The translations under genes and the position numbers were made by a program. Below are positions 1-64,000 of a stretch of 64,000 bases of DNA, in pieces. Numbering within the stretch: position 1 is the first letter of the stretch; each line of letters begins with the position of its first letter. Source of the stretch: Salpingoeca rosetta (Eukaryota; Protista; Choanoflagellata). The notes beneath the pieces are model-generated. The model searched no databases and was not told where the DNA came from. It was given only the letters and a program-made list of their open reading frames with translations. Where the stretch lies: positions 477,230 to 541,229 of the forward strand of contig JAWQFM010000022.1 in NCBI GenBank assembly GCA_033442325.1. The letters run 5' to 3'.

Positions 1-1071
1 ATGTCCACCTGTGCTGCCTTGAGCAGGTGGTGCCGTGCTGCGGCAAGGTTCATGTTGCACACCGCGTGCACCAGGCCAAGTGCCGCCTGCACAAACCGCC
101 GATCCGCGCCCCGCACGTGCGGCTGGTTCAGCTCTTGCATCAGGCGACGCACGCACACCTCCTTCGACACGTTGGGCGCCTGCTGCGCTTGCACGTGATA
201 GCGTGCGGTGACAAGCGTGCTGGAGACAACGGGCCCGAGGTCCGGGTGTGTGTCCAGAAGCGCAGACAGACACACGAGCGCAATGACGTCGTCAGGCGCA
301 CAGGAGACGGAAAACTCAAAGCACGCCTTTGCCGTTCGCAGGTGGCCGCCGCTCCAGCGATGGATCCCAGTCGTGCTCATCTGTTGGTGGTGGTGGCGTT
401 GTAAGTGGTGTTGTTGTAGATGAGCATGTGTACCGTGTGAAAAAAGGCAAATCAGCAGGGTGGAGTGGACAAGGAGATTGTGATGCATCCGGCAAGCTAC
501 AGCAATGTGTGAGATATTTCACGCACAGCCGTGTACGACATACACCCTCATTCAAGTAATACACACAGGTTCACATACACGCACGCACGCACGCATGCGC
601 GCGCGCCCCTTGCACACGTACATTGACAGCGGCTGCAAGGTTTTCCATCTGCGTGCGCTTGGTCAGCTCTGCACGAAGCAGGTCGTGCGTGACCCGGGAT
701 TCTTGGAGCTGGCGACGGAGGACGCTGATCTGCTTGTTGGTGTCGCAGTCGCAGGAGAGGTGATGGCGATGCCGGTGACGCTGCGGGTGCCGCTGCTGCG
801 CCGTCTTCAGGCCAACTTTGCACTCCTTGCCGCCGGTGGGCGACTTGGCACAACCCATGTCATCGGCGAGCATGCGACGCCCCTGGCGTTTCGCTTCCGC
901 CTTTTTCTCCTTGTATTCAGCGCACCACGGGTCCAGCGCAACCTCCCCTGCCGGTTTACTGTTCTTGGGCACTTGCGGGTATTCGTCCAATGCGCCTGGC
1001 GTGCGCTGGCCACCACCACTGCGGGCTCCAGCGTCGCCCGCTCTTCTTCGTGCAGCATGGGCTGCCTGCAT
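1..1071 (-). CDS. Hypothetical spliced protein, 5' part only; runs off the window start
   Basis: Exon ~622-1071 (MQAAHAARR...short coiled coil ISVLRRQLQESRVTHDLLRAELTKR) ends at a GT donor. An open minus frame continues from ~430 to position 1. No family recognised; start and acceptor are uncertain. Confidence 0.45.
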
Positions 1072-1138
1072 CTTTGTCGGGCTGCTGCTCGTCGTTGCTC
1101 GTCCTGTGACCGTGCGAACAGCCCCCAAAGCTGGTGAC

Positions 1139-1171
<33 letters not shown>

Positions 1172-1663
1172 CTGTATGTGTGTGTGTATGTGTGACTGTA
1201 TGTGTGACTGTATGTGTGTGTGCGTGGAGTGTTGAAGCGAGGCGGTCCAACCACAAGGATACAACCACACCACAACTCTTGTGTTGGTGTGTGTGCACCG
1301 ATGTGAGCTGCTCGCTTGGCTCGTTTGCTTTTCTTCTCCCTTGCTTCAACAGGCTCACGGGCGCGCGTGTGTGTGTGTATCTGGTGCAGAAATGAAAAGA
1401 AAACACACACGAACACGTACACAGGTGTTCATGCACACACGGAGAACGTGTCACATCACATCACTGGCTGCAGCCAGCGACCCTTGCTGGTGCCGCTGTC
1501 ATGCCATGCCATCATGCATGCGCTGCATGCCAGCGCACCAGCCAAAGTCGTCTGTTGTCATTGCTGAAAATTGTTAAATATCATTCATAAACACCGTCGG
1601 TTATGAACTCGGGCGTGTGACGATGGAAACGTGAGTTCGACATCAAGACAAGAGTCCGCGACG

Positions 1664-1665
<2 letters not shown>

Positions 1666-1757
<92 letters not shown>

Positions 1758-1871
1758 CCGACGACACACACNNNNNNNNNNNNNNNNNNNNNNNNNNNNN
1801 NNNNNNNNNNNNNNNNNNNNNNNNNNNNNNNNNNNNNNNNNNNNNNNNNNNNNNNNNNNNNNNNNNNNNNN

Positions 1872-1948
<77 letters not shown>

Positions 1949-2008
1949 GCACACACACACACGCGCACACACACGCACACGCGCACACACACGCACACGC
2001 ACACACAC
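1666..2008. repeat. (CA)n microsatellite interrupted by a 100-N assembly gap (1772-1871)
   Basis: Seen directly. Representative of dozens of (CA)n/(TG)n tracts in introns throughout the window. Confidence 0.95.
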
Positions 2009-2044
2009 GCAGGTTCTCAGCCATCCAAAACGACCCTTGTCGGC

Positions 2045-2525
2045 TCAGCAGATTGGGGAGATGGAGAGTGTTTTGGCAAGCCAGGAAAGCGCATTGGGGA
2101 CGCCATCGCCGGTGGTGATGCACGTTTCGTGAATGTAGTGCGGGCGGGACGCGGCAACGGCCGAGAGGTTGAGGGCGGTCGAGACCTCCTGTTTCGTCGC
2201 TGCATCGGGGAGGTCGCTCTTGTTGGCAAGAACAAGCAGCCCCGCTTTTGGTGGCAGGATGCCGAGCACGTACTCCAGCTCCCGCTTTGCCTCGTCCAAT
2301 CGGTATTGATCCGAAGCGTCAACCACATACACCAGCGCCTGCGCCCCCTCCGCAAACACCTTCCACAACGGCCGAATCTGTTTCGTGTGTGTTGTGTGCA
2401 TGTGTGTGATGTGTGTGTGTGTGTGTGTGTGATATGTGTGAAGAACAAAGCCCCGAGCGAGAGTGAGTGTTGCGATGATCGTTCAAGTAGAAACTGCGGG
2501 TGTGAGTGCGTGACTCGGTCGCTCA

Positions 2526-2608
<83 letters not shown>

Positions 2609-2953
2609 TCACGCGCACAAAAAAACATACATCGCACACAACAAAACACGGAATGACACGCGTGGGTTCAGCCAGGATTGTCAGAGCGCGGGTACACAAG
2701 CACTGGCCCAAATTCTCACCGGAGAACGGCCGCCGACGTCAAAGGAGACAAATGTTGTACGATTTACATTGAGCTGTTCGCAGTTGAAGCCAATGGTGGG
2801 GATGAACGCCTCAACTTCGCCTGCCTTGCCGCCACTGCTCTCCTTCAATTTGTACAGCAGCGTTGTCTTGCCACTCGCATCCAAGCCAAGCAACAGCACC
2901 CGCACCTTGCTCTCAAAGTACGGCACAAACTTTTGCTTCCACGCATTCCCCAT
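2045..2953 (-). CDS. ADP-ribosylation factor (Arf/Arl)-family small GTPase, 2 exons (2720-2953, 2045-2377)
   Basis: MGNAWK N-terminus (Gly2), P-loop GLDASGKT, PTIGFN switch I, DVGG, IRPLW, VYVVDASD, LANKSD. A GTGAG donor and CAG acceptor join in frame. Confidence 0.93.
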
Positions 2954-3567
2954 GGCTCTGGCTGCTGCTGGTTGTAGGGTTCTGGTTCGCCTCGCTGCTG
3001 GTTCACCTCGCTGTTGTGGTGCGTTGTTCCTTTGGTGTTGTTGGGTGTCTTCGTTCGTTTGCTCGTTCTTTCTTTCTGTGATGCTGTCAGTGCACACGCG
3101 CATGCACGCACTTGCTGCTATCGCTTCTCGGGAAACGTAAATGATGCACAATCTGCCTCTGCAGATCTCTGGCGCTCGCACACAGTGCCAGCACAGCAAA
3201 CTGCTGGCTTCTTGTGCTGCGTTGGCGGTTTTGTTCTTTTTGGCAAAAGGCACTTTGCCACCAAAGGGAGGACAGCAACGATGATGTCATGCCAGGTCAC
3301 GAAGACGCCCGCCTTCTCCGCTCTGCCTTCATGTACATTCGAGAGTCGAACTTTGCGTCATTCTTGCCTCCTTTGTGCTCGTCTTCCCGTTCGGTGGATG
3401 AGTAGGTTTATTGCGGCGCCGTTTCACCTGTTTCCGCTTGTTGTTCCCCACGTAGCCAAACGAGCAGCAATGCAGCAATGTCACATCACACATCTCACAC
3501 CTCGCATTCCGCATGAGCACAGCTTGGCCAGCTTCTGAAGCTTCTTCTCTGTTCTCCGAGGAAGAGG

Positions 3568-5232
3568 ATGACCACAACAAGCGCGTGCACCAGGCTGCTG
3601 CTTTGCCTTGTGCTTCTGGTAGCCACCATCCTTCCCGCACACGCCGAGCCGATATCGCTCGGCTGCCTCCAAGCCGGCACTCACGCCAGTAAGTCGACTA
3701 CAAGGTTCTTTCTTGACTCGCTGCTTGCACTGCCACACACGAAAACAGTGTCGTGTGGTTCTTGTTTGTCACCAGGGATGGGACAGGGGGAATATTGGAG
3801 AACTTGGAGAAGGACCTGAGGCGGCAAGGGCGGTGAAGAGCAAGAGCGAGAAAACACACGTTCACACGCACGCACACCACAGATAGCGAACAACTACACT
3901 AGCAGCAGCAGCAACAACAACAACAACAACAACACTCGTAACAACGACGAGACGACGCAGACGACGTCGTCCGATTGTTGCCTGTTCGCGTCATCGAACA
4001 ACGCATCGCACGTATGCAAGCTCACGAGCTGTTGTGTTTTGTTTCTCACCTGACTGTCAGGCATCTGTGACGACCTTCAAAGGCTTGTGCAAGCAGCAAG
4101 CCAAGTCCAGCCGCGAGATGTAAAGGTTCATGTGTTGACGAAAGAAAACATCTTGGACGCCGCCGCTGACGCCCTCATCGACTATGCAATCGTGGATCCA
4201 ACCTCTGCTGCCTGCCTCCAGGCTGAACACAGCGCTGCACCCATCGCCACACTCGCAGACCCTCTCCTTGAAGGTGTGTTCCATGTACAGTGCCCGTGTA
4301 GGTGTATACTGCACGTCACTCGCACTCGCACCTGCGCTTAGACTTCTACACGTTTGTTCCAACTCCTCCACGCCCTAGCGTGCGTTTGCTTCCACTCCTC
4401 AACCTCTTCTCCGCCCTCTGTAGCGTTTCGGTGCCCTTCCCACAGACCCATGACTCAAGTATCAAATCACCTTGGTGCCATCCCTTTGCGTGTCATCTGT
4501 GCAACTTCCGTTCAGGCGATGGGTACCTGCATGAAGTTGGCGGCGTCATCTTTGCCAAGGCGGACAGCGGCATTGACTCGTTTAACGACTTGGTGGACCG
4601 TGTTGTTGCGGCTCCGACAGCCACAGCGTTCAGCGGCATCCAAGCACAGTTCTTTGAGTACCGCCAGCGAACGGGACGAGACCTGATTGACGACGCCGTC
4701 ATGGTGCGTGTACGTGCATGTGTGCGCATATGCGCGTGTGTGTATTGTTGAAGCGGCAAGGAAGGGGGAAAGGCACCGCTCTGCTCTTTGCTTCATGCTG
4801 TTGGGGCAGAGGTTATGAATGGCGCGTGTAGATTTATTATGTGGGTGGCAGTCGCCACCCCACTCATTCACGCACCCTCTGCGCGCCCACTCTGTACGAC
4901 CTTTCCCTTTCCTGTACTTCACGTTTACGTCCATTGCCGTCACATTGCCTTGATTTCACACCACACCGCACATGACAACCAGATGCAATTCTACAACACA
5001 TCGAGGCAAGTTGTGGACGCCGTGTTGGAGGGCAAGGCAGAGGCCGGCGCCGTGCCATCTGGAACACTGGAAGAGCTGTTTCTCGAGGGCACCATTGCCC
5101 TTGACGGCCTGCATGTGCTGTCGGAGAAGCTCGTTGTTCGCGAAGGTCGCCAATATCCGTACTTCACATCGACGCCCGTCTACCCAAACTGGGCCCTCAT
5201 CGCCATGCCCTCAACGTCCATCGAGGTGACGC

Positions 5233-5306
<74 letters not shown>

Positions 5307-8300
5307 CGTTCGTCACTCACAAGCGCACTCCTGCAATCCCTCACACACACACTCTCTCTCTCTCGCTCATGTGCGCGCGAATGTAGGAGCGAAACGACTT
5401 TGAATCCTGGCTGCTGCTGCCTTCGTACAACTCAACTGAGCACCTCCACTTTGCACCACCGCTCAGCTACACCGCTGCCAGCACAGTACTGGTGAGAGAA
5501 GACTGGATGCTTTGCAATATGTCGTGCGATGCAAAACTCTTTCTCACACGCTTGCCGAACGTCAGCGTGAACTCTAGCCCAAGCAACCAGCACTGGCTCG
5601 CATGTGTATGCACACATACGCACACGTGTCCTCTCGTGCACTCACTCGCTCGCTCACACACACACACACACGCACACACACGCGCGCACACACGCACACA
5701 CACACACACAAATGCATGCAGACCATGTTTGGGGTGATTATTCCTGATGCAACGAGGCCAGGCCTTGGCTATTGCCAACGATTCGAGACCGCCTACGACG
5801 CAATTCTCTGTCCTGCTGACCACTACAAACTCCCACCGTACGCTGTTGACGGCACGTGTGACCTGTACACACAGCACCCCTGTCCACCGGGCGTCCTCTG
5901 TGTCTGTCGACCTTGCAAGAAGGCACTGCCAGTTGAGGTGTGTTGTCGTTTGTGCTTGTGTGCATGCGTGCTCTGATGCGCCATTGTCATGGCTCTCCTT
6001 GAAACTACACATGTGTGCACATCGCCCCGCCATCATGTGTGTTCACTGGTTTCCTTGCCCGCACTTGCGTACGCTCGCTGCCGCGCTCTCTTGTCACAAC
6101 GCTGAACATCGCACGCACACACATGTGCACGCGTGGATGATCGCAGGTGCATCCTGTTGACCACCACATCTCCGAGTTGCAGCTTGACAGCGACACGAGA
6201 GACGTGCTAGAGGCGCTGTCAAAGACATGCTCTCGCATGGAAATCTGCCTGGAGAAGATCCAGAACGAGGACCAATACTTTCTCATGGAAGACAACGAGT
6301 ACCGCACGCGGCCCAACAAGGACACCTACTACTTCCTGGTGCGAACGCTGCGGGAGGATGGCAGTGTTGTGGAAGTCAAGGCTGAGCACGCCGAAACGCA
6401 CCCAGAGCTCTCTTGGATGGAGGTCAGCGAGACGCGCTTTGGCATCCACACCGTGCAGGTATTGCCTCTCGCTCGTGCGCCTGTGGGCTCGTGCGTGTGC
6501 GCATGTGCCTTATTCGTACGCGTAGGTGTGTGAAACTGATTGTTTGCGTTGAGGTGTGCGTGTGTGTGTACGTACGTGCGTATGCGTACGTGCGAACACG
6601 CGTTTATATGTGCACCTCATTGAGCATGGAACGCAAGAGAAACGGCGCTGGTCCGCCACACACCAAGGATTATGTAACCTTAATCAATTCCACCCCGTGT
6701 TTCTGTTGCGAGCATCAAACCCCTTCCACGTCTCATCCCCTCCCCTCCCCTCCCCCTTGTGCAGATCCTGCTCGCAGATGACAACATCCCCGAAGACCAG
6801 TGGGAGCACCTTGAGGCCTCGCCCTTTCTCATGCGCGTGCTGCCACGCGAATGCCCGCCAGACAAAGAGGCCACACAGTTGGGCACGTGCGGCTGTCCTG
6901 CGCAGACCCTCAACATGGGTGGAAAATGCCTGCGCGCACGGGAGTTTGTGCCCATTTTCCTCGTCATCGCGCTCGTGTTCATCGCCATCCTGTCCTACGT
7001 CATCATTGTGATCATGCGCAAGCGTGCGGATGCGCTGTGGCATATTGACAGCGAGGACATTGTTGTGAGCGACCCGCCCGACATGCTTGGCCGAGGAGCG
7101 TTTGGAGTTGTGATCAAGGGGGAGCTGAACGGCACCGCCATCGCCATCAAGCGGGCAATCCCACGACCGCCCTCGTCCAAGAGTGGCAGCTCCACCGGCA
7201 AACGCAGCAGCTCCTCCCTCGCCAGCGATGCAAGCGGGTCAACCAAGCACTCCCGGATCGGTCGCAAGCGCATCAACTCCGTGGCCAGGTCCACCGTGAA
7301 TGGCCAGAAAAGCCTCAGCCCTTGCACGACATTTGTGGAGGTGGACAACAGCACTAAGGAACAACGCCTGCTTCGTGCCCTCACCGCATTCACAGACGCC
7401 GCCAGTATCGCCAGCGTCAGCAGCGGCAAGCGCTACAGATACTTCTCATCGGCAAAGTGCGTGGCCATGCAATGACCGAGAGCGTGTTGTGGCACGAGAG
7501 CGTTATGACATGAACACTTGGTGGTGATTGATTGGCTGATGGCAAGGGGCGACATGGGAGAGAAGTGAGGCACTCCCCGTCGTTGGTGTTTGCGTTTTGT
7601 TTTCTCAGAACTGATGCATGTTGTATGTGTGCGCATGTGTGCGTGAACATTTGCATCCGTATCTGTGTATGTGTGTGTGTGTGTGTGTGCTTTGACTGGG
7701 GTTGCAGGGCTGACTTTATGGCCGAGATTCGCCTGCTTTCGCGCCTGCGCCATCCATGCGTCGCCACCATGCTTGGTGCCATCTTCACAAAGTCAAGCGA
7801 AGTTCTCCTCGTCATGGAATACCTCGAGCACGGGTTAGCGCGCGAGGTGTGGGTGGGTGGATGAGCAGATGGATCGGTGAACTTGGTTCGCGGAAGTCTT
7901 CGTTTGCGCCTGCGGTCGGACATCGCTGTCTCCTTTCACTCACATCCAACACATGCGCGCGCACATATTTATCCGCACACACACATACGCACACCGCTCA
8001 TAATTGCACGTACGTTCGAAGGTCACTGTATGACTTCCTGCGCAACGACAAGCTGCCGACGCCAGACATGTTCCTGCTGCCCATTGTCAAGGACATTGTG
8101 TCTGGCATGCGCTACATCCACAACCTCAAGCCGCCGGTTGTGCACGGCGACCTCAAGGCAAAGAACGTGCTTGTGGATGGCAACTTCAAGGCCAAGATTG
8201 CCGACTTTGGGCTCTCGCAGAAACGTCGCTTTGGCTGTGGCACACCATACTGGATGGCGCCAGGTGTGTGTGTGTGTGTGTGTGGTGTATGCGTGTGTGC

Positions 8301-10337
8301 ATATGTGCATGTGCACACGTGTGTGTGTGCGTGTGTGTGCCAGGATGCGTTGTGCATGTGTGTGTTGCACAGTTGCGTCCTTTCCCCCTACCTCAACACA
8401 TACACAACCTTCCAACCACTGCCACTCACAGCCACTGCAACTCATAACCACCACCACCACAACCACCCATTGCCACCAATCATCCAAACCATGCAGAGGT
8501 GCTGCGCGGAGGAGAGGTGACGCGGGAGGCGGACGTGTACAGCTTCGCCATCACCGTGTACGAGATCTACAGCCGGCAGGACCCGTTCGCAGAGGAGGAC
8601 GCATCGGAGGTGCTCCGCCAGATCGCCGCGCGCCAGGTGCCGGCAAAGCGACCCGACATCCCAGACTCGTGCCCCGTCATGCTGGCTGAGCTTGCGCGGC
8701 GGTGCTGGTCCGAGGAGCCCAAGTTCCGGCCAACGTTCGACCAGGTGGACGCGCAGCTGAGCGAGCTCAACATCAGCAAGGTGGGCGCAAGCCTCATCCA
8801 GCAGAAGCAGGACGCGCTGAAGAAGGCCACGGTGCTGCACGACGTGTTCCCGCCGCACATTGCCAAGATGCTGGAGGAGGGCAAGAAGGTGCACCCGGAG
8901 CACAAGGACGACGTGACCATCTTCTTCTCCGACATTGTGGGCTTCACCAACATCAGCGCGCAGCTGACGCCGGCGGCGGTGTCGGACATGCTGGACCGAC
9001 TGTACTCTGCCTTTGACGAGCTGACGGAGAAGCACGGCGTGTTCAAGGTGGAGACCATTGGCGACGCGTACATGGCGGCAACAAACCTTGTTGAGCCGCA
9101 GCACGACCACGCGCTCCGCATTGCGCAGTTTGCGGAGGACGCCATCAAGGCGGCGCAGTCGACGTTCATTGACATGGAGCGGCCGGAGCTCGGGTGCGTG
9201 AACATCCGCGTTGGGTTCCACTGCGGCCCTGTTGTGGCCAACGTTGTTGGGCGGCGCAACCCGCGGTACTGCCTGTTTGGGGACACGGTGAACACGGCGT
9301 CGCGCATGGAGAGCTCGAGCGAGCGCAACAAGATCCACGTGTCGACGTCTGCGGGGGACCGCGTGCGGAGCCAGGCGCCGTGGGTGAAGCTTGAGTCGCG
9401 CGGGGTGCAGAACATCAAGGGCAAGGGCGAGATGCTGACATACTGGCTGGTGAGCACGAAGAAGGAAGCAAGCGGCCCCAGCGAGCTGACGACGGTGCAA
9501 GAGGCCGAGGAACCAGAGCTCGAAGTTGCAGAGCAGCCGCCCATGACATCACCCCGCTCCCTCACTTGGGCTGATCAGCAATCTGCGCCATCAGGCAACG
9601 CGGGCTCAAACCAAGATATTTCAACTGTTGGAAAACTTGTGCGGACCATCAGCGGCACCCTCTCCGGCAAGCGGCGAAACAGCGGCGACAAACCAAAACG
9701 CAACAACAGCCTGACGAGGCTCTTCGGGCACCGCAGCACCCCCGTGCAGCCGGCCGAATCCGACACAGATACGGACGTGGAATCGCAGACAGCGCGGTCG
9801 TCTATTGACTTTCGCCCACACCTCAGCGCCAGCAGCGGCAGCAGCACCTCTCAAGCGCAACAAATGACCACACCCGCTGTCCCTGGCACGGTCCAGCTTG
9901 AGGGTGGCATTGTCAGTGCCACCGACGTTGACCAGTATAACGGCGACGACGACGACGACGATGACGACCGTGATGATTATTGGGGTAGCGGAGGCGAGCT
10001 GCTGCAACAGGATGCACGGCTGCTGGGCGATTCACCATCACCAGTGGTCCTCAGCAACATGTCATCACCACAGCCTGTCCGGCGCAGCAACCTACGCAAC
10101 GAGGAGCCACCAACACACAAGACGCCCACCAAGTTGAACCAGGCCGCAAACCCCACGCCCACCTCAGCCACGGCCACCACTCGGCGCAAGAAGCTGCCAA
10201 TCGCTGCTGGCTTGTCCTCGCGCCACCAGGGTGCGACGGCCAACAACAGCATGTCTGCAGTGAGCAGCACGGCCAACACAAGCCGTCAAAGTAACGATGA
10301 CACGCCGAACTCGCTTGCCTCACCGCTGCTCGTGTGA
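3568..10337 (+). CDS. Receptor-type guanylate cyclase: signal peptide, PhnD/TtrS-like periplasmic-binding sensor, Cys-rich region, TM, protein kinase domain, class III guanylate cyclase, disordered tail (multi-exon)
   Basis: Signal peptide LLLCLVLLVATILPAHA. Sensor motifs GGVIFAKADSGIDSFNDL, VVDAVLEGKAEAGAV, STPVYPNW. TM ~6945-7015. Kinase motifs GRGAFGVV, AIK, HGDLKAKN, DFG, YWMAP|E. Cyclase motifs VTIFFSDIVGFT, KVETIGDAYM, RYCLFGDTVNTASRMES, with the Glu and Cys of GTP-specific cyclases. Confidence 0.92.
5233..5306 (+). repeat. (ATG)n/(TGA)n trinucleotide microsatellite in an intron of the cyclase gene
   Basis: Starts just after the GTGACG donor at ~5226. Confidence 0.85.
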
Positions 10338-10863
10338 TACCATGAAATGTAGGCTTTGTTGAGGAGTAGCTCCTGCATCACGCTTCTCATTGTGCCTCGC
10401 CCCCCCCCCCAAAACAAAACACTCAAACAAACAGAACGAATGAGTGTGCTGGGTGTGATCGTACAGCCCACCATGGCTGGCTTGTGCATTGGTTTCAATC
10501 AAAACACTGGGTATCACCACTTGGGTCATGTGTCACTTGATGCTTTTCAATACCAACTGTTCAATTCATGTCGAGTTACATTATACCAGAACAAGCAAAG
10601 ATAAAGCAAAGAAGGGGCGAGGCAGCCGAAAGAAGAGAAAGCCAAGCAACAGTCGGCCGGCAGCCAAACGCGCGTATGGGTCAGAACCAAAGCTGATCCC
10701 ACGTCCGAAGCATGGCAGACACATCGATTGGGATGTGAGCCGACGACATGAATGTAACACAACACCTGTAACAACATAACATAATATGCACTACAGAGAA
10801 TACGAAAATACGAAAATACAAATATCTCCCGCTCGCAGCTAAACACCTGCGCATTGCCCGTCT

Positions 10864-10945
<82 letters not shown>

Positions 10946-10992
10946 GCGTGCGCGCGCGCGCACCACTTCGATTTGCGTTTGAGCAGTTCGTA

Positions 10993-13900
10993 TCACAATT
11001 CATCCTCGGGAAGCACGTTGAGGTAGCCTTCTGCAATCGTGTCGGAGTCAGCAGCGTCGCTGTCACCATCATCATCATCATCGTCGCCGGGAAGGCCAGG
11101 TTGCGTGACCCACGCCAGGCTGGACCCGAAGAGGTCCTCGATTGTCTCGTACACCTCGTCATCAGGCATGCCCACCGTGGGGTCAACCGACTCTGTATCG
11201 GCGTAGAGCGGGTTCTCCAGCGCACGCGAGCTGGCGCTGTTTGCGGTGGCGCTGACACTGCTGCTCGCGTTGGTCGCTGCTTTGCGGGCGTTGCTGCTGC
11301 GTCGACCGGTTTTGGGGTCTGACCCGGCAACGACCGCGGCGTCCACGTCCGAAGCAGCGGAGAAACGGCGCGTGAACCCGGGCACAAGTGAGCCACGATG
11401 TGACACAACAACGTCACGTGGCGGGCCAGCCCTGTTGGTGTCCGCGCTGGATGGCCGGCGGCGGCGTAGCTCCTCCAGATCATAGTGCATGCTGGGCGCA
11501 ATGGAGGGCGTGCTTGGATGCCGTGAGCGGCGGCCTTTCATCATGCCCACATCCAGGCTCGTGTCACTGTTGTTGCTCGACAGGCGCGACCCGCGTCGAA
11601 AGTTGAGCAGCGAGAAGCCAGAGCTGCGCCGGCGCTTCTCTTGCTTCCCGCCCGTCTCGCTGTCGTGCGCAGGCGAAGAAGGGCGCCGTGGCGGTGCAAC
11701 GGAGGACGATGATGCTCGCGATGGCCGCTCCCCGCTGTCGCGACTGGCTGGGCGGGAGGCATCGAACATGCCAGCAAAGCCTGCTGGTGTGGACATCCCT
11801 CCCAAGCTGCTCGTGCTGGTGTGTGTGGTGCCCATGGCGTTCTTGTCCGGCATATCTTTGGTTGAAGCCACCTTCCACCCCGCTTGCTGATTGCCATCTT
11901 CCTCCGCATCGCCGACGCTTCTCGCCCTTTTTTTCTGCTTCTTCTTCTTCTTCAGCTTCTTCGTCTTGGTGGTGTTCTTTGAAGGTGGCAAGGCGTCGAG
12001 CTGCTGCGTGTCCTGTGGTTGCTGCTGCTGGCGGTGGTTCTTCTTCGCTTGCGGTTTCTTGTGTGTTGATGCTGTTCGAGGCTTGCGTTTCCGTCTTGCC
12101 CGCCGGCGCAGCGCAGCCAGCGCAATGAGGAGAATCACGATCAGAACAGAGTTGACAAGCGACACGAGCAGCCACACGTTGGCTGTGAGGTCAGCAGCGA
12201 TACCCGCGCTGGCATCGCTGTTGCCGCCACCGCCCATGCTGCTGGTGGTTGTGGTTGTGGTCGTGGTAGACGAAGAGGTTGTCGGTGGCTCGGTTGTCGT
12301 GGTCGTCGTTGTGGTTGTCGGTGGGCGCGTGGTGTATGTGTTCTGCAAAAGCGCCGTCAAGTTGCGCACGCGCAGCTGTTGCTGGCCCAGCTTGCTCTGC
12401 ACCTGCTGCAGATCCAGCGTGAGGTGCTCGTTCTCCCGCACCAGGTCATCCAGTGCGAGCACGGCTTGGTCAACCTTCATCCTCAGCGATTCGCTGCGCT
12501 GCACCGTGATGGGCGGAGCAAACTCAGCAGGGTCAGCAAAAGTGACAGCTGTCTCAGCCAGCTCAGCCACCATTGCCAGTACCGCAGTTGCGTTGATGGC
12601 TGAGCTGTTGTTCCCACTCCTGCTGTGTGGACCGTCAGCACCGGGCACCCAAACACTGCGACGCGTGCGATGGCGCCAGCCTGGTATCGAGTCACGATCT
12701 CCCATGTCAAGTGCGCGACGCCTGCGTGCTGGCGGCGGCAGAGACGATGGCATGGCCGAAGACACCATCGTCGTTGTGGCTGTGGCTGTGGCTGTGGCTG
12801 TAGGGGTATGATGCGTGCCATTTGCAGACATGTGCGTGCCATTTGCAGGCATGTGCGTGCTGTTGCCATGTGCTGTTGTTGTCGTTGGTGTTGTTGGCGG
12901 TGGCGGCACATCCACGTGGAAGCGCGAGAGCAAGTGCAAGCACGATGGCTGCAGCGGTGCACCGGAGAAGGACGCGTCAATGAGCGTGACGTTGGCTGCA
13001 CGGTCGTGAGCCAAGAGGCTGGAGCCATTGCTGACGTGCGCCAGAGTTGTGCTGTCGTCAAAGCGCTGCCACTGGTCTGGGTGCTGGAGAAAGTTTGCCA
13101 CCTTTGTCACGAGCGCGTCCGTGTGCGTGTGGGCGTCGGTGGGCGCACCCGCTTCGCCACTTGCACAGTAGAGCCACGCCACCGTCTCGCATGCCCCGGC
13201 TGTGCAGGGCACGTTGGGTGTGACGGCGAGTACAAACTCTGCCCCAAACACCTGGTTTTCCAAGTATGCAAGCGAGGTCTCGAGTTGCTGGTGCTCTGCT
13301 GCGGCCCGGACCTCCTCCGTCGCCAGCGCGTGTGTCAGGTTGGCCGCCTCTGCCTCGAGTGACACGCCCAGAGCTGCGTCGCTCGCGTTCAGGTGCCGCT
13401 CCAACGCCAACACGCGCCCATGAAGGTGCGCGTCCGATGCGCTCAGGGTGCTCACACTCGCGTTCCACGCTTCCGTGAGGAGTGCATCTTGGCTGGTGAG
13501 GCTGGCCCGGGCACCGGCCAAGTGCGAAGCCAGGCTCGCTTCCGCATCCACAGCACGCGTGTGCTCTGCTGCAGCTTGACTGGACGCAACCGAGAGCTGC
13601 TGGTGCGCGCGCGTGTCCTCTGCTGTCACAGCGGCCGCCAGGCTTGACTCCGCGCTCTGCGCTGACGCGTGCTGCTGCGAACCAACCGCACTCAGCTCGC
13701 CCTCATCCGCAACTGCAGAGGACACAACTGATGACAGCTGTGATGACAGCGCTGCCGTGTCCTGCTCAGCTTGCCGCACGTGCTGGCTAATGGCGGCGCT
13801 GTGAGTCGATTCCGTCTCCACTGTGGACACATCTACTGCATGCAGGCTTTGGCTCAGCTCACTGGCCGTTGACAAGGCACGCGCACGCTCCGAAGAGAGC

Positions 13901-16900
13901 GAAGACGCGAGTCCGGCACTGGCATCCACGCCGCGGCTGTGCTCAGAGGCGATGGCAGCGTCCATCGTGTTATGGTTCTGCTGTGCCGTCGACGCTTCAG
14001 CCGAAATGTCACGCTGCAGATCCTGTGCGGTGGCGGTGCGGGCATTGCCGATGCTGCTGGTCTCTTGGCTGAGCTCACTCGTGCGCCGGGAGCGGCGGGC
14101 TGTCTCGGCAGACAACGATGATTTCACGTCTGCGCGTGCGTTGGCGCTGCGTGACTGCTCGCTGGCAATTCGCGTTTGCAGAGAAGTTTCAGCTGCCGCT
14201 GCCTGCTGCTGCTGCGTGGCCACGGACGTTGACAGCACCGTGACCTTCTCGTGTGCTCTGCTCTGCTCCTTCCTGACAAGGGACGACAGGACAGCCTCCG
14301 CCGCACGGTTTGAAGCGCCAACACCGCTCACGCGTGCCTCCAGCGACTGCTCCGACGACAAGGCTGCAAGTCTGTCCGCGGCAATGGCACGGCTGACACT
14401 TTTCTCACGCTCAATGGCAGCAGATTCTGCAGAGGACAGGGACGTGACAAGCCCAAAGTTTGCCACGACCTTGCCTTGTTGGATGTCGGAGATGGTTTGC
14501 TGCATCTGGTGCGCCTGTGCTGCGTCCCTCTGCGCCTCTGCAGATATGGCAGAGGCCAGGCTGCCCTCCGCTGCCATGGCGGTGGCGGTGTTCTGTGACA
14601 GGTGCGACAGAAGCGACGAGGAGGTGCTGGTGACCCGCTGCTCCTGCTGTGACATGCTGGCTGCAAGGCTGGCGTGATGGGCGAGCGTGCTCGTCTCCAG
14701 TCCAGACAGGGAGGTGCTTAGGTCGCTGCGTGCGTCCGCAGCTCGTGTTGCTTCACTGGTAATCGCCTGTGACAGCCCGCTGTGCACATCGATGGCGCGG
14801 GAATGCTCAGCACCGACTGCCTGCAACAGGCTGGCTGCAGCCACCTGCTGTCTTGCTGCTTCCGTGCTGATTGTTTCCGCGAGCTCGTCCTCCTCACGCG
14901 TTGTGTTGGAGACAAGCACCGCCTGCTTCTGGGACAGCTGGGCAATGACAGAGGCAATCGACGCATGCGCGCGGCGGCCGGTCGACACAGCAGCACTCAG
15001 CTCACTGCCAATGCTCGCTGCAGCTTGTGCTGCACGATCTTCCTCTGAGAGCATGCTTGCAAGCAAGTTCGCGCGCGTGGCGTGTGCCCTTGCCGCTTCG
15101 CTGCTCAGCTGCACCCCAATGGCTGCTTGACTGGCGTTGGCTGCGCTTGCGTGGGAGCGAATGGCATCTGCGAGCGACGACGACGATGAACGAAGGCCTG
15201 CCTCAGCTGCCACTGCGCGTGACGTCTCCGACTGCATGGAGGCTTCCAGCACGCTGACGGCGGACGCTTCTCGTGCCGTCTCCTGCGACAGGAGCGATGC
15301 GAGGGCGGCGCGCCTCTGCGTCGCTGTTGAGGAGATTGTGTCGATAACCTGTTCCAGCGAAGCCTCACGCGACTGCGCAACAGTCACCCGGTTGCGTGCA
15401 CGGCGCTGCTGCGTGCTCGCCTGCGAACTGAGTTTGGACTCTGCGTCGAGAGCCAATGAGGTCTCCACGTCCAGTTCCATCGACAGCACCAGGCGCTGCT
15501 GGCGTATGCGGTTGCTGCCCGTCTGCACGGCGGCATCGAGCGCCGATTCAGCGGCAGCTAGTTCCGCTTGTGCGTCTGTCAGCAGTGTTTCCAGCGACTG
15601 GATGACAAACAGCTCCACATCGTCGCCTTTGGGGCCCACGGGACCAACATCGCCCTGTGCTCCTTTGTTGCCGGTTTCGCCCTTGATGCCCTGTGCCCCT
15701 TGCACGCCTTGCGGCCCAGGATCGCCCACAGGACCTGGCACAGTGCAGCGTGTACGTATACGTATGTGTGTGTGTATTTGTGAGTGTGAGTGTGAGTGTG
15801 TGTGTGTGAGTGTGAGTGTTTGTGTGTGTGTGTGTGTGTGAGTGTGAGAGAGAGAGTGTGTGTGGAAAAGTGAGATGGAAGCAATTGTCCTGACCACGAT
15901 GATGAAGGTTGTTTTGGTGTGGATGCGACCATGTGTGTGTAAGTGCGATACATGTGTGGTATCTCTCATTCACGCACACACACAAACACACACACACGCA
16001 CACATACACACACGCACACACACACACACACACACACTCTCTCTCTCTGCGCATGGTACCTCGAATTCCCTGTGGTCCTGGGTCGCCCTGTGGCCCCTGT
16101 TCGCCCTGTGGGCCTTGAGGCCCCTGCGGCCCCTGCGGCCCTTGAGGACCAGGATCGCCTGTCAAACAAGCCGCGTTGTGATCGTTGTTGTGAATATGGA
16201 GCCATGAAGGACAGCAGCAGTGATGGCATGTGTATCACACATACTCATGTGCAAATGAAGGAAAATGCGCGCCGATGTGTCAATCACACATACATACACC
16301 TGACACACACACATACATACACCTGAGACACACATATACATACACCTGACATACACACACACACACACACACAAGCACACACATACACACACCTGACACA
16401 CACACACACCTGACATACACACACCTTGTTCACCCTGCGGCCCCTGTGGTCCGGCATCGCCTTGGTCACCCTGGGCGCCCTGTGGCCCCTGTTCTCCCTG
16501 TGGCCCTTGATCCCCCTGCTCACCCTTGATCCCCTGAGGCCCCTGGGGTCCGGGTGCACCAGCGGGGCCCTGGTCACCCTGTACGCCTTGATCGCCCTTG
16601 GGGCCCTGCGGCCCTGGGTCGCCTGCAACCCCCTGTTGCCCCTGTGGTCCCTGTTCTCCCTGTGGCCCCTGCGGCCCTGGTGCGCCCACCTCCCCCTTTG
16701 CACCAGGTGCGCCTTGCTCGCCCACGTCGCCTTTGTCGCCCTGCGGTCCCGGTGCACCGTCATCGCCGTTCACTCCAGGCAGCCCTTGTGGCCCCTGTGG
16801 CCCCTGTGCACCCGCATCCCCCGTTGGGCCCTTTGCTCCTCTATTTCCTTGTGGGCCTTGAGGCGCTGTTGACATTTTTGGTTGCATCAGGGGCATGGTT

Positions 16901-17900
16901 GAAGGGAGGCAAGGGGACAGGCAGGACATGTTGCAAGTTGTGAGGTGGTGATGGAGGTGGGGTTGTTTGTTGTCACAGCAGTGCGTGGGGCCCTTACACG
17001 CGTGTGTGAGAGCGCACAGGTGGCAAGCATACGAACAATTGCATCCAAGCAATGAATCGAAGGCCACAAACCTGCAACGCATTGCCCGCCGTCCCAATAG
17101 TAGTTTGTCGAGCAGCCTGATAATGGAATGACAGTTGTGAATGTGTGCGTGTGCGTGTGTGTGTGCGCGTGCGTGTGTGTGTGTGTGTGTGTGTGCGTGT
17201 GCGTAAGTCCGTGTGCTTGTATTTACAGGACGAGGCAGAAAAGATAAAAAACGAAGCAGGCAAACGTGAAAATGTGCAGGCTCGTGCTGAAAGACATGGC
17301 GACGTGCAGACAGGCGCATGCATGTACATGTAAAATTAACGATCACTTACGGCACACGCGCCCGAATGAGTACTCGGAGTTGCCTTGGCACTCGACGTCG
17401 CACACAAAGAACGCAAACCTGGTTGTGCGTGTGCGTTCGTGCATGCGTGTGTGCGCGTGTGCGTGCGTGTGTGTGTGTGTGTGTGAGTGTGCGTCATGGG
17501 AGTTGACTCAAGTGTTAGTCTTGGCCGGAAGTTGGCATGCAAAGCCACAGATGAAGCAGGCATGCAAAGCCACACACAGTCACACAGAGTCACACACACA
17601 CACACACGCACACACGCACACGCACGCACGCACGCACACACACACACACAGAGCCACACAGTCAGCCCAGATGATGGCCAGACCTGCGGTCAGTGGAGCT
17701 GCTGTCGTATGCGGAGGAGATGCCGCGAATGGCCTTGCGGATGCCGGGGTCATAGTTGAGCGTGCCTTTCAGACTATTGATGTATGACGTCCAGCTGCAA
17801 GGTATTTTGGAGAGAGGAAAGCGAATGTGAGAGGAGGCAGTGGAGTAGGGCGCAGTGAAATGCTCATGTGAAATAAGCACGTTTGATGAACAAGAACGTG

Positions 17901-17937
<37 letters not shown>

Positions 17938-18943
17938 GTGCACAAAAGTACAAACACATACACACAAAAGTACAAACACAGAAAACATGTCCGCACCTGC
18001 AGCTACTTTGGTACGTGATGCCAGAGTTGAGCTTTCCGCAGGAAATGGACCAGACTCGATCCTGTCAGCGACAAGTAGGAAGAATGGGAACGTGAGGGAG
18101 GCAGTGCGGGTGGTCTTGGTTGTGCAACGCATTCCTTGAGATCAGTATGTTATATGACAAGACCTTCCAGTCAAAAGGCACCTCGTTTGTGTTGCTGTGG
18201 ACGCTTGCAAGTCCCGTCACAAAGGAGTCAACTGGCATAAAAGCAACGCAAGCAAGCAGAAGCAAACACATGATGAGGTTCGGTGAGGCATGATCCGGAG
18301 GACACACACGTGAGGGGGGGGGGGGAGTTGGAGAGAGGGACTGTCATGCAAATGTAGTGCAAACAAATGACGCAGCTGCGACTGTACGTGTGCATGACTA
18401 TGGCATAATAACTGAGCCACGCCCACAACATCGCACCCTTCTTCCCAGACCCACACAGAACGCCACCCCCTTTTCACACTAACCTGGGCATGTGTATGAG
18501 AAGGCTTGCTTGTAGTTGTTGAGAGAAGCCTCTGCTGTGTGCTTGAAGGACAAGCTTGCAGCTTCGCAGTGGAAGGCCCATTGTCGGTCGTGATTACTGT
18601 TGCTGTACACGGAGTAGACGCCTGTCAAAATGGTGTCCCCACCACACTCGAACGCCAGGTCGTTGTCAAAGTCGTTGAGATACCCCGTGAAGTCGGAGGG
18701 TTGTGCCGTTATTCGATGGATGCCGCAAGCAAGTACCAGAGCCATTAGCAGCCACACGATGCTGCGTCTGCTGCAGCATGTTCTGCAGCCTCGTGTTGTT
18801 GCTTGTAATCGTGTGTGCTGCTGATGTTGTTGTTGTTGTTGCTGTTGATGATGTGAGCGTGTTTTGTCTTCGTCCCGCACCACCGTCACCACAACGCACG
18901 GCGCCTCTGGGTGCCGGTGCGCGTGTTTGTGTTGCACTGCCAT
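10993..18943 (-). CDS. Paralogue A: dermatopontin-like head / EGF-like / collagen / coiled-coil stalk type-I membrane protein
   Basis: Hydrophobic leader [13 protein letters not shown]. Three dermatopontin-like repeats ([13 protein letters not shown]...HDRQWAFHC; SVHSNTNE|DRVWSISC; WTSYINS...TDRR|FAFFVC). EGF-like exon ~17072-17116. Collagen exons 16425-16865 and 16060-16158, last exon 10993-15734. Ser/Ala stalk, RRRR and RTRR sites, poly-Thr, TM ~12110-12178, tail with NPLY, YETI, YLNV. Start codon provisional. Confidence 0.85.
15653..16833 (-). repeat. Copy 1 of a ~1.1 kb near-identical inverted duplication (partner 56969-58038) covering collagen exons and two introns
   Basis: The reverse complement matches 56969-58038, including intron text such as catgccatcactgctgctgtccttcatggctccatattcacaacaacgatcacaacgcggcttgtttgacag. 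The ORF track shows the same spurious peptides ([31 protein letters not shown]; [28 protein letters not shown]) at both sites. Confidence 0.95.
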
Positions 18944-19382
18944 CACTGGCGCAACATGGGCAGAGCCGTGTACTTGAAGGAAGCAAGACCGGGCGGATGT
19001 AGGGAAGAAGGACAACGCGTGTGTGATTGTTCTGGGGCCGTGGAGTGCAGGCATCGAACCAAACACCACCACCACACACAAACCAAACACGCAAACAAAC
19101 AAACAAGAACACAGAAGACAGTCGGAGAAGAAGCGACGCGAAATGGCATGTTTGCGGAATATTCACAAATATCTTCAACCAAAAATCCGCAATTCAGGCG
19201 TTCGAGGCTGCAGCGAGTGTTTGGTGGCGAGCGAGTGTTTGAAATGGTGTGAGACGCTGCGAGCGCAGAGACAACAACCAACAGTGGTGGTGGTTGGTGG
19301 TGTTGTTGTCGATGGTGTTGGTGATGATGAAGCATAAGCCATGCCATGGCAAGAAACGAGCGAGAGGATCAATACATAAGCG

Positions 19383-20787
19383 CTACGCACTGAGGCTGCT
19401 GGTGTCATCCGTGACTTCAAGAGACAGCTTGGTGTTGCTTGGACTGGACACCTCGTCTGCATGGCCTTCGTCCTCTTGTTGCTCTGTTGATGACAACACC
19501 AGCAGGTGAGGGAGGGGGGAGAGGAAGGGAGTACATGTACGAACCCATGCTCGCACGCAGGCACACAGATAGACAGACACACATACACACACGCACGCAC
19601 ACCCGAACACACACACGAACACACATACACACGCACACACACAACACACACGCACACACACACACGCGCGCAGAGCTTGCATCGCTGTCCCTACCTGCGC
19701 CCTCGTCGCCGGCTTCTTCTGTAGTCTCTGCTGGCGTTGCCTCTGGCTCTTGTTTACCCTCCTCCTCCTCCTCCTCCTCCTCCTCCTTGTTCACTTCATC
19801 TCCTGCAGCCTGTGTATCAGCTTCCTTGCCAGCATCAGCCTCCTCCCGTGGTGTGGGCGTCTTTGCCGTGGCTTCTTCCTCCCCACCTTGCTCGCCAACT
19901 TCCCCCTCTTTGTCCTCCTTGTCCTTCTTTACCTCCTTGTCCTCCGCCTTTTCATCCTTTGCTTCCGTCTGCCCTTCCTGCTCGCCTTTGTCTGGTGTCG
20001 GTGTCACATCACCATCACGCTCGCCATGACGCTCAGCATCGCCATCTTCGTCATCGGCCACCTCTGCGTCGCCGCTTTCGCCCTGTTGTGTGTCCGGCAC
20101 CTCCGGTGTGGTGGTGGTCACCGTCGACACTGCGCTGTCAGCGACTGCATCATCAGGCGAGGGCGCTTCCTCTGACTGCTGCTGCTGCTCGGCAGCACGT
20201 TCTTCTTCGTCCTTGACTGCATTGGTTTCTTCTTCTTCTCCTTGGTGTTCTGCTGCCGCCGCTGGTCCTTCGGTTGTGTCGTCACCCGTGTCTGCTGCTG
20301 TCGCTGCGTCGTCTTCTGTCGTCTGTTGCTGTTGCTGCTCCTCCTCCGCAGCCTTCACGTCTTCCTGGTCGTGGCCCTCGGGCAGAGGGCACAGCGGGCA
20401 CTGTGCAAACAGGGAGACAGTGCTTGGGAACTGCTGTGTGACACTGGAGTACGTGAACACGGCCGTGGCCAACGGCAGGCCCTCGTAGGCCTTGAGCGCC
20501 TCGCGTCTGGCTGCATCGTCGGCCTCGCGCTGCTGTTGGATACGCTGCCGCTCTGCTTCGGCCTCCTGCGCCCTGCGCCTTTGCGCTTCTGCTTCCTCCG
20601 CCTGCTTCTTGGCGATGTAGCTGTTGATCTCGTCCTGCTTGGCCTGCTCCCTGTCACGCGCGTCGCATGCCTGGCGCAGCAGCGAGCTGATGTGGCGGAT
20701 TGGGTCCTCGGGCTGGTACTTGGCGACGTCGGCCATGGCACGCACCAGCATGTCGCCGACCGTCTCTCGGATAAACGCGGCTTCCAT
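19383..20787 (-). CDS. Dpy-30-motif (DYDC/RSP2-like) protein with coiled coil and long acidic tail; exons 19695-20787 and 19383-19483
   Basis: N-terminal FIRETVGDMLVRAMADVAKYQPEDPIRHISSLL matches the Dpy-30 dimerisation motif, followed by an E/Q/R coiled coil and a Glu-rich region. A GTAGGG donor and CAG acceptor join in frame. Confidence 0.75.
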
Positions 20788-21128
20788 CCCTGCAGTTGCC
20801 AAATCAAATCTGGCCAAGAGGTGGGCACGAGGCAAGACAAATAGACAGCACGTGGGATGCAGCCGAGAAAGATGACGCAACGAGCAAGCATGCATGCATG
20901 GAAACGGGCGGTGACATGAGCCAAAGTGAACAACAAAACAAGAGTATGCCAAAGCATGTATGCAAACAAAACAAACAAGAAGGGCAAACTTGCCAAGCAA
21001 GAGTCAACTCAAACAAAGCGCACTTGTTTGTCGTCAATGTCACGCACACATACACGTGCACACGAGTCGGCTGGTGTGCGGGAGACAAAACAGGGACGAA
21101 CACCACCACCACCACCACCACCACCACC

Positions 21129-21159
<31 letters not shown>

Positions 21160-21485
21160 CCAACACCAACACCAAGCGCACCTTGTTGTTGTTCCGTCTT
21201 TGAAGAAGAAGGGGAGGGCGCGTTTGGCGTTGTGAAGATGGAAAATTGAGGCAAAACGTTCGTCAATTGTCGGCTGTGCCAGCAGCCAGACGGGAGGACA
21301 AGCAAGCAAGAAGCAAGCGAGATGCTGCTGGTGGGTGTGTGCTCTTGTGTGTGTGTGCGTGTGTGTATGCTTTTGTATGTGTATGCTCTTGTGTGTGTGT
21401 GTGTATGCTCTTGTGTGTGTGTGCTTGTGCGGGTGTGTGTATGAGACTCAAGTGTGCATTGTGCCTCATTACCCACTGATGATGT

Positions 21486-22019
21486 ATGTCCTGCACCTTG
21501 CCCTGTTTCGTCGTGCCAATTGTGCAGGCAAGACTTGTACTGGTGCTGGTCGCCAGTCACTGCTTGTGCCCTGCTGTGGCGCAACCATCGCCCCCGAGTG
21601 GCTGGACAGACTACATCAACGAATACGACGAGGAACTGGACTTTACTTGCGCTCCAGGCAACGTCCTCTCTGGTCTCCTCAGCTACCACGAGTAAGCGCA
21701 GACAGAGGAGGCGTGTGTCTGTGTCTGTGTCTGTGTTGTGTTGTGTTTGTGTTGTGTTGTGTTGTGTTATTGCTGTGGTTGATGTTACCCACTTTTTGAC
21801 TGCCAAACGAACACAACACACACACATGCACACACGCACATACACACACACACACGCACCCACGCGCGCACTTTCACACCCATCCACAGCAACAATAAAG
21901 AGGATCGGCGGTGGGCATTCACGTGCAAAGAGGCGGAGCTGTTTGAGCATTGGGAGAGCGGATGGATCAACAACTTTGACGCGCCTGCAAGCATCACCTG
22001 CCCAAGTGCGTGCTCGCGC

Positions 22020-22051
<32 letters not shown>

Positions 22052-22633
22052 GAGCGCGCGCGCCTGTGAAATCCGCGCTGAATTGTCATGAACTTCGCCT
22101 GTCTTTGCCTGCGAATGTTTCAGCCAAACTTGTCTCTCATTGTTGCTCACTCGTTGCTTACTTCTTGTGCCACAGGCGGCTTTGCACTCACCGGCCTACG
22201 AAGCTACCACGACTCAAACAATGAGGTGAGCCTATGGAAGTCCAAGCCGTTCACCTTACACGCGTGTACCCATAGGATCCACGCACACATACACACACAG
22301 TGCATACATATACATACAGTGTACACATACAGATGCATGCACAGACAGAGTGTGCGTACGCCTTGTTTTGCTTGCAAGCAGCCGCTCACTGTCTCACCCT
22401 GATGCGTGTGCTTGTTTGCGCTTACAGGACCGGAGATCGCAGGCCCGTTGCCAGCGGTTCACCAGCCCGCTCGCATATGAGACATCGTGCGCGTGGACGA
22501 ACTACATCAACACCTTTGATGACCCCCTCTCTTGGTCCGTTTCTTCCACCCGCGTCATTCGTGGGTTTGGCTCCTACCACAGCAACAACAAGTATGTCAC
22601 ATGCGCTTGCGCTGTGTGTGTGTATGTGTGTGT

Positions 22634-22724
<91 letters not shown>

Positions 22725-23507
22725 CTGCATATTCATGTGCAAGTTTGCACCGTACCGCCTCACTCCACCCCGCCACTGCCGTCACACCACCACCCCGCCA
22801 CTGCCGTCACACCACCACCCCGCCACTGCCGTCACACCACCACCCCGCCACTGCCGTCACACCACCACCCCGCCACTGCCGTCACACCACCACCCCGCCA
22901 CTGCCGTCACACCACCACCCCGCCACTGCCGTCACACCACCACCCCGCCACTGCCGTCACACCACCACCCCGCCACTGCCGTCACAATGCAGCGAGGATC
23001 GACGGTTCAAATTCCTGCACTGCGGCGTTTCCTGCTTCCAACCGGCCGTGCAGTCCGATGCACAATGCGGTGAGTACCCATCCATCCCCCTCATATCCTC
23101 TTCTTCGGCACCTTGCCATCCAAACACTCATGTTGTCGTTGTTGTTGTTGTTGTTGTTGTCGTCGTTGTTGTTGTTGTTGTCGTTGTTGTCGTTGTTATC
23201 GTGCAACACGAGTGTTTGGTGTGGTGATACGCTGACTCAAGTCCCCTCGCTGCGTGCATTGCTGCTGTGCTTTTGTGTCGCGCTCATGCCTTCTTCCCGT
23301 CTCCTGCCGTCTTGATCACTCACTGCCTGTAATCAGAATGCACCTCCGACTACTTCAAGAACCACGGAACGTGCCAGCAAAGTGAGTGAATGTGTGAGTG
23401 AGAGTGTGAGTATGTGAGGTTGGACATGTTATGTGCTTGTGTGTGATATGATAACTTGTACGTCGCACTTGTGTCACTATGCATCCTGTCACTGCGTTCC
23501 CCCCACC

Positions 23508-23585
<78 letters not shown>

Positions 23586-26500
23586 ACACACAGTTCCAAT
23601 TGGTGCACCCGGTCCAAAGGGGTTCACGGGCGATACCGGCGCGAAGGGTCCACAGGGTCCACAGGGAGCACGCGGCCCGCAAGGCGCTCCAGGTACTTGC
23701 ATGCACACATGCACGCACACATGTGTTGAGCTTTTGATGTGTGTGTGTGTATTCATGTGTTTGTACGTACAAGCATGTGGAAAACCTGTACACGTGTGTT
23801 TCCAAGTGTGTTGGGGGGGGGGAATCTCGCTTGCTAGCTCGCTTGCTTGCTTGTTTGGTGTTTGGAGTCTGCCACTCCTACCTTATGCATATCCGACATC
23901 TTTTAACATCCTTCACGCCATTGCCACAACCATCTTCCCCTGCTCCCTGCACGCGGCACGCTGTCACCGTCCAAAGGCCAGGACGGTGCTGTTGGCGCCA
24001 AAGGGATCAAGGGCGACATGGGCGCACCAGGACCAGCCGGTCCGCAGGGCGATCAAGGTGCACGCGGTGACGCGCCATGTCGCACCTGCACACTGACTGC
24101 ATGCTTTGTCTGTTTGCATTTGACAGGGAGGGCGGACGGGGTTGCAAGGTTTCTGTTGTGACATGACTATTGGTGTTCATGCACGACCTCTGCCCAACAT
24201 GAGCTTGCATACATACACACTCACTCACTCACTCACTCACTCACTCACTCACTCACTCACTCACTCACTCACTCACTCACTCACTCACACAATCGTCCAT
24301 GTCTGTTCACAGGTTCTCCTGGCCCCATTGGACCTCAGGGGCCTGTGGGGGTGCCTGGCCTTCAAGGCGTCAAGGGACCACAGGGGCTGCCGGGGCCACA
24401 GGGCGACCAGGGCATCAAAGGTGCGGCGCCATCGTGCTCTCGTGTGCACGTGCTCATTCTGTTTGCTTTCCGTTTTTTTTTTTCTTTGTTCATTCTGACC
24501 AAAACAGTGACGGCTACAGTGCCAGCATGTTCGTGTCCGCAGTTGCTCGATGCCTTTCCTTGCTGCACGTGGCGTTTCACCCTTTTGCATATCGCCCCTC
24601 TCCCTCTCTATTGTTCTCTTTCTTTCTCTCCCGTTCTCTTTCCCTGCTGTCTTCAAGCTCTTCACGCCCTTTGCTGCCTCTTTGCGTTGTGTGTTGTCCT
24701 TTCTCATGACCGTTTATCGTTTGACCAATTTACTCAGGTGTTCAAGGTGATCCCGGCCCACAGGGCAGCCCAGGTCCCAGTGGCATCCAGGGAGATAAGG
24801 GTGCGTGAATGTGTATGTGCGTGCATGAGTGTGATTGTGTGTATTTGTGGGCGTGAAGATGAACATGTGCTTGTGTGCGCGTGCGTACGCAGCAGCTTCA
24901 CTTTGCTCCCATATGCTGAACATCACTTCGCTGAAGCACAACCCAAGCGTCCAATCTCTTGTTCTCATCATGCCCTCTCCCCACCTTCCACTGTCCCTCT
25001 CCACCCAGGCCCTGTGGGCGATATTGGGTTGCCCGGGCCACAAGGAATTCCCGGCCCAAAAGGACCAACAGGTGAATGCTCCCGCTGAATTTGCAACTGG
25101 ATGCAAGGAACCCTTACACACACACACGCACACACACACACACGCACACACACACACACACGCACACACACACACACACGCACTCACTCACTCACACACA
25201 CACACACACACACTCACAAACTCACTCACACACACTCACTCACTCACTCACTCACTCACGCACACATACACATACACTCACTCACACACACACACATACA
25301 CATACACTCACTCACACACACACACATACACACACATACACATACACTCACTCACACACACACACACACACACACATACACTCACTCACACTCACTCACA
25401 CAACACGTGGCACCGCCAACGACAGGCCCTGTTGGCGTGCGTGGATTGAAAGGGCCAATGGGCGACCCTGGGCCCATTGGCGTACAAGGCGATGTTGGTG
25501 CACAAGGCCCCCAGGGAATCAAAGGGCTGCAAGGGTCACAGGGGCCACAGGGCCTAAAAGGAGCGCAGGGCCCACAAGGCGATCCCGGCCTGCAGGGTGT
25601 CCAGGGCGACAAAGGCACAACAGGTGACCAAGGTCCTGTGGGTCCAAAGGGCCCTCGTGGCGAAGATATCAACCCAGCGCTGATCCAGCACCTGCAGAGC
25701 AACATCTCAATCGAAGCGTCACAGACCAGCGACGCTGCCGAATCCTTGAATGCGGACATATCCTCGCGCATCGTCAACACGTCGCTCACCACAGACGAGC
25801 TCATGCGCAGCGCCATCTCGCACGAGACGCAGCGCCAGGCCGCCGCCCGCTCCATGCTGAGTCTGCAGATTTCAACAGACCAGGCCGCCCTGTCCAGTGA
25901 AGTGCAGCGCGCCACGCAGGCGGAGTCCTCCCTCTCCGTGTCCGTGGCCGGGCTGAGCGGCGCCGTGGTGGGCGGTGTCTCCTCTGTATCGCAGATGATC
26001 AGCGCAATGGACAGCGGTGCCGTCGCGCGCGAGGCGTCCCTGCACGTGCGCGCCAGCAACGAGCGCATCAGGGCAGACAGCGCGCACGCCTCGCTAGAAT
26101 CGCAACTCCAACAGCAGGCCAGCGCGGTGGCGGCTGCAGACGCACGTGCGCGCAGCACAGAGGACATGCTTGCAAGCAGCCTGTCGTTGCAGGTGACATC
26201 GAGCATCAGCGGTGAGGCCACCACTGCCCAGAACGTGTCATCCCTTGCAGCCCTGGCCCATGCCCGCCAGCTGTCACTGCAATCGGACATTTCCTCCGCT
26301 ACACAGGAGGCCGGGCACCAGGAGTCATCCCTGCAGCGCCAGGCAGAGTCGCTCGTGTCCGCACTCAGCACGGAGGAGACACGGCGTGTGCAGGCCTCGT
26401 CCTCCCTGGCATCCAGCATACTCGCACGACGATCAGGTGCCATGGCGACAGAGTCATCGCTAGCAGCAGCCATCAGCGCACAGCGCACGTCCACGGGCAC

Positions 26501-29500
26501 CAGCATCTCCTCCCTCACCACTGCCCTCTCCTCTGCCGCATCCCTTGGACAGCAGGCAGACGACAGCCTGGCGTCGCTGCTGTCTGCAACAGCAAACGCC
26601 GCCGTGTCCCGGGAAACGAGTCTGCAGCACACGCTCGACAGCGCCGTGTCCCTTGCCTCGTCTGCAGAGGCGACACTTGATCGCGAGCTCAGCATCGACG
26701 TGTCGCGTGCCGTGTCTGCAGAGGCGTCCATATCCACGGCCGTGCAGGACCGCATCTCCACTGCAAAGGCGGAAGAGGCTGCGCTCGACAGCGCGCTGCA
26801 GTCACTGCATGATGTTGTGCGCGTGTCCAACGCGAACGTCTCCCTGCAGCTGCAGGCGGCCCAGTCCCGTGCTGTGCGCGAGGAAAGTCGCCTGTCCGCT
26901 GCCGTTGTCAGCGAAGCCAATCGGGCCGAGCACGCCCGTGCGGACGTGGCATCCTCCCTCTCCAGCGAGCACGTCCGCGCGCTGTCGGCCGTATCGTCGC
27001 TCAACGCTGCCGGGCATGACGCAATGACCTCTGCGCAGTCATCTGAAGCGCACGTGAGCAGTGCCATCACAGCAGAGGCCGGCCGGGCGCAATCGCGAGA
27101 GGAAATCGTGAGCGCAGCCATCAGCGCGCACACTGTCTCCCGCCTCTCTGCACAGGGCGTGCTGTCATCGTCCATTACCGCTGCTAGCAGCGCGGCAAGG
27201 GTAAATGCTTCGCAGTTGCGCGCAAACGTTGCAGCGCTCTCCTCCACACTGCACCAGCAGCACAGCCAGCTTGAGACCTCGTTTGCGATCGTTGCCTCTG
27301 ACACGTCAACCGCCCTCAGCAGCCTGGAGGTGTTTCGCACTGCAGTCGACACCAGCGCGGTGTCCAGGGCGACGAGCATTGCTGCCGACATCTCAGCAGA
27401 GCAGAGCAGGTCGTCAGCGCAGCACGCGTCGCTCAACTCGCAGCTGTTAACAGCCATCGCTCGGGCAGACAGTGCGCAGGCAGCGTTGAGGGTCGAGGAG
27501 CAGGGTGCGGCTTCCAGTGCCAGCACCGCCGCTTCGTCGCTGGCGGTGGCAGCAGAGCAGGAGCGGGCGCGCGCGGTAAACCGGACACTGGAGCTGAACA
27601 GCCAAGTGTTGCAGGAGCAGAGCCGCGTGCAAGTTGCGCATGCGAGTGTTGCTGTCTCGCTGGCGCAGGTGTCATCGGAAGCAAGCGCGCTCGCCGCCAC
27701 GCACGGCAACTTTGTGTCCTCTGAACAGAGCAGAGGCGCCGACACCCGCGCGTCCATCGCCACAGCGCTGTCTCGCGACACACAAACGCTACACGCCGTG
27801 GACGCGTCGCTGGAGACATTCATCTCGGACGCGTCGCAGCAGCTCATCACAGCGGATCAGCAGCTGTCCACTGAGCTCTCCGGTGTGCAGCAGACGCGGT
27901 TGGCGGCCGACGCTGCGCTGCGTGAGCACCTAACGTTCACGCACAGCACGCTGTCGACCATGGTGGCGGTTGAAGCGGACAAGGCGGTTTCGCGGGAGCA
28001 GCGGGTGCTGGGGCGTCACGCCGCTGTCGCACAGGAGCTCAAGACAACGACGGTGAAGGCAATCATCGCCAACGATGTTGCCTGCACGCTCGAGACGTGC
28101 AATTCACAGAAGATTGTCATGTGTCCCAGCGCGGCCCACCCAAACGCTGGTGCAACGACAGGCCTGGTGCAGGATCTGCTACTGGCGTTTCAGGCCAACC
28201 CGGAACGCTGGGTGCTCGACACATCGCGACAGCCAAAGCCGTCCACAATCGGCTTACAGGACCTTCGCATTCCGCGCGCATACATTCGCACGTCGCGGCA
28301 GGATGACGCATGCCTGGAGTTTGACGTGGATGTGGGCAGCGAGGCGGCGTACACGGCCGACTACACCGCGCCGGCACAGCAGCAGCAGCAGCAGCAAAGA
28401 CGGCGGCGGAGGCGGAGTGTTGGAGATGTGCGGGCGCCTGGCACTGACAGCACTGGTGGTGCTGATGGCGCTGGTGGTGCTGATGGCGCTTCATCTAGTG
28501 GCATGGAATACAAGAACTCGAACCACCAGCAACAGTTGCGGGACCAACTATCACAGCAGGAGCAGCAACAGTCTGTCGCGCGTTCGCGCCGGGTTGCCTT
28601 TGTGTCTGACGATGACTTGGCAGAGTGGACGCGCCAGCTCATGATCACGGCTGGTGCGTCGCCCACTGTCGATGCCACTGGCAGGAAGTTGGTTGTTTTT
28701 GTACCTGCAGCCGTGGACGACGCCTTGCAACAGGGCGGAACCAGCAACGGCGACGATGATGTGCTTTCCGTGTCTGCACAACTGAGTTCGCTTGACAAGC
28801 AGGTGGCTGCGGTGCGTCAGCACACGCACACGCTGCTTGCGGACACCATGCGCGCAATGGCCGACTTCAACACGACGTGGCAGGCGCTGCGTGAAGCGGA
28901 GGCCACGATTGAGTCGCGGCTCACCACCACAGCCACCACGACCACGACCACGACAACGACCACCACAACCGCAACCACGACGACGACAACAACAACGACA
29001 ACAACGAGCAGTGCACCGGACAGAGCGGGCGCGAGCACGTCCGTATTTGGCTCTGCGCCGCCGCTGCTGGTTTATGTTGCGATTGGCAATGCTGGCGCCA
29101 TCATCATCGCCGTCATCGTCCTGATTGTTGTGCGGCGGCGGTACGCCAGCCAGCCCAAGGTGCACGTGGCCAAGAAGCGCCAACCCCCCAACAAGCACTT
29201 GTCCACCTCGTCCCTTCCTGCAACAGCAACAACATCCCCGTGGCGCCATTCGTTTGTTGGTGCCGGCGCTGGCGTCCGCAATTCCTTCAGCGGGGACATG
29301 CCTGCTCTCCGCCGCCACTCCTCCTCGTCCACGACCATCATCGACGAGATGTTGGGGGCGCGCACGGTGACGAACCCGCTGTTCCACACGGCGATTGAGG
29401 AAGCAGACGAGGCGGAGGGTGCGAGTCAGTACTACCAGCAGGTGGAGCCTGTGAAGGAAGATACAGACTCCGACGTGTTTGATCTCGACGCCATCGCCGG

Positions 29501-29507
29501 AGAGTGA
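21486..29507 (+). CDS. Paralogue B: dermatopontin-like head / EGF-like / collagen / coiled-coil stalk type-I membrane protein
   Basis: Head motifs [48 protein letters not shown]|[28 protein letters not shown]-like C|[13 protein letters not shown]. Collagen exons 23594-23692, 23977-24066, 24313-24420, 24738-24800, 25009-25071, last exon 25426-29507. RRRRRRS site, poly-Thr, TM ~29064-29133, NPLF tail. Start provisional. Confidence 0.87.
22766..22986 (+). repeat. Intronic 25-bp minisatellite, ~9 copies (CGCCACTGCCGTCACACCACCACCC)
   Basis: Period of 25 read directly (22771, 22796 ... 22971). Ends just before the acceptor at ~22992. Confidence 0.93.
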
Positions 29508-30411
29508 TCGTGTGTGTGTGTGTGTGTGTTGTGTTGTGTTGTGTTGTGTTGTATTGTGTTGTATTGTGTTGTGTTGTGTGGTGCTGTGTGTTGTGTTTGT
29601 GTTGTGTTTGTGTGTGTGTTGTGTTGTTTGCTTGTGTGTGTTGTGTTTGTGTGTGTGTTATGTTTGTGTGTGTGTTGTGTTGTGTTGTGTTTGTGTGTGT
29701 GTCGTGTTGTGTGTTGTCGCGTGTGGTCGCGTGTGTCCTGTCTTTTCTGCTTTGATCTTTATCATTACTTTTGTGCTATTCTCCATGTTTAGACGAGCAT
29801 TTATCTCTTCCTGTCGTTCCCCTTCTGCTTCTTTGATTTTACGGTCAAGCGCAGCGCAGCTTGATGAATGCCTGTTGTTATTTCACTTTCTTCCTTCAGT
29901 TGGGGTTTGTATGTTTTCTGCAGTTGTCAGGTGCACATGGTCGCTTGATGGCTGTGGTTGCTCGGTGGTGTTGGGGGAGAGGGTTGTTGTGTGTCGTGTT
30001 GTTTCGTTTGGTGAGTTGTGGTAACGCAGGAACCGCAGTAATTGAACGAGTTTTATGCAATTGGCTGACACTGATTGAATGAAGCAAGTACGAATGAGGA
30101 GCACAAAACAAAACAAAGCACACACATGGAGCACCAACAGCAAGCTAGGAGGTCGTTGAAACTGACAGCATGCATGGACGAACAAGAACGAATGGACAGG
30201 CAAGCGTGGGGCAAGGCACAAGCACAAGAAAGCAACAACACTGCGCAGGGGCAATCACACACACACACACACACTCTCTCTCTCTCTCACGCACACACAC
30301 ATGCACAATGCACGCGTGCACAATGAACACACGTTCACACACACACATTTTCTTTCTCACGCGCGCGCACACACGTTCACACACATGCACAAAGTTCACG
30401 CATGCACATAC

Positions 30412-30923
30412 TCAGCGCGAAAAGACAATGTCTGTAAACTGCTGGTAATCCAGGGAGTTGTCCTTGGCTGCAGAGGGCACAGTCTCCTTCACAAAGTCAA
30501 GGTGCTCTTGCTTGAGCCGCTGCAACTTGTCCAGACCAACACGCTCCTCGTCCCGCGCAATGAAGGAGAAGGAGCCGAGAATGTGCTCGCGCGTATGGAT
30601 GACGCCAATGAGGTGGATCATGAGTTCCTTGAACTGCTGCAAGTTGAGGCGACCGCCAGACCCGAACGTGCGCATGTGGTTCTCCACCTCGGCCGACGTC
30701 AACTCTTCACCAAGCGAGAACAGACACGCCTTGAGCTCCTTCTTCTCGATGGATCCAGACCCGTCCCGGTCAAACTTCTTGAAGAAGCTCTCAATCTCCT
30801 GCAAGCACAGAGGCGTGCGGAAGTGAGTGGGGAGGTGTTGGTGGAGCTTGATAATACCGGGGTTGCTTGCCAGAGATGAGTGGGCACTTACACAAAAGGG
30901 CACACAAAAGGGCACACACAAGG

Positions 30924-30985
<62 letters not shown>

Positions 30986-31593
30986 CACACACGCACACCT
31001 CAAGCTGCGCCTTGGAGACGCCGCGGGACTTTTTGAATTCAATCTCGCGCTCCAGAAGCGGTTTCTTGTACGTGAGGAGCTTATGGTAGTCGTCAAACTG
31101 GCTCGTCAGGTCTTGCAGTGTCACAGAGCTGTGCGGGTTGTATTCGATGCCCAGTTCCTGACAACATTCGTTAAATTAGTGACGAAATGGGTTCCAGGGT
31201 TGATGGCACAATGAGGAGACTTGATGAGGGAAGAAGCAACACGTGTGTGCTTGCGAAAGGATCCACAAATACAGGTGTTCAGGTTTGCAGTGCACATGCA
31301 AGCACACATGCGCACATACGCAAACACAAACAACACAAACGCACATATGCGCATGCACACACACACACCTTCATCCTGTGCGAGAGCGCCTCAATCTCGA
31401 CCAGCTTTTCGCGTTCTTGCGTCATGTTGGCGAGCTCAGAGTCAATCTTTTCCAATTGCTCTGTCAGGGTTCCCTGACAGGTACGGCAATGCAGCATTCC
31501 AAACCATCTCGTCAGTACACATATGTGCAAAACGTTTACGCGCACACACGCACACACGCACACACACACACGCACACACACACACACACATGT

Positions 31594-31665
<72 letters not shown>

Positions 31666-31976
31666 CCCGCGAGGCGAGAGAACTATTCTATCAGTGGATA
31701 CGCTAGCCACTACAAGTTTTTTAACTGATCACTCAATGCTTAACAATTTGGTCGTTCCTCGTGGCGGAATAATACTAAGTGCGATCTCGGGCCATGGCTT
31801 ATTTTAGTAAGGCCGCGCGCTAGCACTGGGCGCACAATTATGTCTCGCTAGGAATACTGTCACTAGTCCTCCCAGAGACCAATAATAGGGCTGTGTCGAT
31901 CCAGGGGAGTCGTAACACGACGACACACACGACACACACACACGACACGACACACACACACACACACTACGACGAC

Positions 31977-32050
<74 letters not shown>

Positions 32051-35000
32051 CATTAACACACACATGTGCGCGCACACATGCACGCATTACCCCCCTCCCA
32101 AAATACACACCTGGGGCTTGGCCATGGCGTCGATGCTCTGACGAAGGGAGGTCATGAGCGGGTTGACCTTGGCCGCAAACTCCCTGCACAGCTCATCGTT
32201 CGCCTTCTGCAGTGCAAGGGCCTTCTCGTACTGCTCGTCCCGGAACTTGAGTGCCGCTGCCATGGAGGCATGGACAGACATAGTGCACGTATTGATGGTG
32301 AGGTGGGGAAGAATAGGTGGGAGAGGTGGTGGTGGTGGTCGTCGTCGTCGTGGCAATGACCGCTCGTATGGACTGCTGTCAAGCGTCAATTGTGATGCAA
32401 TCAACACAAACTACGCAAATGATCCACATGTCACACTCGATACAAACGACGCACAATCACAGTGACAGGCAACAAACGAACAAACAAACAAAATAAACAC
32501 ACAGAAAGGCCATTGCGCGCACCCTTGAGGTCGGATTGAAGGCCGTTCAGGCCAGCCTCATCCAGGGAGGTGTATGGGTTGCTCACAGGGCCATAACCCG
32601 ACAGTTTCGAGTACACTTGCATGCAAGTCGCCTGTTTTCCATTCAAAGCACATCAGATGAAAGGGTGAGTGCAAGACACACATGGTTTCCCAAACACGCA
32701 CGCAGTATGCACACGTGCAAATAAAACTTGCAGCGCAAGCAAGTGCACCCCTTCCCCGCGGCATCTCGTGCATAAAAACAATAGTAAAGACAATCTAACA
32801 TCACCACCAGCAATGCAAAATGAAAGGGCTGACCTTGTGCTGCTCCGCCTGCTGCGTGAGGCTCTTGGCGTCTGCTTCAAGCTCTGATCGCATGTTCTCT
32901 GTTTCGTCCAAAGAGAACGCAAAGGTCGTTGCCTTTGTCGTCTCTTGATCCAGCGATCCCTGTGCAGGACAAAGCAAACCGTCGCATGAGATGATAAGCG
33001 CCATCCACGCGACACCGACCAAATTGCACACATCATACCACAACAAAATGCAATAACACCCACCCACACCCACACACTCACTCACTCATTCACTTATTCA
33101 CTCATTCACACACTCACACACGCATACACGCACACACGCATACACGCACACACACACTCACACACACTCTCTCTCTCACACTCACACACACACACGCAAA
33201 CTGACCCGCACGAAGATGATGTTGTCTTTGACAAAGCCGCGCATGGCGTGTGCGGCGTGCGCAAACTCCTGTCGCAGATCCTCCTTCGTCTGCTCCGTCG
33301 CCTGGTCAGCGGTCAGTTTGGTTTTCTTGGCCTCAATCGCATCGGCGAGCGTTGTCAGGCCAGCGTCAACCTCTTGCTCGCGTGCGTGTACTTGCTGTGT
33401 GTCAGGGAACGTCCACTGCGACAGCTCGCTCTCGTACTTGGAGTCGCACGCTGACTTGCCAAGGGCTTGCAGGGACGCCAGCGTGGTCTGGCGCGTGTTT
33501 GTCAGGTCGTTGCCGAGGGCCTCAAGCAGGCGAAGCTTCACGGCAGCGTCGGCCAGGCTGTCCACGGGCGGCTGTGTCTGGAGCGCCTGCTGCTTCGTGC
33601 CAATCCACCCCATCAGCCGCGTGTGCAAGCTGATGTGCTGATCCACCACGCGCGCAACCTTTGCGCAGTACTGCGTGCGTGCAAGGCAGTCCTGCAGGTA
33701 GGCGCGCTTGTCCTTCTCGGCGGCCGCCAGATCCTGCCAAAGTGTGTCCACGTGCGTTTCAAGCTCGGACGTTTTCTCCGGCTCGCCAAACACCCACGCT
33801 GAGATGGCTGTCTTGTACTGGGCGCGGCGGATAGCAGCGCCGCGCTCTTTGAAGAGGGCAACAGCACCCTGCTCCTTGTCCCTCTGCTCGCCGAGGAACC
33901 CATCCAGCAGACTCAGTTGCAGGTGGCTCTCCTGCACGGTGCTGACCGTCGGCTGCTGCTTCAACACCTTCAGCTTCTCCGCACACCACTGCGCAATCTT
34001 GTCATGCATGTCGCGGTGGATGTTGGCTGACAGTTCCGTGTCCTCCTTGTACAGAGTGCACGCGAGGCGGTCCTCAAGGAAGGCCTTCTTGTCAGCAAGC
34101 AAGCCATCAAGCTGCTCCCACGCTGTGTCAAGTTGCTGCTCGCGTGCCGTCACCTCCTCGGGCGACTCAAACGCGTAGCGAGACAGCGCCGTCTCGTACT
34201 TGCGCGCAAAGATGGTGTCACGCAGGGCGTGCAGCGAGGCCATGCTGGTCGCCTTCATTGCCGCCCGATCAGACACAAACGCGTCCGCCAGGCTGAGGTG
34301 GAAGCGAGCATCGTGCGACAGCGCAATCTCTTCCCGCTGCTGCAGGTATCGCGCCTTGGTGGCCACCCACGTCTCGAGCAGGGCCGTCTGGTCTGCGTGC
34401 TGGAGCGCGAGCAGACGGGTCTCCTCTGCGTACAGCTCGCGTGCTTTGTCGTCCTCAAGCACCTCACGCTTCTTCGCGCTCTTCTCAGCCATCTCCGCCC
34501 ATCGCTCCTCAACGCGCGCCTCTCGTCCGCTCACGTCATCCGGCCGCTCATACACCCACGTCGACAGCTCGCTCGCATACTTCGCCTCCCGAATCGCTCT
34601 CCCCAGCGTCCGCAGCGCAGCAACGTCTGCGGCAGCCATGTCAGCGCACTCGCGATCAAACATGTCCAGCAGGCTGAGCTGGACCTTTGCTTCCTCGGAG
34701 TTGGTCACCTTCTCCTTCGTCTCCAGGTATTGCACCTTCTCCTTGCACCACGCCTCAAGCAGCTCATACCCAGACACGTGGTTCTGCACCTGCAGCCGCG
34801 TCGCCTCCTTGAACTGCTCCCGGGCAAGGTCGTCCTCAAGCACGCGCTGCTTTTCCTTGGCAATCGCGTCTAGCTCCGGCCACAGCGTGCCCTCCACCTG
34901 CTGCTCCAGTTCCTGCACCTCCCCTGGTGCCTCGTACTTCCACTGCGACAGCTGCGTCTTGTACTCTGCGTCGCGGATCTGCTGTCCCAGCTGCTTGAGC

Positions 35001-37843
35001 GCGGCCACGCTGCCCTCCGTCGTGTCCTTCTTCTCCTGCCGGAACGCCGACAGCACAGACAGTTGCAGCTCTGCACTTTGGATGCTGCTGATCACTTCCG
35101 TGTTCTCCAAGTACTTCTTGCGGTTCAGGTACCACTCTGCAATCTCCGTGTGCATGTCTGCGTGCGTCTTGACCCAGAGCCTGACCTTGTTCTGGAACTG
35201 GTTGCGGGCGAGGTTGTCGTCCAGCACAGCCTTTGCCTTCACGGCCGCAGCGTCAAGCGCCGCCCACATCTCGTCCACGCGCTTCTCCTCAGCGAGCAGT
35301 GTGGCCGGGTCCTCGTACACGTACGAGCTGTGTGCTGTCTCGTACTTGCGCTCACGGATGTCCTTGCCCAGCTGCTTGAGGGACGCCACGCTGGCCTCTG
35401 TCAGCGCCGCCTTCTCCTTCACGTACGCCTCGTACTCGCCAAGGCGGTACAGGGCATCGTCCACCGTGTGCACGGTCTCCCTGCAGTGCACGTCAAGGAA
35501 TTGTTGGCGCGGCTTGTACCACGCCTCCAGCTGCAGCACGCGGTTGTGGTGCTGCCCGGCGAGCAGGCGCGTTTGCTCGGCGTACTCCTCACGAGCGAGG
35601 TGATCTTCAAGCACCTTCTGCTTCTCCTCAGCCAGAACGTTCAGCTGCTCCCACTTGCTGACCACCTCCTGCTCCCGTGCATTCACGTCCGCAGGCTTCT
35701 CGTACGTCCACTCGGAGTGGTCTGTGGCATACTTGGCAGCGCAGATGTCTGCGCCGAGTGCCTGCAGGTTCGCAATGGCGCCACTCTGCCTATCGGCCAT
35801 GTCTTGCCTGCAGGCTTGCAGCAGGCTGAGCTGCAGCTTGGACTCCGGCACAGAGTGGATCTCCTCGCGCGTCTCCAGATAGCGCTGCTTCTCGGCAGCC
35901 CAGCTCATGAGCGCGGCATGGCTGTTGGCGTGCGTGTCTGCCCACATGCGCACCTTCTTCTGGTACTTGGTGCGGGCGAGGTGATCGTCGAGAATGGGCT
36001 TCTTGCGTGCAGCCAGCGCATCCAACTCCACCCACTTGTTGTCAACGGACGTCTCCCTCGCCTCCACCGCAGGCATGTCCTCGTACGTGTACTTGCTCAG
36101 CGGCGTTGCGTACTTGCGCGCAGCGATGGTCTGGCCGAGCGTTTTCAGCGACGCGAGCGACGTCTGCGTCTTGGAGTTCTTGGCACTGACGTACGCGTCG
36201 TACACGCTCAGCAAGTATTCGGCGTGGGAGATGGTGGTGCACTCCTCGCGCTGCGCCAGGTAGTGCGCCTTGGTTGCTGCCCACTCAAGGATGCGCTTGG
36301 TCTCGCTCTCATGACGGCCTGCGAGCAGACGGGTCTCCTCTGCGTACAGCTCGCGTGCTTTGTCGTCCTCAAGCACCTCACGCTTCTTCGCGCTCTTCTC
36401 AGCCATCTCCGCCCATCGCTCCTCAACGCGCGCCTCTCGTCCGCTCACGTCATCCGGCCGCTCATACACCCACGTCGACAGCTCGCTCGCATACTTCGCC
36501 TCCCGAATCGCTCTCCCCAGCGTCCGCAGGGACTTGACGCTGGTGGTGTACATACCCTCTTTCTTCTGCTCAAAGGCATTTAGCAGGCTGAGCTGGACCT
36601 TTGCTTCCTCGGAGTTGGTCACCTTCTCCTTCGTCTCCAGGTATTGCACCTTCTCCTTGCACCACGCCTCAAGCAGCTCATACCCAGACACGTGGTTCTG
36701 CACCTGCAGCCGCGTCGCCTCCTTGAACTGCTCCCGGGCAAGGTCGTCCTCAAGCACGCGCTGCTTTTCCTTGGCAATCGCGTCTAGCTCCGGCCACAGC
36801 GTGCCCTCCACCTGCTGCTCCAGTTCCTGCACCTCCCCTGGTGCCTCGTACTTCCACTGCGACAGCTGCGTCTTGTACTCTGCGTCGCGGATCTGCTGTC
36901 CCAGCTGCTTGAGCGCGGCCACGCTGCCCTCCGTCGTGTCCTTCTTCTCCTGCCGGAACGCCGACAGGATGCCCAGCTGCAACTGCGCCTCGTCCACAGA
37001 CTCAATCGTCTCGCGTGTCTGCAGGTATGCGCGCTTGCTCGCGTGCCACTCGCTCAGCAGTTTGAAGGCGTCTGCGTGCGTCTTGACCCAGAGCCTGACC
37101 TTGTTCTGGAACTGGTTGCGGGCTAGGTGGTCATCCAGGAACGGCTGACGCTGTTCTGCAAGCGCATCCAGTTCCTTCCACGCCGCGTGCAAGTCCGCCT
37201 CACGCTGTGTCACCTCTGCTGGTGACTCGTACGCGTACGAGCTGTGGGCTGTCTTGTACTCGCGCGCAAGGATGTCCTTGCCCAGCTGCTGCAGGGAGGC
37301 GAGGGCGGTGGTGGTGACGTTCTCTTTCTCCTGTCTGTACGCTGCGAGCACGCCCAGGAGAAACTGGGCCTGCTCCACAGAGTCGCACGACTCGCGTTGC
37401 TGCAAGTACGCCTTCTTCTCTGCAACCCACGTGCGAAGCAGCGCCGCCTTGCTGTCGTGCTGGTTGGCCATCAGGCGGGTTGCCTGTGCATACTGCTCGC
37501 GTTGCACGTCATCTGCCAGCAGGTCGCGCTTGTGGTTGGCGAGCTCGCCCAGCCCCGCAATCATCTGGTCAATGCTGCGCTCCTTCGTCTCCAGCGAACC
37601 AGGATCTTCCAACTTCCATTGGCTGTTGCGGGTGTGTGGAGGAATAGGCATCAGGAGGGATTGAGGAAGGTGATTTATTGCGCGCAAATGAAAGAGAGTG
37701 AGTGTGTGTGCTTGTGTGTACCTGTGTGTGTACGTGTGTGTGTGTGTGCGTGTGCGTGGGTGCGTGTGCGCGCACGTGTGTGTGCGTGTCTGTGTGTCTG
37801 TGTGTCTGTGCATGCGTGTGTGTGTGTGTGTGTGTGTCTGTGC

Positions 37844-37878
<35 letters not shown>

Positions 37879-39181
37879 TGTGTGTGCGCTTGTGCGTGTG
37901 TGATTTTGGTGGCCACCTGACCTGAATTGCGAGGAGTATGCTGCAGCGCGGACGGATGTGCCCAAGCGCTTGAGTTCGGCCACGGTTGTGGCAATGGTGT
38001 CTTCCCGCTCAGCATCAAACGCCTCCAGAATGCTCACCTGGCGCTGTGGTTTGAAAAAGGGACAGGGATTGTGGTGAACGCGTGTGTGCGTGTAGGGGGT
38101 GCAATGATCGGGTGGGACAGCAAGCGCGAACAAGTGCAGGGTCGAGCGCAAGCGTGTTTGCACACACACACACACACAGGCAAGACAAGGCGTGTAGCAG
38201 TACCTCTGCATCCTCAAGCGAGTTGATAGCCTCCTTAGTGTTGAGGTATTCGCGCTTTCTGTCGCCCCAGCGTGTGAGCTGCTCGCACATGTCAGAGTGC
38301 ACGCTGATGGAGCGCTGGACCTGAAGGGTTTGGAGTTGTGGGTGTGAGCAGGATGAGTGAGTGAGAGTGTGTGGGAAAAGTAGACAACAACAAGGTTCTC
38401 GTTGCTTCATTCATTCGTTTCCATGCAAGCACAAACAGACACCTTGCACACCACTTTGCGTCTCGCACCTCCTCCTTGAAGCATTCGCGCTTGTACGCGT
38501 CCTCAAACGCAGGTCGGCGGTCAATCAGCGACGCCTTGAAGTCCGTGAGCTGCTGGTCGAGTGCCTCTTCACGTGCACGCGCCTCCGAAACAAATTCAAA
38601 GCCTTCCTCCTCGAGCTTTGCGCTGATGGCTTGCACGGCAGCGAGCGAACTCTCACGTAGCACGCCAATCTCCTGCACACACATAATATCAGAAGCGCGG
38701 GGAAGGGGTTTGTGTGTGTATGTATGTGTGTGTGCGTGTGTGTGTGTGTGTGCGTGTGAGGCACGTGTGAAAGTTGCTGATGCGGTGTTTGATAGCATGG
38801 GTGGCAATGCAAATGTGTACGGGTTGATTGTACTGAACAAAGCCGTTTTCCATGCCCCCCACACATACGCACGCACGCACACGCACGCACAAAGATGAGC
38901 ACATGCGCATGCACACATACATACCTTCTCGGAAGCCTCGAGAAACTTGAGCAAGTTGCTGGCCTGGCCAGAGGACTGCACGGAGTTGATGTCCGGCAAA
39001 TCGGCGTTGTGTTCCACCACCCACTGCTTGATCTTGTCACACCTGCAAAGCGTGCCCAGCAGACATGTGAACTGAGAGGAGGAGAGAAGCAAGACGCATG
39101 CAATTCATGGCGCAACAAAGACAAACGGCACGCACACAACATACAATCACGCGTACAGTTGCAGCTCTCAAGCACCAGCAG

Positions 39182-39267
<86 letters not shown>

Positions 39268-39539
39268 GTTCTTGTGCAGTTCGTGCTGTTGCTGAAGCCG
39301 GAGCTGTCTGCTGACTTCATTGTGCAGTTCCAAGCCAACGCGCTGCTCCGTGTCCTGCAGCGAGGCAAGCTGCTTCGCGCGCGCATCGATACACAAACTG
39401 GCATCGGATGGCGTGAACGGTGGCCGCTTGTTGTCTGCAAGCCGGGTGGCCAAGTTGGTGAAGAGGGCCTCAAGCTGTCATGTGAATGTGTGTGAATGTG
39501 TGAATGTGTGTGTGTGTGTGTATGTGTGCGTGCGTGTGC

Positions 39540-39594
<55 letters not shown>

Positions 39595-42075
39595 TGTGTG
39601 TGTGTGAATGTGTGTGTGTGTGTGTGTGTCCGTGAGGAGTGGGCGGGAGCTGGGTCATGTGCAAGGCACGCGGAATTCAAGACATAGCCACAAGTCCATC
39701 ATCCAGCAGTGATGCATGTGCTGTGCACCTTGATATGCTCGCTGAACATGGCGCGCTTCTCATTGGAGCGATACGCATCGAATGTTTCCAGGAGCCTGCG
39801 GGCGCCCGCCATCGTGTTGTCCTTTTTCTCGGGCAGACTCGTCAACATTGCCTCCGCCTGCAGCAGATGCACGGATCAGGGTGATCACGTGTGTGTGTGA
39901 ACGCGGACGAGGAGTGCAGATGGGGTGATGGCGTGATGGTGGGCGTAAGCCGGTGAGGAATGGCAAGAGTGATGGGTACGTGTGTGCATGTGCGTGTATG
40001 TATGTGTATGTGTGCATGTGTGCATGTGCGTGTATGTATGTGTATGTGTGCATGTGTGCATGTGCGTGTATGTATGTGCATGTGTGTGTGCATGCGTGTA
40101 TGTGTACATGTGTGTACATGTGTGTGAATGTGTGTGAGCGCCAAGCCAAGCCACAGGTAATCAACACGCGGGCACATGCAGACACACACTTGCATGCACA
40201 CGGACAAGCACACATGCCGACGCATGCACACACGCAACAATGCCAGAGTACCTGCTGGATGCGGGTCCGCAGATCGGCTGCGTCGTGCTCGTACTGGGCC
40301 TTCATCTTGTCGTTGACGATGGTGAACTCGATGAGTTGGGAGATGCGACGGAAGGCAAGATCAAGCTTGAGCTGCTCCGTGATGCCAGCATAGTACTCGC
40401 TGACATACACTGCAGATGGCACAACAGTGGGAGGGGTGATGGGAAGGATGCAGGCAGTGAGGAACGCAGGTCATGAGGAATGACGGCAGTGGGTAATGTG
40501 GAAGCCATTGCGGCTGAGGCTGCGAGTGGAAGTGAGCACATAGGCGTTTGCCAACGACAGCCTGATTTCACAGCGTGACGCGGCAAACAGTCACAACAGC
40601 TTTCACCAACCCACACCCACCCACACCCACCCACCCACACACACCCACACACCCACACACACCCACACACCCACACACACCCACACACCCACACACACCC
40701 ACACAACACACACAACACACGACACAAACGTACACACAACCCACAACACATGCTTACCGAGCATTGACTTTTCATCCAACTTGGCAATATCGCTTGGCTC
40801 GACGTACTGCTCCAGGCCAAAGTACTCCTGCGCCGCCTTCATTGCGGTGGCGAGGTTGGCAAGCGGGTCCTCCGGTGTCAGGGAGTCGTAGTCAATGAGG
40901 TCTGGCCGGAACTTGTGGATGAGGGCACACAGCACCATACCGTCTCGGAAGGACGTGGTGAAGTTGGTGGCCTGCGCGTGGGCGTGCCCCTGCGTGTTGA
41001 GGTTGACCCAGCGCAGCAGCGCATCCTTTGGTGACAGCGTCTCATCGTCCTCCTGTCAATGGTGCAGACGAGACAGTGGTGCAGTCAACCGCGGCATCGT
41101 GGCACATGCACGTCAGTTCCAATCATGTGCCGTGGCAGCGACGAAACACACCAACGTGCAAACACACCAGCGGAGACAAGGTGCACATAGAGAGAAGGGT
41201 CACGAGAACACGCAGACACACGCATGAACACAGACGCAAACATACACACACACACAGACACACACACAAACACACACGCGCACACACACACACACACACA
41301 CGCACGCACGCAAAAACGATGCACTTGCCTGGGCAAACTTGAGGTACTTCATCATGAGAGCCCAAACAAGGCCGAGGACGGCACGCTCGTCGCCTTCGAG
41401 CAGATTCTCTGGCGATGGCTTGAGCGTCATGCTGACACCACACTCGTACACAAACGCGAGCGCATGGTTGAGGTTTTCAATCTCCTGTGCCTTGAAGCGC
41501 GGATTGTCGTGAAGCTTTGCCGAGCATGTGCGCTCCGCGAGGCTTTCGACGAGCTGCACCAAGTTCTTTCCCTTTCCCAGATCCTCCACCACATCGTTCA
41601 GGGGCGGCAAGTGGCGCTTCTGCAGCCGCTGATTCACCCAGCGCGTGAAGATCTACATGATTTTGTGGGCATGTGTGTTTGCGTGTGTGTATGTGTTTGC
41701 GTGCGTGTGTGCAATGCGCATGCCGTAACGTATGTGTGCGTGCGTGTGCACATGTAGTGTGCGTGCGGCGGTCAGTATGTTGCAGCCAAAACGCGCGCAC
41801 GCATCCGGATGTCCACGGGTCCACTGGCAGGACACGCAGGACCACCAACAACACGCGGCAAGAAACAGGCACACTGCACAACCAAAACTCGCGTGCCATG
41901 CTACACTTGCCACGATCGCGTGTGCGTCCAATAACAAGCACCATCAAGCACACACACACAAGTTACAGGCACTCTAGTTCACTGCATGCACTGCGTTTCG
42001 ACGCCACCCACTGCATCAGTCGCCTGCCTTTCATCATCAACACACCTTGCGCTGCAGGCGAATCCAGTCCGCCAT
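30412..42075 (-). CDS. Giant alpha-actinin-like protein: CH1-CH2 actin-binding domain, roughly 16 spectrin-like repeats, C-terminal EF-hands (multi-exon)
   Basis: Exon 1 [10 protein letters not shown] (42046-42075) splices to IFTRWVN...[12 protein letters not shown] (CH1). CH2 is KDALLRWV...[25 protein letters not shown]...VYVSEYY. Large exon ~33205-37620 carries ~127-aa Trp-containing helical repeats. EF-hand [21 protein letters not shown] and terminal [13 protein letters not shown]. Confidence 0.9.
34407..37121 (-). repeat. Intragenic direct duplication with a 1914-bp offset (blocks within 34407-35207 match 36321-37121)
   Basis: Long stretches are identical at DNA level, e.g. [22 protein letters not shown]...[10 protein letters not shown] and [13 protein letters not shown]...EETRLLA are each encoded twice. 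1914 bp = 638 aa = 5 repeats. Confidence 0.93.
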
Positions 42076-42369
42076 CTTTCGCACTCTGCTGTGGCTTGGC
42101 TTTGTTTTGTTGTTGCTTTGTTGTTTGGGGTGCGCAAAACACAGCCAACAGTTAAATGTCCATCAAATCTTGAACAGCACAGGAAAAAAAAACACACAGG
42201 TGCCTGCCTGCAAGCAACTTCTTTGCTGTGTTCTGGCTGGTGTGTTGGTCGCAGTGCATCGGTGCTTCACAACGCACACGCCACCATCTCCAATCCTTCG
42301 ACCCTCCCTTCTATTCTCCCTTCTTTGGTTCCCTGCCTCCCTCTTCATCCTTCCCCCCACTTCTCTCTA

Positions 42370-42653
42370 CTAGACAGCGACCGAGTCAAACATGTCGTGG
42401 CTGGAGGTGCCGTTGAGATACGCCAGGAGTTCCTCCATGGTGTGCGTGATGGGAGAGCCGTCCTCACTGCGCTCAAATTCAAGCACCTCGCCATCTTCTC
42501 CTTCTCCTCCTTGGTCTCCGCTGTGGTTGCTTGCAAGCACGCTGCTGCCTGTGTGTGAGGGCTGGCCGTGACGGCGAGACGACCGCTGTCTTCGGGCTGC
42601 TGATGGGCTCGCTCGAGAGCGCCGGTCGTCTGGAGGGCCACACAAGTCATGTC

Positions 42654-42739
<86 letters not shown>

Positions 42740-43626
42740 GTCGTGAGTGTGGGTGTAGATTGACAGTCAATGGTCCAACATTTCGAGTTGGGTGGAGTCC
42801 CACAGGGCTCCAGCACCAGAGACAAACACAACAACGGGGTTCGTGCATATGCCAGCACCAACGACATGGGCACGGGCGCTTGAAACCTACGCTGGGCGGC
42901 GGCGCGCTTGCGGCTTGCGTACTCGGCGCCAATGATCATGTCGTCCCAGACAGATATCAGCAAAGGGACCTTGTACCCTTGCACCCTAAAACCCCAGAGA
43001 AACAACATCGAGCCATGAAATCAGTGCTGACAGCGTCGCAAATGAACGGGCGAGCGGGGGTGCCACATCACAACAAGCAACGACCCAGACCCGGAGCAGA
43101 CAAGATCGAGACCAAAGGAGGCAAAAGAACACAGGCACAGCAGTTTCAACCAATGAACGGGGAAGGAGCGGCTTGTTTGTTGCTGCTACTCACTGGGAGA
43201 CGTAAGTGCGATACGCGCTCTCGTGTGCCTTTGCAGCAATCTTGGCGCAGGACCACATGCTCGGTGTCCATTCAGAGGCATGCACATCGTCGGCCTCTGT
43301 GGGTATTGAGCAGAGTGATGCGAAATACAGGAAGACGAACAACGCCAATCGAGGTGGGCGAGTGTGATGGTGCCCGTGACGGTGACGGCATGACGAACAT
43401 CAAATCGAATGGAGAGACGCAACAGAGACAAACAAGCCGTGCCGCAGTTGTACGAAGAGCCTTCAAGTCAGAGAACAACCCACCTGATGTGTTGGCGACG
43501 TAGTCATGAAGGATGTCAAGGCGCCCAAGAAGAACCAACACACCAAACATTTCAAACGCCTGACACAGCACCAGAATCACGATGCTCACAATGTACCACG
43601 CCTGCGCAAGTCAGAGGGGAATATAA

Positions 43627-43694
<68 letters not shown>

Positions 43695-46600
43695 ATGCGT
43701 GCGCTTCGAGTGTTAGCTTCCACCAGTGCAAAGGCACCGTGCAAACACTCCATGCCCTTGCAATGGCCAACCTGGAAAAAGGGCTCAAAGGAATCAAAGT
43801 CGATGATGAAGAGAACCAAGCTGTGTACCTGCACACCGACAATGCAGTGTTAACGTGAATGAAGCATTCGTGGCAACCGATGGGAACTTGATGTCGCTCA
43901 AGTGCCACGCTTCATATGGCTTCAACGCATGCACACAATCGTCATCAGAACATCACACCGTCACACTCACAAAGGCGTAGACTTTGGAGATGAAGAAGAA
44001 GACCAGCCCCGCAGAGAAGGCGTCGCGAAGGGTGCGAGTACGGCAGCCGGTCAAGTAAATGATGTACGCAATGCCGAGGACGAGATCGAAAGACTCACCC
44101 CACAGCTGCACGCCAAAGATGCGCAGGACTGCAGCTTTGCAGTTTTCCTCTCCTGGTCCAGTCTGCACACGGCGCACCACAACACACCGAAAGTACATGC
44201 CAAGCACGCTCACGTGATGCGAGCAAAAACACCGAATGAACGATCAAGTTGCTCGTTCGCATGTGCCACACGACACCTTCCCCCAAAGAACAGATTGATG
44301 AAACAGGTATCACAGAGAATGCCATGCGCACCGAGCAGAAGCGATGGCGCAGGCCGCCGTCCAGGAACATGGCCGGTGCCTGCAGGCAAGCAAAACACGT
44401 GGAAACAAAGAAGGCGGCGGTCAACGGAACGACAGCATGTCACAAACTTTCAAGGGCAAGCTTGCATAATTCCACGTACGCAACAAGGAAGTATTGACAG
44501 TCAGACACATGGGCATATGGACACATGGAGAAATGTACACATGCACACATGGACTTTGTGCAGTAGAATTCGACACACACACATACACACACGCACACGC
44601 ACACACGCACACGCACACATACACGCATGCACACACATTTGTACACACACGCACACACACACACACGCACGCACACGCACACATACACATACACGCACGC
44701 ACCGTCATGAGGCAGACGTGATGCAGCACTGCGGCCCAAGCCCAGTTGTGGCGCTGGTGCAAATCAAGAATGCTCAAGCCAACGTACAGCACAAGCACAA
44801 TCGGCGTCACCTGTGTGACACAGGTATCAAGTCAGATAAGTGAGCGAGATGATATTGTGAAAAGTGAGAGCATTAGGGTGTATGTGGTTGTCTGGCTGCA
44901 CGGCACAGATAGCACACCGCTTGAGCATGCACGCGCTGCCTCGGTGATGTCTCCCTATCACCTGCCTGCTCTTCGTTGCCGCTTCATTTCACCCTCACCC
45001 CCCGCCCCTCTTCTCCTTTCTTCCCTTCCCTCAACTTCCAGACTTCCCTTCCCTCCACTTCACTCCACTCCCTTTCTCCTTCTCTTCCTCTTGACATCAC
45101 TTGCAAGTTGTCGCTGACAAACCTGTGCAAACCATGCCGTGTCGTAGTCTCGACCATAGTCACGGATCCACAGCACGTCAAATGCCCACACAAACACGAA
45201 AAAGTCCGCACATGTCTGGAAAGAAATAGCAATGAAAACGCAAGCAAGGGACACACAGGGGCACCCAGGTCAGCAAGACCAACACAGCTGCATGTGCATT
45301 AAGAGTGTTTCGAAGCGTGCGCAACAGCAACCAGCAACAGCAACGGAGGTGGCGTTGAAGAATGGCTTTGATCTTGCCTGCAAGCACCCAAGACATGCAC
45401 GTACCGCGACGAAGATCTTGCTGAACGCCGACTGAAGATGGATGGGAAGGCGGTTGAATGCGCGACTGTACAGGGCAGTGCCTGCACGCACAAAGCTCTT
45501 GGCTGGGCACGCGCACAAACACATGCGTGAGAGAACGTGGGTGGTGGTCGGAGCAACAGCAGAGGCAGCCACGGCAGCACAAGCGTCCACGATAACAGCA
45601 ACAGTCGCAGCCGCAGCATGCACAGCAACGCACCAAGATGTAGGATGACGGCCACAAGTCCCAGCAGGGGGAGCGAGTGCACTGCCACAAAGTCAAAGGC
45701 TGCTTCGTTGGCGTTGTGGAAAGGCCGCTGCACCGATATGACACGCAAGCCAAACCCAGGGGCAAAATGAACACCCAAGTACTCAAAGTGCGTGGGTCAA
45801 TGTGCGAGGGATTCAAAAGCAAGAAGTACTCGAGCTATGCTGCTGTGATGACGTTCTTACGTAGGAGAGGGTGGCCACGTAGCTGATGAGGATGATGGCG
45901 AACATGGCTCCAACAGACCAGCCAACAGCTCGGTGCAACTGTGTGTCTGAGAACAAGCAACAAACGACGAGCAACACAAAAAAAAAAAAAAGCAAACACG
46001 AAGGGGGGTGGATGATGCGGCAGCGGTCAACACATGACACTTGTCACGAACACTGACGTACGCACACACACGCACACACACACGCACACGCACATGCAAG
46101 AATCATAAACACAGCATCGTACTCACCAGGAAACTGGGCACGGTCGCTCATGTCTGCGCGCGGCAGCAAGGCAGGAATGCCCTTGAACCGGTTCACGGCC
46201 TAACTTGCGACAGCGCAAAGAAGTTGGTGAAGAAGAAGCAACTCAAACACACCGGCACACAAGCAGTTCCGCAGGCTGCCAACACAGCGCATGCACACTT
46301 GCACAGCACGGCAAAACAAAGCACGAGCCTTGCGTACACCCGTGCAACAGACAAACAAACAAAAAACAAAACACACACACACACACATAAACACATGCAT
46401 ACAGAACATACACACACAAAACATACACACACAAAACATACACACACAAAACACACATACACATATAGCAGAACAGAGCACTTGCCTGGATGGCAGTGCC
46501 CGCTTGACGCCATCGTGCTCTGGCAATTGAAGATGGGGTTCGTTGTGGTTTGCGAGCGCCATCCTGCGTCCGTGCTGGCGTTACCCTTGGCTCCCCCTCA

Positions 46601-47355
46601 TCTCTTCCTCTTCGTGCTTGCTCTTGCTCTTGTTGTTGGTGCTCCTGCGCTTGCTGTTGGGCTCGGGTGTCGCTGGAAGCAGCGGCAGCTGTAGCAGTGG
46701 AAGCCTCCGGCTGCTGCTGCTGCTGTTCGTGCTGTGCGCTTGCTTCTTCGTCTCGGGTCATCCTTCCTGGTCACCCACTTGCAAGCAAACGGTCGAAAAG
46801 TGACGGGCAGCATTGCGAATCGCCCAAATCCAACAACGCCAAAACAGCATCCACCATCGACTGCTCTGCACTGATGTCGAGGGCCAACTCTGCCGGCACA
46901 CGCCGGGTCGTGAGCTCGCGTGGCAGCAGCGCCACCGCCCGCAGCCAGCCAAACATGATGACCGTTCTCTCAGGAGGCAACGAGTGCGTTTGAATGCATC
47001 TGCATACGTCTGCGTGACTCGGGGTTGCCGTCGGAAAGAGTGAGGTTGTGATGGTGTGATGGTGTGGGAGAGTGTGGGAGTGTGATCGCAGTCGCGTCCC
47101 CATATTGTGCATGCCTGGCTGAATGTCCACACACACACACACACATACACAAACATACACACACACACAAACACACACACACACACACTGTAGAGGTGGC
47201 ATGCCACAGGTATCGCATGCACCACCTCGCCCATCGTCTTCACGACCGAGCACCACAGGAACCGGCCGCAGCAGAACCACGGTACTTCCGCACATTTGCG
47301 CACTGTTGCGGTAGAAAAGGGCGAGACGCTGGGTGCCGCACACTATTGCGCCCAT
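42370..47355 (-). CDS. Putative multi-exon polytopic membrane protein, family unknown
   Basis: A series of hydrophobic minus-strand segments between microsatellite introns ([18 protein letters not shown]; [15 protein letters not shown]; [13 protein letters not shown]; [19 protein letters not shown]) and an acidic last exon ending FDSVAV*. The exon chain and start are not resolved. Confidence 0.4.
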
Positions 47356-47490
47356 GCTTCGCCTGCCTCTTTCCCTTTCCTGCCTGATACGCTTCTCACC
47401 TCACATGCACACATGATACACACAATTCCCACATGTATGCAGAGGCAGTCCGTGCCGGAGGGTGGCCTGACGCAGTTGTCGGGACCGCCC

Positions 47491-49040
47491 ATGGCTGAAC
47501 GACAGCCTGAGGCGCAATCCGCCGAAGATCGAGGTGTGCATGCATGTGTGTCTGTGTGTCTGTGTGTTTATGAGTGTGTGTGTGTGTGTGTAGGAGGGGA
47601 CGGGAATTTAGGAGGCTCAGAAACATATCTGCGCCTGTGCTCGGCACGCTGATGGTCCTGACACTGCATTGCGTTGCTTTGTGTCTGAACAGCTCTGGCT
47701 CGTGCCATGGACAAAATACAGCGCCTTGATGTGAAGCTGCACGAAATTCTTGCGCGTGAAAGAGGTGCGCCACCACGCGTGTCTACTCGTGTCGTGTATG
47801 TTGACGTCGAATTCATGTGCGCGCGGGACTTGTTTCCATGTGCTTGAGTTGTGTTGCATGGGCATTCCCTTTCATGATGTCACACACATGCACATTCCCA
47901 CACACATTCACAAGATGTGAAGCGACGCGGCAGAACGGATGGTGATGACAACGATGGCGAAGCGTCTGAGGACGATGGTAGCGACGGTGACGATGGCGGT
48001 GTTGGGTTTTTCACAACACAGCCACCAGAGAGCGTTGGGGGCAGCGGAAGTGAGAATGAGGATCATGACGGCAATGATACCGGCGATGCTCCCAAGCAAA
48101 AAGGGAAACGGTGCGTGCGTGTGTGCGTGTGCGTGTGTACGTGTGTGTGTGCGTGCGTGTGTGTGTGTGTGTGTGTCTGAGTGTGTGCGTCTGAGTGTGT
48201 GTGTGCGTGCGTGCGTGCGTATGTGTGTGTGTGTGTACGTGTGTGTGTACGTGTGTGTGTACGTGTGTGTGTGTGTGTGCGCGCGCGCGTGTGTGTGTGT
48301 GTGTGCGTCTGAGTGTGTGTCTGTGTACTTGCTTTGCACCCATGATAAGCTAGGGGAATATGGATGTGCGTGCTTAATCACTCCCAACATGCATGTCGAT
48401 GATTACGTGATAACAAACAGGAAAGGAAAGCGTGGCGGTGCGGAAGGCAAGGGAGCATCGGGCGACAAATTGAAACAAAAGCAGCAAGACAAGATCCAAC
48501 GCAACATCAAGGTGGGCCTTTGAAGCAACGAGGCACCCTCAATGCTACTGTTCAAGTTGTGTTTGTGGGTTCCATCATACACTTACGCACAACTACCCAC
48601 TCCCATGCACACACACACACACACTCTCTCTCTCTCACACACACTCACACATACACTTGCATCGTTCGTGTCACAGCTGGCGGCGGACGGCAAAGCCGGT
48701 GTGCTGGCCATGACGCCCGAGGAGAAGGAGCGACTTAACGAATTGCTGGCAGACATTGATTCCATTGACGAGTCTGTTTCAGAACTGGAAGAAACATCCG
48801 TGCGCCAGGCGCCCAACCCATACCGGTTGGACGAAGCCGTGCAGCAGCTCGCAGACATTGACAGGTGCGTGTGAATACATGCATATGTGTACCGCGGGAA
48901 AGAGTGTGAACTCCGCGCAAGTGCATGTACTACTGCCTGTGTGTGTGTGGGGGGGGGGGCAGGGGATCAATTTGCCTGCTAACATGTCGCCATTCTCGTG
49001 ACACGGTTGACCTTTATGTGTATGTATGTGTATGTATGTG

Positions 49041-49125
<85 letters not shown>

Positions 49126-49213
49126 AGACGACTGGAAGTGATGACACGCGGCCGCCAGAGTATTGCATCCTCCGTGCGGACATCGAATGTACGGCATCAC
49201 ACACACACACACA

Positions 49214-49279
<66 letters not shown>

Positions 49280-49788
49280 TGTCGTCACGGTGCTGAGATT
49301 GTGTCACCAGGACAACAATACGTGCTCGTCATCCTCTTTACGCCTTCTTTCTTTGCTGCACAGACTCACACACTCATCTTGTCACATTCACATCAACACA
49401 CACACACACATGCACGCACGCAACGACAGGTTCCATCTGAGCTTGGGTCTCTCTTTGCCGGACATTCCAAAGTCAAGGAGGCCTTGCGAAATGAAGACGA
49501 CGAGGTGCGTGTGTATGCATATACGTACGTGAATTCCGGGTTGCACGTGTGCGTGTGCGCGCGCGTGTGTGCGTGTGTGCTCAGCGCTCACGCTTGAACA
49601 ATATCCATCTCGTGATGCGCACAATTCAATTCTTCAGGCGCGTGCAAGTTTAGCGGCGATTGACAGCGAAATCGAACGGCTTCGACATCTCCCAGCAGAG
49701 GTAAGATCGACGCTACACACACACACACACTCTCTCTCTCTCTGTGTCTGTGTGTCTCTCTCTCACTGTCTCTCTCTCACTGTCTCTG

Positions 49789-49875
<87 letters not shown>

Positions 49876-50050
49876 GGGCGAGGCAGTGGATGAGCGCATG
49901 CTGGAGATGCTGATGATGGAAGCGCAGGCGGAGCAGGCGTACTATGATCAAGTGGACGCACACGCGCAGCAGCTGGACAACTACAGCAACGCTGGCCCAA
50001 CTGCCGACAACCACGATGATGAGGATGATGGCAACGCGCCAGCACAATAA
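47491..50050 (+). CDS. FSIP1-like (fibrous sheath-interacting protein 1 family) coiled-coil protein, multi-exon
   Basis: Spliced motifs [39 protein letters not shown]|LAADG...[23 protein letters not shown]|[14 protein letters not shown] resemble FSIP1 conserved blocks (recalled similarity, not searched). Confidence 0.65.
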
Positions 50051-50475
50051 CGTTGTGGCATGAGCTGTATTGTCTGTGTGTGTGTGTGTGTGTGTTGCGT
50101 TTTGTTTTGAACGTGCGGTTTGTCCATGCGTGCACTCGCTTCACTGCACAACGGTGTACATACTTCCTGTTCCTGTACTCGTGTATTCGCGGGGCGCGCT
50201 TCAACCAACCTCTCCACTGTAATTCTGACAGCAGGTCTGCCCATTTTCATGACATTCCCGTGTTGTGTTGTTTCGCGCTCGTGTTGTTACTTTGTTTATG
50301 TGTGCGTGTGCATATGTTTCTGCTGTGACCCTTGCGAGTGAACCATAATAACAATGGACAAAAGCCACAGCAGCCCCAAACAGGCCGAGAAGTCAACATA
50401 CTTCGCAATGTCTGCCTCGTCGCTGCTGGCTGCTTGTCTTGGCGGGCTTCATGATACGGGCTGTGGTGCTGTTGC

Positions 50476-52542
50476 TCAGAGGCCCAGTCGTTTGCGCTCA
50501 ACCTCTCTTGTCTTTTCTTTCGCGCGCTCTTCCTGCTGTGACCTGCACACAGACGTATTGTGTATGTGTGTGTGTGTGTGTGTGTGTGCATGTGTGTGTG
50601 TGTGCATGTGTGTGTGCATGTGTGTGTGTGCATGTGTGTGTGTGTGTGTGAGTCGGCTCAACGAAGTCACCAAGCGACCCGCGAGCGACCTCAAACAAGA
50701 ACACATGCATGTCACCACACACACACACACACACACACACAACGCACTTTTGGAGTTGCATCTTGAGCCTTAGCTGCATGCGTTCCATGGGCGTCAGCTT
50801 CTTCATGTCCACCCTGACGCCATGCAGCACCACAGCAAACACCAGCGAGTGTTTGTCATGACACGAGCAGTTGGGGACTGGAAGGTGTGCCACTTTGAAA
50901 CTCAACAGGAAACATACACACACACACAGTACACACACACAGTACACTTACTCTGGCAGCTTCTGTTGTGGTGGAGTTGCTGGCGCGGGTGACTTGCCCC
51001 GCTGCTTGCGATCATCATGATCGTCACCACCACGTCTAGAACGGTCACGATCACGACGACGGTGCCTGTGATCACGCGCTTCATACCTGCTTGTGCTCCT
51101 GCTCCTGCTTGTACCCCTGCTTCGTCGCGATCGCCTGCGTTCGCCTCGCTCGTTCCTCCTGCTGCTTCGCTCTTGCTCCCGCGTACCAGCGTTCCTCCCT
51201 CTCCTGTCCACACTTCTCCCATCGCGATCTCCAACTCTTCTCCTCCGCTCCGCACTCCGACTCCTGCTCCTTCGCCGCCCTCCCCTCCTCTCTCGCCCCC
51301 TGCTTCGACTTCGACTGCGGCTGCAACTGCGACGACCACTCCGCACGCGATCATCATCACTGCCGCGCCTGCTGCCTCGCCGCTTCTCGCTGTCTCTGCG
51401 CGTTCGTTCGTTACGTGTCCTCTTTTTCCTTCGCACTCCCTTCTTGCTACTGCTGGTGCTGCCCCGCGTTGGCGACGCCGATGCCGAAGAAACATCAGAA
51501 GATGACGACGACGATGATGACTGACGTGACGGAGACGGTGATGGTGAAGAGTCATCAGAGCGCAGCACGCGCCGCGCGAGTGACGATGACGTGACGTCAC
51601 GATCGGGCGTTACGCGCGCCCGCCACGACGGCTCATGCTGGCCCTTCGCCTTGCTGGTGGTGAGGGTGGTGGTGTGAGGGGTGTTGGAGGCATTGGCGGT
51701 GGTACCTCCAGCTGTTGCCACAATTGTGGCTGCTGCTGATGGGTGGAATGCAGCAGCGTATGTGCTGTCGTTCCTCTGTTCGATGGCAGTGAGGCCACCA
51801 ACATCGCTGTTGTCGCCAGATCCATCCGAGTCACCCATCGTGAACGATGTGATGTAAACGGCCTTGCCCTCCGGCGTCTTGCTCCGCCTGCCTCCACGCG
51901 TCCGCGCTGCTCTTCCGCCCCGTCGCCGCCCACCGCGGTCACGATCGCGTCGTCGCTCCCGCGCACCGTATCCGCCGTTGTCATCGTCATCACTACGGAC
52001 AGACGGCAGTCGCTTGTCAGCGCTGTCGTCGTCGTTGTCTTTGTCCAGTGGAATGGCAAACGCAGGCAGCTTGTTTGGTGGCCTCCTTCCTCGCTCGCTT
52101 CGCCTCCCGCCCCTTCTATCTCTGCTGCGCTCCTTGCTATCATGCCTGCGCCTGCTGCTTCCCGAACGTCGCCTGCCACCATACCGACCACCATCGCCAT
52201 CATCGCCATCATCGCCATCATCGCCGCCACCACCACGTCTCCGACGTCGTCCCCTCCAGTCCGGTGAACGCGACCGAGACGGCCGTTCTCCACGTGCACG
52301 TGTGCACGGGTCTCTACCACGGTTGCCACCGCCACCGCCATCACCACCACCATCGTCACCTCCCTGCGTTCCTGCAGATGTTGTTGTTGTTGTTGCTGCT
52401 GTGTCTGTGTGCACGGCCGAGTGGTTCTTGAAGCGCCGGAGCTGGTACTGTTTTTGGTCGCGCAGCGCTTTCTCCCGCTGCCGCGTCAGCTCTCTGCAAC
52501 CAGGGGGGGGCATGGTGAGGGTGGGCATGCGTCAGTGAGTGA

Positions 52543-52620
<78 letters not shown>

Positions 52621-52998
52621 GTGTGTGTGTGCGAGTAGTTGAGGCAGCTGGTGTGAGAGAGCACACGCTTGCTGTTGAGTGAGTGCAGATGCGCACACAC
52701 AAAACATCCAACGCTGTGGTGTCAAAACAACAGCAGCACGTGTCTATGCAAGGCGCAGAACAGCACCTGCTGCGTTCGAGGAATGTGCAAAAGTACGAAA
52801 TGTCGTATTGGTGCCGTGCAATGCTGTCAATGTCTGCACGATCACGCGAATCAAGCCGCGACAGCTGACGGGCGCACACGTGTGAAGAACAAGGGATGGG
52901 GAGGAGCAGGTGGTGCGGTATCGTGTTTGAGTATGGGTTGCACACATGCATGTGGAACAGCGAATGCGCAAATACCCCCACGCACAAACACAGTCACG

Positions 52999-53045
<47 letters not shown>

Positions 53046-54458
53046 CATACACACACACACACAAACACACAGTCATACAAACACGTACACACGCACACAC
53101 ACATTGCCAAAGCTCACCTCTTGTTCAAGGTCGCGGAGAAGTAGCTTGTGTGCATGCGTGTCATCAATGCCATTCCCGTCATTGTCCTCGTCGTCATCGC
53201 TTGCATCGCACATCGCATCCACAGCATTGTCGCCGGCAGGGTGGGTGCTGCCAGCACTGGCGTTCTTGGCGCTGTCAGCTGCAGCGCCGCTGCTTCCCTG
53301 CGCCGTGTGCGCTGTGTCTACGACAGCTGCCGAGGCATTGCCACCATAGTCAAAGCCAATGGCAGCAGTGTTGTTTGAGGAGGTTTCTGCTGGTTTCGGT
53401 GCGGGCGGTCCTTTGCGCGCAGACAGCTGACACAAGGCACACATATGTTGCCGTGAGTTGTCGTTGGCAGCAATACAAGTATTGAAGAAGCGCAATATGG
53501 ATAGTGCACGAGAGATAGGCAGACAAGAAAGGCGAGAGAGGGGGATGAATACGGCCAAATGCACACACACACATACACATTCATATACAAATCCACATAC
53601 ACATACATATCCACAAACACACACATACACACATACACACATGCTGCTAACCTGTGGGGAGAATGGATTGCTTGAATCGTCAAGGGCATCGATGAGCCGC
53701 AGGTGCTCTGTCTCGGATATACGCTTGAACGCCGTATGCACCAGGTCACGGTACGCCTCGAAGCGGCGCTCAAAGTACTTGCTGCCATGCTGCATGCGCT
53801 CGTCGGGCTCGCTGGCGTGCATGGAGCTGGGCTGCGAGCTCACTGTGATGCCAGCGTCGACGTTGGACTCGAGGTCGTGCGCTTCCGCATCCATGAGGTC
53901 CATCGCGTCCATGGACGCACGCACGTCGAATCGGTCAATAAGGTGGTCCATGTGGTTCTGCCACGGAACGAGCGTGGCCCGCCCCATGTTGGCGCGCGCC
54001 TCACTCTCCGATACAAAGTGAACGTGACATGGCACCCCCTGAAGCCGCAGCAGCTGCAACGGATCCACTTGCTGTTCAGATCAACAAGGGGGGGGGACGG
54101 GCGTGTTGAGTGCTGCATAAAAGTGCATATCACACAGACACACATACGAACATGCGCACACGTGTGGACACGAACTTACGCGTATACATACACATACAAA
54201 CACGCATATATGCAAGTGTACATGCATCCCAGCAGACACACACACACGCGCGAGCACATACACGCACACACAAGCACACATACACATGCATATACGCACA
54301 CGCGCACACGCACACGCGCGCACCCCACCAACACAACAACCCACAAACTACAGTGCAACCTGCTGGATGGCCTCTGCTTGTCGTTGCTGTGAGCGCTTGC
54401 GTGTGGCAGCGACCAGCTCCTTCAAGTGCCGATCATGCTTGCGCGCAGCGTGCCACAT
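50476..54458 (-). CDS. CLASRP: CLK4-associating serine/arginine-rich splicing factor (SFRS16/SWAP-related, DRY_EERY domain)
   Basis: MWHAARKHDRHLK start; DPLQLLRLQGVPCHVH; LVPWQ...LIDRFDVRA; RRFEAYRDLV; KAVYITSF; long RS domain; KLTPMERMQLRLKMQLQK near the C-terminus. Confidence 0.88.
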
Positions 54459-54606
54459 CGTCCTCCTCACTGCGCTCAGCGTCTTCCGTCTTTCTTGGCG
54501 TGGTTGTAGAAAAGTTGTGCTTGACTTCCGTGAATTTTCCACGCTGCGCTGTTCTCTGGTGGTGTGGAGGAGTGGTTGATTGAGGTTGTGCATGGTGGCT
54601 GGTTGG

Positions 54607-55578
54607 ATGACGATGGCACGACGCCACCACCAACAACAGCAGCCGCCAGGCCAACAACAAAAGCCATCTTCACACAGACAATGCAGCATCATGTGCTGTT
54701 CTTTACAGCTGTTTTCATCATGGCTTTTGGTTCGTGTATTTGCTCGCTAGCTTGTTTGTTGGCATGCTCGTGTGCAACTGTTATTGTTTATGCCTGATTC
54801 TCGAAGGTTGTGCATTGCACTGCCGCGCATGCTCACCGTGGTTCCATGGGACGCAATTAACTGTGACAGATTCTGGTCTTGCTGTTGGCTCAAGTGCCTC
54901 TTGGACACACTCAACAAGAACCAGCCTTCAGAGGCCGAGGTGTGACCCTTTGTATTGCGTACATCGTGTGGGTTGTGTGGGTTGTGTGCTTGTGCGGTGT
55001 GTACATCGTGTGCGTTGTGCGCGTTGTGTGGGTTGTGTGCTGTGCTTCACAATCCCACATCAAATCTGACTTGCCTAAACCATCTCCCTGGCTTTGTCGC
55101 TTGATGCCAACCGCAGCAGGTCCTCGGCCGCTGCAATCAATGCCGTCATGGCGGCAATTTCACGCTTTGCCGTTTGCACAGCTTCCACATCACGTCGTCG
55201 ATGACTGGCAACAACGTGTCTTGCAAATACCCCAGCAAGGTTCCCAAGCACTGGCTTGTTTGTTGACTTGCTTGCTTGTCCATCCATCTGTGGCATCTAC
55301 CTCCTCACCCTGTATGCCTCTTGTTTGTCCTGCATGCCTCCTGTTTGTCCTGCATGCCTCCTGTTTGTCTTGTGTGCCTCTTGTTGAAGTTGAATGCTTG
55401 CACTCCTTCACGCTTTCCCCTCCTCACTCCCTCATTACTGTATCTGTATCATGGTGGCATCAGGCCCACAACTGGATGTACAAGGCGCATTGACACACCT
55501 GACCGCTGCCATGAACGCGTCGCAAGCGCCTCTTACGCCCGAAGCCGTTATGACAGCATATTGCATCCTGCTGACGCC

Positions 55579-55635
<57 letters not shown>

Positions 55636-56273
55636 CAGTCCGAAGCTCCGTGACTTTGACGTGTATGTACGAGGCCGAAGGCTGACTGCGCCCAGTGAGC
55701 TGCTGCCACGCTTCCAGCTCCTCTTGAACGACACCTTCTCTCGCATTCACACGGCCACGACGCAACACCTGTCGCACCTGCATGCGCACACGGCAATCGT
55801 CACGGCTGCGGCGGATATGCTGTTTGACGTAACCCTCCGCCTGCGGCCATTCGTCCAGCACAACGACGTTATGGCGTGCGTGCTTGTCAACGCGTTTCTG
55901 CAGCAAGGCGGTGTCGCCCTGCCTGTCGTCTACACCAGCAGTGACTCGCTCCATCGGCGCATTGATGAGGCCGTGCACCGCGGGCCCCCGCACGTGCCGG
56001 GAGCATTGGCCAAGGCCCTCTTGTCGTCTTACTGCGACATGTTGCAGCGTGATGACCGTGGCCTCGTGCCTGCAGGCATTGTCGCTTCCATCGCTGCCAC
56101 GGGCAACATCTCTGCTGCTGACATTGACACGTTTTCTCGAAGTGTCTGCAGTTACTATGTGCAGAAGAGCATCGACCATGGCAATGCTGCAGGCGATGCT
56201 GCTGTTGCGCCAGCTCCACCCGGGGTGCAGACACCATCTTCCCGGCACCACGGTCGCCGCCGCCTCCTGCATC

Positions 56274-56344
<71 letters not shown>

Positions 56345-59300
56345 GTGGTGCATGCTTTGCAGCGGCGAAGCAATCCGCCTGCGCCGGTCGCGGAATCCAC
56401 GTCCGCATTCATCAACGACTACGACCAACCTGGCGAACTGACATGCGGGCGCGACTACATCCTCACCCACGCAGACAGCACGTACGACAACGCCCACGCT
56501 GATCGGCGGTGGCGGTTCACGTGCCAGCCAAGTCGCACCTACCACAGCTATGAGACGGGGTTTGTCAACACACACCAGCAGACCGTGACGTTTCTGTGCC
56601 CGGACAACTATGCCATCGCGGGGGTGTACAGCGAGCACGACAACGTGGCAAAGGACAGGCGGTGGCGGTTCCGCTGCAGCCAGATCCTTTCAACCACAGC
56701 ATCCCAGGGCGCATGCACGTTCTCTGCGCCCTCTACGCTTGGTGGTTCACAATCATTCACCACCCCCACAGGCACGTTTATTCGCGGCGTGTACACCACA
56801 TACTCCACCAGCGCCCACGACCGGCGCTACTCGTTCTACTACTGCCAGCTCAACTGCGGCAACAACGCGCTTCAGACGCAGTACGCGTGCCAGTGCAAGG
56901 ACGGGTACACGTTCCAGGGCGGCAGCTGCGTGCGCGGCACCAAAGGCAGCACGGGCCCGCAAGGCGACAAGGGCCCAACGGGGGATGCGGGTGCACAGGG
57001 GCCACAGGGGCCACAAGGGCTGCCTGGGGTGGACGGCGATGACGGTGCACCCGGACCGCAGGGCGACAAAGGCGACGTGGGCGAGCAAGGCGCACCTGGT
57101 GCAAAGGGGGAGGTGGGCGCACCAGGACCGCAGGGGCCACAGGGCGAACAGGGACCACAGGGGGCACAGGGGGTTGCAGGCGACCCAGGGCCGCAGGGCC
57201 CCAAGGGCGATCAAGGCGTGCAGGGCGACCAGGGCCCCGCTGGTGCACCCGGACCCCAGGGGCCTCAGGGGATCAAGGGTGAGCAGGGGGATCAAGGGCC
57301 ACAGGGAGAACAGGGGCCACAGGGCGCCCAGGGCGACCAAGGCGACGTCGGACCACAGGGGCCGCAGGGTGAACCAGGTGTGTGCTTGTGTGTGTGTGTG
57401 TGTCAGGTGTGTGTGTATGTGTGTGCTTGTGTGTGTGTGTGTATGTCAGGTGTGTGTTTGTGTGTGTGATTGTGTGATTGACACGTCCACCGCGCATTTT
57501 CCTTCATGTGCACATGAGTATGTGTGATACACATGCCATCACTGCTGCTGTCCTTCATGGCTCCATATTCACAACAACGATCACAACGCGGCTTGTTTGA
57601 CAGGCGATCCTGGTCCCCAAGGGCCGCAGGGGCCGCAGGGGCCTCAAGGCCCACAGGGCGAACAGGGGCCACAGGGCGACCCAGGACCACAGGGAATTCA
57701 AGGTACCATGCGCAGAGAGTGTGTGCATGTGTGTGTGTGTGTGCGTGAATGAGAGATACGCACACACGTATCGCACTTACACACACATGGTCGCATCCAC
57801 ACCAAAACAACCTTCATCATCGTGGTCAGGACAATTGCTTCCATCTCACATTTCCACACACACACACTCTCTCACACTCACACACACACACACATACACA
57901 CAAACACACACATACACACAAACACATACGTATACGTCCACGCTGCACTGTGCCAGGTCCTGTGGGCGATCCTGGGCCGCAAGGAGTGCAAGGGCCACAG
58001 GGCATCAAGGGCGAAACCGGCAACAAAGGAGTACAGGGTCCACAAGGACCCAAAGGCGATCCAGGCCACGATGTGCCGCTCTCTGTGCAGTCTGCACTGT
58101 CGTCATCCGTCTCATCCATGCTCAGCAACGGCACAGCACAGTACGCGGCGGTGTCGACAGCGCTTGCAGCGGCGGCAGCCGAGGCACGGTCGCGCGAGGT
58201 GCAAGTGTACAACATCATCCTCGACAGCGGTGACGATGCGCGCTCTGTGGAGAGCGACATCAGTGCAGCCATCATCACACTCAAACTCGCCGTCAACAGC
58301 GAGAGGACACGCGAATCACAGGCCATCGCCGCCATCAACCAGGACGCGGCTGCCGTCAGCAGTGCTGTGGACACCGAGGGCAACGTGCTACAGTCAGACG
58401 TCAGCCACGCCACATCTCGCGCCACATCGGCCGAGGACAGCGTGGCCAGTGCCATTGCCTCCACCAGCCAGCGGTCCCAGGATATGGAAGCATCGCTTGC
58501 ATCGCGCGTGTCTGGCGTGGCCCGTGATGACTCATCAGCAGCCAGCCGCGCCGCCGCCGCCTCTTCCTCGCTCGCACGCGCCATCTCGCACGAGACGGAC
58601 CGGGCCACGGGGCAGGAGGCAAGCCTGATATCCGCCCTGCAGAGCACGGAAACATCCACCATGCAAGATGAGGCAGGTCTCAGTGCGAGCGTGAGCCTTG
58701 AGGGGCAGCGCGCCGCATCAGAGCGATCACGCATTTCCGGCGCCGTGTCTACGCACGACGACGCCGTGGCGACACACGCCAGCCGTGCTGCTGCCCAGCT
58801 CAGCCAGCTCGACGCCAGCATCGCCGGCGAGCACACGCGCGCGAGCACTGCAGAGTCCAATCTCTCTGCCGCGTTGTCCGGTGGCGTGTCAGGGGCGACG
58901 TCGTCTGAACACGCCCTCAGCGTCGCCATCAGCAGGGAGCAGTCGCGTGCAGCAGCGCAGCAGGGGCAGCTGGATACCGCGCTGGGTGCGGAGCGCAATC
59001 GCACGCGGGCACAGGTGTCGTCCATCGTGTCTGCCGTGTCCAGTGAAGTGCAGCGCAGCGCAGACGCATTGACGCAGCGCGCTGTGTCCATCAACACGGA
59101 GGCCGCCCGCGCATCAACCGCCCGTCAACAGTACGGCACGCTGCTGGATGCCGAGGTGTCGCGCGCACGGCAGGAGGAGGCCGTGTTGGCGCAAACGCTG
59201 TCTGCTGTGACGACGAACCACAGCGAGCACACGCTTGAGGTGAGCCAGGCCATTTCTTCGGAGAGTGCACGGGGTGGACAGGAAGCGGCGGCCATCGCAA

Positions 59301-62300
59301 GTGCCATCAGCAACACGCTCACGGACACGCGCCAACAACAAGTGCAACGCCTGGAAAGTGACATTGTGTCGCACGCAACCGTCATGCAAGAACGCGTCAG
59401 CTCCGCCACTGTCTCTCTGCAGGCGGAGACCAACCGTGCCGAGTCAGTGGAAAGTGCGCTGTCGAGTGAGCTGAGTGAGGAGACAACACGAGGCCGCGGT
59501 GTCCACTCCATCCTCACTTCCTCGCTGCAGTCTGAAGAGACAAGGGCGCAGTCGGATGAAGCAGTGCTGTCACAGCGTGTCTCGCTTGCAGTGTCCTCGT
59601 CCCAGTCAGACGAGGCGGCAATTGCGTCGCAGCTGTTGAGTGTGGACGCATCTGTCACGCGTGACCAATCAGCGCTTGCGTCCTCCCTGACGAGCCATGC
59701 CTCAAACACCCGCACAGCTGAAGCACAAGTGCTGTCGCTGCTGTCGGACATGCACGTGCGCGCCTCCCAGGCGGAATCCACGCTTCAGATCAGCTTGGTG
59801 TCTGCACAGCAAGCAGCGCAGTCGAGCGAAAGCAGCCTGAGCGCGGCCATTTCTCTGCGGGAAAGCACGCGTGCAGCATCACAGCGCTCCATGCTGTCTG
59901 TGCAAGCCAGCCTGGCATCGTCGGCAACGGCCCAGCAGCAGGCGGTGCGCAGTCGCGTGTCTGCGGTTGAGAGCAGCGCGCGTGAGCACCGGCAGTCTGT
60001 GGCGTCGCTGCTGTCGCACGTGGTATCGAGCACGGCCTCGGGTGTGGATTCGCTCCACGGAATGCTGGCTACGCAGACCAGCAATGCCATTGCAGCAGAA
60101 GGAAGCCTGCTGTCCATGATTGGCGAGACCGCATCTGTGGCGCAAGCAGGAGAGTCTTCCCTTGCTGCCGCCATCGTGGGTGCGCAGAGCACGCTGGAGG
60201 CTGATGACGATGAGCTGCTGTCTACGCTTCAGGTGCAAACGCAGCAGCAAGTGTCGGCGGATACGTCACTGGCCAGCGACGTGGAGGCCGCCAACACCAC
60301 CCTCATTGGCAGCGACATGGCATTCGTGTCCATGCTCAAGCAGTCGCACGCTGCCCTCACCATGCAGCTGGAGGAGGAGAAGAACATGACCGCCGCAACA
60401 GAAACAGCGCTCTCGTCACAGCTCTCCACGCTTGAGCAGTCGCTGCAAGGGCCTGTCGTCGTTACCGACTTTGCACCCTACAATGACGCGTGTGCCGTCA
60501 CCACATTCCCTCCAAACATCACAGTTGCACCTCCCAGTACGATCAGCAGCAACAGCAGCAACAGCAGCACCACGAGTCGCAGCAAATTTGGAACCACTGC
60601 CACTATGAGCAACAGCGATGTCGACAGTAGGCAAGTTGCAAACAGCAGCACCACCGGAAGCAGCAGCAGCGTGACAAACATGACAACGGCACCGACCACT
60701 GCTACCACCATCAGCACTGCCACCACTACGATGATGCCCGAGGCGGCTCCGTCTGCGCTTGTGGTGTCGTCATGCTTGCTTGTGGAGTTCACGGCATGCA
60801 GTGAGCGCTTGATTAGCGAACCCACGCTGGCGCACAAGGCGCGTGCGTTTATGGATGACCCGGGTGCGTTTCATGTGGCCGTGGTTTCCACACAGGAGGA
60901 GGTGGCGGGCTGGCTGCGCGCAGACAACGACAGCTGGATTGTCAGCACAGACGATGTGCGCGTGCTCTCCACCACCTTTCGCGTGCACGCCGCGCAACCA
61001 CGGTCATGCGTGCTTGCAAGCAGCAGCATTGCCGTGACCTCGATTGTCACCCCTGTGCCTGTTCCCCAGAACACTTTCACAACCAGCAGCATGGCAAACA
61101 CCACCACCACCACCACCACCACCACGCCCTTTGCCACCAACAGCACATCAGTGCCAACGACAACAGCGCCGCCGAGCGAACCACAACGGAGACGACGAGA
61201 ACAACAACAACAGCAAGGGAACGATACAGAGCCCAATACCGCCACCACACCCATGCTCAGCATCGCTATAAACGGCAGCCACAGCAACAGCACAGCGGTG
61301 GACTTGCTGCGTGTGTCAGACGTTGCAGGCCTGCTCGTGGCGGTGCACGTGGCCGGGCGGGACAGCAACACTGCGCCTCCCCTGTCGTCACCGCCACTGG
61401 GGCTTGCGGATGGCAGTGCTGGTGGCACGCCCACGCTCGTGCGAAGGCTGGCTGTGTTGGAAGAGCAGCTCTCGGCGGCAGCGGCGACCAACACGCTGTT
61501 GATGTCGGCCATCAGCGCCGCGGAGACGCAAATGGAGACTGCCCTGGCCCAGGCCGACGGCTTGGAGGAAGAGCTTGCGGCGCGGTGGGAGGAGCTTGCT
61601 GCTGCACGCGCATCGAGGGAGGCATCGCGCGAAGCAAGCAGGGAAGAGGAACAGCGCAGACGCGAGCAGTCGACGACAACCACCACGCCTGCCACAACCA
61701 CGCCTGCTGCCACGACGAGCGGGGCGGGCGGTGACGCCAGTCGACGCGGGGCCGCTGCCGGCGAAACGCCGCTCATGTGGATTGTCATGACCGTGGCCAC
61801 CTCCATCCTGGTGCTGGTGCTGCTGGTGCTTGTGCTCACCACGTCAAACAGCAGCGTGGTGGTGGTTGACACGGGTGGGCCATCGCACGACGTGTTCCAC
61901 CTGCTGCGTCAGCCGAGCAAGGTGCCCGAAGACATGACCGAGCAAGTGCTGGTGGGCAGTGGAGGTGTTGCCTACCTGGGCACTGCCGACCCACACACGG
62001 ATGCGGTGTACGCGACCATGGATGACATTGACGAGTCTGTGTTTGCGGCCAAGGGCGCAGAGAGCAGCGAGGACGACGACGACGCTGTCAACGGCTACCT
62101 CGATCTTGACGTGTATGAGAATGGTGAGGAGTACCTCCGCACGGGCCCGGGTGCCGTGGCGGCGGTTGGAGATGTTGGTCTGCAGTTCACGGGCACTGAT
62201 CATCGACACCACCACCACACGGCCACGACCAACTACAGTTCGAGCGATGAAGACGTGTTCACGGACGACGAGTATGTTGAGGGCGAGAATGATGATGGCG

Positions 62301-63544
62301 GGTACCTGGACGTGAGCCCCGATGACATTTACGAAGGACCCGAGATTGGCACGCAGTTTGTGTGGCGGGAGAACGACTTGAAGGAGTTGTCTGTAGCGAT
62401 GGACGAGGAAGGGCAAGGCGCTGCAGAGCATACGGCCAATGGTGGCGGTGACGATGGACTCGGTAATGCTGGGAATGTCCGTGCTGAGGGTGGCGTTGGC
62501 GGTGCGGTGAAGCCAGCTGGAGGCAACGAATACTCGCGGCTGCCGAGCGCGGCGCCCGTGGTGATTGCTCGTGAAGGGAAGTCGGGCTACAACAAACTGC
62601 ACCAGAACACACCTGCAGCACAAGGCGGTAGCACCAGCGCCAGCAGCACCTCAGCCGGTGACCACAAGTATGCCAAGCCCAAGGATCCCAAGTACGACAA
62701 GGCAAAGGGAGGCAAGGGTGCGAAGACCACAGCCGCAAGCGGTGATGGTGAGCACAAGTATGCCAAGCCCAAGGATCCCAAGTACGACAAGGCAAAGGGA
62801 GGCAAGGGTGCGAAGACCACAGCCGCAAGCGGTGATGGTGAGCACAAGTACGCCAAGCCCAAGGATCCCAAGTACGACAAGGCAAAGGGAGGCAAGGGTG
62901 CGAAGACCACAGCCGCAAGCGGTGATGGTGAGCACAAGTACGCCAAGCCCAAGGATCCCAAGTACGACAAGGCAAAGGGAGGCAAGGGTGCGAAGACCAC
63001 AGCCGCAAGCGGTGATGGTGAGCACAAGTACGCCAAGCCCAAGGATCCCAAGTACGACAAGGCAAAGGGAGGCAAGGGTGCGAAGACCACAGCCGCAAGC
63101 GGTGATGGTGAGCACAAGTATGCCAAGCCCAAGGATCCCAAGTACGACAAGGCAAAGGGAGGCAAGGGTGCGAAGACCACAGCCGCAAGCGGTGATGGTG
63201 AGCACAAGTACGCCAAGCCCAAGGATCCCAAGTACGACAAGGCAAAGGGAGGCAAGGGTGCGAAGACCACAGCCGCAAGTGGTGATGGTGAGCACAAGTA
63301 CGCCAAGCCCAAGGATCCCAAGTACGACAAGGCAAAGGGAGGCAAGGGTGCGAAGACCACAGCCGCAAGTGGTGATGGTGAGCACAAGTATGCCAAGCCC
63401 AAGGATCCCAAGTACGACAAGGCAAAGAGCAGAGCGGCGAGTACAGCGAGTTCCGTCCATGGCAAGCGCACCAACGCCCGCATGGCAGACCCCGTTTATG
63501 CTGACGTGGACTGGAGCGATGATGACTATGAGTTTGGATTTTGA
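54607..63544 (+). CDS. Paralogue C: degenerate Fic-like domain / poly-Q / dermatopontin-like head / EGF-like / collagen / coiled-coil stalk / TM / Tyr-repeat tail (may extend to 63670)
   Basis: Exons 54607-54729, 54870-54939, 55120-55239, 55464-57377, 57604-57702 and 57957 onward join in frame. Leader WLL|[12 protein letters not shown]. Head motifs [42 protein letters not shown]-like [14 protein letters not shown]. 73 Gly-X-Y triplets, RRRR site, TM ~61772-61840. Confidence 0.87.
56273..56344 (+). repeat. Coding (CAA)n poly-glutamine tract
   Basis: In frame within exon 4 of paralogue C, between RRR and RR basic sites. Confidence 0.9.
56969..58038 (+). repeat. Copy 2 of the ~1.1 kb inverted duplication (partner 15653-16833)
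   Basis: Near-identical collagen exons and both introns; differs mainly in microsatellite lengths and a few codons. Confidence 0.95.
62663..63427 (+). repeat. Coding 90-bp tandem repeat, ~8.5 copies of [30 protein letters not shown]
   Basis: Period of 90 bp read directly; copies differ only at synonymous TAT/TAC and AGC/AGT positions. Confidence 0.96.
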
Positions 63545-63758
63545 CGACGACGACGATGACGGGCACGTTAATCGCCGCCCAGCGCAGGACCCGTGTACTC
63601 CGAAGGCGCCGTGTACGAGGATGTGGACGATGGAGACGCCGTGTACGCGCTCCCCACAGACTTTGCGTGATCTTCGGGGCTGCGCGTGTGCGTGTGTAGA
63701 CGTGAGAGAGTGTGTGTGAAATGTGAGGGTGTGTATATGTGTGTGTGTGTGTGAAATG

Positions 63759-63790
<32 letters not shown>

Positions 63791-63796
63791 AAATGT

Positions 63797-63827
<31 letters not shown>

Positions 63828-63828
63828 G

Positions 63829-63866
<38 letters not shown>

Positions 63867-64000
63867 AACTGTGAGTGTGTTGGACGTGAGTGGCTGTCGT
63901 TGTGTTGGCGGTTACTGGTATTACAGTTAATTGATATGGTTTCGTTTCAGGTGCTTTAATTTTTCTTGCCTTGCTATTTGACACCCCCATGTCTTGTTGT

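What the first reader, a model, noticed from the sequence alone, without database searches (positions are those of the whole stretch)
15653..58038. Inverted ~1.1 kb identity block placed so that one crossover swaps heads between paralogues A and C
Seen: A and C point outward from each other. Their collagen exons and two introns are near-identical (15653-16833 vs 56969-58038), while heads and stalks on either side are highly diverged. Heads and promoters lie inside the repeats; stalks, TMs and tails lie outside. Inference: recent gene conversion. Homologous recombination in the block would invert the ~40 kb interval and create in-frame chimeras (A head on C stalk and vice versa) of almost unchanged length, a flip-flop route to surface-receptor variation.
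Basis: partly seen in the sequence, partly recalled or inferred. Interest (0 to 1): 0.75.

Follow-up and report, generated by a model that had tools for sequence, protein, structure and literature searches.

The report
Gene-conversion block between two inverted receptor genes
Two outward-facing, anciently diverged genes for collagen-stalked surface proteins share a 1.1 kb stretch that one gene recently copied from the other; it could in principle let the 40 kb between them flip and swap the genes' heads, but nothing here shows that this happens.

Summary
Gene A (minus strand) at 15653-16833 and gene C (plus strand) at 56969-58038 form an inverted repeat. It covers three collagen exons and both intervening introns. 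Identity is 97.2% at 885 alignable positions outside the microsatellites. Unique intron sequence is as similar as the exons. dS is 0.077 inside the block, while synonymous sites outside are saturated (pS 0.70-0.82). Stalks are about 26-29% identical in protein and heads about 33%. The edges are sharp and lie inside collagen-coding sequence. The genome holds only these two copies.

"Recent gene conversion" is therefore well supported.

The geometry claimed for head swapping is also correct. Heads lie inside the repeat; stalks, membrane spans and tails lie outside. Exon lengths and intron phases match, so a crossover would give in-frame chimeras with unchanged rod length.

No evidence shows that inversion occurs. 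The one gap-free assembly has one orientation and no alternative contig. No site-specific recombinase was found. The head-versus-stalk comparison was inconclusive.

This is a clean new example of a known process and a plausible but untested substrate for inversion by homologous recombination, as at human CTRB1-CTRB2. The organism is probably the choanoflagellate Salpingoeca rosetta and is not human.

The parts
15653..16833 (-). A arm of the inverted identity block. It holds most of collagen exon 1, intron 1, exon 2, intron 2 and the first ~84 nt of the last exon.
56969..58038 (+). C arm of the inverted identity block, with the same content. It is shorter only because of microsatellite length differences in the introns.
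16425..16865 (-). Gene A collagen exon 1 (441 nt). The acceptor ..caacag| lies at 16866-16868 and the donor is CAAG|GT, phase 1. The block begins 32 nt into this exon.
16060..16158 (-). Gene A collagen exon 2 (99 nt, phase 1-1). Its C counterpart is 57604-57702, with 2 mismatches.
10993..15734 (-). Gene A last exon. It encodes the last 13 Gly-X-Y triplets, an 801-aa Ser/Ala-rich helical stalk, a Cys-containing region, the membrane span, a ~405-aa tail and the stop. The block ends at 15653.
17072..19102 (-). Gene A head exons. They encode the signal-peptide-like start plus dermatopontin positions 1-69 (18482-18676), dermatopontin positions ~102-142 (17683-17805), and an exon ending ..[10 protein letters not shown] at 17072 (donor CAG|GT, phase 1). 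All lie inside the repeat.
55394..57377 (+). Gene C first large exon or open frame. It holds an N-terminal region, a poly-Gln run, a complete dermatopontin domain (56414-56857, E 1.7e-38) and collagen exon 1, with no intron between head and collagen. The block begins at 56969.
57957..63544 (+). Gene C last exon. It encodes the collagen end, an 803-aa stalk, a Ser/Thr-rich region, the membrane span and a tail with ~9 tandem 30-aa Tyr/Lys-rich repeats. The block ends at 58038.
16834..56968 (.). The ~40 kb interval that a crossover in the block would invert. It holds the A head, a Dpy-30-motif open frame (19420-21000, minus), paralogue B (21483-29507, plus), a spectrin-repeat/alpha-actinin-like gene (~30.4-42 kb, minus), a DRY_EERY splicing-regulator exon (53076-54068, minus) and the C head. 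It contains no assembly gap.
21483..29507 (+). Paralogue B has the same architecture but is not part of the block. Its collagen is split into six small exons and is only ~60-64% identical in DNA to the block.

Best explanation
A and C are ancient paralogues of a three-gene local family (A, B, C). Each encodes a type I membrane protein with a dermatopontin head, about 72-73 collagen triplets, an ~800-aa helical stalk, a membrane span and a cytoplasmic tail. Recently, almost the whole collagen-coding segment of one gene, including its two introns, overwrote the homologous segment of the other. The mechanism was non-reciprocal homologous repair, i.e. ectopic (interlocus) gene conversion, most simply gap repair or synthesis-dependent strand annealing. 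It would have been primed in the repetitive Gly-X-Y coding DNA, the only part of the two genes with usable nucleotide similarity. The two copies have since drifted apart by about 3%. Because the genes are inverted and 40 kb apart, the converted tract is now an inverted repeat. It is a potential substrate for inversion by homologous recombination that would exchange heads and promoters in frame. That exchange is a possibility created by the conversion, not something shown. Shown here: the block, its limits, its neutral-site identity, its uniqueness and the frame-preserving geometry. Inferred: the conversion mechanism, a single main event, and tentatively the direction A to C, because C has no other detected introns whereas A is intron-rich.
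For: Identity is 96.8% in exon 1 (13/409 mismatches), 97.9% in exon 2, ~96% in the exon 3 part, and 95.6-98.3% in the unique parts of both introns. Overall there are 25 differences in 885 usable positions. Within the block dS is 0.077 and dN 0.018. Outside it pS is 0.695 over 784 stalk codons and 0.82 in the head. Protein identity is 26-29% in stalks and 33% in heads. The edges are sharp within about 10 nt. Diverged Gly-X-Y triplets flank the block in both genes: A ..GPQGNRGA|block|[11 protein letters not shown] and C ..GSTGPQGD|block|[11 protein letters not shown]. Paralogue B shows what collagen coding constraint alone preserves: 60-64% DNA identity. The genome has only two copies of the block. 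Differences are spread fairly evenly (permutation p 0.02-0.13 depending on binning; longest difference-free run not unusual, p 0.72). Both genes keep open frames of 1658 and 1931 codons.
Against: Without an orthologue or outgroup, non-reciprocal transfer is inferred from pattern and not shown by phylogeny. If A and C collagen were as diverged as B's (~62%) before the event, it is unclear how homologous repair started. The alternative is long-running repeated conversion (concerted evolution) instead of one recent event, and the data do not separate the two. The donor direction rests only on intron distribution. Gene models were read from the sequence without transcript evidence.
Confidence: 0.85

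Rival explanations
1. Working flip-flop. Homologous recombination in the block recurrently inverts the 40 kb interval, so populations carry both isomers and express A-head/C-stalk and C-head/A-stalk chimeras. This re-pairing of ligand-binding head with cytoplasmic tail would be used, or at least tolerated, as receptor variation.
For: The arms are inverted with heads inside and stalks outside. Exon lengths and intron phases in the block are identical, so chimeras are in frame. Rod lengths match at 801 vs 803 aa and 72-73 triplets. Repeat length and identity fall within the range that mediates recurrent human inversions (654 bp-24 kb, above 90%; bioRxiv 10.1101/501981). There is a direct precedent for a promoter and exon 1 swap between oppositely transcribed paralogues at CTRB1-CTRB2 (PMC6145291). 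A conversion event proves that the two sites do meet.
Against: The gap-free assembly has one orientation and contains no contig with the alternative junction. The longest perfect identity runs are 108 and 107 nt. The repeat-to-interval ratio is about 0.03. No tyrosine or serine recombinase was found in the genome. Eleven other dermatopontin gene clusters show no comparable blocks, so this is not a family-wide device. The head-versus-stalk site-pattern test shows no resolvable discordance.
Confidence: 0.08
2. Selectively maintained concerted evolution. A and C chains co-assemble in one collagen triple helix. Repeated conversion of the collagen segment is retained by selection because matched helices trimerise in register, while heads and tails are free to diverge.
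For: All three paralogues keep 72-73 triplets and stalks of 801/802/803 aa despite ~26% identity, which suggests a shared length constraint or co-assembly. The tract coincides almost exactly with the triple-helix region. dN/dS in the block is about 0.24.
Against: B has the same lengths but a fully diverged collagen sequence, so identity is not required for the family. Divergence is close to uniform, as after one event. There is no biochemical evidence of co-assembly.
Confidence: 0.2
3. Assembly artefact. One collagen segment was placed in two genes, or the interval was mis-oriented, by the assembler.
For: The region is rich in microsatellites. The assembly is scaffold-level, with one 100-N gap elsewhere in the window.
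Against: The copies differ at 25 substitutions and several indels, and their microsatellite lengths differ. A collapse would give identity. There is no gap between or next to the arms. Each copy is in frame with its own long flanking open frame.
Confidence: 0.03
4. Purifying selection, on the protein, on codon usage or on an intronic RNA, keeps the segment alike without any copying.
For: Collagen is compositionally constrained.
Against: Unique intron sequence is 96-98% identical, as high as the exons. B's collagen under the same constraint is only 60-64% identical. No Rfam family reaches its threshold in the block; the sub-threshold miRNA-like hits are microsatellite artefacts.
Confidence: 0.01

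Closest known systems
Human CTRB1-CTRB2 16.6 kb inversion (PMC6145291)
   Same: Two paralogues are transcribed in opposite directions. Recombination in a shared high-identity segment inverts the interval between them and exchanges promoter, exon 1 and intron 1, leaving both genes in frame.
   Different: In that case both orientations are observed in people and the genes are 97% identical throughout, so only the signal peptide and expression level change. Here only one orientation is seen and the genes are ancient paralogues (~26-33% protein identity). The identity is a 1.1 kb island, and a swap would re-pair a different binding head with a different stalk and tail.
Recurrent human inversions by non-allelic homologous recombination between inverted repeats (bioRxiv 10.1101/501981)
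   Same: Inverted repeats above 90% identity flank a kb-to-100-kb interval. Gene conversion and inversion are two outcomes of the same pairing.
   Different: Those repeats have a median length of 5.9 kb (minimum 654 bp) and are usually intergenic duplications. Here the repeat is 1.1 kb, lies within coding sequence, and recurrence is untested.
RHD/RHCE gene conversion between oppositely oriented paralogues (PMC4824203)
   Same: Inverted neighbouring paralogues about 30 kb apart exchange sequence tracts in cis and so produce hybrid genes.
   Different: The RH genes face each other by their 3' ends and are young duplicates similar along their whole length. Here the genes diverge from each other, and the tract is one isolated domain in otherwise saturated genes.
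Bacterial invertible coding switches such as shufflons and phase-variable hsdS loci (from general knowledge, not tested against a reference here)
   Same: Inverted repeats inside coding sequence allow alternative protein ends to be joined to a constant part by DNA inversion.
   Different: Those systems use short specific sites and usually a dedicated recombinase encoded nearby. None was found here, and this organism is a eukaryote with introns in the repeat.

Membership tests
Interlocus (ectopic) gene-conversion tract | A discrete high-identity block whose identity falls abruptly to paralogue background at both edges | tested here: met
   97% inside the block, 36% and 55% just outside it, and no other detectable DNA similarity
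Interlocus (ectopic) gene-conversion tract | Identity extends equally through neutral sites (introns and synonymous positions) | tested here: met
   Unique intron parts are 95.6-98.3% identical. dS is 0.077 inside the block, against pS 0.70-0.82 outside
Interlocus (ectopic) gene-conversion tract | Both loci already carried homologous sequence, so the event was replacement and not insertion of a new domain | tested here: met
   Diverged Gly-X-Y triplets flank the block on both sides in both genes. Heads (both PF14704) and stalks are distant paralogues
Interlocus (ectopic) gene-conversion tract | Non-reciprocal transfer shown by a tree with orthologues or an outgroup | not testable with these tools
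   No related eukaryotic genome or transcriptome was reachable. The protein word searches and the metagenome scan returned nothing
Inversion by non-allelic homologous recombination (flip-flop) | Repeats in inverted orientation flank the segment, with length and identity in the range known to mediate inversion | tested here: met
   The arms are 1.07-1.18 kb long and 88-91% identical with gaps, or 97% at unique positions. The known range is 654 bp-24 kb at above 90%. Perfect identity runs are only up to 108 nt
Inversion by non-allelic homologous recombination (flip-flop) | Both orientations observed in reads, strains or individuals | not testable with these tools
Inversion by non-allelic homologous recombination (flip-flop) | Recombinant genes stay in frame and spliceable | tested here: met
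   There are no gaps in the exon columns. In-block exon lengths are identical, and both introns are phase 1 with GT..AG in both copies
Programmed DNA-inversion switch (shufflon, Hin or hsdS type) | A dedicated site-specific recombinase | tested here: not met
   PF00589 and PF00239 give no match anywhere in the genome, while the control genomes are positive. No recombinase domain was found in the window's open frames that were scanned
Dermatopontin-domain proteins (PF14704) | Match to the DERM profile above the curated cut-off | tested here: met
   C head 132.7 bits (E 1.7e-38, full length). A head exon 54.1 bits. B head exons 36-46 bits

The most novel reading that the evidence does not exclude
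The block is kept as a eukaryotic recombination switch. Recurrent homologous inversion of the 40 kb interval re-pairs two different dermatopontin heads and their promoters with two different stalks and signalling tails, giving a choanoflagellate clone heritable but reversible surface-receptor variants. This would be a homologous-recombination analogue of bacterial shufflons in a close relative of animals.
Probability: 0.06. Interest if true: 0.75.

Novelty: new member of a known kind. Interest (0 to 1): 0.4.

Why it matters
It is an unusually clean case of domain-limited gene conversion. A single structural module, the collagen helix with its introns, was homogenised between genes that are otherwise saturated with change. 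This shows that low-complexity Gly-X-Y coding DNA can act as a recombination bridge between ancient paralogues. It also creates a testable structural prediction: one crossover would swap extracellular heads between receptors with different cytoplasmic tails while keeping rod length unchanged. If both isomers were found, this would be a simple route to receptor rewiring in a close unicellular relative of animals. If not, the locus remains a good marker of ectopic recombination activity in this genome. It also hints that the A and C chains may share a constraint on the triple helix.

Tried and rejected
Two protein word searches, on the A stalk and on the C post-stalk region, returned nothing, not even the genes themselves. 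An exact look-up of eight window open frames found none in the collection. A metagenome scan for a 30-nt block-intron word found nothing. No second assembly, strain or transcript could therefore be examined.

2. Past head swapping from head-versus-stalk discordance. In the heads, A-B identity is 40% against 33% for A-C and B-C. In the first 800 alignment columns of the stalk, sites shared by only two genes number 106 (A-B), 92 (B-C) and 61 (A-C). There is no resolvable conflict. The sequences are saturated and there is no outgroup, so the test is inconclusive.

3. A family-wide mechanism. Eleven other dermatopontin clusters (20 kb each) have no direct or inverted repeat of at least 150 nt and 80% identity. 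Rejected.

4. GC-biased conversion signal or donor polarity. GC3 in the block is not raised relative to B. Strong-versus-weak allele counts are 7 against 14, which is not significant.

5. Functional intronic RNA. Only sub-threshold microsatellite-type miRNA hits were found. Rejected.

6. Programmed recombinase. None was found.

7. More stalk paralogues in the genome. Searches with the A stalk and the A post-stalk region found only the query itself.
Full report
**What the window is**

The window is eukaryotic DNA: GT..AG introns, CA/TG microsatellites in most introns, about 57% G+C. It comes from a 55.4 Mb assembly of 68 pieces, at C22:477230-541229. I did not confirm that independently. I do not take the contig for human.

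**The observation**

The repeat finder gives ungapped arms of 428 nt (96%), 257 nt (96%) and 184 nt (90%). blastn joins them into 16833-16015 vs 56969-57747 and 15997-15653 vs 57719-58038. Apart from microsatellites and CAG runs, nothing else in gene A (10900-19300) resembles gene C (54500-63700) at the DNA level. The block has only these two copies in the genome; the 200-odd other matches are CA microsatellites. It is the only dispersed repeat of at least 150 nt and 80% identity in the window.

**Anatomy of the block**

The alignment shows that the block holds:
- 409 nt of collagen exon 1.
- Intron 1 (A 266 nt, C 226 nt).
- Exon 2 (99 nt).
- Intron 2 (A 325 nt, C 254 nt).
- The first ~84 nt of the last exon.

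Both introns are phase 1 with GT..AG ends in both genes. There is no gap in any exon column. All length differences are in microsatellites.

The upstream edge lies 32 nt inside A's collagen exon 1, which starts at 16865 after an intron that C lacks. In C the edge lies in the middle of a 2 kb exon that runs from the dermatopontin domain straight into collagen. The downstream edge lies about 10 codons before the end of the triple-helix region. On both sides, both genes retain a few Gly-X-Y triplets that are not alike. Each gene therefore had its own collagen region before the event.

**Why this is copying and not conservation**

- Mismatches are 13/409 in exon 1, 2/99 in exon 2 and 3-4/84 in exon 3. 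In the unique parts of the introns they are 4/129, 2/119 and 1/35.
- Overall there are 25 differences in 885 usable positions, 2.8%.
- Inside the block dS is 0.077 and dN 0.018, with 7 of 197 residues different.
- Outside it synonymous sites are saturated: pS 0.695 over 784 stalk codons and 0.82 in the head.
- Protein identity is 26-29% in stalks and 33% in heads.
- Paralogue B has the same architecture and number of triplets but six small collagen exons. It is only 60-64% identical in DNA to the block. That is the level that coding constraint on collagen alone maintains.
- No Rfam family explains the intron identity.
- The differences are spread fairly evenly, as expected after one main event. 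Repeated full-length events cannot be excluded.
- An assembly collapse would give identical copies. These differ by substitutions, indels and microsatellite lengths, and no gap lies in or between the arms.

**What the genes are**

A, B and C each encode:
- A dermatopontin head (PF14704; C complete at E 1.7e-38, A and B split by introns).
- 72-73 Gly-X-Y triplets.
- A Ser/Ala-rich helical stalk of 801 (A), 802 (B) and 803 (C) residues up to a conserved Cys motif.
- A variable membrane-proximal region, one membrane span and unrelated cytoplasmic tails. C's tail carries about nine near-identical 30-residue Tyr/Lys-rich repeats.

They look like type I membrane proteins that would trimerise and carry the head at the tip. 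The open frames of 1658 and 1931 codons argue that A and C are live genes. Gene models rest on sequence reading only.

**The head-swap idea**

The geometry is as claimed. A is on the minus strand and C on the plus strand, so both are transcribed away from the interval. Heads and 5' regions lie between the arms; stalks, membrane spans and tails lie outside. A crossover at homologous positions in the block would invert 40.1-42.0 kb. That interval also carries a Dpy-30-motif frame, gene B, a spectrin-repeat gene and a DRY_EERY splicing-factor exon, none of which would be broken. The result would be A-head/C-stalk and C-head/A-stalk genes in frame, with unchanged collagen and stalk lengths.

Such events are known elsewhere:
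- Inverted repeats of 654 bp-24 kb at above 90% identity drive recurrent human inversions (bioRxiv 10.1101/501981).
- RHD and RHCE, in opposite orientation, exchange tracts (PMC4824203).
- Another inverted paralogue pair with a conversion mosaic has been noted in this same genome (s1-436073, not tested by me).

**What speaks against an active flip-flop, or is missing**

- The assembly is continuous through both arms and the interval, shows one orientation, and contains no extra contig with the block. This is weak evidence that one isomer dominated the sequenced culture.
- The longest perfect runs are 108, 107, 82, 82 and 74 nt. The repeat is about 3% of the interval length, which is the unfavourable end of the range.
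- No tyrosine or serine recombinase is detectable in the genome. Any inversion would depend on general homologous recombination.
- Eleven other dermatopontin clusters carry no such blocks, so this is not a family device.
- I looked for a trace of past swapping as a conflict between head and stalk relationships among A, B and C. Heads slightly favour A+B. Stalk site patterns give 106 (A-B), 92 (B-C) and 61 (A-C). There is no conflict that can be resolved at this level of saturation.

**Open points**

- If the two collagen regions were as different as B's before the event, initiation must have used short Gly-X-Y microhomologies. Otherwise the segment has been homogenised repeatedly since the duplication. 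Sister-species data would tell which.
- The direction A to C is suggested only by the fact that the two block introns are the only introns detected in C, whereas A has introns throughout.
- The matched rod lengths of all three paralogues allow a reading in which the chains co-assemble and identity of the helix is favoured. B's divergence argues that identity is not required.

**Verdict**

"Recent gene conversion" is supported with confidence about 0.85. The "flip-flop route to receptor variation" is geometrically sound but unsupported, at about 0.06-0.08 as an operating system. This is a new member of a known kind.

**Method note**

Exons were searched separately by reference. Exon columns of the block were concatenated only inside scripts to count codon differences.

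Noticed in passing
window 13330-15618 (A), 25668-28073 (B), 58073-60480 (C), approximate: All three paralogues keep almost the same rod dimensions despite ~26% identity. Each has 72-73 Gly-X-Y triplets, and the stalks run 801, 802 and 803 residues from the collagen end to a conserved Cys motif (NVPC / DVAC / NDAC). This suggests a length constraint or co-assembly of the three chains.
   Followed up: partly
window 62657-63427 (+): The cytoplasmic tail of C holds about nine tandem 90-nt units at 97-99% DNA identity. They encode a Tyr/Lys-rich 30-residue repeat (..[30 protein letters not shown]..). This is a second, very recent repeat-homogenisation or expansion in the same gene.
   Followed up: no
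window 34407-35383 vs 36321-37297 (gene on minus strand): The spectrin-repeat (alpha-actinin-like) gene in the interval contains an internal direct duplication of about 1 kb at 87% identity, offset by 1.9 kb.
   Followed up: no
window 15736-16059 (A intron 2) and 57703-57956 (C intron 2): Intron 2 has a (TG)n-rich run at one end and a (CA)n-rich run at the other, so it can fold back on itself. This produces sub-threshold Rfam hits to microsatellite-derived miRNA families (mir-297, mir-466, MIR2646), which I read as artefacts.
   Followed up: partly
window 55394-56383 (+): The open frame of C continues about 330 codons upstream of the dermatopontin domain, through a run of about 24 Gln, with no signal peptide evident and no Pfam domain at E<=0.01 apart from low-complexity hits. 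C's true 5' exon and signal peptide were not located. A also has a short poly-Gln/CAG run just upstream of its signal-peptide-like start (about 18794-18860).
   Followed up: partly
window 8499-10337 (+): An exon encodes the end of a protein kinase domain fused to a guanylate/adenylate cyclase catalytic domain (PF00211, E 6.9e-56). It lies just outside gene A's 3' end.
   Followed up: no
G000 C19:933-938 kb, C23:1166-1170 kb, C24:600-610 kb, C12:359-364 kb, C4:2293-2304 kb: Dermatopontin-domain exons occur in many small clusters with members on opposite strands, so divergent pairs are a recurring arrangement. None of the 11 clusters fetched has a high-identity block like the A-C block.
   Followed up: partly
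window 1772-1871: This 100-N run is the only assembly gap in the window.
   Followed up: yes
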